Assembly (NCBI GenBank): GCA_964590755.1
Contig: CAZPYK010000001.1
Location: 16,897 to 80,896, forward strand
DNA: 64,000 bases
Reading direction: 5' to 3'
Source of the DNA: an uncultured Ruminococcus sp.
Lineage (GTDB): Bacteria; Bacillota; Clostridia; Oscillospirales; CAG-272
Position numbers and translations under genes: made by a program. Below, piece after piece: positions 1 to 64,000 of the stretch. A model generated the notes under the pieces. That model made no database searches, had not been told where the DNA came from, and was given only the letters and a program-made list of their open reading frames with translations. Positions within the stretch are counted from its first letter, which is position 1. Every line of letters begins with the position of its first letter.

Positions 1-1
1 G

Positions 2-700
2 TTACGAGCCATATGCCGTCGCGCAACAGATGAAGACACAAAACGCAATGCGGATAATCGGTGTAAGGAAAAAGAAGCACTGAATATTTGCGAGGAAAAG
101 ATAAGGTCGCACGGCCTGGACATGAAGCTGGTCGATGTCAGATATACCTTCGACAATTCCAAACTCATATTTTACTTTACGGCAGCAGGCAGGGTCGATT
201 TCCGTGAACTTGTCAAAGATCTTGCAGCGGTATTCCGCACACGGATTGAACTAAGGCAGATCGGTATACGAGATGAAGCTAAATTTCTCGGCGGATGCGG
301 CGTTTGCGGCAGACGGTTGTGTTGCGCGGGCTTTTTACCCAATTTTGCCCAAGTGTCGATTCGCATGGCGAAAGAACAGGGTCTTTCCCTTAACTCATCT
401 AAAATATCCGGTTGTTGCGGCAGGCTTATGTGCTGCTTGCGATTTGAGCAGGATACCTATGAATACGAACTGGCGTTGACTCCGTCGGTTGAATCGGTTG
501 TCGAAACTCCGGATGGCAAAGGCGTTGTGACCGAATGCAATCCGCTTGCCGGCACTGTGAAAGTAAAACTGGATTCCAAAGAAAACGATCCGCCGCAGAT
601 CTATCACAGAGACGCCCTTAAGGTGATATCGCGTGCACGCAAGCTGTTCGAATCCCGTACATTCGATGACGATGGCAAGGATGCCCCCGCGGAAGAATGA
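2..700 (+). CDS. yaaT: PSP1-domain protein (YaaT/RicT family); 5' end lies outside the window
   Basis: The frame is open from base 2. The translation ...EALNICEEKIRSHGLDMKLVDVRYTFDNSKLIFYFTAAGRVDFRELVKDL... and the Cys clusters CGVCGRRLCCAGF and CCGRLMCCLRFE match the PSP1 C-terminal domain. Confidence 0.85.
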   Translation, partial: LRAICRRATDEDTKRNADNRCKEKEALNICEEKIRSHGLDMKLVDVRYTFDNSKLIFYFTAAGRVDFRELVKDLAAVFRTRIELRQIGIRDEAKFLGGCGVCGRRLCCAGFLPNFAQVSIRMAKEQGLSLNSSKISGCCGRLMCCLRFEQDTYEYELALTPSVESVVETPDGKGVVTECNPLAGTVKVKLDSKENDPPQIYHRDALKVISRARKLFESRTFDDDGKDAPAEE

Positions 701-783
701 GCGACGTCACCGCATTTTTTGAGCTTTTCATATTAATTGCTCATTAATTTATTGTTATTTTAAAAAAAGTTTCTTAAAACCCC

Positions 784-812
784 TTGATTAAATGTACGAA
801 AACGTGTACAAT
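784..812 (+). promoter_or_regulatory. Sigma-A type promoter for the ferredoxin gene
   Basis: TTGATT, 17 nt, TACAAT, with TG just upstream of the -10. It lies about 30 nt before the SD GGAGGTG. Confidence 0.6.
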
Positions 813-843
813 ATTAATATTCTCACATGGAGGTGAACTACTT

Positions 844-1014
844 ATGGCATACAAGATCAGTGATGATTGCATCTCCTGCGGTACCTGCGCAGCTGAGTGC
901 CCCGTCGAAGCCATCTCGGAAGGCGACGGCAAATACGTAATCGATCCCGATAAGTGCATAGAGTGCGGCGCATGCGCCGGCGTATGTCCTGTCGAGGCTC
1001 CCAAAGCCGAATAA
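844..1014 (+). CDS. Clostridial-type 2x[4Fe-4S] ferredoxin (56 aa)
   Basis: Two CxxCxxCxxxCP motifs (CISCGTCAAECP, CIECGACAGVCP). SD GGAGGTG precedes ATG 844. The longer ORF-track start at 784 has no SD. Confidence 0.9.
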   Translation: MAYKISDDCISCGTCAAECPVEAISEGDGKYVIDPDKCIECGACAGVCPVEAPKAE

Positions 1015-1080
1015 GGGATCAAATTTCGGATGTACCGCATCCGCTTCTTAAGATCACGACCTCGGTTTATGATCTTGAAA

Positions 1081-1115
1081 GGGACTGTTGCCGTTGTAAC
1101 AGTCCCTTGTTCTGT
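1081..1115 (+). terminator. Rho-independent terminator after the ferredoxin gene
   Basis: 9-bp stem GGGACTGTT/AACAGTCCC followed by TTGTTCTGT. Confidence 0.6.
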
Positions 1116-1138
1116 ATATTGCGAAAGGAATGCTCTGT

Positions 1139-1909
1139 ATGATATCAGATATTGATCTTGCGTCAAACGAAAGACTCTGCAATGTAGGCGACCGTCTGAG
1201 ATTGATTCAAAGAAGAAACGGCTTACAATGGGGGAGCGACGCTTATTTACTCGCGGCATATATAAGAAAAAGCGGTCTGCGCGCCTGTGAGCTTGGTTGC
1301 GGAACCGGTGTCATTTCCCTGCTCTGCGCCTCGATGAATAAATTTTCCGAGATCTACGCTGTGGAGATCCAACCGATTTATGCGGAGTTGGCAAAGAGGA
1401 ATGCCGCGTTGAACGACCTTGACGCGGTATTTCATCCGGTCTGTGAGGATATAAGAGATTCGCGCCCCGAATTACTCGGCGGGCGCTTTGATGTTGTATT
1501 TTCAAATCCGCCGTATATGCCGCCAAACAGCGGTCACACCTCGCTTGAGCGCGAGACTTTGATCGCAAAGCATGAAATATACGGCGGAATTTTCGATTTT
1601 TGCGCTGCGGCGGCGCGCTTGCTAAACTACGGCGGCATATTTTATTGTGTATTCCCCCCAAAAAGGCTTCCGGAGCTTTTTGCCGCTTTGCGTCAATATT
1701 CTCTTGAACCCAAAAAAATGCTTGAGATATATCCCGACGTTAGTTCTCGCCCCTCTGCCGTTATTGTCGAAAGCAAATTGGGAGCTGCTCCGTCGCTTGA
1801 AGTACTTCCGCCTTTAATAATGTACAATGAAGACTTTGACTGTAACGGAACACGAACGATGACAAAAAAAGCCGCACGAATATATCAAAAATGCTCCTTT
1901 GCAGAATAA
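1139..1909 (+). CDS. SAM-dependent methyltransferase, N6-adenine NPPY type (TrmN6/YfiC-like)
   Basis: Motif I ELGCGTGV and catalytic FSNPPYMP. ATG 1139 has AAAGGA about 9 nt upstream, whereas ATG 1130 sits inside the SD. Confidence 0.75.
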   Translation: MISDIDLASNERLCNVGDRLRLIQRRNGLQWGSDAYLLAAYIRKSGLRACELGCGTGVISLLCASMNKFSEIYAVEIQPIYAELAKRNAALNDLDAVFHPVCEDIRDSRPELLGGRFDVVFSNPPYMPPNSGHTSLERETLIAKHEIYGGIFDFCAAAARLLNYGGIFYCVFPPKRLPELFAALRQYSLEPKKMLEIYPDVSSRPSAVIVESKLGAAPSLEVLPPLIMYNEDFDCNGTRTMTKKAARIYQKCSFAE

Positions 1910-1937
1910 AATGCTGACAAGACGAAAGGAATGACCA

Positions 1938-2591
1938 ATGCTTAATTATCGGTGCCTGGTTCTCGACCATGATGATACCACTGTTCTCTCAACGCCGGAG
2001 GTCAACTACCCGGCATTTCTCGACACAATGAAAAAGCTGCGCCCGGGTGTATTTTATGATTATGAAACATTTATAAATTATTGCTTTGATCCCGGCTTTG
2101 AGCCTTTTTTCAGAACAATACTCGGTTTTAATGACGATGAAATGAAATTCGAATTTGAAAACTGGCAGCGCTACGTAAAATGCACCATCCCCGATCCGGT
2201 GCCCGGCATCGGGGAGACAATAAAGCGCTTTCGTGCAATGGGCGGCAAGCTTTTTGTCGTTTCGCATTCGTATGAATCCAACATATTGCGCGATTGGAAA
2301 TGCCATTTCAATATGCTGCCCGACGCGGTCTATGCATGGGAATTGGGCGAGGGCAAAAGAAAGCCCGATCCTTATCCGCTTTTTGATATTATGGAAAAAT
2401 ACGACTATAAGCCGCATGATATACTCGTGGTAGACGATCTAAAGCCCGGGCTGGACATGACACGGGCAGCCGGCGCTTGCTTTGCGGCGGCAGGTTGGGC
2501 AAGACAAAGCTCAAAGGTTGAAGAGATCATGCGGCACGAAAGCGATCATTATCTTGAAAGCGTAAACGACTTGGAGGCGTTGTTGTTTTGA
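1938..2591 (+). CDS. HAD-superfamily hydrolase
   Basis: HAD motif I LVLDHDDTT and motif IV VVDDLKPG. SD GAAAGGAA lies 6 nt before the ATG. Confidence 0.75.
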   Translation: MLNYRCLVLDHDDTTVLSTPEVNYPAFLDTMKKLRPGVFYDYETFINYCFDPGFEPFFRTILGFNDDEMKFEFENWQRYVKCTIPDPVPGIGETIKRFRAMGGKLFVVSHSYESNILRDWKCHFNMLPDAVYAWELGEGKRKPDPYPLFDIMEKYDYKPHDILVVDDLKPGLDMTRAAGACFAAAGWARQSSKVEEIMRHESDHYLESVNDLEALLF

Positions 2592-3343
2592 AAAGAATAC
2601 TCAGCTATGTTCGTCGCGCATGCGAGGATTACAACATGATAGACGAAGGCGACCGGATAGCCGTGGGCGTATCCGGCGGCAAGGATTCTCTCACGCTTCT
2701 TTCCGCGCTTGCGGCAATGAGACGCTTTTATCCCCAAAAGTATGACCTTTGTGCTATAAGCATCGATATGGGCTTTGACGGTATGGATCTTTCTCCGATC
2801 TCGGAACTCTGTTCAAAGCTTGATGTTGAATATCATATAATTCCGTCGGATATTTCCAAGGTGGTGTTCGAATACAGGAAGGAGCACAATCCCTGTTCGC
2901 TTTGCGCAAAAATGCGGCGCGGAGCGCTCAATAACGCCGCCCGAGAGTTGGGTTGCCGAAAGGTCGCTCTCGGACACCATTTCGATGATGTGGTGGAGAC
3001 ATTTATGCTGAATCTGTTTTATGAAGGCAGAATAGGCGTTTTCAGCCCCGTCACATACCTTTCGAGAAGCGATGTGACCGTAATACGTCCGATGATATAT
3101 ATTCCGGAAAAGGATATTCGTTATTTTTCAAAGAAGGAACAACTGCCGATAGTCGAATCTGCCTGCCCCGCAGATAAAAATACCGAGCGAGAGGAAATGA
3201 AGCTCTTTCTGGCACGGCTGGATCGTGAAAATCGCGGCTTAAAATATCGCATATACGGTGCAATACAGCGCAAGGAAATAGACGGCTTTAAGGACACCGG
3301 CCGCATGTCGGGTCTTAAGCTGTATTCCGATGAAGAACAGTGA
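2588..3343 (+). CDS. PP-loop ATPase, TtcA-like tRNA thiolation enzyme
   Basis: PP-loop SGGKDS and CSLCAKMRRG. TTG start overlaps the upstream stop, with GGAGG about 10 nt upstream. Confidence 0.75.
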   Translation: MKRILSYVRRACEDYNMIDEGDRIAVGVSGGKDSLTLLSALAAMRRFYPQKYDLCAISIDMGFDGMDLSPISELCSKLDVEYHIIPSDISKVVFEYRKEHNPCSLCAKMRRGALNNAARELGCRKVALGHHFDDVVETFMLNLFYEGRIGVFSPVTYLSRSDVTVIRPMIYIPEKDIRYFSKKEQLPIVESACPADKNTEREEMKLFLARLDRENRGLKYRIYGAIQRKEIDGFKDTGRMSGLKLYSDEEQ

Positions 3344-3382
3344 ACATAGCGAATCAATAAAATCGATAAGACAAATGTATCA

Positions 3383-3420
3383 AAAAGAGGCCCCGTCGAC
3401 GTTCGGTGCCTCTTTCTTTA
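3383..3420. terminator. Bidirectional terminator between convergent genes
   Basis: Stem AAAAGAGGC/GCCTCTTTC with an A-run on one side and a T-run on the other. Confidence 0.6.
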
Positions 3421-3461
3421 ATTTATGCAGTTATCAAGTTGTGCAAACAAAACAAAAGCGC

Positions 3462-4466
3462 TCAAAGCAAAAAGATTCCCGCGTTTCTGCATGCCTCAAG
3501 CTCGGCACGGGGCCAGCAGGAAGCCTGCACTTCCCCGATATGCGCTTTTCTCAAAAAGAACATACATATTCTTGATTGGCCTATACCTCCGCCGATAGAA
3601 TAAGGCAATTCGCCACGCAGCAAAGCAGTGTGAAAAGGCAGACGAGCGCGTTCGGGACAACCGGCCAGTTCAAGCTGACGAAGCATTGCGATTTCGTCCA
3701 CTCTTATTCCCATACTCGAAAGCTCAAGCGAGATGTCCAAAACCGGATAGTAAACTATTATGTCGCCGTTGAGTTCCCAATCATCGTAATCCGGAGCACG
3801 TCCGTCGTGCGGCATTCCCGAGGCAAGAGCTCCGCCTACGCCTTCAAGAAATACCGCACCGTATTCCTTGGCCGCTCGGTATTCGCGCTCTTTTGGCGTC
3901 AATGTCGGATATTTTGCCTCAAGCTCACGCGTGGTTACAAATGTTATTTCGGGCGGCAAAAGATGCCCGATGAAATTATAATCGTCTGCAATATAGTTTT
4001 CGGTCTGACGCAAGGCATCATAAATATAACGAACCGTCGAATGCAGAGTTTCTCTGGTGCGCTCTGATTTTAATATGACCTTTTCCCAATCCCATTGATC
4101 GACGAACACAGAGTGGATATTGTCGGTGTCCTCGTCTCGGCGTATGGCATTCATATCGGTATAAAGCCCTTCTCCCGGCGCAAACCCGTATTTTTTGAGT
4201 GCATATCTTTTCCATTTGGCAAGCGAATGTACGACCTCGAAGCATCCTTCGCAATTCTTGATATCAAATGCCACGGGACGTTCAACACCGTTCAGATCGT
4301 CGTTCAAACCGGTCAGCGAATCAACAAATATGGGTGCGGACACACGGCGCAGATTCAATTGATTGGCAAGATCGGTCTGAAAAAAATCCTTCACCTTTTT
4401 AATGGCAATTTGCGTTTGTCTCGCGGTAAGTGACGAACGATATCCGCTTGGAAGTATTAACGGCAT
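3462..4466 (-). CDS. asnA: Aspartate--ammonia ligase (asparagine synthetase A)
   Basis: 334 aa. The N-terminus ...TQIAIKKVKDFF...RVSAPIFV... and the C-terminal GGGIGQSRICMFFL are typical of AsnA. Confidence 0.88.
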   Translation of the reverse strand: MPLILPSGYRSSLTARQTQIAIKKVKDFFQTDLANQLNLRRVSAPIFVDSLTGLNDDLNGVERPVAFDIKNCEGCFEVVHSLAKWKRYALKKYGFAPGEGLYTDMNAIRRDEDTDNIHSVFVDQWDWEKVILKSERTRETLHSTVRYIYDALRQTENYIADDYNFIGHLLPPEITFVTTRELEAKYPTLTPKEREYRAAKEYGAVFLEGVGGALASGMPHDGRAPDYDDWELNGDIIVYYPVLDISLELSSMGIRVDEIAMLRQLELAGCPERARLPFHTALLRGELPYSIGGGIGQSRICMFFLRKAHIGEVQASCWPRAELEACRNAGIFLL

Positions 4467-4499
4467 GATAGTATTACCTCACATTTGAGATTATAAATT

Positions 4500-4528
4500 A
4501 TTATACCATTGCTTTGCACACCTGTCAA
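4500..4528 (-). promoter_or_regulatory. Consensus sigma-A promoter of asnA
   Basis: On the minus strand: TTGACA, 17 nt, TATAAT with an upstream TGg. The leader to the ATG is only about 35 nt. Confidence 0.7.
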
Positions 4529-4703
4529 GTATTTTCTTGGATGTAATACATCAAGATCTATCGATACGCAGCTGTGCAAAAATGCAAGAGCGGAGTTGTC
4601 AACTTGCATGTAGAGGGCGTTGCAAACCGCTAAAAAGGCACTTTTTTGTGCATTAACACTTACCACCTCGATAATTTTCGCAACAATTACGTGATATTGC
4701 CTA

Positions 4704-4732
4704 TTGCAAAAAATTCATACTTGTAGTATACT
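4704..4732 (+). promoter_or_regulatory. Sigma-A type promoter for ORF 4763
   Basis: TTGCAA, 17 nt, TATACT. Confidence 0.55.
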
Positions 4733-4762
4733 TATTGTATCATTTTCAAGGAGCTTACAAAA

Positions 4763-5110
4763 ATGCGCTACGGTTTCGACAAAACAACGAATCATGCCTC
4801 GTCGACATCAACGAGCTCCTTTGGCGCGCACACGGGATTTGCGCCGACCTCCGAGTCTTCATGCTGCCGCAACTCGGAAAATATGATATGCATTCTTAAA
4901 GACACCTCTTTTGCGGTGTCTTTTTCTCTTGTCATGATCATCGTTGCAGCTGTAATAATCTGCATGCGAATTATCCTCTCGGGGCTTTCTTTAAGTTGCT
5001 TGCTCGCGCTCGTTGCTATCCTTCTCCTCCTACTTGCGCAGATAATTAAGATAATTAAGAATAACAAACTCGAGACTTTACCGCTTGCGATCTTGTCCGC
5101 CGAGACTTAA
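4763..5110 (+). CDS. Hypothetical small membrane protein (115 aa)
   Basis: Own promoter and a strong SD (AAGGAG 8 nt before the ATG). A hydrophilic S/T-rich N-terminus is followed by two hydrophobic segments. I recognise no family. Confidence 0.55.
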   Translation: MRYGFDKTTNHASSTSTSSFGAHTGFAPTSESSCCRNSENMICILKDTSFAVSFSLVMIIVAAVIICMRIILSGLSLSCLLALVAILLLLLAQIIKIIKNNKLETLPLAILSAET

Positions 5111-5154
5111 ACAGAACTTATTTCCGACGGATAAAAAACATGATCGAAAAGCCC

Positions 5155-5200
5155 AAAACGCGGTTCTGTCCGAGCAGGATCGCGTTTTTGTTCGCTTTTT
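5155..5200 (+). terminator. Rho-independent terminator
   Basis: Stem AAAACGCG...CGCGTTTT with an inner CTG/CAG pairing, followed by TTTTTGTTCGCTTTTTT. Confidence 0.6.
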
Positions 5201-5289
5201 TGCTCGTTTACGCATCCGCCGCACCTGCTTTTCGGCAAAGTCATCCGAAGGATATAAAATAAATAACATTTTCGGGAGAACAAACAACA

Positions 5290-6498
5290 ATGAAAAACTC
5301 AAGAAAAAAATTCGTGCGCTTCTCAAAAATATTCATGCCTATCGCGTTGGCAATGCTCATGCTCATATCACTTTGTTCATGCGGCAACGGAACCGAATGG
5401 CCGGTCGATGGCGAGACCGGACTTACCGAACTGTTGATCGGAGGCATCGGTCCCACCAGCGGTGAACACGCAAATTACGGAATTTCCGTCAAGAACGGTG
5501 CCACGCTGGCTGTCAACGAGATCAATGCCGCAGGCGGTGTAAACGGCTTTAAACTGGTGCTCAGCTTTCAAGATTCCGAAGGCGACCCCGAATCGGCGGT
5601 CTCGGCTTACGGTAAGCTGATGGATCTCGGTATGAAGGTAAGCCTCGGCGGAACGCTTTCAGGTGAAAATGCCTCTATCGTTGCCGCGGCAAAAGCCGAC
5701 GGCATGTTCGTGCTCACACCCTCCGCATCCTCCGTTAACGCCATATCCGGAAGCGACAGAGCCTTTCGTGTTTGCTTCAGTGACCCTTCTCAAGGCGCCG
5801 CTTCCGCTCAATATATAAAGAAATATTCACTTGCTAGCAAGGTGGCTGTAATATATGACAGCAGCAACAACTACTGTCAGGGTCTTTTTGATACCTTTGA
5901 AGCCGAATGCAAGACTCTGGGCATAGAGATATTGACTGTCCAGACCTTTACGGACACCACAAACACCGACTTTTCCGCTCAGATTGCCGCGGTAAAGGCG
6001 TCGGGCGCCGAGCTCGTCTTCCTCCCCATTTACGCCGCGGATGCCGCGAAGATACTTACCCAAGCCGCTCAGACCAACGCATTTGATGGCATGGTTCCCT
6101 TCGGTTGCGATGGGCTTGATGGCATTCTTAACAAAATTGATGACACGGCAAACGCCGAGGGAGTTATGCTCTTGACACCTTTTGCGGCAGATGACACCTC
6201 CGAAAATTCGCAGAAATTCGTACAAGCATATAAGTCGGCATACAACGAAACTCCCAGTCAGTTTGCGGCAGATGCGTATGACGCGGTATACATTATTGCG
6301 GAAGCCCTCAAGAGTGCCGGAGTGACATCTGATAACAAGGATGATATCAGTGCCAAGCTCGCCGCTGCAATGACCTCATTGAAATACACGGGGCTCACCG
6401 GAGAGATGACTTGGGATGCTTCCGGAGAGACGACCAAAAACGCAAAGGCGATGGTTATCAAAAACGGCGTTGCGGTCCTCTATACGGGAACAAAATAA
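5290..6498 (+). CDS. Branched-chain amino acid ABC transporter substrate-binding lipoprotein (LivJ/K family)
   Basis: Signal peptide with lipobox LISLCSCG. It has the periplasmic-binding type I fold signature and sits immediately upstream of the livHMGF-type genes. Confidence 0.85.
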   Translation: MKNSRKKFVRFSKIFMPIALAMLMLISLCSCGNGTEWPVDGETGLTELLIGGIGPTSGEHANYGISVKNGATLAVNEINAAGGVNGFKLVLSFQDSEGDPESAVSAYGKLMDLGMKVSLGGTLSGENASIVAAAKADGMFVLTPSASSVNAISGSDRAFRVCFSDPSQGAASAQYIKKYSLASKVAVIYDSSNNYCQGLFDTFEAECKTLGIEILTVQTFTDTTNTDFSAQIAAVKASGAELVFLPIYAADAAKILTQAAQTNAFDGMVPFGCDGLDGILNKIDDTANAEGVMLLTPFAADDTSENSQKFVQAYKSAYNETPSQFAADAYDAVYIIAEALKSAGVTSDNKDDISAKLAAAMTSLKYTGLTGEMTWDASGETTKNAKAMVIKNGVAVLYTGTK

Positions 6499-6526
6499 CA
6501 GCAAATATGAAGATATGATCTCGATC

Positions 6527-6542
6527 ATTGCCGATCGGCAAT
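6527..6542 (+). other. Intercistronic perfect palindrome/hairpin between the binding-protein and permease genes
   Basis: ATTGCCGATCGGCAAT with no U-tract. Placement suggests an mRNA stabiliser or processing site; that role is an inference. Confidence 0.35.
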
Positions 6543-6571
6543 TCGACGATCGAACATAGGTAAGATTCATT

Positions 6572-7450
6572 ATGACAACTTTAATCCAAACACTTATAAG
6601 CGGATTGCGGCTCGGAAGCATATATGCGTTGATGGCGCTCGGATATACCATGGTATACGGCATAGCCAAAATGCTCAACTTTGCACACGGCGATGTTATC
6701 ATGGTGGGAGCGTATGCCGTAATATCAACTGTGTCACTCGCCAAACTCCCCGGGATCGTCGGAGTGGCGGTAAGCATTGTTGTGTGCATCTTTCTGGGCA
6801 TAACGATAGAATTCTTGGCATATCGTCCATTACGCAAGGCATCGTCTCTCGCGGTTCTCATCACTGCCATCGGCGTCAGTTATTTGCTTCAAAGCCTTGC
6901 GTTGCTCGTTTTCGGATCGGAGCCAAAAGCGTTTCCGACGATAATCCGCATTCCTACCATCAAGTTAGGCGATGTGGTGATAGATGGAATGACATTGCTG
7001 ACTCTTGCGCTCACCGCTGTAATAATGCTCGCACTGTCGCTCTTTATTAACAAAACGCGACTCGGGAAAGCAATGAGAGCCGTATCCGAGGATAAAGATG
7101 CCGCCGAACTGATGGGAATAAACGTAAACAGGACCATCACTATGACGTTCGCGATCGGCTCTGCGCTCGCGGCGGTTGCAAGCATCTTCTACGGTGCTAC
7201 TTATACATATATAAAGCCCACGACAGGCTCCATGCCGGGAATCAAAGCGTTTACGGCTGCGGTCTTCGGAGGGATCGGCTCTATCCCGGGAGCCATGCTG
7301 GGAGGAATTTTATTGGGCGTTATAGAGCAGCTGTCCCAGACGTATCTTTCGACGCTGTGGACAAACGCTGTGGTTTTCGGGGTTTTGGTGGCGGTCTTGG
7401 TAGTCAAGCCTACCGGTCTGCTCGGCAAAAAGATAAGCGAAAAGGTTTAA
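6572..7450 (+). CDS. livH: Branched-chain amino acid ABC transporter permease (LivH type)
   Basis: 292 aa polytopic membrane protein with LivH-like sequence (...NFAHGD..., ...FGGIGSIPGAMLGG...). Confidence 0.88.
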   Translation: MTTLIQTLISGLRLGSIYALMALGYTMVYGIAKMLNFAHGDVIMVGAYAVISTVSLAKLPGIVGVAVSIVVCIFLGITIEFLAYRPLRKASSLAVLITAIGVSYLLQSLALLVFGSEPKAFPTIIRIPTIKLGDVVIDGMTLLTLALTAVIMLALSLFINKTRLGKAMRAVSEDKDAAELMGINVNRTITMTFAIGSALAAVASIFYGATYTYIKPTTGSMPGIKAFTAAVFGGIGSIPGAMLGGILLGVIEQLSQTYLSTLWTNAVVFGVLVAVLVVKPTGLLGKKISEKV

Positions 7451-7462
7451 GGGTGAACGATA

Positions 7463-8497
7463 ATGGATCCAATGGTAATAGGCAAACCCACATTACGCCA
7501 AAAGCTTATAAATCGCGAAGCGTTCACGCTATACGGTATCATCATGGGATATACCGTTATCGCCGCACTGCTGTATACAGGCTCGACATCCCGCCAGATG
7601 TCGGCGATGCTCATACCCGTATCATGTTATATCGTGTTGGCGGTCTCGTTGAATCTTATTGTCGGCTTGCTCGGAGAGCTGTCACTGGGGCACGCAGGCT
7701 TCATGTCGGCAGGGCTTTACACAGGATGTATCTTTTCGATATGCACCGCAGATCTGTTGCCTCTGTGGCTTCGTCTGCCTCTTGCAATGCTGTTGGGCGG
7801 TCTTGCCGCCGCCGCGGTGGGATTTATTGTGGGACTCCCCGCCCTGCGTCTCAAGGGAGATTATCTTGCTATAGTTACTCTTGCCTGCGGCGAGATAATA
7901 AAAACCGTAATTTTAAATCTTGATATTACCGGCGGAGCTCTGGGACTTGACACAAACAAAATATATTCAAATCCCCGTACATTGCTCCCGTATGCATTCT
8001 GCGTTGTATTTATAACTACAGTAGCCGTAATGAATCTTAAAAAATCTCGTCACGGTCGCGCGATAATGGCGATCAGAGACAACCGCATTGCCGCCGAAGC
8101 CATGGGAATAAATGTTACATATTACAAGCTCATGGTCTTTATTCTGGCAGCATTTCTTGCGGGAACTGCGGGAGTGCTGTACGGTCACACGCTTGCATCC
8201 GTTTCTCCGTCTGGCTTTGATTACAACATGTCGATCGAGATACTTGTCATTGTAGTGCTCGGCGGCATGGGCAATATTGCGGGTTCGATAGTGGCGGCGA
8301 TCATTCTGCGAGTTCTTCCCGAGGCGCTTCGTGGTTTGGATGATTACCGTATGCTGATATATTCCTTGCTCCTCATAGTAATCATGCTCTTCAATTCAGA
8401 TCTTCAATTGACTGCGCTGAAGGGAAACAGGTATATCAAAAGCTTTATGTCGATTTTTGATCGCAGTAAAAGAACGAAGAACAAGAAGGAGAGCTGA
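7463..8497 (+). CDS. livM: Branched-chain amino acid ABC transporter permease (LivM type)
   Basis: 344 aa polytopic protein with GELSLGHAGFM and VVLGGMGNIAGS motifs. Confidence 0.88.
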   Translation: MDPMVIGKPTLRQKLINREAFTLYGIIMGYTVIAALLYTGSTSRQMSAMLIPVSCYIVLAVSLNLIVGLLGELSLGHAGFMSAGLYTGCIFSICTADLLPLWLRLPLAMLLGGLAAAAVGFIVGLPALRLKGDYLAIVTLACGEIIKTVILNLDITGGALGLDTNKIYSNPRTLLPYAFCVVFITTVAVMNLKKSRHGRAIMAIRDNRIAAEAMGINVTYYKLMVFILAAFLAGTAGVLYGHTLASVSPSGFDYNMSIEILVIVVLGGMGNIAGSIVAAIILRVLPEALRGLDDYRMLIYSLLLIVIMLFNSDLQLTALKGNRYIKSFMSIFDRSKRTKNKKES

Positions 8498-8499
8498 GC

Positions 8500-9384
8500 A
8501 TGGATACAAACATAAAAGAGATCCTCAAAAAAAGCGGCTCGGCATCTCCGTTGGTCCCGTTGCCCAGCAATGCTTTTATTCCGGAAAGAGACCTTAAAAG
8601 CCCTCCGGTCCTTGAAGCCGTTCATCTCGGTGTTAATTTCGGCGGTCTGAGTGCTGTGGATGATTTTTCGCTCGTCATCGGTCGAACCGAGATAGCAGGG
8701 CTGATAGGTCCGAACGGTGCCGGCAAGACTACGGTCTTCAATCTTCTTACCAATGTTTATCAGCCGACACGCGGAAACATAATGCTCAACGGCTACAGCA
8801 CCGCGGGAAAGACACCTGCACAAATAAATAAAATGGGTATTGCCAGGACCTTTCAAAACATCAGATTGTTCGGAAACATGACGGCACTGGATAATGTCAA
8901 GGTTGGTTTACACAATTCCATGCACGAAAATCTTTTTCAAGCTCTTGCGCATAGCTTTGGATATGCAAAAGCCGAAAGAACTGCGGACGCTCAAGCACTC
9001 GAATTGCTCGACTTCTTCGGAATGACAGACCTTGCTTTGACCTTAGCGGGCAGTCTCCCTTACGGAGCGCAAAGGCGACTTGAGATAGTACGCGCACTTG
9101 CCACCAAGCCCTCGATCTTGTTGCTTGACGAGCCCGCTGCGGGCATGAACCCGCACGAGACCGCCGAGCTGATGGAAAACATAATACGGATACGCGACAC
9201 CTTCCATATTGCTATTATGCTTATAGAGCACGATATGCGTCTTGTTATGAACATATGCGAAGGCATATGTGTGCTTGATCACGGAAAGATCATAGCCAAA
9301 GGAACGCCTGAGGATATTCAAAACAACGAAAAGGTAATTACCGCCTACCTCGGCAAAAAAAAGGAGGACACACCGAATGCTTGA
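8500..9384 (+). CDS. livG: Branched-chain amino acid ABC transporter ATP-binding protein (LivG type)
   Basis: Walker A GPNGAGKTT, signature LPYGAQRRLE, Walker B LLLDEPAAG. It carries an N-terminal extension of about 30 aa. Confidence 0.88.
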   Translation: MDTNIKEILKKSGSASPLVPLPSNAFIPERDLKSPPVLEAVHLGVNFGGLSAVDDFSLVIGRTEIAGLIGPNGAGKTTVFNLLTNVYQPTRGNIMLNGYSTAGKTPAQINKMGIARTFQNIRLFGNMTALDNVKVGLHNSMHENLFQALAHSFGYAKAERTADAQALELLDFFGMTDLALTLAGSLPYGAQRRLEIVRALATKPSILLLDEPAAGMNPHETAELMENIIRIRDTFHIAIMLIEHDMRLVMNICEGICVLDHGKIIAKGTPEDIQNNEKVITAYLGKKKEDTPNA

Positions 9385-10075
9385 AGTCGACGGTATAAAC
9401 GTATATTACGGTAATATTCACGCACTTAAGGATGTATCCTTTAACGTCAAAAGCGGCGAAATTGTCGCTCTTATCGGCGCGAACGGCGCCGGAAAATCAA
9501 CGACCCTCAAAACCGTTTCGGGTTTGCTTCGCACCGTAACGGGAGATATAACATTCAAAGGAAAAAGCATCGCCCGCGCCGAACCGCACAAATTGGTCGC
9601 GGCAGGGTTGGCGCATGTTCCGGAAGGACGCCGCATCTTTTTACAGATGACGGTACTTGAAAACCTTGAGATGGGTGCTTATACGCAAAAAAGCGGTATC
9701 AAGGAAAGCATAGCCGACGTTTTTCAAAGATTTCCGCGCCTTAAGCATCGCAAAGATCAGATCGCCGGAACGCTTTCCGGCGGAGAACAGCAAATGCTTG
9801 CCATGGGACGGGCTTTGATGAGCCACCCCGAGCTTTTGATGCTCGATGAACCTTCTATGGGACTCGCTCCCATATTGGTCGGTCAGATCTTCGACATCAT
9901 AAAGGAGCTTCATGCCGCCGGAACGACGATATTGCTTGTCGAGCAGAATGCGGAAATGGCGCTTGCCGTTGCGGATCGCGCTTATGTTTGTGAATCCGGA
10001 CGAATAGTCTGCACGGGCACCGGAGCGGAGCTGGCTTCAAGCGATGAGATCAAAAAAGCATATCTCGGAGGGTGA
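9377..10075 (+). CDS. livF: Branched-chain amino acid ABC transporter ATP-binding protein (LivF type)
   Basis: Walker A GANGAGKST, signature LSGGEQQML, Walker B LMLDEPSMG. It overlaps livG by 8 nt. Confidence 0.88.
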   Translation: MLEVDGINVYYGNIHALKDVSFNVKSGEIVALIGANGAGKSTTLKTVSGLLRTVTGDITFKGKSIARAEPHKLVAAGLAHVPEGRRIFLQMTVLENLEMGAYTQKSGIKESIADVFQRFPRLKHRKDQIAGTLSGGEQQMLAMGRALMSHPELLMLDEPSMGLAPILVGQIFDIIKELHAAGTTILLVEQNAEMALAVADRAYVCESGRIVCTGTGAELASSDEIKKAYLGG

Positions 10076-10098
10076 TTTTTCCCGGCATCGCCAAAACG

Positions 10099-10146
10099 AG
10101 GGGCAAAAAAGCCCACCGGCTTTTTCGCCCCTCAAAAATCTTTTTC
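10099..10146 (+). terminator. Rho-independent terminator of the liv operon
   Basis: Stem AGGGGCAAAAAAGCC/GGCTTTTTCGCCCCT with one mismatch, followed by an A/T-rich run ending in TTTTT. Confidence 0.7.
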
Positions 10147-10164
10147 GTACCAAGGAATTGCAAA

Positions 10165-10635
10165 ATGAAACTGATATTTAAGCAAAGATTTTTTTCATGG
10201 TTTGACAGCTATGATATATACGGCGAGGATGGAAATACCGTTTACGTGGTAAAAGGCGAGCTTTCGTGGGGACATTTGCTCAGAATTTATGACGCCGCCG
10301 GAAATGAACTCGGCCATATACACGAGCGAGTGTTTACATGGCTGCCAAAATTTGATATGTACCTTGGCGATCGTTATCTCGGCTGCATTAACAAGGAGTT
10401 TTCCTTTTTCAAGCCTAAATTCAATATAGATTGTAACGGCTGGCATATTGAGGGTGATTGGCTTGAGTGGGATTACGGTATTCTTAACGCCGCCGGTGTG
10501 CAAATTGCTTCGGTTTCAAAAGAGCTTTGGCGCTTGACGGATACATATGTCATAGATGTAAGCAATCCCTCGGATGCGCTTTGTGTGCTGATGCTCGTCT
10601 TGGCTATAGATGCCGAAAAATGTTCTCGGAACTGA
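10165..10635 (+). CDS. LURP-one-related / tubby C-terminal-like (YxjI, DUF567) protein
   Basis: MKLIFKQRFFSWFDSYDIYGEDGN...V.GELSWGH.L.IYD..GNEL is the typical N-terminus of this family. The ORF-track start at 10072 runs through the liv terminator, so ATG 10165 is preferred. Confidence 0.7.
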   Translation: MKLIFKQRFFSWFDSYDIYGEDGNTVYVVKGELSWGHLLRIYDAAGNELGHIHERVFTWLPKFDMYLGDRYLGCINKEFSFFKPKFNIDCNGWHIEGDWLEWDYGILNAAGVQIASVSKELWRLTDTYVIDVSNPSDALCVLMLVLAIDAEKCSRN

Positions 10636-10732
10636 ATTCGATCGCCACATCGTCGAACGCACTTCGTCATTTTGCATAAAATCAAATCGAATTCGGCGTA
10701 GTTTTTTTCTTCGACATTTTTGTCATTTTCTA

Positions 10733-10761
10733 TTTACAAATCGACCAAAATGTGATATGAT
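10733..10761 (+). promoter_or_regulatory. Candidate promoter of the nucleobase permease gene
   Basis: TTTACA, 17 nt, TATGAT. It predicts a leader of about 210 nt. Confidence 0.45.
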
Positions 10762-10863
10762 TTTATAAACCGGATCAACTGATGTCGGCAGATGCGCGCA
10801 GTTTGAACACAGGAACCTAATAAATCGTATCCAAGACCAGCTTTTGGATATTATTTCTGCGCG

Positions 10864-10895
10864 CCGCTATGCTTTTTGTCATAGCGGTATTTTTC
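10864..10895 (+). terminator. Leader (attenuator) terminator upstream of the permease gene
   Basis: 8-bp stem CCGCTATG/CATAGCGG followed by TATTTTTC, about 85 nt before ATG 10979. GCGCGCAG (10793-10800) can pair with CTGCGCGC (10857-10864). Confidence 0.55.
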
Positions 10896-10978
10896 ATTCG
10901 GCGCCGAAAGACGCCGACGATTGAGCCCGGAAATATAAAACGATGTCCGCAATAAGCGGCATCAAATCGGAGGTTTTT

Positions 10979-12325
10979 ATGAAACTCACTTACGGTGTCC
11001 AAGACAGACCAAAGCTCGGACAAGTCATCGTGTTTGCACTTCAACAGATGCTTGCTATTTTGGCAGCAACGATAGCTGTCCCAACGATCATCGGCAACGA
11101 TATGTCGGCATCGGCAGCTCTGTTCGGTGCGGGAGTCGGAACCCTGGTGTACCTTCTGTTCACCAAATTCAAAAGCCCCGTTTTTCTCGGCTCATCCTTT
11201 GCGTTCATCGGATCGATGTTTGCGGCTTTTGCCGGCGCCGTATCTATGCAAGTCGGTTATTTCGGACTTATAATCGGCGCGACCTTTGCGGGTCTTGTTT
11301 ATGTGATAATTGCCATAGTGGTCAAGTTGGTCGGTGTAAACTGGCTCAACAAGCTTATGCCCGCCGTCGTTATCGGTCCCACCGTCGCGATAATCGGTCT
11401 TTCGCTTGCCGGTAACGCTGTCGGAGATCTTACAGTCGGAAAGGTTTTGGATGCAGACGGTGTCTCCACCGCCAATCCTCATGTTGCTCTCATCTGCGGA
11501 CTTGCCACACTGTTTGTCGTGGTACTTTGCTCCGTATTCGGAAAAAAGACCGCGAAGCTCATTCCTTTCATCTTCGGTATTCTTGCCGGATATGCGGTTG
11601 CAACGATATTCACCGTTATAGGTATCGCCACCGACAACCTTTCTCTGCAGATCATTGATTTTGCCGCTTTTAAAAATATGGATATCGTACACATACCGGA
11701 TTTTACATTTATTGAGGCTTTCAAAGGGCTGTCATCTGTTGACGGGCAGTATATTGCCACTGTAGCCGTTGCGTACATTCCCGTTGCGTTCGTTGTTTTC
11801 GCCGAACATATCGCAGATCACAAAAATCTCTCTTCCATTATCGAGCATGATCTGCTTGAAGATCCGGGTCTTCACAGAACTCTTCTCGGCGACGGTGTTG
11901 GCTCTATCGCGGGTGCGTTCTTCGGCGGTTGTCCGAATACTACATACGGTGAATCGGTTGGCTGCGTCGCAATAACCGGAAACGCTTCGGTAGTAACTAT
12001 ACTTGCCACCGCCATCATGTGCATCGTTATATCCTTCTTCGGTCCGTTCGTTACCTTCCTGGCATCCATCCCCAACTGCGTGATGGGTGGTGTGTGCATA
12101 ACACTTTACGGCTTCATCGCCGTATCGGGCCTTAAGATGATCCAATCCGTGGATCTGGGTGATAACAAAAATCTCTTCACCGTTGCGGTAATACTCATCT
12201 GCGGCATCGGCGGACTTGAAGTCACCTTCGGAAAGGTAACCATCACATCCATCGCTTGTGCTTTGATCCTCGGTATCATCACCAATCTCTTGTGCAACGC
12301 CAAAAAAGAAAATAAAGATAACTGA
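10979..12325 (+). CDS. NCS2-family nucleobase (uracil/xanthine) permease
   Basis: Polytopic protein of about 448 aa with NCS2-like motifs (...FLGSSFAFI..., ...FAEHIADH..., ...PNTTYGESVG...). SD GGAGG lies 6 nt before ATG 10979. Confidence 0.85.
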   Translation: MKLTYGVQDRPKLGQVIVFALQQMLAILAATIAVPTIIGNDMSASAALFGAGVGTLVYLLFTKFKSPVFLGSSFAFIGSMFAAFAGAVSMQVGYFGLIIGATFAGLVYVIIAIVVKLVGVNWLNKLMPAVVIGPTVAIIGLSLAGNAVGDLTVGKVLDADGVSTANPHVALICGLATLFVVVLCSVFGKKTAKLIPFIFGILAGYAVATIFTVIGIATDNLSLQIIDFAAFKNMDIVHIPDFTFIEAFKGLSSVDGQYIATVAVAYIPVAFVVFAEHIADHKNLSSIIEHDLLEDPGLHRTLLGDGVGSIAGAFFGGCPNTTYGESVGCVAITGNASVVTILATAIMCIVISFFGPFVTFLASIPNCVMGGVCITLYGFIAVSGLKMIQSVDLGDNKNLFTVAVILICGIGGLEVTFGKVTITSIACALILGIITNLLCNAKKENKDN

Positions 12326-12351
12326 AACTCCGTAAAAAACGAATAATAAGA

Positions 12352-12385
12352 CGGGCTGTCACATTTGGGACAGCCCGCTCTTTAT
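12352..12385. terminator. Bidirectional terminator between convergent genes
   Basis: 9-bp stem CGGGCTGTC/GACAGCCCG. Confidence 0.6.
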
Positions 12386-12969
12386 ATTCTGCGATATTCC
12401 TCTTTTAAGATGGCACACACACCAACATCATAATAATCATCATCCAGTTTCAGCGCACTGCGCATGATGCCTTCGTATTTCATGCCTATCTTTTCCATGA
12501 CATTGCGCGAAGCGGTATTGCCGTGAATGTATCTTGCTTCGATTCGATTGAGCCCCAACTCTTCAAAGCCGAATCTGACAACGCGCCGAGCAGCCTCGCC
12601 GGCAATTCCCCGCCTTCTGAAATCCGGATTTATCACATAACCTATTTCGGCGGAATTGTTTACATAGTCGAATCTTGTAAATCCGCAAGTTCCTATCATT
12701 TTAGCATCTGCTTCTCCAAACTCCTGCCAGACGATCGCCCAATCGTAAAATTCACCCACGCGATAACGGGTGAGTACATATTCGAGGTATTCTCGTGTGT
12801 ACGCACGGCTTGAATGCGGCTTCCATGTTAAATATTTTGTTACATCGGAACGGCGCGCGTAATCATACATATCAACATAATCCGAAACCTTGAGTCCTCT
12901 GAGAATAAGGCGCGGAGTTGCCAATTGCGGAATGTGAGAAAAGATTCTCAATGCATCCTTTTGTGTCAT
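12382..12969 (-). CDS. GNAT-family N-acetyltransferase (RimJ/RimL-like)
   Basis: Acetyl-CoA motif RRRGIAGEAARRVV, 195 aa. Start chosen at the ATG 6 nt after GGAG. The ORF-track start at 13005 runs through the leader hairpin. Confidence 0.8.
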   Translation of the reverse strand: MTQKDALRIFSHIPQLATPRLILRGLKVSDYVDMYDYARRSDVTKYLTWKPHSSRAYTREYLEYVLTRYRVGEFYDWAIVWQEFGEADAKMIGTCGFTRFDYVNNSAEIGYVINPDFRRRGIAGEAARRVVRFGFEELGLNRIEARYIHGNTASRNVMEKIGMKYEGIMRSALKLDDDYYDVGVCAILKEEYRRI

Positions 12970-13001
12970 ATAAGTCTCCATTCCACCGCCATATCGACGG
13001 C
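12970..13001 (-). repeat. SD-abutting GC hairpin leader module, copy A (GNAT)
   Basis: Sense strand: GCCGTCGATATGGCGGTGGAATGGAGACTTATATG. Confidence 0.8.
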
Positions 13002-13093
13002 TCAAACAGTTAATTTTAATTCATCTGCCGACAAAAAGTAAAAGGCACGTTTTTAAGGTTAATTCAGCCATTGTCAACCGAAATTATGAATAT

Positions 13094-13122
13094 ATTATAC
13101 TACCGTTCTCCGATCAATTCAA
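13094..13122 (-). promoter_or_regulatory. Sigma-A promoter of the GNAT gene
   Basis: On the minus strand: TTGAAT, 17 nt, TATAAT. It predicts a leader of about 117 nt. Confidence 0.65.
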
Positions 13123-13228
13123 GTGCAGAAAAAATATTTCGTGTTTTTTTCATAATAGGACTTTCTTTTATATAAAAAATGTGATATACTCTTTACATGT
13201 ATAAAACAAATAAAAAGGACGGCCAAAC

Positions 13229-14725
13229 ATGCAACTCAGCAAGCTTATTGAAGAAGCGGGGCTTAAAAGATATATAACACAAATCCCCGCTGATATAAAC
13301 ATCACCGGTATATGCAGTAACTCAAAAGAAGCGGGAGTGGGCTCGCTGTTTATTTGTGTTGTCGGATCAAAATGGAATGGGCATCTTTTTGGCGCGGCGG
13401 CATACGATCACGGTTGCCGTGCATTCGTCTGTACGCAGCAGTTGACGCTTCCGGGGGATGCATGCTGTATTTACGTCAACGATGCGCGCAAGGTGACAGC
13501 CGATATAGCCTCGGTTTTTTACGGTCATCCGTCACGCGAACTGAAGATCATCGGGATTACCGGTACCAAGGGTAAAACGACATCGGCACTTATGGCGGCA
13601 CATATATTGAATTATTCCGGAATTTCGACGGGTTACATAGGCACAAGCGGAATAAGCTATAACGGGCAAATATATCCCAGCGTCAACACGACCCCCGACA
13701 GCCTCGTTATACAGCGCGTGATGCGCGATATGGTGAACTCGGGTATTCGAGCACTTGTAATGGAAGTCTCGTCTCAGGGGCTATTTATGAACCGTGTGAG
13801 GGGTATTGAGTTTGACACCGTTTGCTTCACTAATTTTTCGCCCGATCATATAGGCGAGCATGAGCACCCGACACTCGAACATTATGCGGGATGTAAGCGT
13901 AAGCTGTTCAGTGATTATAAGTCGGATTGTGCGGTGTTTAACATCGATGACGCAAAGCACGATTATATGTTGAAGGAATACCACGGAAAAAACAGAATAT
14001 CCTATTCGGCTGTAGACAGAGCGGCAGACCTTTGCCTGCAAAGCCCCGCTCTGACTCGGAAGGCTGACAAGTTGGGAATAAGCGCGACCGTTTTTCATCA
14101 TGACACCGAGCGAGAATTGTATATTCCAATGCCGGGAATTTTCAATTTGATGAACGCACTGTGCGCAATAGCCGCCACGTCTACATTCGGGATCCCCTTT
14201 GATCAAGCTGTGGATTCGTTGGCAACGATAGATATCGCAGGAAGATTCCAAATCGTAGACGCTCTCCCGGGTTCCGGAATAACCTTCGTGGTCGATTATG
14301 CGCATAACGGAGCTTCTCTTGAGTCCGCTTTGCTGGCGTTGCGCAAATATGAGCCTCGCCGGCTGATATGCCTGTTCGGTTCCGTCGGCGGTCGCACGCA
14401 AATACGCCGCAAGGAGCTCGGCGATGTGGCGGCCCAGCTTGCGGATTTCTGTATATTGACCTCGGATAACCCCGATTTCGAAGATCCCAACAGAATAATT
14501 GCCGACATCGCCGCATCCTTTAAGCCCGGAGCTTCCTGCGATTATGTACGAATTCCGGCGCGAGAACAGGCAGTCAAATATGCCATGGAGATAGCACTGC
14601 GTGGTGACATAGTACTTCTTGCCGGCAAAGGAGCCGAGAATTTTCAGCTGATAAGGGGAAAGCGCGAACCGTATTCCGATCGCGATGCGCTGATCGAATT
14701 TGCCGGTGCGGCGTTAGTCAAATAA
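13229..14725 (+). CDS. murE: UDP-N-acetylmuramoyl-L-alanyl-D-glutamate--2,6-diaminopimelate ligase
   Basis: Mur ligase P-loop GITGTKGKTT and C-terminal DNPD/ED motif (TSDNPDFEDP), 498 aa. Confidence 0.88.
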   Translation: MQLSKLIEEAGLKRYITQIPADINITGICSNSKEAGVGSLFICVVGSKWNGHLFGAAAYDHGCRAFVCTQQLTLPGDACCIYVNDARKVTADIASVFYGHPSRELKIIGITGTKGKTTSALMAAHILNYSGISTGYIGTSGISYNGQIYPSVNTTPDSLVIQRVMRDMVNSGIRALVMEVSSQGLFMNRVRGIEFDTVCFTNFSPDHIGEHEHPTLEHYAGCKRKLFSDYKSDCAVFNIDDAKHDYMLKEYHGKNRISYSAVDRAADLCLQSPALTRKADKLGISATVFHHDTERELYIPMPGIFNLMNALCAIAATSTFGIPFDQAVDSLATIDIAGRFQIVDALPGSGITFVVDYAHNGASLESALLALRKYEPRRLICLFGSVGGRTQIRRKELGDVAAQLADFCILTSDNPDFEDPNRIIADIAASFKPGASCDYVRIPAREQAVKYAMEIALRGDIVLLAGKGAENFQLIRGKREPYSDRDALIEFAGAALVK

Positions 14726-14764
14726 ATATTACGATTTATTGTTCAAATGAATTTCGTGTAAAAT

Positions 14765-14812
14765 ACCGACCTCCGATCCACTCGCGCAGAGAAGATCGGA
14801 GGTCGGTTCTTT
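14765..14812. terminator. Bidirectional terminator (murE / transglutaminase-like gene)
   Basis: 14-bp stem ACCGACCTCCGATC/GATCGGAGGTCGGT with T-rich flanks on both strands. Confidence 0.75.
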
Positions 14813-14841
14813 AATTATCGGAGATTAAACTCGGTATTATA

Positions 14842-16245
14842 TTATTTATTATCGCAAGCTGCGGTCTTCCGGGGCAGTTCCTCTGCCGAAATGACTTCAC
14901 GCGAAGCATCGAACTCTCCGAACCACAACGGCGCATCCGAATATTCTATCTCACCGCTTTGATCGTCATAAGGGTCACAGCGCAGATATATACGCGGAGG
15001 ATCGAATTTCTTGGCAAATGCGGTGCAATTAATTTGACGATACGGATCAAGGTTACCGAAATAATGATTCCAAAGCTCGCAGTCACCTTTTCTGAGCGCT
15101 CCTCCGCCGAATGAAGGATCACATGGCAACCATCCATACGGTGCAATGTAAAATTGTGCCCAATCGTGACTTCCGATGCTGTCGGGTTCAACATGGCTTC
15201 CGGATTGCCAACGAGCGGGTACTCCCATTGCGCGACAAAGCGTGATAAACAGCAGTGCCATTACACCGCAGTCACCTCTTCTGTTGAGCATGGCATATCC
15301 CGGAATAAAATCCATATAGAGATATGGACGCATATATGAATATGAAACATGAGTCGTGACATAGTCGTATGCTCGTCTTGCCAATATCAGCGGATCCGTT
15401 GCTCCCGAACGTAATTCTGCAGCCAGCTCGCATATTGCAGGCGTGAAACGGATCTGCGGCAGCTCCTCACAAAGATATTCTTCCATGCCGGAAACCGCCT
15501 TGTATGACGCACTGTAGTCTATAGTCCTATACGGTTCGTATATGTCATATGAGAATTCGATCCAATAATCCGCGCCGAGCTCGTGTGTTGTTTCAATGAA
15601 TGCGGTACGATGCTCGGAATCGGAGATATAGACGGGATGAGACGAGGATATCAGCTTGATATTTGCTTGCTCGGGACATTCCGCCGGATAAGGAAGATGT
15701 ACACGCACAACGCTGCCCGGACGCGAATGCTCGGCATCGGGAGCGACATGCTCGCGAATGCTATACCGATATGCCCTCCCACCCTGCTTTTTCATAATTT
15801 CAAGATTTTCGTGCAATCTTTTACTGAAATACTTTTCCGGATTCTGCTTTTCGCCGCTTTCAAGCTCATCAAGCTGCATGCGGCAACAATTCATAACATT
15901 TCTTGCGGCCGACGCATCAAAATAACGCTCGCCGTGACGACGGATATAATCGGCATATCCCATTTCCGTGAACATGTCAAGATCCGAAGCACTGCATTTG
16001 GGGAATTTTTCTCGTATCAGTGCCAGAATATCATCAAATGACAGCAGCTTGAAATGTGTCATCCCCTCGGCTATCACCGCTTCAAGCTCAAGACGAATGC
16101 GCATACCGGGCGATACATCCCTTTTCAAATATCGCTTTATTGCATCAAGCTCCCCATCAAAATCGCCGGAAAATTTATAAAAATTAATCTCATCCGGTAA
16201 TTCCAACGCCATATATTTGATATTATCTTCATCAAATCTGATCAT
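14842..16245 (-). CDS. Transglutaminase-like (cysteine protease fold) domain protein
   Basis: Cys-His-Asp core: RRGDCGVMALLFITLCRAMGVPARW, SHDWAQFY, LPCDPSFGG. SD AAAGGAG lies 6 nt before ATG 16245. Confidence 0.75.
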   Translation of the reverse strand: MIRFDEDNIKYMALELPDEINFYKFSGDFDGELDAIKRYLKRDVSPGMRIRLELEAVIAEGMTHFKLLSFDDILALIREKFPKCSASDLDMFTEMGYADYIRRHGERYFDASAARNVMNCCRMQLDELESGEKQNPEKYFSKRLHENLEIMKKQGGRAYRYSIREHVAPDAEHSRPGSVVRVHLPYPAECPEQANIKLISSSHPVYISDSEHRTAFIETTHELGADYWIEFSYDIYEPYRTIDYSASYKAVSGMEEYLCEELPQIRFTPAICELAAELRSGATDPLILARRAYDYVTTHVSYSYMRPYLYMDFIPGYAMLNRRGDCGVMALLFITLCRAMGVPARWQSGSHVEPDSIGSHDWAQFYIAPYGWLPCDPSFGGGALRKGDCELWNHYFGNLDPYRQINCTAFAKKFDPPRIYLRCDPYDDQSGEIEYSDAPLWFGEFDASREVISAEELPRKTAACDNK

Positions 16246-16266
16246 ATGCGGCTCCTTTTTCAAGCG

Positions 16267-17712
16267 TTAATCTATGGATGCTTCGGTGTCGGGTGTTACA
16301 TCGTCCGTACCGGTCGTTGTAGGCTTTCCGAGATATTCGGGCAACTTCATGCCCGCCATGTCGAACAGATCGGTAAGCGGAGGCACGGCTTTATAAAGCC
16401 CGGAAATAAATCCTGCTGTACTTCCCTTTCCGTCAGAGTTTCCTTGACCGTTGTCCCATACGGTTACCTTGTCTATCTTTATGCTCTTGACAGCTTCAAC
16501 TTGGATGCGCGTAAGCTCCTCAAGCTTATCGGTCACCATCAGGCGTATTGCGGCATTGGCGTCTCCGCCGGCTGCGGAAACCACCTGCGAAAGACCTTCC
16601 GCTTGCTTTATCAATATTTCTCGCGCGCCCGCCGCCTCAGCCTGCATCTTCATGAGTATTGCATCAGCTTCGCCTCGTGCCTTGCGGCGCATTTGTTCTG
16701 CTTCCGCTTCGGCTTTCAGCTCGGCTTCTTTTTTTGCTATCTCGGCTTTTACAAGGACATCCGCTTCAAGTTTAGCTCTTTCAAGCGCCGCCCTTGCGCT
16801 TTCCGCATCGCGCTGCGCGGCATACGATTCTTCCAGCGCCTTTGCGGATTGAATGTTTTCGGCGGCTACCGCACGTTTATTGGCTTCAGCCTCTCTTTCA
16901 CGCCTTGTTGCATCCGATTCGGCAATTTTTGCTTTAGCCTCGTTTTCTCCCGCAATAGCTTCGGAATTGGCGCGAGAAACATTGATCCTTTGATCCTTTT
17001 CGGCGGCAGATGCACCTATAGCACCGTTTCTGTCCGCTTCGGCGACCGATATTTTCGCATCGTTGATCGCCTTGGCTGCGGCCTCTTTACCCAACGCGGC
17101 TATATATCCGCTTTCGTCGTCGATATCGGTAACGTTAACGTTGATAAGTCGCAGACCTATCTTCTTAAGCTCGGTCTCAACGTTACCTGAAACCGCATCA
17201 AGAAATTTATCGCGGTCTGTGTTGATCTCCTCAATATCCATCGTAGCAATGACAAGACGCAATTGACCGAATATGATATCCTTGGCAAGCTCCTGTATTT
17301 CGGAAAGCTTCAACCCCAATAAACGCTCGGCGGCATTTTGCATAACTCCGACCTCGGTGGATATGCCGACCGTAAAACGAGACGGCACATCAACGCGAAT
17401 GTTCTGGTGCGAGAGCGCGTTTGTCAGATCTACCGGTATTGAAAGCGGCGTCAGATCGAGATAATCATAGGATTGAACTATCGGCACAATAAACGCAGCG
17501 CCGCCGTGTATGCATTTTGCTGAACGCTGTGTACCGTCTCGGTTCGTTCCGACCTTACCGTAGATAACCATGATCTTGTCCGACGGACACTTTTTGTATC
17601 TTGATGCAAACACTACGATAAACGCAAAAAGCACCACCGCGATCGCCATTACGATCATCGGCACGGTCGAGGATATTCCTCCGGTCAGCGATAAAAGAAT
17701 GAAGTGTGTCAT
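16267..17712 (-). CDS. Flotillin (SPFH/Band 7 domain, FloT/YuaG-like)
   Basis: N-terminal TM segment, SPFH domain, and a long Ala/Glu-rich flotillin repeat region (AEAEAEQMRRKARGEADA...), 481 aa. Confidence 0.85.
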   Translation of the reverse strand: MTHFILLSLTGGISSTVPMIVMAIAVVLFAFIVVFASRYKKCPSDKIMVIYGKVGTNRDGTQRSAKCIHGGAAFIVPIVQSYDYLDLTPLSIPVDLTNALSHQNIRVDVPSRFTVGISTEVGVMQNAAERLLGLKLSEIQELAKDIIFGQLRLVIATMDIEEINTDRDKFLDAVSGNVETELKKIGLRLINVNVTDIDDESGYIAALGKEAAAKAINDAKISVAEADRNGAIGASAAEKDQRINVSRANSEAIAGENEAKAKIAESDATRREREAEANKRAVAAENIQSAKALEESYAAQRDAESARAALERAKLEADVLVKAEIAKKEAELKAEAEAEQMRRKARGEADAILMKMQAEAAGAREILIKQAEGLSQVVSAAGGDANAAIRLMVTDKLEELTRIQVEAVKSIKIDKVTVWDNGQGNSDGKGSTAGFISGLYKAVPPLTDLFDMAGMKLPEYLGKPTTTGTDDVTPDTEASID

Positions 17713-17747
17713 TGACTTGTTTTCCTTTCTATCGGTAATTTAATAAT

Positions 17748-18464
17748 TTATTGTTGCTCTTTTGCGCGAGATATTCGCGATGATATCTCGGAAATATACG
17801 AATCCGCATCGGTATCTGCCAGTATCGGCAAATCGGCTGCAACCGAACCGTCGTTGTAATACATAACGATATGACGATATTGAGTTCTTCCTCGGTACAC
17901 CGTCGCGCTTTGCGTTGTGTTTCTGTATTCGACAGACAATAGATCGGCATATTTTAATTCGCAAAAATTGTCACTGACATCGTCATTCAGCAGGCTGACA
18001 CGACGATTTCCGATGCATATGGTATCGTTTTTCAACAAAAATCGTGAAAAGGAGAAAACGGAAGAACGTTCACGTCCGTCGTTGCCTTTTTTGAACATAG
18101 CGGTATTATCGTCAAAATAGTATGTTTCAAATGATATCGGTTCCGAGGAATGCACGGCGGATCCGCTGCCGTAACGAAGCTCGTTTTTATATTTTCGCAC
18201 ATCGGTGCGTATGAATCTGCCGTCGAAGTCCTCTTTGAAGGCAACGCCGAGCTCTGAGGTGCAGGTGTCTATCTCGCCGTCCTTTATACGCATGGCTGAT
18301 ATTACTGTCGCCAGCGCAATTCCGAGCGCAAGTATAGGCAAGCCTATGGGAGCCGAAATGAACACCACCATAATAGCCCCTATGGCTATCAAAACAGCCG
18401 AGATCACTATCGGATAGGTTCGATTGACCTGTTCAAAATATTTTCTGTTACGCCGATAATTCAT
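17748..18464 (-). CDS. Hypothetical membrane protein (two TM segments plus a soluble domain of about 170 aa)
   Basis: ATG 18464 lies 6 nt after GGAG of module copy B. An in-frame GTG at 18548 is an alternative start. I recognise no family. Confidence 0.6.
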   Translation of the reverse strand: MNYRRNRKYFEQVNRTYPIVISAVLIAIGAIMVVFISAPIGLPILALGIALATVISAMRIKDGEIDTCTSELGVAFKEDFDGRFIRTDVRKYKNELRYGSGSAVHSSEPISFETYYFDDNTAMFKKGNDGRERSSVFSFSRFLLKNDTICIGNRRVSLLNDDVSDNFCELKYADLLSVEYRNTTQSATVYRGRTQYRHIVMYYNDGSVAADLPILADTDADSYISEISSRISRAKEQQ

Positions 18465-18497
18465 AAAAATCTCCATTCCGCCGCCATGCGGCGGCAC
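18465..18497 (-). repeat. SD-abutting GC hairpin leader module, copy B
   Basis: Sense strand: GTGCCGCCGCATGGCGGCGGAATGGAGATTTTTATG. Confidence 0.85.
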
Positions 18498-18592
18498 AAA
18501 TTTCTGCGTGAAACAGTTTTTCTCGGTTTTGTTACATTGAACTTTCACGCTAAGACCTCTCTCTGCCGCATATTTGTGCGTCGCAATAAGCT

Positions 18593-19204
18593 TTAATTCT
18601 TTTTGTTATTTGTTCCTATAGGTTCAACGACCAGAACGCCGCTCTCGCTTACAGCCACAACTCGAACATAAGCACCGGTCTTCAAAGTATCGTCCACCGT
18701 TGTTATGGCAGGATACTCGCAAAATTTCTCTTGTATCGTGATCGTTACCTTGCCGGAACCCGAGCCGTTTGCGGGAACAGGTATGTATATTTGGGCCACC
18801 TTGCCTATGGCGTTGGCGATATCCACATTACCGGAGGATTGAAGCATATACACTCCGCGCATGAGAAATGCCATACCTATAAGAGTGGCGATTCCCGCTG
18901 CGACCGCGATCGCTACCGCGACCCAATCCGGCAATGCTGTCTCAAGCAGACCGACACCCAACCACCCGGTGATGCATAGCATTGAAAGTATTCCGCGAAC
19001 CGAAAAGACAGACAGCCCGTCATCTGCCGATACGTCATCCGGCACATCATCAGGTATTCCGTCTCCATCGACATCCTCGGGCGAGTCGTCTCCCACGCCT
19101 ATCAACTGCAGTATTGTTTGCAAAACAAGAATGAGTGTGGACGGAATTGCGATCAGAGCAAATATCTGTTGAGCCAATTCAAGGCCATTCCACCAATTGA
19201 TCAT
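18593..19204 (-). CDS. NfeD-family membrane protein (YuaF-like, flotillin partner)
   Basis: N-terminal TM segments, an acidic linker, and a C-terminal OB-fold segment GKVAQIYIPVPANGSGSGKVTITIQ. It lies upstream of the flotillin gene. Confidence 0.75.
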   Translation of the reverse strand: MINWWNGLELAQQIFALIAIPSTLILVLQTILQLIGVGDDSPEDVDGDGIPDDVPDDVSADDGLSVFSVRGILSMLCITGWLGVGLLETALPDWVAVAIAVAAGIATLIGMAFLMRGVYMLQSSGNVDIANAIGKVAQIYIPVPANGSGSGKVTITIQEKFCEYPAITTVDDTLKTGAYVRVVAVSESGVLVVEPIGTNNKKN

Positions 19205-19236
19205 AATAAGCTCCCCTTCCGCGCCGTCTCGCGGCG
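19205..19236 (-). repeat. SD-abutting GC hairpin leader module, copy N (variant SD GGGGAG)
   Basis: Sense strand: CGCCGCGAGACGGCGCGGAAGGGGAGCTTATTATG. Confidence 0.7.
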
Positions 19237-19278
19237 ACAAAAATAAATTCAGAATAATACAATCTTATCATCTTTTGC

Positions 19279-19863
19279 TTAAGTTCGCATCAACTTGTCG
19301 ACCATCGAATCGGAATAATTCTTTATGACAGAGGCATAGTATGCTATAACGATAACCTCAAGAGCGGTGTTGAGCCGTCTTCTTGCACCGCTTATCTTTT
19401 CCTCGTAATCTGCGGTAACTCTTTCTATACAGGCTTTGAGCGAGTTTTCCTCGGTGCTGATGCTTGCATACATCAGTTCGTCCAGAATGCGACATATATA
19501 ATCATACAGCTGAGAATCGCGAATTATATCATCCTGCTTATCATATATCCTTCCGTTGATATACGAGATCAAAAACGCGATCTTGTCGAGTTGCATACAA
19601 GAGCGCAGCATGTTAATTATAAGAATGTGTGCCACTTGATCGATATCATATTTTTTTAGTTTAGAATTCTCAACCCATCCGCGCTTTGTCCAATTTTGGA
19701 GAGTCGAACCGTCAATTCCGGATATCTCTCTGATTTGAGACAGCATAACACCATCCTGAATATAAAACACCTTGTTCAAAAAAGCCATACCGGTGACATT
19801 TCCCATTGCTTCTCTTTTTAATATAGTTCCGGGAATGAGAACATCGTTTATCTGAAGCCTCAT
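19279..19863 (-). CDS. DUF1836-like protein with a MerR-like HTH
   Basis: STLQNWTKRGWVENSKLKKYDIDQVAHILIINMLR resembles the DUF1836 core. SD GGAGGAG precedes ATG 19863. Confidence 0.6.
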   Translation of the reverse strand: MRLQINDVLIPGTILKREAMGNVTGMAFLNKVFYIQDGVMLSQIREISGIDGSTLQNWTKRGWVENSKLKKYDIDQVAHILIINMLRSCMQLDKIAFLISYINGRIYDKQDDIIRDSQLYDYICRILDELMYASISTEENSLKACIERVTADYEEKISGARRRLNTALEVIVIAYYASVIKNYSDSMVDKLMRT

Positions 19864-19900
19864 GACGGCATCTCCTCCACTCATCGTTTGCGGTATTTTT

Positions 19901-19929
19901 ATTATATCACACGGTCACGCGATTGTCAA
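19901..19929 (-). promoter_or_regulatory. Consensus sigma-A promoter of the DUF1836-NfeD-flotillin operon
   Basis: On the minus strand: TTGACA, 17 nt, TATAAT. Confidence 0.75.
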
Positions 19930-19960
19930 TAGTACTTCGTATTATTTTTCGATCTTCGCA

Positions 19961-20605
19961 TTAAATTTCAAACAATCCGGGAAGCATATCCAGAGAAGCG
20001 ATCTCAAAGTCTGCGCAAAGCGCAGGTTCGGATGGCGAATAATTACCAAACTGCCCTTGCTTTATTCTTATCGTCCTCATGCCAACCGCGCGAGCGGGAA
20101 CTATATCGTTGTCCGGTCTGTCTCCCACCATGACAGCATTATGCGCATCGCATCCCGCCAAGCGCAGTGCTTCGTAAAACAAAGAAGTATCGGGCTTTTC
20201 GGCTCCGAATTCAGCGCTGGAAATGATGATAGACAGATACTTGTCAAGCCCGAAACGGTGCAAGCGCTCGGCGGCGCCCGGGAGTTGATTGGCTATTATA
20301 CCGAGTTTGTATTTTTTTGAAAGCACGTTCAGCACGTGATCGGCTTCGGGATACACGCTTTCGCATTCTCCTGTATAAGGTATGTAGTCGGCGCCTATCA
20401 TATGGCACGCGCGTCGAAACGGCGGTGTGCCGTCAGCACCCAACTTATACATCAAAGCTTCAAATTCTTCCACACTTATCCGCTTATTGCCACGTCGAAC
20501 AGCCATATCTATTGCCAAAGCGGCTCGACGACGATGCTCATCGCTTTCGTCGATAAGCGTAAATCCCATATCAAAGAAAATCCATTTTATGTTTTTCAGA
20601 TCCAT
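19961..20605 (-). CDS. HAD-superfamily hydrolase
   Basis: Motif I IFFDMGFTLID and motif IV MVGDRPDND. ATG 20605 lies 6 nt after GGAG of module copy C. Confidence 0.8.
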   Translation of the reverse strand: MDLKNIKWIFFDMGFTLIDESDEHRRRAALAIDMAVRRGNKRISVEEFEALMYKLGADGTPPFRRACHMIGADYIPYTGECESVYPEADHVLNVLSKKYKLGIIANQLPGAAERLHRFGLDKYLSIIISSAEFGAEKPDTSLFYEALRLAGCDAHNAVMVGDRPDNDIVPARAVGMRTIRIKQGQFGNYSPSEPALCADFEIASLDMLPGLFEI

Positions 20606-20639
20606 ATCAATCTCCATTCCGCCGCCATTGCGGCGGCAC
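20606..20639 (-). repeat. SD-abutting GC hairpin leader module, copy C
   Basis: Sense strand: GTGCCGCCGCAATGGCGGCGGAATGGAGATTGATATG. Confidence 0.85.
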
Positions 20640-20758
20640 AAATTGCTCATGAAATTCACCTGTGTCGCTTGCGACAAAAATGGGGTAGGGTCCCATTTTT
20701 AAGGTAAATTTGGGCGTGAAACAGGCGCTCTTTAGATTTTGAATTATTGAACTTTCAC

Positions 20759-20790
20759 GCTAATCTCCATTCCGCCGCCGATTTACGGCG
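20759..20790 (-). repeat. SD-abutting GC hairpin leader module, copy D, preceding a 4-codon mini-ORF
   Basis: Sense strand: CGCCGTAAATCGGCGGCGGAATGGAGATTAGC, then GTG AAA GTT CAA TAA (20758-20744). Confidence 0.75.
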
Positions 20791-20809
20791 TTGAATTTAT
20801 CATGTAAAT

Positions 20810-20838
20810 ATTTTACCATACTTCAATGCTTTTTTCAA
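20810..20838 (-). promoter_or_regulatory. Sigma-A promoter of the HAD gene leader
   Basis: On the minus strand: TTGAAA, 17 nt, TAAAAT with an upstream TGg. Confidence 0.6.
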
Positions 20839-21001
20839 CTCTCTAAAACGCGCATACAGGCAATTATTTCATCGCGATCGAGGTATAGTGCGAAAATTGA
20901 ATGTTTCAAGAAGAAAAAATTCTCAGACAATATTTAACCCCCAAATCGGGCTTCGCTCGTTTTTTGTTGCAAGCGACACCGGTAAATTTCACGAGCAATT
21001 T

Positions 21002-21034
21002 GCGCCGCCGCATGGCGGCGGAATGGAGTTTATT
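21002..21034 (+). repeat. SD-abutting GC hairpin leader module, copy E
   Basis: GCGCCGCCGCATGGCGGCGGAATGGAGTTTATTATG. Confidence 0.85.
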
Positions 21035-21634
21035 ATGAACGATACATTTTTCAAGCTCGGGATACTCCCCGCCATCCTTCTTGCCGCGACTATACTGTTA
21101 GAGCCCCCGGGGGTTTCGGTGCCATCCCTGGCTGCCGCCGCAATACACGAAGGCGGACATCTTTTGGCTGCAAAAGCACTGAAAATCGAACTGCATTCAC
21201 TTAGCCTGAATCCGATCGGCGCAACTATTCACACTCGCGGAGCTCTCATATCATATAAAAAAGAATGGTTGCTGTGCTTTGCCGGTCCGTGCGCAAATCT
21301 TTTGTCCTGTGGCATAGCATATATTCTGAACGACAATTCGGAAGCTGCATACGGTACGGCAGCATTTAATTTTTTTGCCGTATCATTCATGCTTGCGATA
21401 TTAAATCTTCTTCCCATCGAAAGCTTTGACGGTGGCAGAATGATGTATTGCACGATAGGCAATTTTTTCGGACCGCGAGTCGGATTTGCGGTTCTCAGAG
21501 CCTGTTCGATAATATCTGTTTGCGGACTGTGGATGCTGTCGGTCTATCTGTTGATGCGTTGGGGAACGTCCATGTCACTGCTCGTCTTTTCATCATCGGT
21601 TTTTTGTCGCATTTTCATATGCTCCGAAAAATAA
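21035..21634 (+). CDS. M50-family (site-2 protease-like) membrane metalloprotease
   Basis: HExxH (IHEGGHLLAA) inside a TM segment and a second motif NLLPIESFDGGRM. An in-frame GTG at 20888 is an alternative start. Confidence 0.75.
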   Translation: MNDTFFKLGILPAILLAATILLEPPGVSVPSLAAAAIHEGGHLLAAKALKIELHSLSLNPIGATIHTRGALISYKKEWLLCFAGPCANLLSCGIAYILNDNSEAAYGTAAFNFFAVSFMLAILNLLPIESFDGGRMMYCTIGNFFGPRVGFAVLRACSIISVCGLWMLSVYLLMRWGTSMSLLVFSSSVFCRIFICSEK

Positions 21635-21787
21635 ATGCCGCATGACCGGTGATCGTGCAGATTTAAGCGAACGGCAGAGTTTTTAAGAGGATTATCAAGG
21701 ATTTTTGCTTTTTTCTTTGATTTTTGCTGATTTTCGCTAAAAGATTCAGATTTTTTTCGATTTTTCGCGTTTTTTTTATAAATACTA

Positions 21788-21816
21788 TTGCATTTTGTTG
21801 AGTTATATGCTACAAT
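21788..21816 (+). promoter_or_regulatory. Sigma-A promoter of the pot operon
   Basis: TTGCAT, 17 nt, TACAAT with an upstream TGc. It is preceded by phased T-tracts. Confidence 0.6.
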
Positions 21817-21979
21817 ATGCGCGGTAAACGAGGTACGCACGTACACACGGCTTTTTGCAAACCGCAAAAGCTTCCGAAAAGGCTGACCGTTTCGGAGGTT
21901 TTTTGTCGGTTTGCGTTGCTTTTTTCCGTTGTGTGACATAGACCCGTTCCGAATATTTGTAAAAAAGGAAAGTATCGGA

Positions 21980-23104
21980 ATGAATAATGAAAAGCTTGTA
22001 GAGCTTCGCTCGGTATCCAAAGAATTTGACGGTGAACAGGTTTTAAAATCCGTCAGCTTGGACGTACACAATGAGGAATTTATCACCCTGCTCGGTCCTT
22101 CGGGATGCGGAAAAACAACGACTCTGCGAATCATCGGCGGTTTTGTGACTCCGGACGCGGGAGATGTGATTTTTGAGGGTAAACGAATAAACGACCTGCC
22201 CGCTTATAAACGTCAAGTGAACACTGTTTTTCAGCGTTATGCGCTTTTTCCTCACTTAAATGTATATGAAAACATTGCATTCGGTCTCAGACTCAAAAAA
22301 ATGTCTGATGCCGATATCCGCACCGAGGTCAAAAACATGCTTTCGCTCGTCAACCTTAACGGTTTTGAGACGCGCAAGGTTACCAATCTGTCGGGAGGAC
22401 AGCAGCAGCGTGTGGCAATTGCCCGTGCGCTTATCAACAAACCGCGTTTGCTTTTACTCGATGAACCGCTCGGCGCGCTTGATCTTAAGCTGCGAAAAGA
22501 CATGCAGATCGAGCTTAAGCAGATGCAAAGGCGTACCGGTATAACATTTATATACGTAACTCACGATCAGGAGGAGGCGCTTTCGATGTCCGACACCATC
22601 GTGGTAATGGCAGACGGAAAAATTCAGCAGATAGGCACTCCGGAAAAAATATATAACGAACCCGAAAACGCTTTCGTTGCAGACTTTATCGGAGAATCCA
22701 ATATCATCTCAGGCGTTATGAACGAAGATTATCTCGTATCATTTGCGGGGCAAAAATTCCGTTGCGAAGATCGTGGCTTTGCCAAAAACGAGCCCGTTGA
22801 TGTCGTTGTGCGTCCGGAGGATATAGATATCGTTCCGGTGGGCAACAGCATGCTTACGGGACAGGTCACGGGTGTGACCTTTAAGGGCGATTATTACGAA
22901 GTCATAGTCGATATCGACAATTTCAAATGGATGATCGAAACAACAGATCGATTCGTTCCCGGGCAGACCATAGGCATCTCCATAGACCCCAATGAGATCC
23001 AGGTAATGAGAAAATCAGAATATTCCGGCAAATTCGGCGATTATTCCACCTTCAGCGACGAAATGGATCATCTTTCGGATGTTCCCGAGGAGGAAGAGGA
23101 ATGA
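21980..23104 (+). CDS. potA: Spermidine/putrescine ABC transporter ATP-binding protein
   Basis: Walker A GPSGCGKTT, LSGGQQQRVAIARAL, Walker B LLLDEPLGALD, and a C-terminal TOBE-like domain. Confidence 0.88.
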   Translation: MNNEKLVELRSVSKEFDGEQVLKSVSLDVHNEEFITLLGPSGCGKTTTLRIIGGFVTPDAGDVIFEGKRINDLPAYKRQVNTVFQRYALFPHLNVYENIAFGLRLKKMSDADIRTEVKNMLSLVNLNGFETRKVTNLSGGQQQRVAIARALINKPRLLLLDEPLGALDLKLRKDMQIELKQMQRRTGITFIYVTHDQEEALSMSDTIVVMADGKIQQIGTPEKIYNEPENAFVADFIGESNIISGVMNEDYLVSFAGQKFRCEDRGFAKNEPVDVVVRPEDIDIVPVGNSMLTGQVTGVTFKGDYYEVIVDIDNFKWMIETTDRFVPGQTIGISIDPNEIQVMRKSEYSGKFGDYSTFSDEMDHLSDVPEEEEE

Positions 23105-23931
23105 ATTCAAAAAGAAATTTGCTGCACTCGGCTGCCGCCCTGCCGCATATCGTATGGTCTGCGCTTTTTATCATAGCACCGCTGATATTTGTTATATATT
23201 ATGCATTTACAGACGCAGATGGCAATTTTACATTTGAAAATATCACCTCTCTTGCCGATTATTCCGAGACCTTTTTGCTTTCGATCTGCTTTGCCTTAAT
23301 AGCTACCGTTATCTGTCTGCTGGTGGCATATCCCTTGGCTTATGCCATCTCGCGCACGGGCGCCCGCACGCAGGGAGTTTTGATAATGCTCGCCATGCTT
23401 CCCATGTGGATGAATCTTCTGATACGCACCTATTCGATGCTGGCGATCCTCGATGACGGAGGCTTTTTAAATCGAATCATCACTTCTGTGGGGCTGTCCG
23501 AGCTTCATATAATCGGAACTCCGGGTGCCGTGATATTCGGAATGGTATATAACTTCTTTCCGTATATGCTTTTGCCGCTCTACACATCAATGTCAAAAAT
23601 GGATATAAGATTGATAGAGGCGGCTCAAGATCTCGGCTGCAACAGCCTCGGCGTTCTGCGAAACGTCATACTTCCGCTGTCGACCTCCGGTATCATATCC
23701 GGAGTCACCATGGTCTTTGTACCGTCGATCAGTACCTTTTACATTTCTCAAAAGCTCGGCGGCGGTACCTTTGATCTTATAGGAGACACGATAGAGCGTC
23801 AATTTCAGCGACCGGACACCTATAATGTGGGCGCTGCGATCTCGCTGGTCATGATGGTGCTCATAATAATCTCTATTGCGGTAATGAACCGTTTTGCCGG
23901 CGACGACGATAACGGAGGTGTGATAGTATGA
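23101..23931 (+). CDS. potB: Spermidine/putrescine ABC transporter permease
   Basis: Six-TM permease with the EAA loop (IEAAQDLGCN). It overlaps potA by 4 nt. Confidence 0.85.
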   Translation: MNSKRNLLHSAAALPHIVWSALFIIAPLIFVIYYAFTDADGNFTFENITSLADYSETFLLSICFALIATVICLLVAYPLAYAISRTGARTQGVLIMLAMLPMWMNLLIRTYSMLAILDDGGFLNRIITSVGLSELHIIGTPGAVIFGMVYNFFPYMLLPLYTSMSKMDIRLIEAAQDLGCNSLGVLRNVILPLSTSGIISGVTMVFVPSISTFYISQKLGGGTFDLIGDTIERQFQRPDTYNVGAAISLVMMVLIIISIAVMNRFAGDDDNGGVIV

Positions 23932-24764
23932 AGCATCTTTCGCGTTTCTTTATTACTCTGTGCTTTATTATCCTTTATGCCCCGATCTTCGTACTCATGC
24001 TGTTTTCATTTAACAGTACCGCAAGCACCGGCGTTTTTTCCGGTTTTTCGCTTTACTGGTACGAAGAACTTTTTAAAAGTTCGGATGTATTCAACGCGCT
24101 GCGCAACACGCTCGTGCTGGCAGTCAGCTCCGCGTTGACCGCCACCGTCATCGGGACCGGAGCCGCTGTGGGACTTGAAAAAATGCGTTCAAAGCGCGTC
24201 AAAGGTATGGTCAACACAGTGACGAACATTCCGATGATGAACCCGGACATCGTGACCGGCGTATCTATGATGCTTTTATTCGTTTTTGTCGGCACGCTTA
24301 TCGGGTCATCGGATGATAAGCTGAATTTTTGGACGCTCTTCATCGCTCACGTGACCTTCAACCTTCCGTATGTCATACTCAACGTTTCGCCAAAGCTGCG
24401 CCAAATGGATCGAAACCTCCCCGAGGCGGCAATGGATCTCGGCTGCACCCCGCTGCAATCCTTTTTCAAGGTCGAGCTTCCATCTATAATGCCGGGAGTC
24501 ATCAGCGGTCTTATAATGGCATTTACGCTATCGCTTGACGATTTTGTCATCAGCTATTTTACCTCGGGAAGTGATTTCCAAACTCTGCCGATACTTATAT
24601 ATTCAATGACGAAAAAAGAAGTCAAGCCGGACATTTATGCACTGTCAACGCTGATGATAATCACCATTTTGGCTTTGCTTATCCTTTCAAATCTCATCGG
24701 CAGCCGTTCCGAAAATCAAAAGCACAGCCAAAAACACAAAAGGAGTGTGGCGGAAAATGGCTAA
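23928..24764 (+). CDS. potC: Spermidine/putrescine ABC transporter permease
   Basis: Permease with the EAA loop (PEAAMDLGCT). It overlaps potB by 4 nt. Confidence 0.85.
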   Translation: MKHLSRFFITLCFIILYAPIFVLMLFSFNSTASTGVFSGFSLYWYEELFKSSDVFNALRNTLVLAVSSALTATVIGTGAAVGLEKMRSKRVKGMVNTVTNIPMMNPDIVTGVSMMLLFVFVGTLIGSSDDKLNFWTLFIAHVTFNLPYVILNVSPKLRQMDRNLPEAAMDLGCTPLQSFFKVELPSIMPGVISGLIMAFTLSLDDFVISYFTSGSDFQTLPILIYSMTKKEVKPDIYALSTLMIITILALLILSNLIGSRSENQKHSQKHKRSVAENG

Positions 24765-25995
24765 GATCAAATTACAAACCACCAAAAAAGCCTTTGCCTG
24801 TTGCCTTCTTGCAGCGCTGCTTTTGACCGCAGCCGTCATGTCTCTTACCTCCTGTCAAAGCACCGGAGTGCTGACCCTTAACGTATATAACTGGGGCGAG
24901 TACATCTCCGACGGCTCGGAAGGTTCTTATGACACAAATGCGGAATTTGAACAATGGTATTACGAGACCTACGGTCAACGGGTCAAGGTTAACTATACCA
25001 CATATGCTTCTAACGAAGATATGTATGCAAAGCTGAAAAGCGGAGCGGTAAAATACGATATCGTCATTCCGTCCGATTACATGATCGAGCTGATGATTGA
25101 AGAGGATATGCTTGAAGAGCTTGACCTTTCGAACATTCCGAATTATCAATATATTCTTGACGAATACAAGGGCTTGTTTTACGATCCGGAAAACAAATAC
25201 TCAGTTCCCTACACCTACGGTATGATCGGAGTGATCTACAACACCTCTATGGTGGACGGAACGCCCGACAGCTGGGAGCTGATGTGGGACGAAAAATACA
25301 AGGGAAAGATACTCAACTTCAACAATCCGAGAGACGCATTCGGAACCGCAATGTATCGTCTCGGTATCGACGTGAATACCACACTGCACGAGGATTGGGA
25401 CGCGGCGTACGAAGCTCTTAAAGCTCAGAAGCCTTTGGTCCAGAGCTATGTAATGGATGAGATATTCAATAAAATGAAGGGCGGTTCGGCTGCCATCGCG
25501 CCGTATTACGCCGGAGATTACCTTACCATGTATTCCGACAATGAAGATCTTTCGTTCTACTATCCCAAGGAAGGAACCAATGTATTTATCGATGCCATCT
25601 GTATACCCAAGGGAACGCAAAACAAGAAGCTGGCAGAGATATACATAAACTTCCTGCTTTCCGAAGAGCCTGCGGTGGCAAATGCCGAATGTGTGGGCTA
25701 TGCTTCACCGAATCTGCTCGTGAGGCAAAATGCGGATTACATCGAAGCAATGAATGAGATACATCCGGATGCTTACAACATACTCTACCCGGAGGATGTC
25801 AGCTTTATCACCTCGTATTATCAAAATCTTTCAACGGAAACACGTGATTATATGAATTCTCGCTGGGAAGATCTGAAGATCGACAGTTCGGTGGGCACCG
25901 GCATCTATATCACAAGTGCCGTCATCGCGAGCGTGCTGATAATTTGGGCGGTATACGAAGCACTGAAGAAGCGGTATCGCGCAAGATTTTATTGA
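24757..25995 (+). CDS. potD: Spermidine/putrescine-binding lipoprotein with an extra C-terminal TM segment
   Basis: Lipobox LTSCQS, PotD-like body, and a C-terminal hydrophobic stretch GIYITSAVIASVLIIWAVY followed by KKRYRARFY. ATG 24757 is preferred over the GTG at 24745, which lies inside the SD. Confidence 0.82.
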   Translation: MAKIKLQTTKKAFACCLLAALLLTAAVMSLTSCQSTGVLTLNVYNWGEYISDGSEGSYDTNAEFEQWYYETYGQRVKVNYTTYASNEDMYAKLKSGAVKYDIVIPSDYMIELMIEEDMLEELDLSNIPNYQYILDEYKGLFYDPENKYSVPYTYGMIGVIYNTSMVDGTPDSWELMWDEKYKGKILNFNNPRDAFGTAMYRLGIDVNTTLHEDWDAAYEALKAQKPLVQSYVMDEIFNKMKGGSAAIAPYYAGDYLTMYSDNEDLSFYYPKEGTNVFIDAICIPKGTQNKKLAEIYINFLLSEEPAVANAECVGYASPNLLVRQNADYIEAMNEIHPDAYNILYPEDVSFITSYYQNLSTETRDYMNSRWEDLKIDSSVGTGIYITSAVIASVLIIWAVYEALKKRYRARFY

Positions 25996-26050
25996 TTCGG
26001 CAAGACCAACAGACTGTAATGTATTTATTACACTGACATGATTTCAAAAT

Positions 26051-26100
26051 GCAGGGTGACACTCGTTACGCACGAATGTCACCCTGCAATTATTATTTCT
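26051..26100. terminator. Bidirectional terminator (potD / pcrA)
   Basis: 11-bp stem GCAGGGTGACA/TGTCACCCTGC with T-rich flanks on both strands. Confidence 0.7.
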
Positions 26101-28540
26101 TTCTCAACTTTGCATAACTGCCCATCAGTTTTTTGGTTCCGACGCGATCAAACATCACCTCGTAAAGCTTGTCGGCCCCCATCTGCTTCACCGAAAGGAC
26201 CTCGCCCTCTCCGAAGACCGGGTGTATCACACGCTCACCGGGAGCGATATCCGCAGCCGGTGAACGTGAAGTAATTGTCGGACGATCTATCGTTATCCTG
26301 TCCGAGGACATTGACGATATCTTCGGTCCGGAGCCCCGGCTGCGCAAAGCACTCGAAGTGTAGATCACATTTCCGTCCTCATCGAATGACGCTCTGAAAG
26401 GCACCTTGTCGGCGCTTGCGACCGATCGCTTATACTCGTCAGCCTCATCGATATATTCTGCCGGTATATCGTCGATAAAACGCGACGGTGCGTTAAATTG
26501 AGTTCTTCCGTACATCGTGCGCATTTTTGCCCTCAATAAAAACAGCTCTTTTTTTGCGCGTGTTATGGCGACATAAGCCAAGCGCCGTTCCTCTTCAAGC
26601 TCTTCTGGCTCCATTATTGCTTGCGAAGACGGAAATATCCCCTCCTCCATTCCGGGTATCAATACGATGGGAAATTCCAATCCCTTTGCGGAATGCACGG
26701 TCATCAAAACTACCGCATCGGCACTCTCGTCAAATCTGTCAACATCGGCTACCAGCGCGTTTTCTTCCAAAAATCCCGTAAGCGTGGGCTCGTCGACGGA
26801 TTTCATGTACTCCATAACACCTGATATAAATTCATTCACGTTGTCAACACGGTCCGCTTCGGCTTCTCCTGCGTCTGTCAGCATCTTCATATAACCGGTC
26901 TTATCCAGCACTTGACGCACAAATGCATCCAACGGACAGCCGTCATTCAGTATTCCGGTCAGTTCGTTTATCGTTGCCGCAAAGCTCTCAAGAGTTGATG
27001 ACGAGCGCAGGAGTGCCGTATATGATGAAGCGTGCGACATGACCTCAAACAGCGTCTGCCCGGTTTCGAGCGCGATATTTTCAACTGCTTCAAGCGTTTT
27101 GACACCAAGCTTGCGCCGAGGCTCGTTGATGATACGAAGCAATCGCTCGCGGTCGGCATGATTGTTTATAAGCTGCAAGTATGCAACGGTATCGCGTATT
27201 TCCTTGCGGTCCGCGAACCTCAACCCGCCGTAAATGCGATACGGTATCCCGCTTTTGGCAAGTGTGCGTTCAATGCTGCTCGCTTGGGCGTTTACACGAT
27301 ACAGCACTGCAAAATCACGATATGTATACTTATCCGTCGCAACATGGCGAAGTATCACATCCGCTATCATGCGAGATTCCGCATTTTGATCATCTGTTAT
27401 ATTATACGAAATAAGAGCACCGGCATCATTTGATGTCCAAAGAGTCTTACCTCTGCGAGACTCGTTTTTTTCGATGACAGCGTTGGCTGCATTGAGAATA
27501 TTTGACGTGGAACGATAATTTTGCTCAAGCTTTACGACCTTTGCGTCCGGATAGTGTCTGTCAAAACTCAGGATGTTTTCGATAGTCGCGCCACGAAAAC
27601 GATAAATACTTTGATCGTCATCGCCCACGACCATTATATTGCGCCATTTCGAAGCAAGCAAAGAACACAGCTCGAATTGTGCGTAATTGGTATCTTGATA
27701 TTCATCTACACAAACATATTTAAATTTGTTGGCGTAGTATTCTCTAACATCGTCATTTTCGCGCAACAGTCTGACGGTCTGCATAATAATGTCATCAAAA
27801 TCCATTGCGTTGGAGGACTTGAGAGTGCTTTGATATGCCTCGTATACCTTTGCGTATTCACGTTCGCGATAACCGTTCCCGACCGTCAAAAGATAATCTT
27901 GTGGGCCGATCAGTTTTTCTTTGGCTCGACTTATAGCCGCAATAACGGATTTTATCGGAAACTGCTTATCATCTACATTGACGCTTTTCATAGCCGCCGA
28001 AACAGCTTTTTTTTGATCGTCGGTATCGTATATTGTAAGCTGAGAGGTATAGCCCAAACGATCGGCGTATTTGCGTATCATGCGCATGCAGACGGAATGG
28101 AATGTACCGCTCCATATATCATTGGCTATCTCCGCATCGTCAAACATCGACGTCAAACGAGCTTTGATCTCATTTGCTGCCTTGTTGGTAAATGTAATAG
28201 CCAAAACACTCCACGGTGGGGTTGGCTCAACGGCAAATTCATCCAGTATCGGCATGATATCTTCACCGGAAAGTTCAAGTGCCGATTCAAGATCCGAAAC
28301 ATAAGCCGATGTAAGATCACGCGGAATATATTGCGAATAATACGCATTCCCGTATCTGATCATCTGTGCTATTCGTCTGACAAGCACAGTAGTTTTACCG
28401 CTCCCTGCACCGGCTATCACCAACAGAGGACCGTTGATCGAAAAGACCGCCTCTTGCTGACGATCGTTGAGATTGTCAAACGCCTTTTCAAACAATTTTC
28501 TTTTTGAGGACAGATATCTGCCTCCAAGCTCTGATATCAT
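26093..28540 (-). CDS. pcrA: ATP-dependent DNA helicase PcrA/UvrD (SF1)
   Basis: 815 aa. Motif I AGAGSGKTT, motif II VDEYQDTN, and the remaining SF1 motifs are recognisable. Confidence 0.9.
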   Translation of the reverse strand: MISELGGRYLSSKRKLFEKAFDNLNDRQQEAVFSINGPLLVIAGAGSGKTTVLVRRIAQMIRYGNAYYSQYIPRDLTSAYVSDLESALELSGEDIMPILDEFAVEPTPPWSVLAITFTNKAANEIKARLTSMFDDAEIANDIWSGTFHSVCMRMIRKYADRLGYTSQLTIYDTDDQKKAVSAAMKSVNVDDKQFPIKSVIAAISRAKEKLIGPQDYLLTVGNGYREREYAKVYEAYQSTLKSSNAMDFDDIIMQTVRLLRENDDVREYYANKFKYVCVDEYQDTNYAQFELCSLLASKWRNIMVVGDDDQSIYRFRGATIENILSFDRHYPDAKVVKLEQNYRSTSNILNAANAVIEKNESRRGKTLWTSNDAGALISYNITDDQNAESRMIADVILRHVATDKYTYRDFAVLYRVNAQASSIERTLAKSGIPYRIYGGLRFADRKEIRDTVAYLQLINNHADRERLLRIINEPRRKLGVKTLEAVENIALETGQTLFEVMSHASSYTALLRSSSTLESFAATINELTGILNDGCPLDAFVRQVLDKTGYMKMLTDAGEAEADRVDNVNEFISGVMEYMKSVDEPTLTGFLEENALVADVDRFDESADAVVLMTVHSAKGLEFPIVLIPGMEEGIFPSSQAIMEPEELEEERRLAYVAITRAKKELFLLRAKMRTMYGRTQFNAPSRFIDDIPAEYIDEADEYKRSVASADKVPFRASFDEDGNVIYTSSALRSRGSGPKISSMSSDRITIDRPTITSRSPAADIAPGERVIHPVFGEGEVLSVKQMGADKLYEVMFDRVGTKKLMGSYAKLRKK

Positions 28541-28563
28541 ATGTACGTTCCTTTCGAATCACC

Positions 28564-28594
28564 GGGGCTTGCGCCGCTATGCGGCGCAAGCCCC
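28564..28594 (-). repeat. Perfect 14-bp GC-rich hairpin upstream of the pcrA SD (possible variant of the leader module)
   Basis: Sense strand: GGGGCTTGCGCCGCATAGCGGCGCAAGCCCC, then GGTGATTCGAAAGGAACGTACATATG. The core CGCCGCATAGCGGCG resembles the module stem. Confidence 0.5.
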
Positions 28595-28601
28595 GAAAAA
28601 G

Positions 28602-28754
28602 TCAATCGCAGCTTTTGTTGTTCTGTTTCTTATTTTGAGCCTTGCTCTGCTCTTTCTGCTGACGGGCATTCTGCTCTTGAATACGATCGCTTTCCCGCTC
28701 GTTTGTTTGGTTTGTGTTTTGATTTTGATTCTGATTCTTGTTTTGATTTTCCAT
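28602..28754 (-). CDS. Small Asn/Gln/Lys-rich hypothetical protein (50 aa)
   Basis: MENQNKNQNQNQNTNQTNERESD..., encoded partly by imperfect hexanucleotide repeats. The SD AAAGG is weak and the sequence is low complexity, so coding status is uncertain. Confidence 0.35.
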   Translation of the reverse strand: MENQNKNQNQNQNTNQTNERESDRIQEQNARQQKEQSKAQNKKQNNKSCD

Positions 28755-28883
28755 TTTTCGGCCTTTCGCTTTTTTGCAAGCATTTTTAATGTAACGCAAA
28801 ACAGCTTGCTTATTTGCCAACCGAGAAAAAGCTCTCTGCTGACACAAGTATTATTTACCGTGAAAGGCCGATATATTCAAGCT

Positions 28884-30296
28884 TTAATCAAGCATGTACC
28901 TGCTTTCGATCTCGTCGCTGATCTCCGCCTCTGTCTTCATCACAACAATGAAGTTTATTGCGCAAAGCATTGCGTTTATAATCCACCACACTGTCGAAAG
29001 AGTCCGCATAAACTCGGATAATACTCCGAGCCGATCGTAGATCGAAGAATTCAACGTTACTATAACATCTCCTATACATGCTCCGACGGCACAAATGACC
29101 GCAAGAACCAACACGGCAGTGCACCATCCGTTCAAATAGCGACGTATTTCGCCGAGCTTTGCATCTCGATATTCCTCGGATGAATTGCGTGATATATACC
29201 CCGCATGTTCGGTAATTATATATCTCAAGGCTCTTACCGAGAGTGCAGTGACCGCCACGAAAACAGCGGATGCTATTATGACAAATGCAAATCTAATGAC
29301 AAATGCATTTTTTTCCGCCTCGCTCTGCCATACCATTGCATTGAAATATTTTGCGTTGAAGGAGTATTCAAGTCCTTCGCTTACGGCTGCACAGACAAGA
29401 TATATCAACGAAGCAAAAAAGCCCGTGCGCCATTTCGGATATGTCTTTTTGAGCGAAGCAAAAAAAAGTATAAATGCAATCGCCGGCAAAACATCCGGAA
29501 TGACATTGTTGTAGTCGATCATAAAATCGATCTCAAGCAAGAACGCAACGGCAAGAAAGACGAACGCAACCTTGATGCGCTGCTTGGTAAAACGAATGTC
29601 ATCTTCCGATATTTCCTCGGAATATTTCCTTTTCAATGCGGAAATAAATTCACCGTCAACACAGATCGTGTGCAAATATCGCTCTATTGTCAGCAGCCAA
29701 AGCATTCCGACTACAAGCCCCAACATAAAACCAAGCTTTCTGAACAGACCTATATATTCATACCAGTTAAAGATCGCGTCGTCATATCCGCCGTCGGTAA
29801 GCGCAGAGAATTCCGGAAGCACCGCAAGCATCGGTTTGATGAATATCCAAGCAATGGTGAACGTTTTGGCCCATCCATTTACCGTAGAACCGCCATGGCG
29901 GATCTTATATACAGCCATCGCTCCGGTTCTTTCGGACAGATAAAGCATACCGTCGAAAAAAGCGGTCCACGCCGGAACGGTGAACAAAAGCTCTACAACA
30001 GCAAAAGAAAACGAAACCAAAAGTATCATCATTGGACGCTCGCTTTGATTTGACATTCCAAAGACCGGAAACAGCGCAATAAAGCGCGCTCCGGAGACGA
30101 CCGCCGCCAATGCGAACTTCGATACCGCCGCCTCAAGTTTGGGACAAATATACGACAACGGCAACAGTGCCGAAACGATCATTATATAGGCTATAAAATC
30201 GGGCAATAAATCCAAAATGGCAATATTGGGATCGAAAAGGAACACCGAAGCCACCGCAAGCGCTCCGAAGCCGATATACTTTCCCTTCAGTCTCAT
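28884..30296 (-). CDS. Hypothetical polytopic membrane protein (470 aa) with an apparent internal duplication
   Basis: More than 10 hydrophobic segments. FDPNIAILDLLPDFIAYIMIVSAL recurs as IDYNNVIPDVLPAIAFILFFASL. ATG 30296 lies 6 nt after GGAG of module copy F. Confidence 0.65.
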   Translation of the reverse strand: MRLKGKYIGFGALAVASVFLFDPNIAILDLLPDFIAYIMIVSALLPLSYICPKLEAAVSKFALAAVVSGARFIALFPVFGMSNQSERPMMILLVSFSFAVVELLFTVPAWTAFFDGMLYLSERTGAMAVYKIRHGGSTVNGWAKTFTIAWIFIKPMLAVLPEFSALTDGGYDDAIFNWYEYIGLFRKLGFMLGLVVGMLWLLTIERYLHTICVDGEFISALKRKYSEEISEDDIRFTKQRIKVAFVFLAVAFLLEIDFMIDYNNVIPDVLPAIAFILFFASLKKTYPKWRTGFFASLIYLVCAAVSEGLEYSFNAKYFNAMVWQSEAEKNAFVIRFAFVIIASAVFVAVTALSVRALRYIITEHAGYISRNSSEEYRDAKLGEIRRYLNGWCTAVLVLAVICAVGACIGDVIVTLNSSIYDRLGVLSEFMRTLSTVWWIINAMLCAINFIVVMKTEAEISDEIESRYMLD

Positions 30297-30327
30297 AACA
30301 GTCTCCATCCGCCGCCATACCGCGGCA
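30297..30327 (-). repeat. SD-abutting GC hairpin leader module, copy F
   Basis: Sense strand: TGCCGCGGTATGGCGGCGGATGGAGACTGTTATG. Confidence 0.75.
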
Positions 30328-30383
30328 ACATTTTTGGGGGATACGCTATCTCAGAAGCACAAATTACGCGCACGGCCGGCATC

Positions 30384-31070
30384 TCATCTTCTGCTTTTTT
30401 TGTTCTCGCGGCGACGACGTTGCTTAGCTTCAAGCTCTGCACGAGTGGTCTCGATCGCGCGCGCTTCCTTCTCGTCAAGCTTTTCGAAGAATCGATCGAC
30501 AAATCCGATCCCGGTCTTGCGGCGCGACATGTTTTCCGCCCCCTCGGGACAAATATTCTTATAACAGCCGAAGATCACCGATGAGGTCATAACCACCAGC
30601 ACCAACAACATGATGTAATAAAATCCGGGATATATAAGGTGCGCCTTGCCAAGTGCGTATGTAGCCGCCCAAAGCACCGATATGAACATAGCGGTAAGCG
30701 CGGACGTGCGCTGCTTGACAAGCTCGACCTGCGCAGCTGCACAACTGAGTTCCCAAAGAAGCATAAAGTGCAAGGCAAGAGCCGCGGCAAGCCACGACCA
30801 GCCCTCAACAGTAAGCGCAAGCTCGGGTATTTCCGTGCCATTCGAAAATCGCGGAATCAGTTCGAACAATCCCTCCGCAACCCCCGTCAACATGAATACG
30901 CCCGATAAGATCTCGGGATACAGGAATCCGCGAAAATACTCACGTATCTTTTTACACGCAAGTATCATTACCACACATCCTATGATACGAATCGCCCACC
31001 CGTACAATGTCATAGATAGAAAAAACGTAATGATATATCCGATTAACAAAAGCCCGAGTCCCATACTCAA
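30384..31070 (-). CDS. Hypothetical membrane protein (228 aa) with a basic coiled C-terminal tail
   Basis: Six hydrophobic segments followed by ...EKLDEKEARAIETTRAELEAKQRRRRENKKSRR. I recognise no family. Confidence 0.55.
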   Translation of the reverse strand: MSMGLGLLLIGYIITFFLSMTLYGWAIRIIGCVVMILACKKIREYFRGFLYPEILSGVFMLTGVAEGLFELIPRFSNGTEIPELALTVEGWSWLAAALALHFMLLWELSCAAAQVELVKQRTSALTAMFISVLWAATYALGKAHLIYPGFYYIMLLVLVVMTSSVIFGCYKNICPEGAENMSRRKTGIGFVDRFFEKLDEKEARAIETTRAELEAKQRRRRENKKSRR

Positions 31071-31125
31071 GGTCCGCCTTTCACGAGAAGCCGTTCATCC
31101 GTATACGCAGATTTGTAAGCATCTC

Positions 31126-33897
31126 TTAAGTGTTAGTGTCGTTAAGCTTTGCACCGCAACACTTCTTGTATTTTTTTCCACTCCCGCATGGACAAAGCGC
31201 ATTTCGATCGATCTTTTCTCCACCTTGTGCGGAAACTTCTCTCTGCTGTTTTTGTGATTTCTCCACACTGCGGCCCATCCTCAAATTTTTGACCATTTCG
31301 GGTGTAATGACGATGACTTCGGGGATTCTCTCCGTCAACAGTTCGCGAACTGTTTTATCTCTTATTTCGGTAATAAGATCGCCGAACATATTTGAGCCCA
31401 GCAGCTTATATTCGGTCAACGGATCCTTATGCGCATATGACTGAAGCCTCACATTTTGTTTGAGGTTTTCCATATCATCTATGTGATCGAGCCACAACTC
31501 ATCAATATTGTGGAGTAATGTATTTCTTTCAAAGCGATGGAAGCGATCTTCCCCGACTTCATCCTCTCGCGCGGTGTACAGCTTTTGAGCGTTTGCACTC
31601 AATACCTCGGCGATCTCGTCGGCGGTAATATTCGCGAGCTCATCCGCGGAGTACTTCAGATCATCCTCGCCGCATGCCCAGCCGAGATATTTTCTGCGAA
31701 GCAATTCGATATCCCATTCTCGCTTCTCGGCGGATGCTGTTGCCGCAGACACCGACTCGGAAATGGTTGACGCTATCATTTCTTTGAGTTTGGAGGAGAG
31801 ATCCGACTCATGAATTATTTCATCTCTCTGCTCGTAGATAGCTTTGCGCTGTTCGTTGAGGATATCATCGTATTCGAGAACACTCTTTCTTATCTTAAAG
31901 TTTCGATTCTCAATACGCTTTTGTGCGCTTTCGATCACATTTGAAAAGAGACTTATGTTTTGCGACATATCCCCACTGTCATCGGTAAGCTTAGCGGCGA
32001 AGGCGGAAAGCTTTTGCAACTTAGCGGGATCGGCGAAAAGCCGCATCAGGTCATCCTGCAGCGAAATAAAGAATGTCGACTCCCCGGGGTCCCCCTGGCG
32101 TCCCGAACGTCCGCGCAACTGGTTGTCTATGCGTCGGCTTTCGTGGCGCTCGGAACCGATTATATAAAGTCCGCCGGCGTTTATCACCTTTTCACGATTC
32201 GGAATGATCTCGGTCTTATATTTTTCATAATATATCCTAAAGGTGTTGCGAGCATTTTTTACATCTTGATTTTCGGTCGGTGCAGTACCTGTGGAAAGCG
32301 CTATAAGCTCGGGTCTGAGCCCCATGCGTGCCATTTCCTGTTTTGCCATATGCTCCGGATTGCCGCCCAGCATTATATCGGTACCGCGCCCCGCCATATT
32401 GGTCGCGATCGTTACGGTTCCCGCGCGCCCCGCCTCTGCGATTATTTCAGCCTCTCGTTCATGATTTTTCGCGTTCAAAACATTATGGGGTATTCCCTTT
32501 GCTTTGAGCATGCGCGAAAGGATCTCGGATTTTTCAACCGATGCGGTACCGACCAGAACCGGTTGCTGCTTTGATCGACATTCCTCAACCAAAGCGATCA
32601 CAGCACGGAATTTCGAATTTTCATCGGTAAAAATACGATCCGGGTGATCCTCTCTTATCATCGGTTTGTTTGTTGGTACCTCAACAACATCCAAACCGTA
32701 TATCTCGCGGAATTCCTCTTCCTCGGTCAGCGCCGTGCCGGTCATTCCCGAAAGCTTGTGATACATACGGAAATAATTCTGTATCGTAACCGTCGCGGTC
32801 ACCTTCATCTCCGATCTGACATTGACCTTTTCTTTGGCCTCCAGTGCTTGATGCAGACCATCCTGATAACGTCTTCCGGGCATAAGTCTCCCCGTAAACG
32901 GATCAACGATGATGATCTCGCCGTCTTTGACCACATAGTCAACATCTCTTTTTTTCACACCATGAGCATGTATTGATTGGTTGACATTGTGAGCTATTCC
33001 GGCATTTTCGGGATCATTAAGATTATCGATGCCGAAAAACTCCTCAATCTTTTTTGCTCCGCGCGGAGTGAGCACCGCACTGCTGTGTTTTTCATCAACG
33101 ATATAATCGAAATTTTCATCATCCGTCTCGAGCTTTGTGTCAATTTCTTTGATGACTTTTTTCGAAAGCCTTCTTACTGCGGCATCGCATTTTTCGTAGA
33201 TATCTGTTGATTTACCGCTCATGCCCGAAATTATGAGCGGCGTGCGTGCTTCATCGATCAAGATGGAATCAACCTCGTCGATTATCGCAAAATAATGTCC
33301 GCGCTGCATTTGAGCGTCCAGAGTGGTCTGAAGATTATCGCGAAGATAATCAAAGCCGAATTCATTATTCGTGCCGTATGTGATATCTGCGGCATAATTG
33401 CGCTTTTTTTCCGCCGGAGACATCTCCTTGGTAATGACGCCCGTCCTAAGGCCCAAATATTCAAATATGCGCCCCATCTCTCCCGCATCGCGCACGGCAA
33501 GATAATCATTGACGGTAACTATGTGAACACCCTTTCCCGTGAGTGCATTTAGATATGCCGGCATAGTTGCGACCAGTGTCTTCCCCTCGCCGGTTTTCAT
33601 TTCGGCTATTCTGCCTTGATGAAGCAAAATACCTCCGAGCACCTGTACACGGAACGGGCGCTTGCCGAGGATGCGATCCGCAACTTCGCGCACCGCAGCA
33701 AAGGCATGAGGAAGTATATCATCAAGTGTTTCGCCGGCGTCGAGGCGCGTCTTCAGAGACGCCGTGACCGAGCGGAGCTCATCCTCGCTCATTTTTTTAT
33801 ATTTCTCTTCAAGAGCATCTACCGCATCTGCGGTACTCTTGATCTTTTTTAACTGCCTTTTGCTGTAATCTCCGAATAAAAGAGTTTCGATCTTCAT
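31126..33897 (-). CDS. secA: Preprotein translocase ATPase SecA
   Basis: Walker A MKTGEGKTL, DEAD-like IIDEVDSILIDEA, and C-terminal zinc motif CPCGSGKKYKKCCG. The start at MKIETLLFG matches SecA N-termini, and the ORF-track extension to 34005 is T-rich promoter DNA. Confidence 0.9.
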   Translation of the reverse strand: MKIETLLFGDYSKRQLKKIKSTADAVDALEEKYKKMSEDELRSVTASLKTRLDAGETLDDILPHAFAAVREVADRILGKRPFRVQVLGGILLHQGRIAEMKTGEGKTLVATMPAYLNALTGKGVHIVTVNDYLAVRDAGEMGRIFEYLGLRTGVITKEMSPAEKKRNYAADITYGTNNEFGFDYLRDNLQTTLDAQMQRGHYFAIIDEVDSILIDEARTPLIISGMSGKSTDIYEKCDAAVRRLSKKVIKEIDTKLETDDENFDYIVDEKHSSAVLTPRGAKKIEEFFGIDNLNDPENAGIAHNVNQSIHAHGVKKRDVDYVVKDGEIIIVDPFTGRLMPGRRYQDGLHQALEAKEKVNVRSEMKVTATVTIQNYFRMYHKLSGMTGTALTEEEEFREIYGLDVVEVPTNKPMIREDHPDRIFTDENSKFRAVIALVEECRSKQQPVLVGTASVEKSEILSRMLKAKGIPHNVLNAKNHEREAEIIAEAGRAGTVTIATNMAGRGTDIMLGGNPEHMAKQEMARMGLRPELIALSTGTAPTENQDVKNARNTFRIYYEKYKTEIIPNREKVINAGGLYIIGSERHESRRIDNQLRGRSGRQGDPGESTFFISLQDDLMRLFADPAKLQKLSAFAAKLTDDSGDMSQNISLFSNVIESAQKRIENRNFKIRKSVLEYDDILNEQRKAIYEQRDEIIHESDLSSKLKEMIASTISESVSAATASAEKREWDIELLRRKYLGWACGEDDLKYSADELANITADEIAEVLSANAQKLYTAREDEVGEDRFHRFERNTLLHNIDELWLDHIDDMENLKQNVRLQSYAHKDPLTEYKLLGSNMFGDLITEIRDKTVRELLTERIPEVIVITPEMVKNLRMGRSVEKSQKQQREVSAQGGEKIDRNALCPCGSGKKYKKCCGAKLNDTNT

Positions 33898-34037
33898 GTT
33901 TTGTAGCCACGGTCGCCGCTTTGCGACGTTTCCTTTCCAACGAAGCTTGTTTTTTCGATTGTTAGATATTATTATACAACATATAAAGAAAAAAAAACAG
34001 TACAAAATGTGAATTTTACAAAGCTATTATCAAATAC

Positions 34038-34066
34038 TTGAAAAAAATATGCATTTGTTGTATAAT
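34038..34066 (+). promoter_or_regulatory. Consensus sigma-A promoter of mnmA
   Basis: TTGAAA, 17 nt, TATAAT. It predicts a leader of about 115 nt. Confidence 0.7.
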
Positions 34067-34184
34067 ATTTTTTGTGAATGCCCCGGAACGCCATTGCTCG
34101 AACGCGACATGTTCGACGACCGTGCGTTTCGTTTTTATTGACGCATAGCTTGAAGAAGACCTTGAGAAAGGAATACCGTAAATC

Positions 34185-35237
34185 ATGAAAAAAGTTCTGC
34201 TCGGGATGAGCGGCGGCGTAGACAGCACAATATCCGCCTTGATCTTGAAAAACGCCGGGTACGACGTTACCGGAATAACATTTATAATGACAGATGCCAT
34301 GGCATTGACATGCGGGAGCGGCTCTGCCGCGTCACAAGCCGCAACTGCGGCGGCAGAGATCGGCATACCGCACATTATTTCGGATGTGAGAAATGCTTTC
34401 GAAGAAAATGTGATAGACCGTTTCCTCGAAGAATATATGAACGGCCGGACCCCCAATCCCTGTGTCGTATGTAACAAGACCATAAAATTTCCGTACATGC
34501 TGAAATATGCCGATGAACACGGCTTTGACTTTATCGCCACCGGGCATTACGCTTCGATTACAGAAGACTCCGCAGGCTTTCATTTAATGACGGCATGCGA
34601 CAATCTCAAAGACCAAACATATTTTCTGTACACGCTGACACAGGATATTCTTTCGCGAACGATCTTTCCTCTTTCCGGCATGACCAAGGGAGACGTCAGA
34701 AAGCTTGCCGAGGATCATGGTGTCTCTGCCGCCCAAAAAAAGGATAGCCAGGATATATGCTTTATTCCGGACGGCGACTACAAAATGTTTGCGGCCGCAC
34801 GCATCAAATCTCTGCCGCCTGAGGGCGAATTTATCAACGCCGAAGGAAAAGCTATCGGCAAGCATTGCGGAATACTCAACTATACGATAGGCCAGCGCAA
34901 AGGACTGGGAATCTCGCTGGGTAAACCGATGTTTGTCGGTGCAATAAATCCAACAACCAATCAAATCACGCTTTGCGAAAAAAATGCACTCTATAAAAGT
35001 TCCGTAATCATAAAAAAAGCCACCTTTGTATCGGGTCGCGCGCCGACGGAAGCCTTCAATGCGGACGTTAAGACGAGATATACCACAAAACGCTCATCCG
35101 CCACGGTAATTCCGATTGAAGAACATGACGGAGAATTCAAGCTTGTTTTCGAATCTCCGGAACGCGCCCCAACGCCGGGGCAATCCGCGGTATTCTATAT
35201 AGGCAACGAGTTGATCGGCGGCGGAATCATTTCTTGA
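34185..35237 (+). CDS. mnmA: tRNA 2-thiouridine(34) synthase
   Basis: PP-loop GMSGGVDS, catalytic Cys region NPCVVCN, and ATGHYA motif. Confidence 0.9.
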   Translation: MKKVLLGMSGGVDSTISALILKNAGYDVTGITFIMTDAMALTCGSGSAASQAATAAAEIGIPHIISDVRNAFEENVIDRFLEEYMNGRTPNPCVVCNKTIKFPYMLKYADEHGFDFIATGHYASITEDSAGFHLMTACDNLKDQTYFLYTLTQDILSRTIFPLSGMTKGDVRKLAEDHGVSAAQKKDSQDICFIPDGDYKMFAAARIKSLPPEGEFINAEGKAIGKHCGILNYTIGQRKGLGISLGKPMFVGAINPTTNQITLCEKNALYKSSVIIKKATFVSGRAPTEAFNADVKTRYTTKRSSATVIPIEEHDGEFKLVFESPERAPTPGQSAVFYIGNELIGGGIIS

Positions 35238-35248
35238 TATATATGCAC

Positions 35249-35282
35249 TTACCGGCTACCGCGCATTCGCGGCAGCCGGTAA
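35249..35282. terminator. GC-rich hairpin between convergent genes (likely terminator)
   Basis: 13-bp stem ACCGGCTACCGCG/CGCGGCAGCCGGT with one mismatch. U-tracts are weak on both sides. Confidence 0.45.
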
Positions 35283-35314
35283 ATGTTAAGTGTTATTTTT
35301 ATTCGCTATCCGAA

Positions 35315-35812
35315 TTATTTTGCAACATACTGCTCGGTCGTGACGAGCTTATAAACTATCTTGTCTCCGTCATTTACGACATAGGTCGTCGAAGTTCCCT
35401 TATCGGGCGTAACACCGTTTACCGTCCAGACAAAGTGAGTGTTGGCATATGTCGAACCGGCTTCATCACTTGAAACGACCTTGCTCGATGTAGCAAGCTT
35501 TTCATCGTTAAATGTGATGGTATCGACCGATCCGTCGGTGAGAGCGGTGAATGTACCGCCTCTTTCGGTTATAAGAGCAACAAGAGCATCATTGACGGTG
35601 ATATCCTTGCCTTCTTCTTTTGTCATCTCAAGAGCCGTGCTCGCCATGAATACCGTTTCGGTACCGTCGCTTTCGGTCGTGTAAAGCTCAACGGAAACCG
35701 TTATCTTCGCATTATCGTTACCGCTGTTATTGTCGCAAGCAACAAACATAGTCGCAACACTGACAAGCATAAGTGCGGCAAGCACCAAGGAGACAATCTT
35801 TTTCGTTTTCAT
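35315..35812 (-). CDS. DUF4430-like (transcobalamin-like fold) lipoprotein
   Basis: Signal peptide with lipobox FVAC and the C-terminal pattern ...WTVNGV...V.DGDKIVYKL typical of DUF4430. Confidence 0.6.
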   Translation of the reverse strand: MKTKKIVSLVLAALMLVSVATMFVACDNNSGNDNAKITVSVELYTTESDGTETVFMASTALEMTKEEGKDITVNDALVALITERGGTFTALTDGSVDTITFNDEKLATSSKVVSSDEAGSTYANTHFVWTVNGVTPDKGTSTTYVVNDGDKIVYKLVTTEQYVAK

Positions 35813-35912
35813 TTTTAATTACCATACCTTTCTTTCGCCGACATTGTCAAGGTGCATCGCGCCACATGTTCGTTAAACCAATTATGTCGCGACGCTTATC
35901 GGACTATAAAAG

Positions 35913-35941
35913 ATTATACAATGCCGAAGTACTTTTGTCAA
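35913..35941 (-). promoter_or_regulatory. Consensus sigma-A promoter of the DUF4430 lipoprotein gene
   Basis: On the minus strand: TTGACA, 17 nt, TATAAT. Confidence 0.7.
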
Positions 35942-35989
35942 TACTCTTTAGTATATTTTTTAAATTAATCTAAGAAAAAATACTTAAGA

Positions 35990-38608
35990 TCACAGCGCCG
36001 CATCAATCTTTTTACGCATGTTACGAAAGATGTCGAAGCTTCCGTCCGGCAACCAAGCCAACTGCGTTTGCGGTATAGTCACATCAACCATAGTTGCGGG
36101 CAGATGCTCATCATCAAGTATCCATGATTCCGCCGTTGCATGTTCTGTACAGGCGTGATTGTATGGCAAACTGCTTCCCGAATACATTCCGAAATATCTT
36201 CCGTTGCCCGATGCACCTTGATAATAGGAGTAACGGCTGTTCAAATACGGGTGAACGCCGCCATCGACCTTGATGCAGGTATATTGAGCATCGGATATAT
36301 ATATCTCCATCGGGAGAGCTCTATCGACGAGCACGAGCGACTTTTGCACAAGGTTTTCCACAGGGCAAGCGTCGCAAGCCACACCTCCGGTCACCGAATC
36401 GAACCATACCCAAACATGACGATCGCATTCTGTTGTCGGTTGAGTGCCGCGCAAGAAGTACCCGGTCTCGGCACAATCTCCGCGCGGATCATCAAGGCAA
36501 GCGTCGGTGATCAACTTACCGGAATACTTGCAATAGGTGCACTTTACAACATCGTCGGAAACGGTAAAGGTCTTCAGCACTTCGGTTCCCGCATCCACAG
36601 CATCGAATATCGGTTGATGGATCTCGGTCATCATCGTGTTCCACACTATTCCCGAGGGGTTGTCTCCCGGTATCGCTTTGGGATACTCATAGCCGTACCA
36701 AACTCCGCAGATATAATACGGAGAATAACCGATAAACCATCTGTCGTAGTTGTCTCCCGCGGAACCGGTCTTCGCGGCAAGCTCTATTTTTGAATCCAAC
36801 TTAATATATCCGCTGTGAGCAACGACATTTTGCATCAGCTTGGTCATTATAGACGCGGTCGATTCGCTGAGTGCTATCGTACCCTCGTAATCATTTTGAA
36901 GGATCACGCTCCCCAAGCTGTCCTCAACCTTGAGATAAGAATGCGATTCGTTATAAACACCGTAATTGGCGAATATCGAATACGCCGCCGTCATCTCTCT
37001 TACGGTAAGTCCGTAGTTCAGCTGCCCCAAAGCAAGCGCGGCGTAACCCTTGTCGGTCAATGTCTGACCGCTCGACAGCGTCTGAGATTCAATGAGATTT
37101 TCAAGATGCAATGTCTCCTTGCAGAAGCGGAAGGATCGCTCCAACCCGACTTTTTCAAGGACCTTTAAGGAGACGGTATTCAATGAGTTTTCCACAGCAT
37201 ATTTTATATTCGTTAATCCGCGATAGTAATAATCGAAGTTTTTCGGCCATGCGGTATTATTCGTATAAGAATACGGCGTGTCATCTACCACAGATGCGTA
37301 GGTCACGAGCCCGTTTTCGATAGCCGGAGCGTAAACCGCCAACGGCTTGATCGATGAGCCCGGGGATCTTTTTGTAGTTGTTGCATAGCTTTGGATACGG
37401 TTGGCTGTTTTTTCGCCTCTTGCGCCTACCACACCCAATATATCGCCGGTCTCGGGATCTATGACTATAGCCGACGATTGAGCGGGAACACCGGATTTGT
37501 TTTCCGGGAAGTTGGAATCGTCAAGATACGTCTCCTCAAGAATGGTTTGGATCCTTTCGTCGACAAGCAGATATATCTTCCAACCGCTGTTATAAACCTT
37601 TATCGCGGCTATCTCTCGCGAGACCTTGTATTGCTCGGCATAATCATCTATGATATCCTCTATTGCCATATCGGTATACCACGAATTGATATTGATATCG
37701 TGCGTGTCATCGGTAACATTGAGTACGAGCTCCTTGTCGTACGCCTCATCGTATTCGCGCTTATTGATAAGCCCCTGCTCAAGCATAAGATCGAGCACTG
37801 TATTCCGTCGCTTGAGATTTTCCTCCGGATGCGTTATGGGATTGTAGCGAGACGGATTTTTGGTTATAGAAGCAATTGCGGCACATTCTATCAAAGTCAA
37901 TTCGCTGACGTCCTTATCAAAATATTTATACGCCGCCGCCTGAACTCCGTAACATCCGGAGCCCAAATTGATTATATTAAGATACAGCTCAAGTATCTCT
38001 TCTTTTTCTTTTTTCTTTTCAAGGTCAAGTGCCCAGAGTATCTCTTGGATCTTTCTTTGTATCTTGTACGAATCGTCCCCCGAAACGTTTTTGACAAGCT
38101 GTTGAGTTATCGTGGAGCCACCGTATCCCGAATCGTCAAAGCCCAAGAAAAAGTTGGCTCCCGCTTTGATCGTTCTGAGCCAGTCCACACCGTCATGAGT
38201 CCGAAAGCGCTTGTCCTCAACTGCGATAAATGCGTTTTGCAGATCCACCGGGATACTGTCATATTCCACATAAATGCTGTTCTTCGGACCGTAAAGACAC
38301 TCGTCCTCAAGTTCTACCGCTTCTCCGACACGATTGGCGCGATCCGTGAACTCGTATCTGTATATACGCGTGGTCGTAGATGAGTTCAGATCGAGTGTAT
38401 ATTGAGAAATATCCACTTCTGTCTTGACGTAATTTTTAATATAGATCGTAAAAACGCAAACGACTATTATTCCGGTCAATACGCAGACCAGCAAAAAGGT
38501 GACCAGCACATTTATAAAAACTCGAAGCGCGGTCATTACGCCCTTTATAAAAAGCGCGCCCGCTTTTTTTATCTCCTCATACCAATTGATCTTTTTTTGT
38601 TTTTGCAT
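35990..38608 (-). CDS. Class A penicillin-binding protein (glycosyltransferase plus transpeptidase) with a Cys-rich C-terminal extension
   Basis: GT51 motifs (AVEDKRFRTHDGVD, GGSTITQQL), transpeptidase SxxK (SPGSSIKP) and KTG (KTGSAG). A tail of about 200 aa contains nine Cys. Confidence 0.88.
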   Translation of the reverse strand: MQKQKKINWYEEIKKAGALFIKGVMTALRVFINVLVTFLLVCVLTGIIVVCVFTIYIKNYVKTEVDISQYTLDLNSSTTTRIYRYEFTDRANRVGEAVELEDECLYGPKNSIYVEYDSIPVDLQNAFIAVEDKRFRTHDGVDWLRTIKAGANFFLGFDDSGYGGSTITQQLVKNVSGDDSYKIQRKIQEILWALDLEKKKEKEEILELYLNIINLGSGCYGVQAAAYKYFDKDVSELTLIECAAIASITKNPSRYNPITHPEENLKRRNTVLDLMLEQGLINKREYDEAYDKELVLNVTDDTHDININSWYTDMAIEDIIDDYAEQYKVSREIAAIKVYNSGWKIYLLVDERIQTILEETYLDDSNFPENKSGVPAQSSAIVIDPETGDILGVVGARGEKTANRIQSYATTTKRSPGSSIKPLAVYAPAIENGLVTYASVVDDTPYSYTNNTAWPKNFDYYYRGLTNIKYAVENSLNTVSLKVLEKVGLERSFRFCKETLHLENLIESQTLSSGQTLTDKGYAALALGQLNYGLTVREMTAAYSIFANYGVYNESHSYLKVEDSLGSVILQNDYEGTIALSESTASIMTKLMQNVVAHSGYIKLDSKIELAAKTGSAGDNYDRWFIGYSPYYICGVWYGYEYPKAIPGDNPSGIVWNTMMTEIHQPIFDAVDAGTEVLKTFTVSDDVVKCTYCKYSGKLITDACLDDPRGDCAETGYFLRGTQPTTECDRHVWVWFDSVTGGVACDACPVENLVQKSLVLVDRALPMEIYISDAQYTCIKVDGGVHPYLNSRYSYYQGASGNGRYFGMYSGSSLPYNHACTEHATAESWILDDEHLPATMVDVTIPQTQLAWLPDGSFDIFRNMRKKIDAAL

Positions 38609-38637
38609 AGAGATCCTCGCTCCGCCGCCGTGCGGCG
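38609..38637 (-). repeat. SD-abutting GC hairpin leader module, copy G (variant SD GAGCGAGGA)
   Basis: Sense strand: CGCCGCACGGCGGCGGAGCGAGGATCTCTATG. The upstream GGTGGATTTCACAAATAACATT aligns with copies C and E. Confidence 0.7.
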
Positions 38638-38870
38638 ATAATGTTATTTGTGAAATCCACCTTGCACTTCTCGCGACGGCATTGTTCGACTCAAAGCCGT
38701 GTCATCACGTCAGCATTATTTTACCACCGATAAATGAATATATTATGAATTCGCGACAAATAATGAAAGTGCTCCGCCGAGAACGGAATTTTGACACGTA
38801 CTCATGACAAACGCGCGTATTCCGAGAACGCGGAGCTCATGAATTCATTCCGAAAGGCAGATACCGGAAA

Positions 38871-39263
38871 ATGCAAAGAAAATATTTGATCCCGATCACC
38901 TTGCTTGCGTTGTTGGCGCTGACGCTATCAACTCTCGCTGTTATCGTATACTCTCGCTCGATGCTTCACGACATTTCCCCCTCTTATGTCAAAAAGAGCA
39001 CAAGATCCGAAGCACCAAGACCGCTCGAAACGGTCGAACTTCCGATCGAAGTATTTAACGAGGTAACCGCAGATGACAAAATATATCTGCTCATTCTCAA
39101 GGACGGCGCATTGTATGCATATGACGATGCCATGAAATGCGTTGTTACAAAGGCATTCGACCCCACTCTTTTGAACAGCACCGAAAGAACGATGTTGAAC
39201 GACGGCATACTGCTGACAGGAGAGTCAGCGTTAAATGAAGCCTTGGATGATCTGCTTCACTGA
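38871..39263 (+). CDS. Hypothetical membrane-anchored protein (130 aa)
   Basis: N-terminal TM segment. The motif DKIYLLILKDGALYAYDD resembles BofC-like and other sporulation-associated small domains, which is a weak inference. Confidence 0.5.
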   Translation: MQRKYLIPITLLALLALTLSTLAVIVYSRSMLHDISPSYVKKSTRSEAPRPLETVELPIEVFNEVTADDKIYLLILKDGALYAYDDAMKCVVTKAFDPTLLNSTERTMLNDGILLTGESALNEALDDLLH

Positions 39264-39271
39264 CTCCGAAT

Positions 39272-42200
39272 TCAGCGAAGCACAACATTCTCGTCCCCGA
39301 CAGTTGAACGCAATTCACTTACAAGACACCCGCCGATGTCGGCTCCGCCGGATCTTTCTTCATAGCGGGCTTCGTCGGTATAATAGAATACCGTTTTCAG
39401 CGTACCGTCGAAGATCCCCACAAGATTATCGCATTTTTTAAACAAATCGCTTTTCCGCGACGGGACCCTGATGTACAGCACCTTCGGTCTTCGCAACGGC
39501 TCGGCAACGGTCGTCACGGAGGCAGACGTTCTGCCGCGCGGTATCGTTTCCGACTTGGTCGTTGCCGCCACATAACGCTCATTGGGGACAAGCGGCTCAA
39601 GCATATTCAATATGATCTTTATTTCGTCTCCATCGCGCCCCTCTCTCACCGAAAGCGTCCCGCGAACGCAGACAGCCTCGCCGTCACGTATGTTAGCGCT
39701 GTATTTTTCGTAGTTTTTCGGAAAAACAATGACTTCCGCTTGCCCAAGATTATCTTCAAGCGTAAAAAATACCATCACGCTGTCGTTTTTGGTCTTTTTT
39801 CGAGCTATTCCGGATATCATTCCGACCGCAACGACAGTTTGCTTGTCGGAAAAAGACTCGGATGTGCCATCGTCGGATTCCGCGCTGCCGCAAAGCTCGC
39901 CGAGAGATATCGGCGAAAGAGCCGATATGTGCTTTGAAAAGCCGTCAAGAATATGCCCTGAAAAGCACATTCCGGTGCTTTCCTTTTCCAACTCGATCAA
40001 AACGCGAAGCGGATATTCGGGTATATTGGGATAAACACAAACTCCGCCGGAGCTTTTGCGGTTCGATGCCTCGGAAGAAAACATATCAAGCTGACCTTGG
40101 AGGTTGTTTTTACTGCGTTCCGACAGCGCCGCAAGAGCGGATTCGAGCGCCCCGGACATTTGAGAGCGATATACTCCGAAAGTGTCAAACGCCCCCGCTC
40201 TGATAAGAGCCTCGATCATGCGCTTATTGAGTCCGCGATCCGACATGCGTGACAGAAAATCGTCAAGATCGACAAAATTGCCGCCGGCATTACGCTCTCG
40301 AAGCATTGAATCGATAAAGCTTTTCCCAACATTTTTAACGCCGAGCAATCCGAAAGTTATGCTGCTTCCGTTAACATGGAAATCCGAATAGCTGTAGTTT
40401 ATGTTCGGCGGCAAGACCTTTATCCCCATTTTAGACGCTTCGGCTATATATTGAGCGGTCTTGTTACGATCACCGAGAACCGACGACAGCAACGCGGCCA
40501 AATATTCCCGCGGATAGTGCGCCTTAAGATATGCTGTTCTGAATGATATCATGGCATATGCCGCAGCGTGACTTTTGTTAAATGCGTAGTTTGCAAAGCT
40601 TGCCATATCGTCGAAAAGCTTTACGGCTGCCGATCTGTCCATGCCGCGCTCGGAAGCTCCGCATATGAATTCTTCCCTCTCCGCCTCAAGCGCCGAAGCC
40701 TTTTTCTTCGCCATGGCTCGTCTGACCATGTCGGCGCGACCGAGAGAATATCCGGCCATTATTCGAAAAATATTCATGACCTGCTCTTGATAAACTATGC
40801 AACCGTAAGTCTCGGACAAAACAGGTCTCAACCGTTCGCACGGATAAACGACAGAATCCGGATCGTTTCGCCCCGCGATGTATTTCGGTATTGAATCCAT
40901 GGGTCCCGGCCTATATAGAGCGATCGCGGCTAATATATCGTCTATCGTGCGCGGCAAAAAGCTTGCAAGCATCGCACGCATGCCGGGAGATTCAAGCTGA
41001 AACACACCTAAGGTCTGACCGCGAGAGATAAGTTCATAGGTCGCCTTATCGTCAAGACTTACTTTTTCAAGTTCAAACTGCGGCTCTTTCTCGCGTATTT
41101 GCTTTACCGCCGAATCGATTATGGTTAAATATCTTAACGCCAAAAAATCAAATTTGAGCAAGCCGAGCGATGCCACGGTTTCCATATCATATTGTGTTAT
41201 GACCGCACCGTTGCTCAGCGAGAGAGGAAGGTAATCGGTAAGCGGCTTGTCGGTGATAACCACGCCCGCCGCATGGATCGATACATTTCGCGGCATGCCC
41301 TCAAGGGCTCGCGCAGTATCGATCATTTTTTTTATTTTGTTCGAGGAATCATATTTCTCGCGCAGTTCTTCGAACTCAAGTGCGGTATCGAGAGTAATGC
41401 TGAGGTCGCGCGGCACAAGCTTTGCGATCTCATCCACCTCGGCATAAGGCATATCCATCACACGACCTACGTCGCGCAACACCGCGCGAGCGGCCATGGT
41501 GCCGAATGTGATTATCTGAGAAACATGATCGTCTCCGTAACGCTCCTTTACATATTCAAGCACTTCGTCTCGGCGTTCGTAACAAAAATCCACATCGATA
41601 TCGGGCATGCTGACGCGTTCGGGATTTAAAAATCTTTCGAAATACAGTTCAAATCTTATCGGATCTATATCCGTGATACCGATCAAAAATGCCACCAAAC
41701 TGCCCGCCCCCGAGCCTCTGCCCGGTCCGACGGGAATCTTGCTTCGCTTCGCAAAACCGACATAATCGGCAACTATCAAAAAATAATCCGAATATCCCAT
41801 GCGCTCTATAACAGACAACTCGTATTCGAATCGCTCACGGTATTCGTCCGGCTCGTGTCCGCGGCAAGGTATGACATTCTCCGCGTATAATTTTTCAAAT
41901 CCGGCGTTCACCGCATCACGCAAAGCCTTGTCGGGAGTCATACCGCCGGAAGGCTTAAAAGACGGCAAAAATATACGATCGAAATTAAACTCGAAGTTGC
42001 ATCTGTCCGCGATCTTGACGGTATTTTCAAGTGCGCCCTCGAATGAGCCGAAAAGAGCACGCATTTCATCGGTGGATTTATAATAAAACTCATCAGTTTC
42101 AAATCCAAGCTTTTTTTCGGAGGAGAGGGTCGTACCGGTCTGGATGCACATAAGCACCGCCTGTGCCTCGGCATCCGAACGATTCAAATAGTGCACATCG

Positions 42201-42814
42201 TTCGTTGCGACCATCCCAAGACCGCATTCGCGCGCCAAACGAGCCAGCCCGGGAAGTATCTGCCTTTGCTCCGCCAAACCGTGATTTTGAAGTTCGATAA
42301 AGAAATTATCCTTACCGAAAATACCCGCATATTTCACGGCGGAAGCACGGGCACCTTCGTAATCTCCCAAGACAAGCTTCGACGGTATCTCGCCCGCAAG
42401 GCATGCCGAAAGTGCTATGAGTCCTTCGTGGTACCTGCGAAGCAATTCATCGTCAACACGAGGCTTGGAGTAAAATCCCTCGGTAAATGACAGAGATACC
42501 ATTTTTATAAGATTTTTATACCCGGTCTCGTTTTCGCACAGCAGAACCATGTGATGCGCCGCACGCTCGGTTTCGACCGATCTTTCAAAGCGCGAACGAG
42601 GAGAAACGTAAACCTCACAACCTATTATCGGTTTAACTCCGACGCTGCGGCACGCTTTAAAGAATGCAACGGCGCCGTACATGACACCATGATCGGTGAT
42701 AGCCACGGCATCATGCCCCGCAGCAAGCGCAGCACCGGGAATATCGGCGATCCGACATGCGCCGTCAAGCAAACTGTATTCGCTGTGTAAATGCAAATGC
42801 ACGAAATCAGACAT
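39272..42814 (-). CDS. dnaE: DNA polymerase III alpha subunit
   Basis: 1180 aa with an N-terminal PHP domain (HLHLHSEYSLLDG), a polymerase core and a C-terminal OB region. Confidence 0.92.
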   Translation of the reverse strand: MSDFVHLHLHSEYSLLDGACRIADIPGAALAAGHDAVAITDHGVMYGAVAFFKACRSVGVKPIIGCEVYVSPRSRFERSVETERAAHHMVLLCENETGYKNLIKMVSLSFTEGFYSKPRVDDELLRRYHEGLIALSACLAGEIPSKLVLGDYEGARASAVKYAGIFGKDNFFIELQNHGLAEQRQILPGLARLARECGLGMVATNDVHYLNRSDAEAQAVLMCIQTGTTLSSEKKLGFETDEFYYKSTDEMRALFGSFEGALENTVKIADRCNFEFNFDRIFLPSFKPSGGMTPDKALRDAVNAGFEKLYAENVIPCRGHEPDEYRERFEYELSVIERMGYSDYFLIVADYVGFAKRSKIPVGPGRGSGAGSLVAFLIGITDIDPIRFELYFERFLNPERVSMPDIDVDFCYERRDEVLEYVKERYGDDHVSQIITFGTMAARAVLRDVGRVMDMPYAEVDEIAKLVPRDLSITLDTALEFEELREKYDSSNKIKKMIDTARALEGMPRNVSIHAAGVVITDKPLTDYLPLSLSNGAVITQYDMETVASLGLLKFDFLALRYLTIIDSAVKQIREKEPQFELEKVSLDDKATYELISRGQTLGVFQLESPGMRAMLASFLPRTIDDILAAIALYRPGPMDSIPKYIAGRNDPDSVVYPCERLRPVLSETYGCIVYQEQVMNIFRIMAGYSLGRADMVRRAMAKKKASALEAEREEFICGASERGMDRSAAVKLFDDMASFANYAFNKSHAAAYAMISFRTAYLKAHYPREYLAALLSSVLGDRNKTAQYIAEASKMGIKVLPPNINYSYSDFHVNGSSITFGLLGVKNVGKSFIDSMLRERNAGGNFVDLDDFLSRMSDRGLNKRMIEALIRAGAFDTFGVYRSQMSGALESALAALSERSKNNLQGQLDMFSSEASNRKSSGGVCVYPNIPEYPLRVLIELEKESTGMCFSGHILDGFSKHISALSPISLGELCGSAESDDGTSESFSDKQTVVAVGMISGIARKKTKNDSVMVFFTLEDNLGQAEVIVFPKNYEKYSANIRDGEAVCVRGTLSVREGRDGDEIKIILNMLEPLVPNERYVAATTKSETIPRGRTSASVTTVAEPLRRPKVLYIRVPSRKSDLFKKCDNLVGIFDGTLKTVFYYTDEARYEERSGGADIGGCLVSELRSTVGDENVVLR

Positions 42815-42841
42815 AGGAATCCACCTCTGATTTTAAAGATC

Positions 42842-43750
42842 TTATTTTTTGTTGGTTACCGTTTCCGCAAGCTCGCACAGCTTTTTCAGTCTGTGATTGG
42901 CACCGGATTTGGAGATCGGAGGCACATGCTTAGATGCAAGCTCTGCAATCGAAATTTCCGGCTCGGCTTCGCGCAACGCGGCGGTCTCTTTAAGATCGTC
43001 AGACAGAGCCTCAAACAAGCCGTTGGCTTTTAAGACGGCAATGGCATTCAGTTGTATTAAGGCGGAACTTGCCGCTCTGCCTATATTGGTCACGATAAAG
43101 TTTGAAGCGCGATTGACGTTTCCTCTGAGTTCCCTCAAAAGATCGGATTGAATGAGCTCCATTGCGGCAATACTTGCTCCGACAGCGGAAAGCAGATCTT
43201 GAACGCAGTCGTTTTTTTTGCAAATGACAGCATAAGTTCCCGAGCGAGCGGATAATATTGGTTTTCCGACCGAAGTTGTCAGTTGCGCCGCGAGCCTTTC
43301 TGCACGCTCGCGGTCGTAGAGCTTAAATTCAAGCCTGACCTCTTTTTCCGGATCGCAGAAACGCGCCGACGAAATGAGCGCCCCCGCAAAAAAAGCGTTT
43401 TGACAGCCGGCGCATTTGAATTCCGACTCAACAAACTTCTCTGTATCGGTCTCGGGATCCGACATCGCACTCAAGAATCCCGCAAGTCGCTTTGATTCAA
43501 ACTCAAATATATACACCTCTCGTCCATAGCATACCTCTGTTCGCTCGTCCGGGACTCGCCCATATTGCTCAAGCAGCAATTTGCGAACCACGGCCGCAGT
43601 GTCGCTCTTTTGTATTCGGCAAAGAAGCATGCCGGATATTCCGACTTCGGCATTCAATAGGAGTCCGTGCAAAAAGCTGCGTCGGCAACATGGTGATGAA
43701 GGCAGAACCTTTAAAAGCTCGTCTCGAACTCTATCGCCAAAGCCTCTCAT
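42842..43750 (-). CDS. whiA: DNA-binding protein WhiA
   Basis: 302 aa with degenerate LAGLIDADG-like N-terminal repeats and the C-terminal HTH ...SKSGANHRLKKLCELAE. Confidence 0.85.
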   Translation of the reverse strand: MRGFGDRVRDELLKVLPSSPCCRRSFLHGLLLNAEVGISGMLLCRIQKSDTAAVVRKLLLEQYGRVPDERTEVCYGREVYIFEFESKRLAGFLSAMSDPETDTEKFVESEFKCAGCQNAFFAGALISSARFCDPEKEVRLEFKLYDRERAERLAAQLTTSVGKPILSARSGTYAVICKKNDCVQDLLSAVGASIAAMELIQSDLLRELRGNVNRASNFIVTNIGRAASSALIQLNAIAVLKANGLFEALSDDLKETAALREAEPEISIAELASKHVPPISKSGANHRLKKLCELAETVTNKK

Positions 43751-44673
43751 TCGACTGATACCATCCTGATCTCACATTCAAGAGATATGCCGTAACGATC
43801 CGATACGGTCTTGCGGATATGCTCTATAAGCTTTTTCACATCATCCGCGGTCGCTCCGCCCTTGTTGATGATGAATCCCGCATGCTTTTCCGACACCTGT
43901 GCTCCTCCGATCGCATAGCCCTTAAGTCCGCATTCCTCTATAAGCTTTCCGGTATACACTGTGGGTGCACTGCGTTTAAAAACGCTCCCGGCGCTCGGAA
44001 AATCCAAGGGCTGCTTATCTGTGCGTCTGTGCATATAATCGTTCATCATTTCCGATATCTTGCTTTTTTCGTCCTTCCGAAGTCGAAACTCAGCACCAAG
44101 CACGATATATCGTTCGCCTCGCCCTATGATGCTTTTTCTGTAGTCAAACTTCATTTCATCGCACGAAAGCGTTTCGACTTTATCGGTATGCGCATCATAA
44201 ACCTTTACGCTTTCCGTCACATCGGCCATCTCGCCGCCATAGGCTCCGGCATTCATGCAGACGGCTCCGCCGCAGCTGCCCGGAATACCGTATGCAAATT
44301 CAAGACCGCTGAGGGAGGCATCCCTGGCGGCAACAGCAACCGAAAACAGCGAATTTCCGCACCCGACGCTCATGCATTCACCGTTGATATCGATGTTTTT
44401 GATTTTTTTTGTAAATATCAAGACGCCTCTGAATCCGTTGTCATCAAAAAGAATATTAGAGCAATTTCCAACTACCATACGGCGAATGTGCATCTCATCC
44501 GCAAGTTTCAGCGCCGCGCAAAGCTGTGCATCGTTATGCGGATAAACGGCAATATCGCAAGCTCCGCCTATTCGAAAGCTTGAACGCTCGGATAAAAGCA
44601 CATCCCGCAGATATTCCACTCCCAAAAGATCAAGCTTGTCGGTAAAAAGCTTTATTTTATCATTATTATTCAT
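43747..44673 (-). CDS. murB: UDP-N-acetylenolpyruvoylglucosamine reductase
   Basis: FAD-binding domain (FRIGGACD), GIPGSCGGAVCMNAGAYG and SAGSVFK motifs. Confidence 0.9.
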   Translation of the reverse strand: MNNNDKIKLFTDKLDLLGVEYLRDVLLSERSSFRIGGACDIAVYPHNDAQLCAALKLADEMHIRRMVVGNCSNILFDDNGFRGVLIFTKKIKNIDINGECMSVGCGNSLFSVAVAARDASLSGLEFAYGIPGSCGGAVCMNAGAYGGEMADVTESVKVYDAHTDKVETLSCDEMKFDYRKSIIGRGERYIVLGAEFRLRKDEKSKISEMMNDYMHRRTDKQPLDFPSAGSVFKRSAPTVYTGKLIEECGLKGYAIGGAQVSEKHAGFIINKGGATADDVKKLIEHIRKTVSDRYGISLECEIRMVSVE

Positions 44674-44694
44674 GAACCAAAACCTCGATTTGTT

Positions 44695-45387
44695 TTATTC
44701 GTCATCTTCCGGTATATTCCGCAGCTCGTCCAGGCACTTTATCTCGTAAGTCGGCTTAATGATATCGGGGCATTTTTTGGAATGCGGGTTTAACCAGCAG
44801 GTGTCGATCCCCGCAGCCATTCCGCCGGCAATATCCGAGGAAAGCGAATCTCCTATAACAAGAGCCCTGTCGCATTCAAAGCCCTCGATGTCATTCATCA
44901 CGCGATCGAAAAAATCGCGCGAAGGCTTTTCCGCGCCGACCTCTTCCGAGATGTACGATCTTTCGATAAATCGTTTTATCGGAGAGACATTCATTCTGCC
45001 CGTCTGCACCGCCTTGATTCCGTTGGTAATGACAAAAATGCGACATTTTCCATAAAAATAGCGGCATATCTCCAAAGCACCGGGCATAAGATACGATTTT
45101 TCTGCCAAACGATCGGTGTATTCCGCCGCCATTTGGAGATGGTCAGCCTCAAAACCGTGCTTGCGCAGAAAAAGATCGAACCTTTTTGTTCTCAACTCGT
45201 TTTTTTCAATACCGCCGGTCTCCAGCAGTTTCCAAAGACTATCGTTTATTTCGCTATAGGATGCGATGAGTTCCTCGGTCGGAGATATCCCGAAGCGCTT
45301 GAGCGCCTCGGAGAGCGCCTCGCGTTCGGCTCGCTTAAAATCAAGAAGTGTGTCATCCGCATCGAATAATAAAAAATCATATTTCAT
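44695..45387 (-). CDS. HAD-superfamily hydrolase (YjjG-like nucleotidase subfamily)
   Basis: Motif I LLFDADDTLLDF and motif IV VIGDSLSSD. The start is ambiguous: ATG 45387, ATG 45402 and TTG 45411 are all in frame and none has a strong SD. Confidence 0.75.
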   Translation of the reverse strand: MKYDFLLFDADDTLLDFKRAEREALSEALKRFGISPTEELIASYSEINDSLWKLLETGGIEKNELRTKRFDLFLRKHGFEADHLQMAAEYTDRLAEKSYLMPGALEICRYFYGKCRIFVITNGIKAVQTGRMNVSPIKRFIERSYISEEVGAEKPSRDFFDRVMNDIEGFECDRALVIGDSLSSDIAGGMAAGIDTCWLNPHSKKCPDIIKPTYEIKCLDELRNIPEDDE

Positions 45388-45538
45388 GTACTCGGCAATC
45401 ATTCCGTTCAATAAATATTTCGGTATTATATATTATACAACATCCGCAACCGTTTTGCAACACATTATTTTCGATTGATCCAATAATACCGCATTTGTTC
45501 TCATTCTGCCTTTGCCGACATAATATGATGTCAACCTA

Positions 45539-45567
45539 TTGCATTTTTTTATCTTTTGTTGTATAAT
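45539..45567 (+). promoter_or_regulatory. Sigma-A promoter of coaE
   Basis: TTGCAT, 17 nt, TATAAT. Confidence 0.65.
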
Positions 45568-45603
45568 ATAAATATATATCTTGTTTTCAAAGGAGACGAC
45601 TTG

Positions 45604-46266
45604 ATGATCGTCGGAATAACCGGTCCGTCGGGAGCGGGAAAATCTCATTTATCGGCATTGCTGGCGGCACGCGGCTTTGCAATTCTCGATTGCGATAAAA
45701 TATATCACGAGTTGATATCCTCGCCCGGATCTTGCGTCACCGAGCTGTGTGAACAATTCGGTCCTGCCGTATTAAACATTAGTGGTGGTATAGACCGTAA
45801 TTCTTTGGGACGAATAGTTTTTTCAAGCCCCGGTGCGCTTTTAAAGCTCAATTCGATCACTCATAAATACATTATCGACGAAATAAAAAGTCGTATCGAT
45901 GCCCTACGCCCGGGCACTTCCGCAGTCATAGACGCCCCGACATTATTTGAAGCAGGGTGTGATGCACTTTGCGATCTGACGATCGGAGTGCTCGCCTCTC
46001 GCCAAACGCGCACGGCAAGACTCATTGAGCGTGACGGTGCCTTCAAAACAGCCGAAGAACTTGAAGCGAGGATGAACGCTTCAAAGCCCGAACTTTTTTA
46101 CACGCAAAGGTGCGATATGATATGGGTCAATGATCACGAAGACGCATCCGCAGACGAATTTGCTGACCGCATTGCCGCTTTGTGTACCGGAAACGGTCCA
46201 TCTCGGCGCAAAATTCCTAAGACAGACATTTCGGTCGCAAGCAACGGATCGGAGTCGGACAAATGA
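45604..46266 (+). CDS. coaE: Dephospho-CoA kinase
   Basis: MIVGITGPSGAGKS P-loop at the N-terminus. SD AGGAG lies 8 nt upstream of ATG 45604. It has a C-terminal extension of about 40 aa. Confidence 0.85.
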   Translation: MIVGITGPSGAGKSHLSALLAARGFAILDCDKIYHELISSPGSCVTELCEQFGPAVLNISGGIDRNSLGRIVFSSPGALLKLNSITHKYIIDEIKSRIDALRPGTSAVIDAPTLFEAGCDALCDLTIGVLASRQTRTARLIERDGAFKTAEELEARMNASKPELFYTQRCDMIWVNDHEDASADEFADRIAALCTGNGPSRRKIPKTDISVASNGSESDK

Positions 46267-46835
46267 GAACAGCAATAAAGCGCACACTTACGGTATTGAT
46301 AATTGCGGCACTCTCCATAGGCTGCGGCATGACGGTTGAAAAAATATGCGATTCAGCGGAACGCAAAAGCTATCCGCGCATGTATATGGAAACGGTCATG
46401 CAAAATTCGCAAGCATTCGGCATCCCTCAAAACATGATATACGCCTTTATAAGAACGGAGAGCAATTTTGATTCAAGCGCAAAAACCACTTCGGAGCAAG
46501 GCGACCGCGTGGGGCTCATGCAGCTGACCGCGGAGGAGTACACGCGTTACAGCACTCAACTCGGAATCTATTCGGATCCCGGAATGCGATACGATCCCGA
46601 GACCAATATCAAGCTCGGTTCATGCAAAATAGCCGAATTTTATAACAAGTATTCCGACAGGCGATGTATCTACGCCGCATTCGCGGTCGGATCGGAAACC
46701 GTTGATGAATGGCTCGCGAACTCCGAACTTTCTGACGAAAAAGGGCATCTTTTGACGATCCCGGATCCCGAGGTGTCGGCTTATGTTGAGAAGCTTGAGT
46801 CCGCGTTTCAAATGTACGTAAAGCTGTACGGTTAA
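46263..46835 (+). CDS. Lytic transglycosylase (SLT domain) protein
   Basis: Catalytic region IRTESNFDSSA and GLMQLT, with an N-terminal membrane anchor or lipobox-like LSIGCG. Confidence 0.8.
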   Translation: MRTAIKRTLTVLIIAALSIGCGMTVEKICDSAERKSYPRMYMETVMQNSQAFGIPQNMIYAFIRTESNFDSSAKTTSEQGDRVGLMQLTAEEYTRYSTQLGIYSDPGMRYDPETNIKLGSCKIAEFYNKYSDRRCIYAAFAVGSETVDEWLANSELSDEKGHLLTIPDPEVSAYVEKLESAFQMYVKLYG

Positions 46836-46886
46836 CAGATCGATGCAGATATAACAGATCAACATGCAAAGGAAGGATATAAGATC

Positions 46887-48317
46887 ATGTCTGAAAACGA
46901 AAACAAAAACGAAAAGATCGAAAAAACAGCCGCAGATCGCGCCAAGGAGCTGACATACACCAAAAAAACCGTATATCAACTCAAAAACAGCGAAGCTGTC
47001 GAGGCGGCGTATGCTTATGCGCAAGGTTATGCAAAATTTCTCGACAATGCCAAAACCGAACGCGAGGCCGTAACGCAAGGCATCGCCATGGCAAAAGAAA
47101 ACGGATTTACCGAATATCATTTCGGCGACAAGCTCGAAAAAGGCGGCAAATATTATTACAACAACCGCGGAAAGAATCTTTTCCTCTTTTACATCGGAAG
47201 CGGTGATATAAGGAACGGCATACGTATCTCCGCGGCACACATCGATTCTCCGCGTATCGATCTGAAGCAGGTTCCGCTTTACGAGGACAGTGGTATGAGC
47301 TTTTTGAAAACTCATTATTACGGAGGCATACGCAAATATCAGTGGGTGGCATCTCCTCTTGCGCTCCACGGTGTGGTCTGCAAGAAGAACGGTGAAAATA
47401 TCAACATCGTTATAGGCGAAGATGATTCGGACCCGGTGCTTTATATCAACGATCTGCTTCCGCACCTCGGACATGCCGACGATACCAAGCCGCTCGGAAG
47501 CGCCATTCCGGGTGAAAAGTTGAATCTTCTGGTCGGCAGCAGACCGATCGATGATGTTTCCGACGGAATCAAGCTCAACGTGCTTAGTATCCTGAACGAA
47601 AAATACGGCATTGACGAGGCCGACCTTCTTTCCGCAGAGCTTTCGGCAGTGCCTGTCGGCAAAGCTCGCGATGCCGGAATTGATCGCTCGATGATCTGCG
47701 CATACGGACATGACGACAGAGTTTGCTCTTATCCCGCACTGACCGCTCTCTTTGAAGCCGTCGGCGGCGAATCGGACTGTGAAAATTCCATTCTTTGCAT
47801 ACTTGCGGACAAAGAGGAGACCGGCAGCGAGGGTAACACCGGTATGCAGTGCGAGCTGATGCTCGATCTGATAGACGAGATCGCCGCGTCGCAGAATGCC
47901 TCACCCTCTCTTGTGCGCTTGAATTCAAAATGCCTTTCCGCAGATGTTTCCGCAGCATTCGACCCCAATTTCGGCGAAGTGTTTGAAAAGAGAAATTCAT
48001 CCCTGCTCTCTTGCGGCGTGGTTCTCACCAAATACACGGGCGCTCGCGGCAAGAGCGGCACGAGTGATGCCTCGGCGGAATATATCGGATGGCTTCGCGG
48101 AATAATGGAGCGCGATGATATCGTTTGGCAGGCCGGCGAGCTCGGCAAGGTCGATGCCGGCGGCGGCGGAACGGTCGCGAAATATATAGCCAATCATAAC
48201 ATAGATGTCGTCGATCTCGGGGTTCCGGTAATTTCGATGCATGCGCCATACGAAATAATTTCCAAAGTCGACCTTTATGAGGCCCACCGTGCCTTTGTGG
48301 CGTTCAACAAATATTGA
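46887..48317 (+). CDS. M18-family aminopeptidase
   Basis: 476 aa with AAHIDSPRIDLK, HYYGGIRKYQW and GHDDRVCSY motifs typical of M18/aminopeptidase 1. Confidence 0.8.
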   Translation: MSENENKNEKIEKTAADRAKELTYTKKTVYQLKNSEAVEAAYAYAQGYAKFLDNAKTEREAVTQGIAMAKENGFTEYHFGDKLEKGGKYYYNNRGKNLFLFYIGSGDIRNGIRISAAHIDSPRIDLKQVPLYEDSGMSFLKTHYYGGIRKYQWVASPLALHGVVCKKNGENINIVIGEDDSDPVLYINDLLPHLGHADDTKPLGSAIPGEKLNLLVGSRPIDDVSDGIKLNVLSILNEKYGIDEADLLSAELSAVPVGKARDAGIDRSMICAYGHDDRVCSYPALTALFEAVGGESDCENSILCILADKEETGSEGNTGMQCELMLDLIDEIAASQNASPSLVRLNSKCLSADVSAAFDPNFGEVFEKRNSSLLSCGVVLTKYTGARGKSGTSDASAEYIGWLRGIMERDDIVWQAGELGKVDAGGGGTVAKYIANHNIDVVDLGVPVISMHAPYEIISKVDLYEAHRAFVAFNKY

Positions 48318-48326
48318 TCGGCAAAA

Positions 48327-49418
48327 ATGTCAGCTTCATCGGCAGTTATGATCAAGCTTGGTGAGCTTGATAAAAAATATACCGAAGCCGAGCTGCTTCT
48401 ATCCTCCTCGGAGGTATTATCGAATATTCCGCTCTATACCCAAACGATGAAGGAATATCGTTCCATGGCTCCGATAGTGACAAAATATCGTGAATATATG
48501 AGCACAGTCTCGGAGGAATCCGAGACTCGCGCTCTGCTTGCGGAGACCGATGACACCGAGTTGCGGACGCTTGCGTTCGATGAACTTACCATGTTGAAGG
48601 ACAAATTGTCAACTCTGGAGAGCGAACTGACCGCAATGCTGCTGGCGCGCGATCCGAATGACGAAAAGAACATTGTTGTCGAAATACGAGCCGGAGCGGG
48701 CGGCGAGGAAGCTTGCCTTTTTGCCGCAGTCCTGTACAGGATGTATTCGATGTACTGCGAAAAAAACGGCTACAATTTATCCTTGATGAGTTGCAACGAA
48801 ACCGAGCTCGGCGGTTTTCGCGCCATCACCTTTACAGTAGACGGAGACGGAGCGTATTCAAGGTTCAAATTCGAATCCGGTGTTCACAGAGTTCAACGAG
48901 TTCCCAAAACCGAATCTCAAGGCAGGATACAAACTTCGACGATAACGGTGGCAGTTCTCCCCGAAGCGGATGAGGTCGACGTTGATATACTTCCGCAGGA
49001 TATCGAATTTGAAACCTGCAAATCAAGCGGAGCCGGCGGACAGCATATAAACAAGACCGAATCCGCAGTCAGACTCATACACAAGCCCACGGGAATAGTC
49101 ATAGAGTGCCAACAGGAACGCTCTCAGCTTCAAAATAAAGATCGCGCGCTTAAACTTCTCAGAGCCAAGCTTTATGATATAAAGACCTGCGAACAAAATC
49201 AAAGAATCGCCGAAACACGACGGCTTCAAGTAGGCTCCGGCGACAGGAGCGAAAAAATACGCACATATAACTATCCTCAAAATCGTGTGACAGATCACCG
49301 GATCGGGTTGACACTTTATTCACTTGATTCCTTCATTGACGGTGACATGGACACGCTCGTGGATGCGTTGAACGCCGCAGACACCGCCGAAAGACTTCGT
49401 GCCGGAAGCGAGGCGTGA
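48327..49418 (+). CDS. prfA: Peptide chain release factor 1
   Basis: PxT-type tripeptide region (RVQRVPKTE) and GGQ motif ([18 protein letters not shown]). ATG 48348 is an alternative start. Confidence 0.9.
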
Positions 49419-49460
49419 ACGTATTCACTTTCGCTCATCCGACAGTAAGATCAATTATTT

Positions 49461-50546
49461 ATGACAGTTCGAAAGGCAATTTTAACGATCATGTCACAAT
49501 CATCAAATTCAGAAACGTTCCATATTACACTTGATCCGAATAATTTTAACGATTCGGAACTGATTCCCGCCGCCGAGGCTATCCGCAACGGAGGTTTGGT
49601 TGTATTTCCGACCGAGACAGTCTACGGACTCGGCGGAGATGGCACCAACGAGGAATCGGCAAACAAGATATATCAAGCCAAGGGACGCCCGTCCGACAAT
49701 CCGCTGATAATTCATATTTCGGACCCGCGCGACGCGGAGGCATATTGCCGGACCTCTCCTCTTTTTTACCGTTTGGCGCAAAGCTTCATGCCCGGCCCGC
49801 TTACCGTGATACTGCCGAAAAAAGACACCATTCCCGCGCGCGTCACAGGAGGACTTGACACGGTTGCCGTCCGATGCCCGTCGCACCCGATAGCCAATTC
49901 CTTGATCAGACTTTGCGGCGTTCCGATCGCGGCGCCGAGTGCCAATATCTCGGGCCGCCCCTCCCCCACAAAAGCCGAGCATGCGGCGCATGACCTTGAC
50001 GGTCGCGTAGATTTCATCATAGACGGCGGTGAATGCGCCTTTGGCGTCGAATCAACCATAATCCGACTTGATGACGAGGACTCTGTCACACTTTTGCGTC
50101 CGGGTGCGGTGACCGATGACGCCCTCAGGTGCGTTGCCAAAAATGTTACCGTGGCTCACTCCGTCACAGAAATGCTCGCCGAGAATGAACGGCCGCTTTC
50201 CCCGGGAATGAAATACCGTCACTATGCACCATCCAAGCCGCTTAAGCTTGTGGGGGGCAGCGAGGCGGATCGTATACAATTTTTCAGAAATGCTCAATTA
50301 AACGAGAATTGCATCATCATTTGTTACGATGAGCAAGAGCCGCTGTTGCTTGGCGGAAGAATAATAACCATAGGCGCAGGCTATGACCTTGAAACACAAA
50401 TGCACCGTCTCTTCTCTGCTCTGCGCGAATCGGATGAGATCGATGCCGATGTCATTTATGCCAATCTTCCCGACACCGAGGGGCTGGGGCTCGCTCTGTA
50501 CAACAGACTTATCAGAGCTGCCGCGCACACGGTTATAAAGTTGTAA
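49461..50546 (+). CDS. tsaC: L-threonylcarbamoyladenylate synthase (Sua5/YwlC long form)
   Basis: YrdC domain (VVFPTETVYGLGGD, SANISGRPSPT) plus a Sua5 C-terminal domain. Confidence 0.85.
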   Translation: MTVRKAILTIMSQSSNSETFHITLDPNNFNDSELIPAAEAIRNGGLVVFPTETVYGLGGDGTNEESANKIYQAKGRPSDNPLIIHISDPRDAEAYCRTSPLFYRLAQSFMPGPLTVILPKKDTIPARVTGGLDTVAVRCPSHPIANSLIRLCGVPIAAPSANISGRPSPTKAEHAAHDLDGRVDFIIDGGECAFGVESTIIRLDDEDSVTLLRPGAVTDDALRCVAKNVTVAHSVTEMLAENERPLSPGMKYRHYAPSKPLKLVGGSEADRIQFFRNAQLNENCIIICYDEQEPLLLGGRIITIGAGYDLETQMHRLFSALRESDEIDADVIYANLPDTEGLGLALYNRLIRAAAHTVIKL

Positions 50547-50604
50547 TCAGATCGGAATACTTCAAAATACAAATGCAATTATTTAAAGAAGAGGTTTTAA
50601 CCGC

Positions 50605-52848
50605 ATGGCAAGAAAAAAGAAGGCTCTGCCGGATGATACTGTCTTGAACAAGGCAGCTCCCGCAACAGAGCAGCTCATAACCGCCACGATAGAAGAAAAC
50701 TATATGCCGTATGTCATGAGCGTTATAGTTTCGCGCGCCATTCCGGCCATTGACGGCTTTAAGCCTGCGCACCGTAAGCTATTGTACACCATGTATAAGA
50801 TGGGGCTTCTGAACAGCAACGCTCCGACCACAAAAAGCGCAAAGGTGGTCGGACAAACCATGACACTTAATCCGCACGGTGATGCCGCGATATACGAAAC
50901 ACTTGTACGTTTGACCAACGGATACGAGGCGCTACTGCACCCATTTATTCATTCAAAGGGCGCATTCGGAAAGCAATACAGCTGGGATAAAGCCTCAGCT
51001 CCGCGTTACACCGAGGTCAAGCTTGATAAATTCTGCACCGAAATTTTTTCGGGTATTGAGAAGGATGCCGTCGAAATGGTGGACAACTACGACGGAACAT
51101 TAAAAGAACCCTCGCTTTTACCCACCACCTTTCCAAATATATTAGTCACTCCAAACATGGGTATCGCCGTGGGCATGGCATCAAACATTTGCTCCTTTAA
51201 TCTTGCCGAGATATGTGACGGCACCATAGCAATGCTTCGCGATCCCAAGATCACCGCGGACAAGCTGCTTGATATTATACCCGCCCCCGACTTTGCCGGC
51301 GGGGGGCAGATAATATACGATCGAAATGACATGTTGGAGGTGTTCAATTCCGGCTCGGGATCTGTTCGCGTGCGTGCAAAGTACAAGTACGATCCCAAGG
51401 AGAACTGTATAGATGTTTATGAAATACCGTATACCACTACGGTAAACCAGATCATGAAGCAAGTCACCGATCTTCTTAAGGAAAATAAGCTCAAAGAGAT
51501 CACCGACGTTCGCGACGAAATAGGCCTTTCCGGTTTCAGAATGACCATTGACATCCGTCGCGGCACGGATCCCGATCAGCTGATGGCAAAACTGTTCAAA
51601 GCGACCTCTCTTGAGGATTGCTTCAAATGTAATTTTAACGTTCTCATCGGTTCTGTCCCGAGACAAATGGGCGTCAAGGAGATACTCGGCGAATGGATAA
51701 GCTTCCGTAAAGAATGCTATTCTCGCGAATTGCGCTTCGACCTTCAACGAAAAAAAGAAAAGCTGCATCTTTTGATGGGGCTGGGCAGAATACTGCTCGA
51801 TATCGACAAGGCGATAAAGATCATCCGTGAGACCGAAAAGGACTCGGATGTCATTCCGAATCTGTGTCGCGTTTTTTCGATCGACGAGGAACAGGCTGAA
51901 TTCGTTGCGGATATCAAACTTCGAAACATAAACAGAGAATATATCTTAAACAGAATAAAGGATATAGACGAACTGCAAAAGCAGATAGCCGAGCTGGAGG
52001 CAATACTTGCCGATGAGCTCAAGCTGAAAAAGAAGCTTATCGCACAGTTGGACGAAGTAAAGAAAAAATACGGTCAACCGAGGCGCTCCGAGATCATTCA
52101 AGCGCACGAGATAACCGTCGTCGCTCCCGATAACGAGATTGAGAACTTTCCTGCTCACTTCTTCCTTACATCGGAAGGATATTTCAAAAAGATAACGGCT
52201 CTGTCTTTGCGCGGAAACGATGCACACAAGCTCAAGGAAGGAGACAGCATCATCTGCGAAGCCGAGGCGGATAATCTCACCGACATATTCTTCTTCACCG
52301 ACAAGGCGCAACTCTATCGAGCTCGCGCATGTGACTTTGATGTCTGCAAGGCATCATCAATGGGGGACTTCATTCCAGCCAAACTGAATTTCGATACCGA
52401 CGAAAAACCGATATATATGAAAGTGGGCAACGATTGGCGGGATAATATGAATATGGTATTCATTTTCGAAAACGGCAAGGGCGTGCGTATACCTCAATCG
52501 GCATATCGCACCAAAAGCAACAGACGCAAAATTACGGGAGCATTTTCCGATACCTCTCCCATCGTTGCAATGTTTGAGGAGGACAAGCCCTTTGAGCTCT
52601 TGCTGATAACCTCTGCCGATCGAGCGGCGGTTCTCTCTACGAATCTGTTCCCATGCAAGGCAACCAGGTCGTCTGTGGGAGCGCAGATCATCAATCTGCG
52701 AGCGGGAACTCGAATCAAGGCAGCGTTCCGTGACTTCACCGACAAATTCGAAAGCACCAAGGGATATAAAAAGATCAAGATACCCGCCACACCGGTCCTC
52801 CTGGTTGAAAAAGATATTGAAAAAATGCAGTTAAAGCTTGATATTTGA
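50605..52848 (+). CDS. Type IIA topoisomerase subunit A (GyrA/ParC-like)
   Basis: 747 aa with AIDGFKPAHRKLLY and the active-site Tyr context SAPRYTEVKL. No B subunit is adjacent. Confidence 0.85.
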   Translation: MARKKKALPDDTVLNKAAPATEQLITATIEENYMPYVMSVIVSRAIPAIDGFKPAHRKLLYTMYKMGLLNSNAPTTKSAKVVGQTMTLNPHGDAAIYETLVRLTNGYEALLHPFIHSKGAFGKQYSWDKASAPRYTEVKLDKFCTEIFSGIEKDAVEMVDNYDGTLKEPSLLPTTFPNILVTPNMGIAVGMASNICSFNLAEICDGTIAMLRDPKITADKLLDIIPAPDFAGGGQIIYDRNDMLEVFNSGSGSVRVRAKYKYDPKENCIDVYEIPYTTTVNQIMKQVTDLLKENKLKEITDVRDEIGLSGFRMTIDIRRGTDPDQLMAKLFKATSLEDCFKCNFNVLIGSVPRQMGVKEILGEWISFRKECYSRELRFDLQRKKEKLHLLMGLGRILLDIDKAIKIIRETEKDSDVIPNLCRVFSIDEEQAEFVADIKLRNINREYILNRIKDIDELQKQIAELEAILADELKLKKKLIAQLDEVKKKYGQPRRSEIIQAHEITVVAPDNEIENFPAHFFLTSEGYFKKITALSLRGNDAHKLKEGDSIICEAEADNLTDIFFFTDKAQLYRARACDFDVCKASSMGDFIPAKLNFDTDEKPIYMKVGNDWRDNMNMVFIFENGKGVRIPQSAYRTKSNRRKITGAFSDTSPIVAMFEEDKPFELLLITSADRAAVLSTNLFPCKATRSSVGAQIINLRAGTRIKAAFRDFTDKFESTKGYKKIKIPATPVLLVEKDIEKMQLKLDI

Positions 52849-52892
52849 CCATCAAGCGTATTCACCACTCACGTTCAAATGGTAAAAACATA

Positions 52893-53876
52893 ATGATCAC
52901 CGAAAACAAGTTTATAAAAAAAGCAGCCACACTCGGGCTGGCATTTGCGCTCGCACTTCTGACCTCCGTGACGGTTTACGCCACGGTAAGCTACAGCTAT
53001 GACAGCTCGCAGGATCCCGTGGTATCACTGTCCGGCTTGGCTCAATATGTCGAGGATTATGTCCTTACACCGTTCAACCGACGCATAAACGAGCTTAGCG
53101 AACGCGTGAGCGCGCTTGAAAGCAACGGCGGAGGCGGCAGTGGAAGCGGTATCGGCTCCGAGGCATACAACACGCTTTTGTCACGTATCAGCGCATTGGA
53201 GGAGACGATCGAAGCTCAAGAAAAAGAACTGTCCGAACTCAGATCCGAGATTTCGACATCCGGCGACTCGGTGAACGGACGACTCGATTCGATCGAAAAA
53301 AGCTACACCGATGTTACCAAGCAGATAAGTGCCGTAAATGATTCGATAACCGGGCTTTCAAACAGTCTGGCAACGCTGAAGACAACAATATCAAGCTTGG
53401 ACAAAAATTGCGGCAGCCTTTCAGATAAGTATATGTCGGTCACGAAATCAATGAACGAACTTCAATCGGCGATAAATGCACTGACCGGCACGGACGGCGA
53501 TGTGACTAAACTGCAACAGCAATACGACGAGTTGTATAGCGCCTGGCAGCAGATCCAGACCGAGGTGGGCGTTATGTATCGTCCCGTATTTGTGGAAAGC
53601 GGAAAAACCATCAAAGCCAAAAATGCGGACGAGGGAATATTGGTCATAGTTCGCAGCGGTTATGCCGTAGTGGTCTCACCTTACAACACATCCGGGACCC
53701 TGCAGGGAGTCAACGACCTGACAAGCGGCGAGGAGCTGTACAACGGTGCAGACGCACCGCTCATGCATAATCTTCTCATTCCGCGAGGCGCCGATGACGG
53801 CAGAGGAATACTTATCGCCAGCTATGACGGTGCTTATGTCATGATCGGAGGCGACTATGTCATCGTCGATGAATAA
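52893..53876 (+). CDS. Hypothetical secreted or anchored coiled-coil protein
   Basis: N-terminal hydrophobic segment, a Gly-rich linker, about 150 aa of heptad-like sequence (LSELRSEIS..., ISSLDKNCGSL...), and a C-terminal beta-rich domain. The SD is weak. Confidence 0.55.
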   Translation: MITENKFIKKAATLGLAFALALLTSVTVYATVSYSYDSSQDPVVSLSGLAQYVEDYVLTPFNRRINELSERVSALESNGGGGSGSGIGSEAYNTLLSRISALEETIEAQEKELSELRSEISTSGDSVNGRLDSIEKSYTDVTKQISAVNDSITGLSNSLATLKTTISSLDKNCGSLSDKYMSVTKSMNELQSAINALTGTDGDVTKLQQQYDELYSAWQQIQTEVGVMYRPVFVESGKTIKAKNADEGILVIVRSGYAVVVSPYNTSGTLQGVNDLTSGEELYNGADAPLMHNLLIPRGADDGRGILIASYDGAYVMIGGDYVIVDE

Positions 53877-55848
53877 TAAGAAAGCTCTCCGACGCAGAGC
53901 TCAGCTCGTCATTTTCTTCATTTTGATACCGGTTCTCGTTGCCGTGTTGCCTGCTCTCGGCACCACAGAGAGCGACGACTCACTTTCAGATTATGCGATC
54001 AGATCCAATACACAAACCGATCCGACTTATCTTGCGATCGGTCTGCGCTACGGCGATGATGCCCCCTTTTCAAGTGCTATGCTCTCCCCTTACGGTTTTA
54101 TCATCGGCGAGACCGAGATAACCAAGACCGAAAGAAATTTCATTCCGCTATACAATTTAAACACCGCGTCCCTTTATGCGGTCTGCGATTCAAATATAAA
54201 AGTCGGTTACAATTCTTGTTCGGCGGCTTATAAGGAATCCGACACCGATATAGGTGGATATCATGTTGAAATAACCATGCCCGACGGCAATATTTGGGAC
54301 AAGCTGGATGATTTTTCCGATCTGTTTACCATGATGTACGGGCATTGCTTCCCGGCATATATAAACGGCGTTAAATGCGTCAGAGTCGGTGCGTTTGCCG
54401 GCTATACGGAAGCCGGAGAAGCAGCCGCCGCGGTCTTCTCTTTCTTTTCGGGAGATGAATACGCCATAGGAATAGCATCTCCGTCGTCCTCGGGCGTATC
54501 TGTGCTGGATGCGGACATGGAGAGCATTTTATTTGAATATGACGGCGACGAGCATTTTTATTTGGGCTTTGCCGCACGTCAGCGAGCCGATGCCGATCGT
54601 GCATACATCCAAGATGTTGCCACATCGAATATCTACGACGGATTATTTTGCTATCGCAGATATGTAGGCTCGGGAGTCGACGGTCTCACGCACATCAATC
54701 TCGTCGAACTGAATACATATGTTGAAGGCGTACTGCCGAATGAGATCTATACAAGCTGGGATATCGAAACGCAAAAGGCATTTGCGATAACGGTGCGTTC
54801 ATACTCGGTCATCTGCATAGGCAAGCACTACTCCTCATACGGCTTTGATATGTGCAGTCTTTCTCATTGCGAGAACTACCGCGGAAGAAAGCTTATCACG
54901 GCAAAGGTTACACAAGCGGTGAAAGAAACGCACGACATGGTATTGACATACAAAGACACGGTCGTGGAAGGGCTCTATTCTTCAAGCATCGGCGGTTGGT
55001 CGGTGGACACAAAATATGTCTGGGGCGGCATTACCGATAAATATCTCACAGCACAGCAAACGCCGTGGGAAAAATACTCTGAGTATCGTTCCGGAATGTG
55101 GGAAAGCGAAATAAGCGCATCCGAACTGAAAAAAGCATGCATCGAATACGGCGAAACTCAAATCGATTCGGATATAGTCAAGATCGAGACCACTTACGCC
55201 GGAGATACACCGTATATATACACGATGAAGCTTACCGATAAAAACGGAAACACGGCAACCGTCACGCGCTGTTCGGCAATCAGATCGCTGCTTTACGGAT
55301 ATGTGTGGTCCGCAAATTTTTCGATAGGACGCGGATCGGTGGATTACACATATGAAGACGTTATTTCGACCAACATAATCAATCTGCAAGGTTCGGGAGC
55401 CGGCATGGTCAAAGTATATACCGGAAGCGGTGAGATCCTTGCCGATTCGTCGAAATTCAATTTTTTCACATACCTGGGCAACCTTTTTAAGGATGATTCC
55501 AGCACTCTGCATGTCTATACCGGTAACGGAATAGCGCAGATAAGCGGCGACGGCTCTGACATCCCCATGACCACCGAACCTGATGAAAACGGCAGGTATA
55601 CCGTGGTGTCGAATTACGGAAGCTTTCTTATCGTTACGCAACTGCAAAAGCATCAAGCTACGTACAGGGCTTCAAGCAGTACCTCCTTTGCCATAGTCGG
55701 AAAAGGTATGGGGCATGGTGTCGGCATGAGTCAATTCGGAGCCTCGGATCTCGGTGAAGCAGGAGCCACAGCCGAGCAGATACTGACAGCTTACTTCCCC
55801 GGCGCCGAGATTGAAGATTATTATAAATTTATCGCAAAAAACAGTTGA
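53857..55848 (+). CDS. SpoIID/LytB-domain protein
   Basis: Core YVEGVLPNEI...ETQKAFAITVRSY...CSLSHCENYRG...YSSSIGGW...GHGVGMSQFGA. SD GGAGG is present. It overlaps the previous gene by 20 nt. Confidence 0.8.
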   Translation: MSSSMNNKKALRRRAQLVIFFILIPVLVAVLPALGTTESDDSLSDYAIRSNTQTDPTYLAIGLRYGDDAPFSSAMLSPYGFIIGETEITKTERNFIPLYNLNTASLYAVCDSNIKVGYNSCSAAYKESDTDIGGYHVEITMPDGNIWDKLDDFSDLFTMMYGHCFPAYINGVKCVRVGAFAGYTEAGEAAAAVFSFFSGDEYAIGIASPSSSGVSVLDADMESILFEYDGDEHFYLGFAARQRADADRAYIQDVATSNIYDGLFCYRRYVGSGVDGLTHINLVELNTYVEGVLPNEIYTSWDIETQKAFAITVRSYSVICIGKHYSSYGFDMCSLSHCENYRGRKLITAKVTQAVKETHDMVLTYKDTVVEGLYSSSIGGWSVDTKYVWGGITDKYLTAQQTPWEKYSEYRSGMWESEISASELKKACIEYGETQIDSDIVKIETTYAGDTPYIYTMKLTDKNGNTATVTRCSAIRSLLYGYVWSANFSIGRGSVDYTYEDVISTNIINLQGSGAGMVKVYTGSGEILADSSKFNFFTYLGNLFKDDSSTLHVYTGNGIAQISGDGSDIPMTTEPDENGRYTVVSNYGSFLIVTQLQKHQATYRASSSTSFAIVGKGMGHGVGMSQFGASDLGEAGATAEQILTAYFPGAEIEDYYKFIAKNS

Positions 55849-55898
55849 AAGACGGCCTGCGACCGTATCTCGTTTCCGGGAACAGTCGCAGGCTTTTT

Positions 55899-56852
55899 TC
55901 ATTTAACAAAATCCATAAGATCGTTTTCGGTGATATAGCAAAGCTCGGATATTCTCTCTGCTCTGCTTATACGATCGAGTCCGGCCAGAGAATGTGTGTC
56001 GGTTCCGAAGGTAAACTTGCACCCTGCGGCTTTCGCCAACCTCATGACGCGTATCATAGGCTCATCTTCAAAATCGTTTCGCCACATCTTGAAGGCACCG
56101 GTATTGACTTCTATACCGACTCCGAGTGCCCGAGCGGTACAAAAGCACTCAAGATATTGCTCGTCGGTAACTGCTTCGATTATTGTTTTTTGAAGTTCCT
56201 TTGATAAACCGCAAGGAGAAAATGTGTGTGCTATAGATACCGGAACATTTTTCACCATTTTAACGAATTCCGAATTATTCACAAGCCTCAAAAAGCTTTG
56301 ATACATGAAATCGGCGTTATACCTAACCATATCGACGTGACGTTCGCCGAGCATGGCTTCGATATCATTGCTTGAAACGGAATTGACAAGGCTTGCGGCT
56401 TGGCTCGCGGACAACTCGGGGACGCTTTCCGCAATTTTGCTTGCAAGCTTTTGGCGCATCTCCTTAACGTCATCCATTTCGGGAATCACAAAATTCTTCA
56501 TATGAATATGAGTGTGCGGAACAAGTATATAATCAAACTTTTTGGCGGTATCCGCGAGCATACCCAAGGTATCACTCATTCCGCAATATTCGGTTTCGGT
56601 TCCGATCAACAAACGCATTCCGGGTATGCTCGGCATAGCCGCACGTGCACACTCGAGACCGTAGTTTATCATCTGCTGATGATACCATTTGCTTGCCCCG
56701 GGTACCTTTTCGTCCCAAAGGTGATTTGAAACGCCGAACACCGTATGCCCGAGTTCGCGCGCACGATATGCATAAGCCGATATCGTAGCCTCCGGATCGT
56801 AGCAGCAGGATGAAAGCAGTGTGTGTGTGTGAATATCGTGTCTGATCTTCAT
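55899..56852 (-). CDS. PHP-domain (histidinol-phosphatase-like) metal-dependent phosphoesterase
   Basis: N-terminal IHTHTLLSSCC plus later His/Asp-containing motifs. The start is uncertain, with in-frame ATGs at 56852, 56873 and 56954. Confidence 0.65.
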   Translation of the reverse strand: MKIRHDIHTHTLLSSCCYDPEATISAYAYRARELGHTVFGVSNHLWDEKVPGASKWYHQQMINYGLECARAAMPSIPGMRLLIGTETEYCGMSDTLGMLADTAKKFDYILVPHTHIHMKNFVIPEMDDVKEMRQKLASKIAESVPELSASQAASLVNSVSSNDIEAMLGERHVDMVRYNADFMYQSFLRLVNNSEFVKMVKNVPVSIAHTFSPCGLSKELQKTIIEAVTDEQYLECFCTARALGVGIEVNTGAFKMWRNDFEDEPMIRVMRLAKAAGCKFTFGTDTHSLAGLDRISRAERISELCYITENDLMDFVK

Positions 56853-57031
56853 AATTGTCGATCTCACTCTCATATCGAGAGCGCCCTTTCGCATTATATT
56901 TGCGGGAACATACCGCGATGTATCCATTATATCAAAATGAGCAATCTTTTTCAATACTTTTATAATTTATTACTTGATATTTTTTCGATAATATGGTATC
57001 ATATATAAAAACATCAGAAAGGTATTTATCC

Positions 57032-57691
57032 ATGAACAAATACGAGATACTGAAATATGCCGATCACACTCTGCTCTCCCCGACAGCTACCGAAGAGCAG
57101 ATCAAAGCCATTTGCGATGATGGTATGAAATATCATACCGCGTCGGTCTGTATTCCTGCTTCATATGTGAAAACGGCATATGATTATACCGAGGGCAAGC
57201 TGAACATATGCACAGTTATAGGCTTTCCTCTCGGCTATGACACGACCGCCGCAAAATGCTTTGAGGCCGCAGATGCAATAAGCAACGGCGCAAATGAAAT
57301 AGACATGGTCATAAATCTCGGCTGGCTCAAGGACGGAATGTATGACAAGATCGAGGCAGAGATAGCAGCGGTCAAGAAGGCCTGCGGCGAACACATTCTC
57401 AAGGTCATAATCGAAACATGTCTTTTGACCGACGATGAAAAGATCCGCATGTGCCAAACAGTCGCCGACGCCGGCGCCGATTATATCAAAACCTCCACCG
57501 GTTTTTCGAACGGCGGCGCTACACGTGAGGATGTGGCCCTGTTCGCACAGCATGTTCCAAACGGCTTAAAGATCAAGGCAGCCGGCGGTATTCGATCATT
57601 CAATGACGCCGAGGACTTCATCGCTCTCGGAGCAACGCGCCTCGGGACAAGCGCCTTGGTAAAGCTTATTAAGCAAGAAGAACAAGCTTGA
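57032..57691 (+). CDS. deoC: Deoxyribose-phosphate aldolase
   Basis: DHTLL N-terminal motif, EIDMVIN, and Schiff-base lysine context [10 protein letters not shown]. Confidence 0.88.
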
Positions 57692-57713
57692 AAAACAAAA
57701 TACCTTCATCCAT

Positions 57714-57759
57714 CACCGCCGAGAGCGACCGCGCTTTACTCTCGGCGGTGTGTTTTGTG
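57714..57759 (+). terminator. Rho-independent terminator of deoC
   Basis: 12-bp stem CACCGCCGAGAG/CTCTCGGCGGTG followed by TGTTTTGTG. Confidence 0.7.
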
Positions 57760-57773
57760 CGGTTTTAATATTC

Positions 57774-57806
57774 GCTTATTCGCAACCGAATAAGCTTTAT
57801 CTTTTT
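57774..57806 (+). terminator. Second hairpin terminator
   Basis: 9-bp stem GCTTATTCG/CGAATAAGC followed by TTTATCTTTTT. Confidence 0.5.
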
Positions 57807-57811
57807 GAGCT

Positions 57812-57839
57812 TTGCAAGCGATTTGCGGATTATTATAAT
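57812..57839 (+). promoter_or_regulatory. Candidate promoter of the nuclease-domain gene
   Basis: TTGCAA, 16 nt, TATAAT. Confidence 0.5.
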
Positions 57840-57910
57840 TATTGTCCCATCTCTAAAAAATGCTCGGATTGCAGAGTTTAAGAACCGGTTAGACGAGCAT
57901 CCCGAAATCG

Positions 57911-59485
57911 ATGTCGTTTATCTTGTACTTTAACAAGGATACCGTTAAGAAAGTAGTCGAAGAACTGCAAAGCAACGAAGGCGGAGATATTCCTACGGAA
58001 ATCAACGGCGAATCGCTTGCAGAACCGACCTATGTTACTTGGACGGTTCATACACCGAGAAATACACGTCAGCCCGCTATGGTTCCCGGACAAACGAGCA
58101 TATTTGATACACCTGTTTCGGGCGATACGAGTTCTGTGAGCCATGTCACCGCTGCACCGACAAGCGATAATTCTTCTCTTCCCTCCCATACTCGTTCTGC
58201 TCTTACGGTAGAAAGCACTATGCCGGAATACGATCCTCCAATGACCGTTACCGTCCCCGCACCGAGCACGCCGAACACTCCGTTGTTTACACCGCCGGCA
58301 CCCGGCAGACAGCTTACGATTAAAACGGATATTGATCGCGTTGAGATTATCGATTTCATCAATGCACAGGGTTATTTGACGTATTTTATCCGTCATGACC
58401 GCATAAACGATTACCTCAAATCGCTTCTTGACCTCGCAGATCTTCTTACACATAACCTTATTTACCAAAATGCACGCGATGAAGTCATCGACGACGTTCT
58501 CGGTTTGATTCGTACATACGTTGATGAGCTTCACCGCACAGGTAAATATGAGGAATTCGCAAAACAGGTATTGGAATTCAAATTATCGATTCAAGTGTTT
58601 GACCCATTCGGCCGGGCATTGGGGGATAATTACCTTGACGATTTTACAATGATGTCTGAAAGCGACATTGACAGGCGTGTAAGAGACGCCGATACTAAGC
58701 TTGGACGGTATGGTTTCCCGAGCAAATACGGATATTTGTATTATGACGAGGACGATCCCAATGCTTATAAAATTGATTGCGTTCTTTTTGCCAACAATGA
58801 TGATTGCAGAGCAAAGCTCGGAGATTATGCGAAGAAAAAGCTGAATGATTTCAGCAAAAAGTATCGTATTGCTATCGTCAGCAAATCAGATGCCTGCAAG
58901 AAGAAGTATCACGATATTATGGCAGATAGTGATGTAATCAGCGAGCAGATCTTCGCGATTCCCGAAAATATCAGCGTTCGTGAAGATGCAGACGGAACCG
59001 AATACGACAATCATTTGTTAGCCTCCCCAAAAAACGGAATTGCCAAAATTAAGCTCAACGGTTGGGAAAGCTCGCTGATAGAGGAAGAAGCTCGCAGAAA
59101 CGATTTTGTTTGCTGGTTGCGAAATCCTTCGAGAGGCACGTGGGCTCTTTGCTTGCCTTACGAAATCGGCGGAGAAAAGAAAGCATTCTATCCCGATTTC
59201 TTGGTAGTGCGGAGCGATCCTTATGCCGAATATGTTGTAGACATTCTTGAACCTCACGGAAATCAGTATGCGGACAACCTTCCCAAAGCAAAAGCCCTCG
59301 CGGATTATGCTAAGAACGAAAACCGCATTGGTAGAATTCAGCTGATTCACAAGAATCCAAACGCGGGCGGAAGCAACTTTGTACGCTTGGATCTGACTGA
59401 TATCGTTGTTCGTGACAAGGTGCTTCACGCTATGACTCCGGACGAGTTGGATCACATCTTTGATACGGACGGTATCACGGAGTAA
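57911..59485 (+). CDS. Hypothetical protein with a C-terminal PD-(D/E)xK-like nuclease domain (type III restriction Res C-terminal-like), no helicase module
   Basis: The C-terminus NGWESSLIEEEARRNDFVCWLRNPSRGTWALCLPYEIGGEKKAFYPDFLVVR...VVDILEPHG fits the E..W.RN...I.Y....YxPDF...E.KG nuclease pattern, with His in the Lys position. There is a P/S/T-rich stretch of about 90 aa near the N-terminus. No SD precedes ATG 57911. Confidence 0.6.
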   Translation: MSFILYFNKDTVKKVVEELQSNEGGDIPTEINGESLAEPTYVTWTVHTPRNTRQPAMVPGQTSIFDTPVSGDTSSVSHVTAAPTSDNSSLPSHTRSALTVESTMPEYDPPMTVTVPAPSTPNTPLFTPPAPGRQLTIKTDIDRVEIIDFINAQGYLTYFIRHDRINDYLKSLLDLADLLTHNLIYQNARDEVIDDVLGLIRTYVDELHRTGKYEEFAKQVLEFKLSIQVFDPFGRALGDNYLDDFTMMSESDIDRRVRDADTKLGRYGFPSKYGYLYYDEDDPNAYKIDCVLFANNDDCRAKLGDYAKKKLNDFSKKYRIAIVSKSDACKKKYHDIMADSDVISEQIFAIPENISVREDADGTEYDNHLLASPKNGIAKIKLNGWESSLIEEEARRNDFVCWLRNPSRGTWALCLPYEIGGEKKAFYPDFLVVRSDPYAEYVVDILEPHGNQYADNLPKAKALADYAKNENRIGRIQLIHKNPNAGGSNFVRLDLTDIVVRDKVLHAMTPDELDHIFDTDGITE

Positions 59486-59555
59486 AAATTAATTACGGGA
59501 GAACACAGGGCAATTATGTTTTTTGTTCTCCCGCCTAAAAGAAAAGGAGGCATAT

Positions 59556-59672
59556 ATGAGCAACCCCAAACCAATAAAGCTTACTGATAAGCCCTATTTC
59601 GCATGGAAATATGAAGAACAGACAAAAATCAAACCTAAAGTGCTTGGGGCAAACTTAATATTGTATGCATGA
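59556..59672 (+). CDS. Small ORF (38 aa), hypothetical or a gene remnant
   Basis: Strong SD AAAGGAGG 7 nt before the ATG. Its stop overlaps the next ATG (ATGA). Confidence 0.35.
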   Translation: MSNPKPIKLTDKPYFAWKYEEQTKIKPKVLGANLILYA

Positions 59673-59890
59673 CAACGTTATTACAAGGTGTTAATTTGCA
59701 GACACAGAATATCATAATAAAGATTTTAACAAAGAAGCTTGCATTGCATGATTTCAAAGCCAACGCGTCTAAGATCCCCATCCACTACCGCTTTGTCGGT
59801 TGCTTGGAGATCCCCGATTGGTACCGCAAGCGCAAGGTCACGCTCGAAAGCCGTCAAGGCGTCGCGGTGAAATACCTGCCCACGGCATAA
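59669..59890 (+). CDS. Small ORF (73 aa), hypothetical or a gene remnant
   Basis: Coupled to the previous ORF by an ATGA overlap. I recognise no family. Confidence 0.3.
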   Translation: MTTLLQGVNLQTQNIIIKILTKKLALHDFKANASKIPIHYRFVGCLEIPDWYRKRKVTLESRQGVAVKYLPTA

Positions 59891-59940
59891 AAAAAGAGCG
59901 GCAAACCGCTCAAAACAACAAAGCAAATTCAAACCCAAAT

Positions 59941-59988
59941 AGGCAAAAAATATCGAGTGTTCATCACTTTCGTTATGAACACTCGATA
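59941..59988 (-). terminator. Rho-independent terminator of tRNA-Pro
   Basis: Perfect 14-bp stem TATCGAGTGTTCAT/ATGAACACTCGATA, followed on the minus strand by TTTTTTGCC. Confidence 0.8.
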
Positions 59989-60064
59989 TGGTCGGAGTGA
60001 CAGGGCTCGAACCTGCGGCCTAATGGTCCCAAACCACCCGCGCTACCAACTGCGCCACACCCCG
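59989..60064 (-). tRNA. tRNA-Pro (anticodon UGG), CCA encoded
   Basis: Sense strand: CGGGGTGTGGCGCAGTTGGTAGCGCGGGTGGTTTGGGACCATTAGGCCGCAGGTTCGAGCCCTGTCACTCCGACCA. It folds by hand into a cloverleaf: 7-bp acceptor, GCGC D-stem, anticodon loop TTTGGGA, and T-loop TTCGAGC. Confidence 0.9.
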
Positions 60065-60130
60065 ATCTATACCGGCGTAGGCAAAAGCAAATTTTGAGCT
60101 ACGTCGGTAATTTTTTATTATTAATTATGT

Positions 60131-60766
60131 TTATTTCAGTGTAAGGCTTTCGCAATTTAAAAAATCATATGCTCCGATAAGAGAATCAGTGGGAACGACA
60201 TGCTCGGCGCCGCAATTACGACAGAAGACTCTAACACCGCCATCCATTACCTCGGCATCATAATCCCCTTCTCCGTTCTCGCAACGGCAAGCTATCTTTC
60301 CCTCGGCTTCAAGATCATGTATAACAAACATTACGATCTCAAACACCTGCGGGTCAGGAAGCAACTCATCTTCGGCGTCAAATGCCGAAAAATCGTTTAT
60401 TCCGTTTTTTTCAAGCATATCAAGCAATTCAAGCTCGTTGCGCGCAAGCTCCGCCTTGACATGATTCATTTCTCCCATAAAACAGATGGAAATATCGGAA
60501 TACGGACACTGCAAAGTGAACAGATCTCTGCCGTAAAAAATCTGCTTATTAACGGTAAAAGTATGGGCCTTTCTGCAAAATATGCACGGAACGGTGATCT
60601 TGACCTTATCCAAGTGCAAAACAACATCCATTTCGCTTTTTTGGCAATCACATTTAAGTTTCAACTTATTTGCCGAAAGAGAAAACAATCCGGCAGCGCT
60701 CAGTACACCGTTTCCGCATTCCGGACACCGATAAGCAACAGTCGTGGATCTGGGTTCAAGAATCAT
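60131..60766 (-). CDS. Hypothetical Cys-rich (zinc-ribbon-like) protein
   Basis: CPECGNG..., CDC, CIFCRK, CRC and CRNCGAEH pairs. SD GGAG lies 7 nt before ATG 60766. Confidence 0.55.
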   Translation of the reverse strand: MILEPRSTTVAYRCPECGNGVLSAAGLFSLSANKLKLKCDCQKSEMDVVLHLDKVKITVPCIFCRKAHTFTVNKQIFYGRDLFTLQCPYSDISICFMGEMNHVKAELARNELELLDMLEKNGINDFSAFDAEDELLPDPQVFEIVMFVIHDLEAEGKIACRCENGEGDYDAEVMDGGVRVFCRNCGAEHVVPTDSLIGAYDFLNCESLTLK

Positions 60767-60916
60767 TGGAAGCTCCGTTCTGCCGTTATGCTTCGGCACG
60801 ATTTTCACACCGTATCATCTTTTTACATTATATGTCGTACATCCGAAAAGCGCGCATGCTTTTTTGCATTCTCGGGTGCTGATACCGCACCCGAGAATGC
60901 GCTGCTTTTTCAAGCT

Positions 60917-62689
60917 TTAGCCAATGCTGTTTATAACTCCGTTGTTATAGGAGATATCGGCAACCTCTTTCTGCGTATTGTACCATTCGGTATATTTATC
61001 CGAGTACACACCGTCGCGCGCCGTAGCCTCCCATGCAGTCTCGCCGTCACCGACAAAGTACATGATATGTGCGCCGTATGAGGTCTCTATTATATCGACC
61101 TCACCGACCGTTCTGGACTCATCGTAGATCCAATCCTCGAAATTCTGCTCCATGTAATTCTTGGCAACATTGGTGTAGAATACGCTGCTGTCTTCCGTCC
61201 ACTCGTTCGCAAGCGTTTCAAAAGCTTCTTTGGTCTTCTCGCCTTCGTTATACTGAGCGAGTATCTCCTCCGCCTTCGCCTTAGCATCCTCAATGGTGCC
61301 ATAGGTATCGGTTGCGAAAAGAATGTGTCCGACATCTTTGGTCACGGTATCGTCACGATGCGCGGTGTTTACCACGAAATAGGCGGTATATGTGGATTTT
61401 TTCTCACCCTCCGATGCGATCGAGGTGCTGTCACCCGCTTTGCGCTCGTCGGCAAAGAGCCACTTTTCGGAATCGGTGGCATCTTCAGCCGTAGGATCCG
61501 CATAGCTTGCGGCTGTAGTATCCTGAAGATCGTCATATGCGCTCTGTACGGCTGTAAGCAGCGAGCTTCCTATCTTGTCCATCGCGGTGCTGTAATCGTC
61601 ATCGGTGCCGAACGATTTGATCTCATCGGCTTCACCCTTCACCTTGGCTGCTACCGACTCGATGAGAGCGGTCTTGTTGGTCTCACGATCCAATCCGGAA
61701 ACGGTTTCGGCAACTTCATCCTTCATGTTCGATTCGTAAAGACTCTCATACTGCTCGGTTGCATATGTGGTAGTGATATATTCGACGGCTTTTGCAACAA
61801 AGTCTTCTCTGCTCGTGCAGGCGGCAAGCTCCTCGGCAAGCTTCTTGGCGTTTTCCTTTGCAGTCTCATATGCCGCATTTTCCTCGTCGGTGGCCTCGGG
61901 ACCCTCGATCTCAAGCTCTGCCACAAAATCATAAGAAAGGATATCCGCGGACAACAACTTATCGGGATTCTGTGCAAGATACTCTGCCAACTCATCGGAG
62001 GTGATGGAGTTCGTCACGCGCTCTTTGTAAATATTCAAATACTTCTGCGCCAACGCCTGCAGTTCCAAAACGCTGCGTACATTGCTTTCGCTTACACCGG
62101 TTCCGTACTGCTGAGTAAGTACATAACTGGTAGTGTAGCCCTGAAGAGCATACTGTATGGCGTACTCCTCGGCGGCCTCGCGATTCGCCTTGATCGTATC
62201 GGCTATCTGCTGTTTTTCATCATCATCAAGCGAAACTCCCTCTGCTTTTGCCGCCTCGCAAAGGACCAAAATATTCTCCGCGGAGCTCTTGCCGAGATCC
62301 GCAAAATATTCGAACCAACTCATAGTGGTGTCAAAGTAACATGTCTGTGATTTGAGACCCTCGAGAGTTGTATCGCTGATTCCGTAAGTGGAAAGCAAAT
62401 TATACGCCGAAAGTGTATTAACATAGCTGTTTTTGGTATCGTTTATAATATAGGTCATTTCGCTGCCGTTGAGTTTGAAATTATTTGATCTCACGGCGGT
62501 CGAAACTCTCGGAACCCATGTTGTGAATGCCCACAGTGCCACGCAAACGACAAGCAGAGCAGCGCAAGCGATGATTCCCAAACGGGTCATAAGCTTTGAC
62601 TTGTCCGCCTCGCTTCTTTTGTTGAACTTTGCAGGATCGGCAATGATCTCTCCTGCTCTTGAATTTCTCGATCTGGTACCCTTGCCCAT
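60917..62689 (-). CDS. Membrane-anchored parvulin-type peptidyl-prolyl isomerase (PrsA/SurA-like)
   Basis: N-terminal TM segment, a long helical chaperone-like region, and a C-terminal PpiC-like segment DVGHILFA...ETSYGAHIMYFVG. Confidence 0.7.
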   Translation of the reverse strand: MGKGTRSRNSRAGEIIADPAKFNKRSEADKSKLMTRLGIIACAALLVVCVALWAFTTWVPRVSTAVRSNNFKLNGSEMTYIINDTKNSYVNTLSAYNLLSTYGISDTTLEGLKSQTCYFDTTMSWFEYFADLGKSSAENILVLCEAAKAEGVSLDDDEKQQIADTIKANREAAEEYAIQYALQGYTTSYVLTQQYGTGVSESNVRSVLELQALAQKYLNIYKERVTNSITSDELAEYLAQNPDKLLSADILSYDFVAELEIEGPEATDEENAAYETAKENAKKLAEELAACTSREDFVAKAVEYITTTYATEQYESLYESNMKDEVAETVSGLDRETNKTALIESVAAKVKGEADEIKSFGTDDDYSTAMDKIGSSLLTAVQSAYDDLQDTTAASYADPTAEDATDSEKWLFADERKAGDSTSIASEGEKKSTYTAYFVVNTAHRDDTVTKDVGHILFATDTYGTIEDAKAKAEEILAQYNEGEKTKEAFETLANEWTEDSSVFYTNVAKNYMEQNFEDWIYDESRTVGEVDIIETSYGAHIMYFVGDGETAWEATARDGVYSDKYTEWYNTQKEVADISYNNGVINSIG

Positions 62690-62949
62690 TATGTACCCTT
62701 CCCTTTCCGACGTGAATGAGCTTTCCGGTCAACCGACCGCAGCGCGGAAGATCCGCAACCGACGTCATTTTAATTATTCTTGATTTTTTATCGTTATGAT
62801 CCGACGCATTTCGATCAAAAAGACAAAAATGCGCCGGGTCACAGTGAAACACAGTATATTATAACTACATATACTGTTCGTAATGTGAACATATTTTGAA
62901 CTTATCATAAATTCTGTTCACACGCTTGAACAAAATACCGTTTAAGACA

Positions 62950-63999
62950 TCAAAGATCTATTATCACCGGAATAACCATCGGATTTCTGCCGGTGCGAGC
63001 CGACAGGCATTTTGCCACCTCACGTCGCACACGCTCCTTCATCGTTTCAATATCAGCCTTTCGCTGAGACAGACCCGAGCGTATCTCGGCGGAAGCCGCA
63101 TCGCGAGCATCGGCAAGCAATTCCTCGGATTCCGGAACATAAACAAAACCTCGTGAAACTATCTCGGGAGATGTCAGCATCAACCTTGCTTCAAGATCGA
63201 CCGATGCAAATACTATGACCATGCCATCCTGAGACAGATGTTGTCTGTCGCGCAGCACAGCGCGTCCGACATCTCCGACACCGTAACCGTCTATGAGCAC
63301 CTTGCCGGACGGCACGGTACCGGCAAACGCCGCACCTGTTCGTCCGATCTCCAAAACGCGTCCTATGTCCGAGGTAAATATATGATCGGCGGGAATACCG
63401 GTAAATATCGCAAGCTCGCGATTTGCCGCAAGATGCCTGTATTCGCCGTGTATCGGCATGTAATACTTCGGCTTAAGGAGCATTTGTAAAAGTTTTATCT
63501 CCTCACCGCAGGCATGCCCCGAGGCATGCAGACCGAATATAGACGAATCTGTCACGACCTTAATGCCGGCACGAGACAATTCGTTTATGATCCTGCCGAT
63601 AAACTTCTCATTTCCCGGAATGGCACTCGATGACAGCACCACCAGATCGGAAGTCGTGAGTGTCACCTGTGCGTGACCGCCGTACGCCATGCGATAGAGC
63701 GCGGACATCGGCTCTCCTTGGCTTCCGGTAGTGATCAATGTCAGATCTCCCGGTCGAAAACGTTTGATATCACCTATGTCCACAAGCGTTCCCTCGGGGA
63801 AATGCATATATCCCAGCTCGCAAGCGGCGCTGACAACGTTGAGCATACTTCTGCCCGTAAGAGCAACACGTCTTCCGTGCCTTATCGAAATATCGATTAT
63901 CTGTTGAACGCGGTGAACGTTCGACGAGAAAGTGGCAATGACTATGCGCTTATCCGGATTGGCGGTAAAAAGATTCTCAAGCGTACCGCCGACACTCTT
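62950..63999 (-). CDS. rnj: Ribonuclease J (C-terminal about 350 aa; 5' end lies outside the window)
   Basis: The frame is open to the window edge. ...IVIATFSSNVHRVQQIIDISIRHGRRVALTGRSM...TGSQGEPMSAL...HASGHA... matches the beta-CASP and C-terminal domains of RNase J. Confidence 0.88.
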   Translation of the reverse strand, partial: KSVGGTLENLFTANPDKRIVIATFSSNVHRVQQIIDISIRHGRRVALTGRSMLNVVSAACELGYMHFPEGTLVDIGDIKRFRPGDLTLITTGSQGEPMSALYRMAYGGHAQVTLTTSDLVVLSSSAIPGNEKFIGRIINELSRAGIKVVTDSSIFGLHASGHACGEEIKLLQMLLKPKYYMPIHGEYRHLAANRELAIFTGIPADHIFTSDIGRVLEIGRTGAAFAGTVPSGKVLIDGYGVGDVGRAVLRDRQHLSQDGMVIVFASVDLEARLMLTSPEIVSRGFVYVPESEELLADARDAASAEIRSGLSQRKADIETMKERVRREVAKCLSARTGRNPMVIPVIIDL

Positions 64000-64000
64000 T

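Follow-up and report, generated by a model that had tools for sequence, protein, structure and literature searches.

The analyzed stretch of DNA (64 kb in length; referred to below as the window) contains several genes whose start codons are preceded by a G/C hairpin joined to a Shine-Dalgarno (SD) motif, GGAATGGAG. The original prediction described this module as a repeat of 30-35 nt located in front of eight unrelated genes. The sequence GGCGGCGGAATGGAG occurs four times without mismatch, at 18471-18485 (-), 20612-20626 (-), 20765-20779 (-) and 21014-21028 (+), and once with a single mismatch at 12976-12990 (-). With up to three mismatches, ten matches were obtained, compared to a mean of 2.3 in shuffled sequences, and none of 100 shuffles reached ten. 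A covariance model (CM) of the hairpin-SD module, made from 105 copies and run on the window, identified seven clear copies (B, E, C, A, F, D and N). The module was confirmed at the predicted positions. The following features were distinguished:

12970..13067, minus strand: copy A, older and partly decayed, with a P2-P4-like region, Z hairpin and SD (CM 50.9 bits)
18468..18550, minus strand: copy B, 83-nt miniature element GCGTGAAAG...CTGTTTCACGC...ATTTGTGCCGCCGCATGGCGGCGGAATGGAGATT (CM 69.5 bits)
19205..19258, minus strand: copy N, degenerate solo hairpin and SD, CGCCGCGAGACGGCGCGGAAGGGGAG (CM 23.3 bits)
20609..20760, minus strand: copy C, 152-nt miniature element (CM 64.6 bits; nhmmer E=7e-44)
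20761..20790, minus strand: copy D, older solo hairpin and SD, CGCCGTAAATCGGCGGCGGAATGGAGATTA (CM 29.5 bits)
20810..20838, minus strand: sequence resembling a promoter, TTGAAA-17-TAAAAT (with TG), located 5' of D and C; host DNA, conserved in the relative L158
20888..21031, plus strand: copy E, 144-nt miniature element (CM 64.9 bits; nhmmer E=5e-31)
30297..30345, minus strand: copy F, degenerate hairpin and SD, TGCCGCGGTATGGCGGCGGATGGAG, before a 470-aa gene (CM 32.2 bits)
38609..38659, minus strand: copy G, weak hairpin and SD before a class A PBP gene (CM 14.0 bits, E=0.69)
60770..60817, minus strand: weak hairpin and SD, GTGCCGAAGCATAACGGCAGAACGGAG, before a 212-aa gene (CM 15.3 bits, E=0.25)

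Copies B, C and E are units of 83-152 nt with further helices, and therefore exceed the repeat length originally assumed. Each of them lies 3' of a native SD and 3 nt 5' of an ATG. They lack terminal inverted repeats, and their termini, GCGTGAAAG... and ...GGAGATT, are not inverted repeats of each other. Copy B precedes the ATG (18464-18462) of a DUF6106-like gene, whose native SD, GAGAGAGG, remains 5' of the element at about 18565-18558. Copy C, located before the HAD gene (ATG 20605-20603), is composed of P1 (GCGTGAAA/TTTCACGC), P2 enclosing P3, P4, and then the Z hairpin with the SD; P3 has the terminator-like form A-tract/hairpin/U-tract, and the helices of this copy are backed by covariation. 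Copy E, whose closest copy is C (73% identity), has a degenerate left end (GTGCGAAAA) followed by P2-P4, the Z hairpin and SD, and is inserted before the M50 peptidase gene (ATG 21035-21037), with the native SD GAGG upstream at 20880-20883.

Copy D now precedes a 4-codon frame, GTG AAA GTT CAA TAA, formed by the 5' end of copy C. It is the ribosome binding site (RBS) module that the HAD gene had before C inserted, and it drives only this frame now; the module therefore stands before seven rather than eight genes, which are indeed unrelated. Copy A precedes the GNAT gene (ATG 12969-12967), with the nhmmer match covering model positions 58-168, and copy N a 203-aa gene without a Pfam family. The hairpin of copy F folds with -11.7 kcal/mol, and the TAGCGT just upstream of it is a possible remnant of a left end. 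The membership of copy G, marginal by its CM score, is uncertain (it is possibly decayed), and the hairpin at 60770..60817 may also be a decayed copy. The GNAT, HAD, M50 and class A PBP (Transgly and Transpeptidase) assignments agree with Pfam, while the gene initially called NfeD found no confirmation there. A hairpin before pcrA (28564-28594), reported to have a similar core, gave no match with the CM. A hairpin accompanies only about 10 of the 40 SD-supported starts in the window, which rules out a universal design with a hairpin before every SD.

Comparison with related genomes revealed both filled and empty sites. The syntenic close relative (L158-L161; HAD protein 88% identical to that of the window) lacks B, C and E, and has A and N in common with the window. 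Copy B corresponds to a single clean indel of 83 nt, GGTCTTA[GCGTG...GGAGATT]TTTATG in the window versus GGCCTTATTTATG in the relative, and its alignment with the empty site of L158 showed no target duplication. The outgroups L120, L129 and L123 also lack copy B, which is therefore a gain. At the site of copy C the intergenic region measures 429 nt in the window and 151 nt in the close relative; this copy is also missing in more distant syntenic relatives, whose HAD/M50 loci have short, plain promoter and SD regions. The empty site of copy E in the relative reads GAGGCAGATA-ATG. Of the copies assigned to an older stratum, which have lost P1-P4 and retained the hairpin and SD, copy D is matched in the relative by a degenerate hairpin and SD. 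At the place of copy N the hairpin stem of the relative differs in sequence and still pairs, the stem in L120 differs again, and the hairpin is not present in L129, L123 and L135. The counterpart of copy A in the close relative scored 58.1 bits with the CM.

A strict pattern scan detected the module in more than 118 loci, mostly from gut or rumen Clostridia. An ATG lies 4-9 nt after the GGAG in 103 of 119 pattern matches, at exactly 6 nt in 81 of the 103. All copies point in the same direction as the host gene. TA forms the left flank at 26-28 of 29 sites. On the host side there is a bias towards A at -3 (p=6e-5) and T at -1 (p=9e-7), the p values for this flank spanning about 1e-4 to 1e-6, and ATGAA was found at 43% of the starts adjoining an element, compared to 23% of background starts. 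No match to the 152-nt element was found in the plasmid and phage GenBank collections, and IMG/VR yielded only 7 pattern matches. The copies are insertions with exact boundaries, a fixed orientation and a target preference. Integron attC sites or gene cassettes were ruled out by the divergent orientations and by the housekeeping genes downstream. An in-frame N-terminal extension of the host protein (B, L022, L040 and L042 read through) was likewise rejected, because of the variable loop length and the early stop in most copies.

The helix of the module proved to be longer than the G/C core (AUUU.UGCCGCC / GGCGGCG.GAAU), and because it extends past this core, the GGAG lies directly at its 3' foot. 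The window hairpins are each predicted to fold with an energy of -9 to -19 kcal/mol, the GGAG and AUG staying unpaired. Their imperfections (a U.G pair and a G/G mismatch) are conserved, and the sequences of the P1 and Z hairpins are unrelated to each other. In the alignment of the full leader, 89.4% of cells were paired, compared to 40-51% with slid partners, and compensatory changes were found across genomes in 12 pairs, mostly in P2 and P4. The U.G wobble in the extended Z stem, present in 87 of 105 copies, occurs on the sense strand only, and the same is true of P4.

Such a multi-helix structure, with its sense-strand wobbles, a P3 resembling an intrinsic terminator and a GUG mini-ORF preceded by an SD at the 5' end, would suit a cis-regulatory RNA leader that senses a global signal and was spread by duplication, the hairpin-SD serving as its expression platform. 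However, the genes downstream have no functional coherence (99 proteins fell into 94 clusters), and close relatives differ in having or lacking the leaders, whose boundaries within the SD-ATG spacer are exact. The SD of the mini-ORF is the displaced host SD, and the GUG-started frames behind it range from 3 to 70 codons with only "MK" in common, which also rules out a conserved leader peptide. P1-P4 are lost from the older copies, and ten copies of a transposase-bearing insertion sequence (IS), described below, carry an identical hairpin and loop. Rfam models matched nothing in the whole window at the gathering threshold, and the leaders had no relevant match even at E≤10, unlike a member of an Rfam riboswitch class. 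A sensory leader is thus very improbable.

The stem sequence is near-invariant across families and the loop is variable, as might be expected of a double-stranded palindromic operator of a global transcription factor, and the GGA within AAUGGAG recalls a CsrA-like site beside the SD; both had been put forward in the original prediction. The loop, however, varies from 3 to 8 nt, the arms do not form a true DNA palindrome (the GTGCC/GGCGG pairing includes T.G and G/G), and it is the ATG, not a promoter, that sets the position. The sense-only wobble and the presence/absence between relatives also speak against an operator. In a CsrA site A(N)GGA is placed in a hairpin loop, whereas the loops of these hairpins contain no GGA, which is found in the stem foot or the SD. 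The conservation of the sequence is already explained by the evidence for a mobile element. Explanations of this kind are scarcely credible.

The hairpin belongs to an IS that carries a transposase. In Lachnospiraceae, the termini G[C/T]GTGAAAG … ATTTGTGCCGCC-loop-GGCGGCGGAATGGAGATT delimit a unit of 1650 nt that encodes an IS110-family transposase (DEDD_Tnp_IS110 and Transposase_20; PF01548 and PF02371). A transposase of this family with the same termini was found at 7 loci and 10 further loci (the loci named are L024, L048, L065, L078, L169 and L170-L179). Ten loci of one IS were retrieved via its transposase protein, P0161, alone. They are identical up to ...GCCGCCaactgaaaGGCGGCGGAATGGAGATTA, followed by (A/G/T)T, ATG (ATC in L173) and then unrelated host sequence, which starts at the gene ATG in 9 of the 10; on the other side the host reads SD-N-TA|GTGTGAAAG... 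in all ten. The hairpin of these independent insertions is identical, loop included, which rules out that an IS110 element had simply inserted into the P1 loop of a small repeat already in place. In the full-length Lachnospiraceae IS the transposase gene is antisense to the host gene, and between it and the terminus there is a conserved non-coding end of ~294 nt, for which no match was found in Rfam. Two short elements from Lachnospiraceae (L113 and L045) consist of the first ~17 nt and the last ~55 nt of the 1650-nt IS.

Several observations count against assigning the window elements to IS110: (i) the full-length IS is flanked by TA at either end and copy B has no such duplication, (ii) the similarity to the Lachnospiraceae IS is limited to ~40 nt of the right end and ~9 nt of the left end, (iii) nothing in that IS corresponds to the P2-P4 interior, and (iv) P2 and P4 covary strongly across genomes, which a passive deletion derivative does not need. 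No IS110 transposase was detected by tblastn in the 64-kb window or found in the Oscillospiraceae-type loci sampled. A search of the fetched loci for a full-length element like those of the window, with a long ORF between a left end and a Z end, found none. With no recombinase gene in the window, its copies are non-autonomous.

Mobilization by an HUH or Y1 transposase (IS200/IS605-PATE, REP/RAYT, IS91 or Helitron-like), with IS110 sharing or capturing the ends, was also considered. The miniatures have no terminal inverted repeats or target duplication and a short conserved flank (TA|), the G/C hairpin is situated about 7-12 nt from the 3' end, and its imperfections resemble those of palindromes recognized by proteins. 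On the other hand, the IS110-family DEDD transposase is the only protein found between both termini (7 + 10 loci), and the fetched loci contain no Y1/HUH gene between or beside them. In contrast to the two ends of IS200/IS605, the hairpins at the left and right termini have unrelated sequences. Inverted repeats and target duplications are likewise missing from IS110 elements, and IS900 has the same type of target. Involvement of such an enzyme is, in our opinion, improbable.

We therefore favor, with a probability of roughly 75%, the explanation that the hairpin and GGAATGGAG module is the outward-facing terminus of an IS110-type element and its miniature copies, which insert at translation starts and bring their own RBS. 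The mobile leader cassette, one of three hypotheses originally proposed, would accordingly take the form of IS110-family termini or miniature derivatives. The hairpin-SD terminus would be the transposase-proximal end of a Clostridia-wide IS110-family element without terminal inverted repeats. Insertion takes place in one orientation, just past "...SD-N(1-7)-TA" and 3 nt before the ATG, and parts the host gene from its native SD. Because the host SD is displaced, a replacement would be carried at the element end, the terminal GGAG lying 6 nt from the host ATG. This GGAG is probably the SD actually used by the host gene; the stable hairpin, with the SD at its 3' foot, would leave it single-stranded, and may thus keep the new SD accessible or insulated. 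The proposal of translational control or mRNA stability finds support to the extent that the module supplies an SD which the downstream gene must use, but no evidence for regulation was found. The displaced native SD would face the G[C/T]GTGAAAG terminus and so give rise to a pseudo-ORF that starts with GUG, is short and is not conserved. In this view, copies B, C and E are miniature, transposase-less relatives with both termini retained, and A, D, N, F and perhaps G are older copies in decay, reduced to little beyond the hairpin and SD.

Provision of the transposase and the non-coding region in trans is enough for a mini-IS to move if its ends are intact (PMC11187229), and the IS110 family employs an RNA-guided mechanism (PMC11208160). 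The miniature copies were presumably moved in the same way, by an IS110 recombinase with a guide (bridge) RNA acting in trans. A more far-reaching idea is that the 83-152-nt copies go beyond dead remnants and are actively spreading "portable RBS/leader cassettes", whose covarying P2 and P4 and terminator-like P3 act as RNA. This would be either a guide- or bridge-like RNA that directs the insertion of the cassettes themselves at start codons, or a module resetting transcription and translation of the target genes. This we regard as conceivable, if rather unlikely.

The IS110 terminus reading finds its closest parallel in IS900, a member of this family that has no inverted repeats or target duplication, a target (CATGNNNNNNTCTCCTT) that is the reverse complement of SD-N6-CATG, and an antisense "hed" ORF without its own RBS (PMC8141618). 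The elements described here share with the IS900/IS901/IS902/IS1110 group of the Mycobacterium avium complex the DEDD-type transposase, the absence of inverted repeats and duplications, one-orientation insertion between the RBS and start codon (target CATGN6TCTCCTT in the mycobacterial group), a transposase antisense to the host gene, and a host RBS facing an ORF at the element end (hed in the mycobacterial group). They are likened to this subgroup by RBS-start codon targeting and the antisense transposase. In contrast to the IS900 group, they occur in Clostridia, end in a conserved G/C hairpin with a GGAG that replaces the host SD 6 nt from the ATG, and have numerous transposase-less derivatives of 60-150 nt; unlike the full-length hed, the frame that follows the displaced SD is short and lacks conservation.

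Bridge RNA elements of the IS621 type and the IS1111 seekRNA elements have the same PF01548 and PF02371 domains, a long non-coding end before the transposase and sequence-specific, scarless insertion. However, IS621 and ISPpu9/10 naturally insert into REP elements and not at translation starts, and a target as degenerate as the one found here (TA, AWT-ATG-AA and an SD whose distance varies) is unusual for a guide of 11-14 nt. Of the features of a full-length IS110 element, sequence- and orientation-specific insertion and the lack of inverted repeats, with no or very short duplication, are present, whereas the DEDD (RuvC-like) and Transposase_20 gene is missing from the window and found in related loci.

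Similarly to MITEs and the Correia/NEMIS, ERIC, BOX, RUP and MIRU repeats, the copies are short, multi-copy, non-coding and modular, are co-transcribed with their neighbors and form stable hairpins. MIRUs, too, occupy intergenic sites, are oriented along the direction of translation and contain start and stop signals. The copies differ from a classical MITE in having neither terminal inverted repeats nor target duplication, and from small interspersed repeats in an insertion point fixed at -3 from the ATG and in conservation across several Clostridia families rather than within one genus. With REP/BIME (RAYT) and IS200/IS605 PATEs they share G/C-rich imperfect palindromes, an intergenic location and the absence of inverted repeats and duplications; they are distinguished from them by dissimilar end hairpins, by the lack of an associated Y1 transposase in the fetched loci, by their SD, and by their place 5' of genes at a fixed distance from the ATG, where the latter are mostly 3' of genes. 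No publication containing the GGAATGGAG motif or module was found by a k-mer literature search, and a keyword search revealed no described Clostridial repeat of this kind. The supposition that the module matched no known class was thus correct for Rfam but not for mobile elements, since it belongs to the IS110 family. The family is known, as is RBS-to-ATG targeting in IS900.

IS110 elements are the source of bridge-RNA recombinases, and on thousands of gut-metagenome contigs the few bases between the SD and the start codon appear to be the target of a large, natural group of these elements. A built-in replacement RBS makes insertion into essential genes survivable. Such insertions explain why unrelated housekeeping genes in several Clostridia families have a near-identical 40-nt leader in common. 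Gene callers wrongly place starts inside the hairpin, and in searches for RNA motifs such leaders resemble a novel riboswitch. The target rule, the hairpin-SD insulator and the miniature mobilizable elements constitute compact natural parts for the engineering of gut Firmicutes. Translation initiation regions turn over via insertion between close relatives. If the leaders are indeed actively spreading cassettes, a sizeable share of the genes of some gut Clostridia would have had their translation initiation regions rewritten by IS110-type elements, about 7-10 of the roughly 40-55 genes in the window being affected.

The repeated leader of the original prediction is real. The exact motif GGCGGCGGAATGGAG occurs four times in the window, at 18471-18485(-), 20612-20626(-), 20765-20779(-) and 21014-21028(+), and once with a single mismatch at 12976-12990(-). 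Ten matches were found at ≤3 mismatches, compared to a mean of 2.3 in shuffled sequences, and 0/100 shuffles reached ten. Similarity among the copies runs well past 35 nt, as seen in the 81-nt arms identified by repeat finding at 20629-20709 and 20932-21012. The window instances of the hairpin and SD leader module (copies A-G and N) were scored with a covariance model, R1, made from 105 copies.

Scores of the window copies with R1, and weak hairpin-SD sites
Copy B, 69.5 bits
Copy E, 64.9 bits
Copy C, 64.6 bits
Copy A, 50.9 bits
Copy F, 32.2 bits
Copy D, 29.5 bits
Copy N, 23.3 bits
Copy G, 14.0 bits
60761-60817, minus strand, weak hairpin-SD site
10929-10984, plus strand, weak hairpin-SD site

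The older copies A, D, N, F and perhaps G retain little beyond the hairpin and SD. A hairpin of this kind was found at only ~10 of 40 SD-supported starts in the window, and it is therefore not general to the translation starts of this organism. Other genomes mostly carry one copy per 8-kb locus, which makes the window unusually dense in copies. Among the genes predicted behind the copies, Pfam backed the GNAT (A), HAD (C), M50 (E) and class A PBP (G) assignments, while the 'NfeD' call was left without Pfam confirmation; the copy B gene gave a weak match to DUF6106, and the genes of copies N and F gave no Pfam match. Copy D does not lead a gene, being followed only by GTG AAA GTT CAA TAA. The perfect 14-bp hairpin of pcrA (28564-28594; GGGGCTTGCGCCGC ATA GCGGCGCAAGCCCC, ~-16 kcal/mol), located 17 nt upstream of the SD and previously likened to the module, was not detected by the covariance model, and neither strand has a T-run after it. 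The leader of the xanthine/uracil permease gene (10700-10980) comprises two hairpins, then TTTTTCATTCGGCG..., a further hairpin (GATGTCCGC/GCGGCATC) and GGAGG. The same sequence is present in a close relative and has no Rfam match; this leader could be a copy that decayed long ago or have nothing to do with the module. The sole Rfam match in the window was a tRNA gene, 59992-60064(-).

The distribution of the module was analyzed with the pattern CGCCGN{3,6}GGCGGCGGAATGGAG in one genome per species. At least 118 loci were identified, compared to roughly 4 expected in random sequence by our own estimate. Among the matches listed, almost all were from Clostridia (Lachnospiraceae, Oscillospiraceae, Anaerovoracaceae and unclassified Eubacteriales MAGs). 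As predicted, the module lies directly before start codons: an ATG was found 4-9 nt after GGAG in 103 of the 119 matches listed, the distance being exactly 6 nt in 81 occurrences. Flanks outside the pattern constraint were also conserved (5' ...CTTTCATTACTATTTGTGCC, 3' ATTAWT-ATG). The predicted lack of relatedness of the downstream genes likewise held, since the 99 proteins among the matches listed formed 94 BLAST clusters; these genes include glnS, aroC, dapF, hisA, trpS, era, typA, mreB, secE, phoU and a phage portal protein. The module is thus specific neither to this genome nor to any gene class. Its suspected absence from Rfam was confirmed, with no match of the leaders at E≤10 and no match to the element in a window scan at the gathering threshold, and a sequence-string search of the literature gave no match to the motif. 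Many MAG contigs end ~30-250 nt from the hairpin (L004, L007, L013, L016, L020, L028, L050, L059, L061, L063, L071, L074, L083, L084, L117), the pattern expected from assembly breaks at an adjoining multi-copy element.

Comparison with a close relative (contigs L158-L161), which shares with the window the gene order M50-HAD-DUF1836-N-B-Band7-...-GNAT-permease, indicates that the copies are insertions. The HAD proteins are 88% identical, and nucleotide identity over these genes is 75% to 99%. Copies A and N are present in the relative, and B, C/D and E are absent. Copy B represents a single clean 83-nt indel, the site being ...GAGAAAGGCCTTA/TTTATGAATTAT in the relative (slash, insertion point) and ...GAGAGAGGTCTTA[GCGTGAAAG...GGAATGGAGATT]TTTATGAATTAT in the window (insert in brackets); compared to this empty site, the insert lacks both a target duplication and inverted termini. 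The site is likewise a short plain SD region without the insert in the more distant orthologues L120, L129 and L123, so B was gained in the window lineage. Between M50 and HAD, the intergenic DNA measures 429 nt in the window vs 151 nt in the relative, with inserts of 152 nt before the HAD ATG (C) and 144 nt before the M50 ATG (E), and more distant syntenic M50-HAD loci carry a promoter and SD only. The termini carry the sequences GCGTGAAAG... (left; degenerate in E) and ...ATTTGTGCCGCCG-loop-CGGCGGCGGAATGGAGATT (right). All three inserts follow ...TA, exactly 3 nt before the ATG and downstream of the native SD. Such insertion past the native SD leaves the displaced host SD facing the left end of the element, which accounts for an apparent 'SD-N7-GUG uORF'; its GUG frame spans 3-70 codons, without conserved length, and the sequence is shared only as 'MK'. 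Copy D is the hairpin-SD that served the HAD gene earlier and was left stranded upstream by insert C. The element misleads gene calls at 20606-20650 and 18465-18548: the NCBI HAD protein (P0001, 229 aa) has its called start 15 codons upstream, within the hairpin, and the copy B ORF is in frame from GTG 18548 across the entire insert.

The segment between the left end (SD-N-TA/GTGTGAAAGAAAGTAGA...) and the hairpin at the right end (Z hairpin) contains, in several Lachnospiraceae loci, an antisense gene whose protein has the Pfam domains DEDD_Tnp_IS110 and Transposase_20. The same gene-between-termini arrangement was found on a Roseburia plasmid identified by IS similarity, not by the motif. The decisive test used one exact transposase, P0161 ('IS110 family RNA-guided transposase [Merdimonas faecis]' in NCBI), which is present on hundreds of contigs and was fetched at ten different loci. 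All ten were identical from the transposase start through ...CTTTCATTACTATTTGTGCCGCCaactgaaaGGCGGCGGAATGGAGATTA, hairpin loop included. The (A/G/T)T that comes next leads at nine loci into the ATG of unrelated host genes (RelA/SpoT, CarD, peptidase C15, Imm26 and others); at the remaining locus, L173, an ATC occupies this position and no gene starts next to it. The opposite flanks of the ten loci are also unrelated host sequences, each ending in an SD, 3-7 nt and TA, after which GTGTGAAAGAAAGTAGAGGCC... is identical throughout. An identical hairpin between unrelated flanks means that the hairpin-SD is part of the 1650-nt IS. Insertion of an IS110 element into a pre-existing small repeat was rejected, given the identical hairpin loop at the ten loci. 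Short Lachnospiraceae elements (e.g., L113 and L045) consist of the first ~17 nt and last ~55 nt of the IS, and the helix P1 is the pairing of the IS terminus GTGAAAG with the subterminal CTTTCAT.

Several other features of the IS were observed. The 8-mer in front of the hairpin, ATTTGTGC, recurs within its non-coding end (ccacttATTTGTGCttgaaag; L067 ~1380-1465; L048, L169); in L067, ~190 nt between both copies are missing and the internal copy is fused directly to the hairpin (CGCCG...). In L170-L179, an outward TTGTAG-16-TAGTAT, noted by eye within the IS near the hairpin end and ~70-110 nt upstream of the host ATG, is a possible promoter that could transcribe the host gene. L178 has the transposase-proximal flank of L172 (DUF1307/MatE side) at one end and the transposase-distal flank of L175 (alpha-amylase side) at the other, as if two copies of one IS110 element had recombined and rearranged the DNA. 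Enterococcus faecium plasmids (NC_017963.1 216895-217006, NZ_CP084179.1, NZ_CP065529.1) carry an unannotated 112-nt stretch that matches the Lachnospiraceae element, in its transposase-distal part, at ~80% identity.

The insertion sites show a target preference. Outside the window organism, 26-28 of 29 elements are preceded by TA on the left, and the elements end in GGAG(G)ATT on the right. Host-side bias was measured against other SD-supported starts in the same loci: A at -3 had a frequency of 0.66 at element sites vs 0.41 in the background (p=6e-5), T at -1 0.67 vs 0.37 (p=9e-7), and host ATGAA 43% vs 23% (p=4e-4).

Folded hairpins ranged from -9 to -19 kcal/mol, with GGAG and AUG left unpaired. 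The helix extends past the G/C core (AUUU.UGCCGCC with GGCGGCG.GAAU), with a G/G or A/G mismatch that is conserved and, in 87 of 105 copies, a U.G wobble; GGAG is therefore placed directly at the 3' foot of the helix. The hairpin would present or insulate the SD. Clustering of the upstream sequences revealed recurrent architectures. In the window type, the SD is followed by 7-9 nt, GUG AAA... as the P1 5' arm (AGCGUGAAAG), a variable loop, the P1 3' arm (CUUUCACGC), P2 enclosing P3 and P4, and finally the Z hairpin, SD and AUG; P3 consists of an A-tract, a hairpin and a U-tract. On a 15-sequence alignment (A2), 89.4% of cells were paired in this structure, compared to 40-51% with partners slid, and compensatory changes were found at 12 pairs, including 5/9 of P2 and 3/4 of P4. 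The Z helix is invariant in A2 because of how the sequences were ascertained. Sense-only G.U pairs are present in P4 and Z and absent from P1-P3. The P2/P4 covariation points to a role of the interior as RNA or single-stranded DNA. The N-gene hairpin (window 19205-19258; L158 5373-5429; L120, a 77%-identical orthologue, ~5360-5405) differs in stem sequence in each case and pairs in all three, which may reflect compensatory change or repeated replacement; it is absent from more distant orthologues.

The window elements share with the Lachnospiraceae IS only the ~40-nt right end, ~9-nt left end, P1 arrangement, orientation and target; nothing in that IS corresponds to their P2-P4 interior. No transposase was found in the 64-kb window, and the fetched loci yielded no full-length element of the type present in the window. 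Movement of the window elements in trans by an IS110 recombinase is therefore an inference. The literature fits this insertion-element picture. IS900, of the IS110 family, has neither inverted repeats nor target duplications, its target CATGN6TCTCCTT is the reverse complement of SD-N6-CATG, and its antisense ORF hed relies on a host RBS (PMC8141618). IS110 elements form circles on excision, with a bridge RNA encoded in the non-coding end as their guide (PMC11208160), and mini-IS with intact ends are mobile when the transposase and non-coding region are supplied in trans (PMC11187229).

Of the explanations first proposed for the leader, that of a small mobile or recombining cassette was correct: it is an IS110-family element with filled and empty sites. 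Both the IS110 family and the IS900 style of targeting are already known. In the literature searched, the built-in hairpin-SD acting as a replacement RBS, the abundant miniature derivatives (83-152 nt in the window) with conserved internal structure, and the breadth of the element over gut Clostridia appear to be undescribed.

What the first reader, a model, noticed from the sequence alone, without database searches (positions are those of the whole stretch)
20606..21034. Head-to-head pair of about 100-nt homologous leaders, with terminator-like hairpins, a second module copy and a 4-codon mini-ORF
The divergent HAD (minus) and M50 protease (plus) genes both carry extended versions of the module. 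Sense strand C is ACCTTAAAAATGGGACCCTACCCCATTTTTGTCGCAAGCGACACAGGTGAATTTCATGAGCAATTTGTGCCGCCGCAATGGCGGCGGAATGGAG. Sense strand E is AACCCCCAAATCGGGCTTCGCTCGTTTTTTGTTGCAAGCGACACCGGTAAATTTCACGAGCAATTTGCGCCGCCGCATGGCGGCGGAATGGAG. Each has a hairpin plus T-run that looks like an intrinsic terminator (20676-20700 and 20947-20965), then a GT(C/T)GCAAGCGAC box, then the SD hairpin. The HAD leader also starts with a further module copy (D, 20759-20790). Its SD is followed by GTG AAA GTT CAA TAA (20758-20744), a 4-codon ORF encoding MKVQ. The single extra A in the C loop (CAATGG versus CATGG) puts the homologous upstream nucleotides in different reading frames: SNLCRRN in C versus EQFAPPH in E. Conservation is therefore at the nucleotide level, not the peptide level. 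The layout resembles attenuation leaders: promoter, short leader ORF, terminator, then an SD-proximal hairpin. No mutually exclusive antiterminator is obvious to me.
Basis: partly seen in the sequence, partly recalled or inferred. Interest (0 to 1): 0.65.

Follow-up and report, generated by a model that had tools for sequence, protein, structure and literature searches.

The report
Repeat element inserted at gene starts
The two "leaders" are copies of a small, folded DNA repeat, common in gut Clostridia, that inserts two bases before a gene's start codon and brings its own ribosome-binding site, so they are not an attenuator specific to these two genes.

Summary
Two homologous leaders of about 150 nt face each other at 20608-20760(-) and 20888-21032(+). 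An older module (D) and a GTG-AAA-GTT-CAA-TAA mini-ORF are also present.

The attenuator reading does not hold. The leaders belong to a dispersed repeat family found before unrelated genes in dozens of Clostridia species. One truncated scan returned at least 119 loci, and 102 downstream proteins hit 167 Pfam families.

Orthologous loci show empty sites. The window's three full copies are absent from three related species. In a his operon, strains with 92-100% identical HisA carry zero, one or two copies.

The element runs from GCGTGAAA to GGAATGGAG-ATTA and sits exactly 2 nt before the start codon. The native Shine-Dalgarno sequence (SD) stays upstream and now faces the element's GTG. That explains the mini-ORF, whose length and frame are not conserved. 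The element's GC hairpin plus AAUGGAG becomes the new ribosome-binding site, 6 nt from the ATG in 73 of 103 copies.

The "terminator" hairpin is one covarying arm of a three-way junction. 32 of 52 elements lie 72 nt or less past the stop of a same-strand upstream ORF, many too close for a promoter.

No terminal inverted repeats, no autonomous copy and no published description were found. The mobilisation mechanism is unknown.

The parts
20608..20760 (-). Element C, a young, intact long-type copy (153 nt) inserted 2 nt before the HAD start codon (ATG 20605-20603). P1 is 20760-20753 / 20721-20714 and holds GTG 20758-20756. P2 is 20711-20702 / 20661-20652. P2a, the 'terminator-like' arm, is 20700-20692 / 20684-20676. 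P2b is 20675-20671 / 20668-20664. P3 is 20636-20630 / 20625-20619. The new SD GGAG is 20615-20612, and the right end ATTG is 20611-20608.
   Evidence: minimum free energy -50.2 kcal/mol, z=-4.28; E=1.4e-40. The site is empty in L120, L123 and L125.
20744..20758 (-). Mini-ORF GTG AAA GTT CAA TAA. It is the left end of element C read from the former HAD SD. The start codon is conserved; the peptide is not.
20761..20790 (-). Module D, the older hairpin-plus-SD leader of HAD (CGCCG-TAAAT-CGGCG, GGAG 20768-20765, ATTA 20764-20761). It was the working ribosome-binding site before C landed in its spacer. D|C reads GGAGATTA|GCGTGAAA, the junction seen in tandem copies elsewhere.
   Evidence: E=8e-4. 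L120 has a diverged counterpart, CGCCGTCtttctgtGGCAGAACGGAGaaaacATG, directly before its HAD ATG.
20791..20887 (.). Native divergent promoter/5'UTR core shared with relatives. It contains a minus-strand promoter-like site (TTGAAA-17-TAAAAT with TG, 20838-20810) and the native M50 SD GAGG (20880-20883) plus TATA.
20888..21032 (+). Element E, a long-type copy (145 nt) inserted 2 nt before the M50 start (ATG 21035). The left end is mutated to GTGCGAAA. P1 and P2a are decayed. P3 is intact (21005-21011 / 21015-21021). The new SD GGAG is 21025-21028.
   Evidence: E=1.9e-28; z=-1.28. The site is empty in L120: gtGAGGcagata|ATG.
18467..18550 (-). Element B, a short-type copy (84 nt: P1, linker, P3 and SD) before the DUF6106-like gene (ATG 18464).
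   Evidence: The empty site in L120/L121 reads aaggccttattt|ATGAATTATCGG.
12972..13088 (-). Copy A, a decayed long-type copy without P1, before the GNAT acetyltransferase gene (ATG 12969). P3 is weakened to CCGTCG/CGGTGG with G-U pairs.
   Evidence: E=6e-8.
19205..19253 (-). Ancient decayed right-end module (GTCGCCGC-GAGA-CGGCGCGG-AAGGGGAG-CTTATT) before the 203-aa gene (ATG 19204). It is shared with L120 and faintly with L123.
30311..30345 (-). Copy F, a right-end module (GCCGC-GGTATG-GCGGC-GGATGGAG-ACTGTT) before the 474-aa gene (ATG 30308).
   Evidence: (E=5e-3).

Best explanation
C and E, and also B, A, D, F and the copy before the ATG at 19204, belong to one family of small (about 60-175 nt), non-coding, structured insertion elements that is widespread in Clostridia.

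**Shown: where the element sits.** It runs from GCGTGAAA to GGAATGGAG-ATTA. It lies in the sense orientation inside a gene's translation-initiation region, exactly 2 nt upstream of the start codon.

**Shown: what that does to the sequence.**
- The native SD and most of its spacer stay on the left. They now face the element's own GTG, which occupies the position the native ATG had. This creates an incidental short upstream ORF (uORF).
- The left end (TA|GCGTGA) also supplies TAG and TGA stops for upstream genes that overlapped the old start.
- The right end supplies a 7-bp GC hairpin (P3) followed by AAUGGAG and ATTA. Together with the two remaining native bases, this puts a new SD 6 nt from the unchanged ATG.

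**Shown: internal anatomy.** Between the ends lie P1 (GCGUGAAA/UUUCACGC, enclosing the GUG) and, in long forms, a three-way junction (P2, P2a, P2b). The 'terminator-like' hairpin is arm P2a.

**Inferred.**
- The element is, or recently was, mobile and targets start regions rather than being filtered there by selection alone.
- Integration behaves like a reciprocal exchange between the element's right-end|left-end junction (GGAG-ATTA|GC-GTG, itself a perfect SD-N6-start region) and a host SD-N-start region.
- Its architecture keeps both flanking genes expressed, so it persists as a near-neutral passenger.
- Only the P3-plus-SD part is retained long term, because the host gene now depends on it.

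**Unknown.** The enzyme that moves it.
For: **1. Dispersed family.** The pattern CCGCCGC-N2-6-GCGGCGGAATGGAG hits at least 119 stretches in one-genome-per-species GTDB contigs, and the scan was truncated. Almost all hits are Oscillospiraceae, Lachnospiraceae or Eubacteriales MAGs, several per MAG. In 117 of 121 matches a start codon (ATG, GTG or TTG) follows within 3-13 nt.

**2. No regulon.** 102 downstream proteins hit 167 Pfam families.

**3. Empty sites in relatives.** Sites B, C and E are empty in syntenic loci of three related species whose M50 is 73%, 61% and 57% identical. The HAD-M50 spacer is 429 nt in the window against 151, 97 and 110 nt in them.

**4. Polymorphism among close strains in a his operon.**
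- L128-L137 (HisA 92-97% identical): both sites empty.
- L258 (98%): only hisF|hisIE filled.
- L060 and L261 (99-100%): hisH|hisA and hisF|hisIE both filled.
- Removing GCGTG...ATTA restores a 7-nt and a 6-nt spacer like those of the empty alleles.

**5. Junction statistics.**
- The GGAG-to-ATG distance is 6 nt in 73 of 103 copies.
- A strict SD core lies within 16 nt left of the element in 44 of 58 copies, against 11% background, and 4-9 nt before the GTG.
- Seven upstream ORFs of at least 100 codons end in TA|G, TA|A or the TGA of GTGA. hisH, which overlaps hisA as ATGA in the empty alleles, ends at the element's TGA in L060.

**6. Repeat-family behaviour.**
- Size classes share their termini but differ inside.
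- Tandem or nested copies occur: window D|C, L010, L051, L075, L103, L115.
- Young copies match the consensus, while old ones (E, A, the 19204 copy, F) keep only hairpin plus SD.
- Contigs break inside the element.

**7. Structure.** 87.9% of cells pair, against at most 49% in the slid controls. There are 16 pairs and 48 cells with compensatory change, reached by 0 of 500 shuffles. Independent minimum-free-energy folds of most of the 22 copies agree.
Against: - No transposase, autonomous version, terminal inverted repeats or unambiguous target-site duplication was found. 'Mobile' therefore rests on presence/absence patterns only.
- The element's termini are highly conserved across families of Clostridia, which is unusual for selfish miniature elements. 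It could mean a host-level function. My search pattern fixed the P3 sequence, which inflates this impression; copies found without that constraint have covarying P3 stems.
- Compensatory changes in P2, P2a and P2b show that structure is selected somewhere. That could be for RNA function rather than for mobilisation.
- Targeting to position -2 is inferred from the distribution of copies, not from a known mechanism.
- Only 64 kb of the source genome and 8-kb windows of the others were seen, so copies away from gene starts may be undersampled. Still, of the 13 extra profile hits lacking a perfect P3, nearly all that include the right end are followed by a start codon or by another element.
Confidence: 0.8

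Rival explanations
1. Leader-peptide or terminator attenuation. Translation of the mini-ORF controls formation of the hairpin-plus-U-run terminator and so controls HAD and M50 expression.
For: An SD sits at the correct distance before a GTG whose codon lies in helix P1. A hairpin followed by a U-run exists in C and E. The leader folds significantly better than shuffles for C.
Against: - uORF length is 3-70 codons, in any frame, with no conserved peptide or stop position.
- The U-run of P2a is paired with an A-run, and the hairpin is enclosed by P2.
- 32 of 52 elements sit 72 nt or less past an upstream same-strand ORF, many with no room for a promoter.
- Carrier genes are functionally unrelated.
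- Orthologues lack the leader.
- In E, P1 and P2a have decayed while the gene persists.
- No alternative antiterminator pairing was found.
Confidence: 0.04
2. A host-selected cis-regulatory or translation-control leader. In this reading it is a portable riboregulator that places about a hundred genes per genome under one trans-acting factor, temperature or ribosome availability. For example, the weak UUGU/AUGG extension of P3 could partly occlude the SD, or P1 could mask the GUG. It would spread because it is useful, not because it is selfish.
For: - Sequence conservation of P1, the AUUUGUG linker and P3 across families of Clostridia is very high.
- Compensatory changes keep P2, P2a and P2b.
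- G-U pairs between UUGU and the AUGG of the SD region are invariant in 22 copies.
- The SD-ATG spacing is fixed at 6 nt.
Against: - Old copies lose P1 and P2 and keep only hairpin plus SD, so there is no long-term purifying selection at individual loci.
- Carrier genes form no coherent functional set.
- Closely related strains do without it in an essential biosynthetic operon.
- The P3 loop is not conserved.
- The P3 extension is absent in copies found without fixing P3, for example L192.
- This rival does not exclude mobility. It only adds a function.
Confidence: 0.12
3. Untargeted insertion, or ectopic recombination between start regions, followed by selection. Copies would land anywhere, or be copied by microhomology at SD...ATGAAA, and only those that recreate a working ribosome-binding site would survive.
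For: - SD-start spacers are AT-rich, and the left flank ends in TA in 41 of 58 copies, so a simple TA or A preference could enrich spacers.
- Both ends of the element resemble start regions.
Against: - The spacing peaks sharply at 6 nt (73 of 103) although 5-9 nt would work.
- Essentially no intact copies lie elsewhere in about 0.8 Mb of flanking DNA.
- The second codon AAA is not enriched: 18% against 14% background.
- Insertion inside the hisH/hisA ATGA overlap preserves both genes, which random hits would rarely achieve.
Confidence: 0.03
4. A recent local duplication or gene conversion between the HAD and M50 leaders only.
For: The two copies are adjacent and inverted.
Against: - C is closer to copies in other genomes (E=1.4e-40 to the family profile) than to E. 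The C/E arms are only 77% complementary.
- At least 119 loci in other species carry the element.
Confidence: 0.01

Closest known systems
Non-autonomous bacterial repeats: MITEs (e.g. Correia elements of Neisseria), REP/BIME, and palindrome-associated elements derived from IS200/IS605 (own knowledge)
   Same: Small, non-coding and multi-copy. Strongly folded. Subfamilies have conserved termini and variable interiors. Sites are present or absent between strains. Tandem or nested copies occur. Copies decay after insertion. Assemblies break at them.
   Different: No terminal inverted repeats and no clear target duplication. The strict sense orientation inside the SD-start spacer, 2 nt before the start codon, is a target not known to me for any of these. 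It carries a replacement SD at its right end and a start/stop-codon mimic at its left end. No partner transposase has been identified.
Putative mobile promoters / promoter reuse (PMC3575422, commentary on Matus-Garcia et al. 2012)
   Same: Highly similar upstream sequences in front of non-homologous genes, sometimes shared between genera.
   Different: The unit here lies downstream of the native SD and often inside operons. It has no recognisable sigma-70 promoter. What it reuses is the ribosome-binding site, not the promoter.
Leader-peptide transcription attenuators (trp, his, erm/cat types) (own knowledge)
   Same: SD plus a short ORF, followed by a hairpin with a U-run, then the gene's ribosome-binding site.
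   Different: No conserved peptide, regulatory codons or alternative pairing. The hairpin is an arm of a three-way junction. The carrier genes are unrelated. The leader is absent from orthologues.
HUH-type elements with subterminal hairpins (IS200/IS605, IS91/ISCR, Helitrons) (own knowledge)
   Same: No terminal inverted repeats and no obvious duplication. There is a GC hairpin about 11 nt before the 3' end. Insertion follows a short A-ending target. Insertion is strand-specific.
   Different: The left and right hairpins are unrelated. The left flank is not a fixed tetranucleotide (TA 41, CA 7, AA 4 of 58). No Y1/HUH gene was seen. This resemblance is only a lead.
Engineered insulated ribosome-binding sites (bicistronic design, hairpin insulators) (own knowledge)
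   Same: An upstream SD plus a short ORF, then a hairpin-flanked second SD at fixed spacing that makes initiation independent of upstream context.
   Different: This one is natural. Its uORF usually stops long before the second SD, so there is no coupling.

Membership tests
Intrinsic terminator / transcription attenuator | GC-rich stem immediately followed by an unpaired U-tract | tested here: not met
   The P2a stem is AAAAAUGGG/CCCAUUUUU. Its base is A-U pairs and its U-run is the 3' strand of the stem. The scan does not call a terminator at P2a of C. P2a of E is called as a weak 5-pair hairpin.
Intrinsic terminator / transcription attenuator | Mutually exclusive antiterminator structure linked to a sensor (leader-peptide codons, ligand, protein or tRNA) | tested here: not met
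   Minimum-free-energy folds of most of the 22 copies give the same P1 / P2(P2a,P2b) / P3 architecture with no competing helix. The uORF is not conserved.
Intrinsic terminator / transcription attenuator | Premature 3' ends in vivo | not testable with these tools
   Needs Term-seq or Northern blots. Indirect evidence against: 32 of 52 elements lie within 72 nt of an upstream same-strand ORF's stop.
Riboswitch / regulon-specific cis-regulatory RNA | Conserved structure with covariation | tested here: met
   16 pairs have compensatory change; 87.9% of cells pair against at most 49% in slid controls.
Riboswitch / regulon-specific cis-regulatory RNA | Association with a coherent set of genes, conserved in orthologues | tested here: not met
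   167 Pfam families among 102 downstream genes. Orthologous genes lack it.
Any Rfam 15 family | Covariance-model match | tested here: not met
   The only hit at gathering thresholds in the whole window is a tRNA. At E<=10 over 20500-21150 only three chance eukaryotic small-RNA (snoRNA/miRNA/scaRNA) hits appear.
MITE (DDE-transposon derived) | Small, non-coding, multi-copy, with insertion polymorphism | tested here: met
MITE (DDE-transposon derived) | Terminal inverted repeats | tested here: not met
   The left end GCGTGAAAGTT and the reverse complement of the right end TAATCTCCATTCC share nothing.
MITE (DDE-transposon derived) | Target-site duplication | tested here: inconclusive
   TA precedes the element in 41 of 58 copies, and the element ends in ...ATTA. 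But flanks of AA, CA or TT also go with ATTA, and removing GCGTG...ATTA restores the native spacer length. Any duplication is at most 2 nt.
IS200/IS605-derived or REP-type (HUH) element | Subterminal hairpins at both ends recognised by one Y1 transposase, and a fixed 4-5-nt target 5' of the left end | tested here: inconclusive
   Hairpins lie near both ends (P1, P3) but are unrelated in sequence. The left flank is variable apart from A at -1 (52 of 58).
IS200/IS605-derived or REP-type (HUH) element | Partner transposase gene in the same genomes | not tested
   Only 8-kb stretches around copies were available. No ORF-carrying version was found among them.

The most novel reading that the evidence does not exclude
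A previously undescribed class of bacterial mobile element that homes to translation start regions. It integrates 2 nt before the start codon by an exchange between its own SD-N6-GTG end junction and the host's SD-N-ATG. It takes over the native SD for its own left-end GTG, supplies stop codons for overlapping upstream genes, and hands the host gene a standardised hairpin-insulated ribosome-binding site. Across gut Clostridia it would have rewritten the translation-initiation signals of on the order of a hundred genes per genome, extrapolating from at least 7 modules in 64 kb. It would be mobilised by an as yet unidentified recombinase whose target is a gene start.
Probability: 0.4. Interest if true: 0.85.

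Novelty: new variant of a known kind. Interest (0 to 1): 0.72.

Why it matters
- **A new target class.** If the targeting is enzymatic, this would be a mobile element whose target is the SD-start spacer of genes in general, a specificity I know of in no other element. The recombinase responsible would be worth finding.
- **Translation signals can be swapped.** Ribosome-binding sites of many unrelated genes, including genes inside tightly coupled operons such as hisH/hisA, can be replaced wholesale by one standard cassette. This bears on how translation efficiency evolves in abundant gut Clostridia.
- **A ready-made expression part.** The cassette is a natural hairpin-insulated ribosome-binding site for organisms that are hard to engineer.
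- **Annotation errors.** Gene callers start genes at the element's GTG. Examples are the window's 248-aa M50 call against 199-208 aa in orthologues, the 266-aa ORF that the ORF listing gives from GTG 18548, and the 265-aa hisIE call in L261.
- **Assembly errors.** Assemblies break at the repeat.
- **False regulatory calls.** Comparative hunts for regulatory RNAs will keep flagging these leaders as attenuators or riboswitch candidates.

Tried and rejected
- **Rfam.** At gathering thresholds the only window hit is a tRNA. At E<=10 over the locus there are only chance eukaryotic small-RNA hits.
- **Metabolite riboswitch or regulon.** Rejected because of the diversity of downstream genes.
- **Invertible promoter flanked by the inverted copies.** Considered. 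Rejected because the arms are only 77% alike, each is an independent insertion absent from relatives, and each includes a gene's SD.
- **CsrA-type binding (GGA in loop and SD).** The P3 loop is not conserved.
- **Microhomology on ATGAAA.** The second codon AAA is 18% against 14% background.
- **N-terminal extension.** In-frame read-through from the GTG occurs in only 3 of 57 copies, two of them in the window. It is treated as an accident and an annotation trap.
- **Autonomous version.** No ORF starting at AGCGTGAAA plausibly belongs to the element.
- **Carriage on phages or plasmids.** One IMG/VR hit, none in INPHARED phages, none in PLSDB plasmids.
- **Literature.** No paper contains the core sequence, and keyword searches found nothing describing it.
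- **Exact-protein look-up of the window's M50.** Not on record.
- **Left-end-based metagenome scan.** The pattern is nearly palindromic and returned mostly chance hairpins. Only 3-4 true elements were found.
- **Apparent third his-operon insertion in L258 (hisB|hisH).** It is a scaffold gap of Ns, not an element.
- **Strand specificity from G-U against A-C counts.** The bias is only mild outside the P3 extension (36 against 20), so RNA-level and ssDNA-level folding cannot be told apart.
Full report
**1. The observation**

The repeat finder reports inverted arms 20629-20709 / 20932-21012 (81 nt, 77% complementary) and the SD-hairpin arms 20603-20628 / 21012-21037. The core GCGGCGGAATGGAG occurs five times in the window with at most 2 mismatches, against 0.74 expected, and no shuffle reaches five. 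The mini-ORF GTG AAA GTT CAA TAA (20758-20744) and copy D (20761-20790) are as described. The flanking genes are a HAD hydrolase (19961-20605, minus) and an M50 peptidase (21035-21634, plus).

**2. It is not a local feature**

Other window genes carry the same hairpin-SD module directly before their ATG:
- a DUF6106-like gene (ATG 18464);
- a GNAT acetyltransferase (ATG 12969);
- weaker copies before the genes starting at 19204 and 30308.

Nearly all are from Oscillospiraceae, Lachnospiraceae, Ruminococcus, Eubacteriales and Anaerovoracaceae MAGs from human, ruminant, chicken and termite guts, several per MAG. Two are cultured species, Lactonifactor longoviformis DSM 17459 and Neopoerus faecalis. 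Four high-GC hits outside Clostridia look like chance matches in coding sequence. In 117 of 121 matches a start codon follows within 3-13 nt.

The 102 downstream proteins of at least 60 aa hit 167 different Pfam families, including enolase, FBP aldolase, DnaB, ThiG, glutamate dehydrogenase, response regulators and glycoside hydrolases. That rules out a metabolite riboswitch or a functional regulon. Rfam has no match, and no paper in the library contains the core sequence.

**3. Anatomy of the family**

Read on the sense strand, a copy has these parts in order:
1. a host SD;
2. 2-7 nt ending mostly in TA;
3. GCGTGAAA, about 25 variable nt, then TTTCACGC (helix P1, which encloses the GTG);
4. 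an optional middle part;
5. TTTCA(T/C), 5-8 nt, then ATTTGTG;
6. CCGCCGC, a 3-5-nt loop, then GCGGCGG (P3);
7. AATGGAG, ATTA, two nt, then the ATG of the gene.

Size classes share the two termini but differ in the middle:
- **Short** (about 84-90 nt): window copy B.
- **Mid** (about 113-117 nt): one hairpin, GAATTTTGCC/GGCAAAATTC.
- **A class of about 141-143 nt** with an unrelated interior.
- **Long** (about 147-160 nt): window copies C and E.

In the long class the middle is a three-way junction. Helix P2 (AAAUUCGACC/GGUCGAAUUU) closes two arms.

Independent minimum-free-energy folds of most of the 22 long copies give this architecture. On a plain MAFFT alignment, 87.9% of pair cells are standard pairs, against at most 49% when partners are slid. 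16 pairs and 48 cells show changes on both sides, and no shuffle in 500 reaches that. The compensatory changes are in P2, P2a and P2b.

Window copy C folds at -50.2 kcal/mol (z = -4.28). E has lost P1 and most of P2a (z = -1.28).

P3 was fixed by my search pattern. Copies found without that constraint have covarying P3 stems, such as GCTGCC/GGCAGC and GCCGCTG/CAGCGGC, and keep (A)ATGGAG.

**4. The leaders are insertions**

*More distant relatives.* Homologues of the window's M50 protein led to syntenic loci in three related species (M50 identity 73%, 61%, 57%). All have the same gene order: DUF6106-like, 200-aa gene, DUF1836, HAD, then divergently M50 and an ABC transporter. Their HAD-M50 spacers are 151, 97 and 110 nt, against 429 nt in the window. 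All three full window copies are missing there:

| Site | Window (filled) | L120 (empty) |
|---|---|---|
| B | gaggtctta[GCGTGAAAG...GGAGATT]tttATGAATTATCGG | aaggccttatttATGAATTATCGG |
| E | GAGGtata[GTGCGAAAA...GGAGTTTA]ttATGAAC | GAGGcagataATGAAA |
| C | inserted after module D | a diverged D-like hairpin-SD runs straight into the HAD ATG |

Three outgroups are empty at three sites, which makes gain in the window's lineage far more parsimonious than repeated precise loss. The decayed module before the 203-aa gene (ATG 19204) is shared with L120 and faintly with L123. It is therefore an old insertion that is eroding.

*Near-isogenic evidence.* MAG locus L060 carries two almost identical long copies in a his operon. 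Contigs were compared by the identity of their HisA protein:
- 92-97% identical (L128-L137): both sites empty.
- 98% identical (L258): only the hisF|hisIE site filled.
- 99-100% identical (L261, L060): both sites filled.

The junction sequences are:

| Site | Empty allele | Filled allele |
|---|---|---|
| hisH\|hisA | L258 gggaggtggaaaaATGaaactc | L060/L261 gggaggtagta[GCGTGAAAG...GGAATGGAGATTA]aaATGaaactc |
| hisF\|hisIE | L128 aaggagtaacgctATGttg | L060 aaggagtaaa[GCGTGAAAGC...GGAATGGAGATTA]ctATGttg |

Removing GCGTG...ATTA restores spacers of 7 and 6 nt, the lengths seen in the empty alleles. So the element lies 2 nt before the start codon, and any target duplication is at most 2 nt. The right end is ATTA whatever the left-flank dinucleotide is (TA 41, CA 7, AA 4, TT 3 of 58).

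**5. Consequences of that position**

All of these are read directly from the sequences.
- **The native SD stays upstream.** A strict SD core lies within 16 nt left of the element in 44 of 58 copies, against 11% background. It now sits 4-9 nt from the element's GTG, which occupies the place of the old ATG.
- **The uORF is incidental.** Across 57 copies it is 3-70 codons long (median 13). The gene's ATG falls in frames 0, 1 and 2 relative to the GTG in 22, 22 and 13 cases. Only 3 copies are in-frame fusions.
- **The left end supplies stop codons.** TA|GCGTGA contains TAG, TGA and GTG in the three frames. Seven upstream ORFs of at least 100 codons end in those stops. hisH overlaps hisA as ATGA in the empty alleles and ends at the element's TGA in L060.
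- **The right end standardises the new ribosome-binding site.** GGAG lies 6 nt from the ATG in 73 of 103 copies.
- **The end junction is itself a start region.** The right-end|left-end junction seen in tandem or nested copies (window D|C is GGAGATTA|GCGTGAAA; also L010, L051, L075, L103, L115) is a perfect SD-N6-GTG start region. This is why I describe integration as an exchange between two start regions. That description is an inference.

**6. Why not an attenuator**

The U-run of P2a is the 3' strand of its own stem, and P2a is enclosed by P2. No competing helix appears in the folds. 32 of 52 elements begin 72 nt or less after the stop codon of a same-strand upstream ORF, and many of these gaps (20 nt or less) leave no room for a promoter. 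The element contains no sigma-70-like promoter. An efficient terminator there would therefore silence the downstream cistron. Relatives do without the leader at the same genes. In E and A the upstream structure has decayed while hairpin plus SD persists. The attenuation idea is therefore not supported, although only Term-seq could exclude weak termination.

**7. What remains open**

I found none of the following:
- terminal inverted repeats;
- an ORF-carrying version;
- meaningful carriage on phages or plasmids.

The mobilising activity is therefore unknown.

The hairpin about 11 nt from the 3' end, the lack of inverted repeats and the strand specificity recall HUH-type elements (IS200/IS605 derivatives, REP, IS91/Helitron). 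That is a resemblance from memory, not a tested membership.

The strong sequence conservation of the termini across families of Clostridia, and the covariation of the inner helices, show that something selects sequence and structure at the level of the propagating copies. Whether that is recognition by a recombinase on single-stranded DNA or an RNA-level role cannot be decided here. G-U pairs outnumber A-C 36 to 20 outside the P3 extension, which is only a mild strand bias.

A host-level regulatory role (a rival at about 0.12) is not excluded, and it would be compatible with mobility.

**8. Comparison and novelty**

The element behaves like known non-autonomous repeats (MITE, REP or palindrome-associated elements). 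Conceptually it is close to 'promoter reuse / putative mobile promoters' (PMC3575422). Three things set it apart from the families I know:
- a target defined by the start codon (position -2 inside the SD-start spacer);
- a left end that mimics a start/stop overlap;
- a right end that supplies a replacement ribosome-binding site.

These were not found in the literature searches. I rate it a new variant of a known kind, with a substantial chance (about 0.4) that it represents a new class of start-site-homing element.

Noticed in passing
window 20888-21634 (+) and 17748-18548 (-); L261 2685-3114: Gene callers and ORF lists start the gene at the element's GTG when the frame happens to stay open. 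Examples: the M50 product P0001 is 248 aa against 199-208 aa in orthologues; the ORF listing gives a 266-aa ORF from GTG 18548 where the real gene is 238 aa; hisIE in L261 is called at 265 aa against 216. These N-terminal extensions are probably annotation artefacts.
   Followed up: partly
L006 (pos 26), L013 (pos 8), L053 (both ends): Several MAG contigs begin or end inside the element. It acts as an assembly-breaking repeat, which implies a high copy number per genome.
   Followed up: no
L003, L016, L088 (Lactonifactor longoviformis DSM 17459), L127:2433-2560: A Lachnospiraceae 'mini' subfamily has the same right end but a different left part (GTAGTATAGCTTCTTGAA..., possibly promoter-like, then a short GAAAG/CTTTC hairpin). 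The single IMG/VR hit (L127) is of this type and is followed only by ATGAAAAAAAAATAA.
   Followed up: no
L016 (bin labelled Prevotella), L085 (bin labelled Coriobacteriaceae): These contigs carry Clostridia-type copies. L085 is nearly identical to L061, from a Eubacteriales MAG. They are probably mis-binned contigs.
   Followed up: no
window 18593-19240 (-): the ORF listing gives a TTG start at 19240 (215 aa). The orthologues and the decayed hairpin-SD module point to ATG 19204 (203 aa) as the real start.
   Followed up: partly
L258 480-583: The apparent 151-nt gap between hisB and hisH is a scaffold gap of Ns with duplicated flanks, not an element.
   Followed up: yes
L151, L200, L239 and many other loci: The near-palindrome AGCGTGAAA...TTTCACGCT recurs in unrelated metagenome contigs as ordinary hairpins. 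One example is a conserved hairpin before ...aaggaggttt(c/t)ATGaatt. These are unrelated to the element and show that the P1 sequence alone is not diagnostic.
   Followed up: partly
window 59992-60064 (-): A tRNA gene, the only Rfam hit in the window at gathering thresholds.
   Followed up: no
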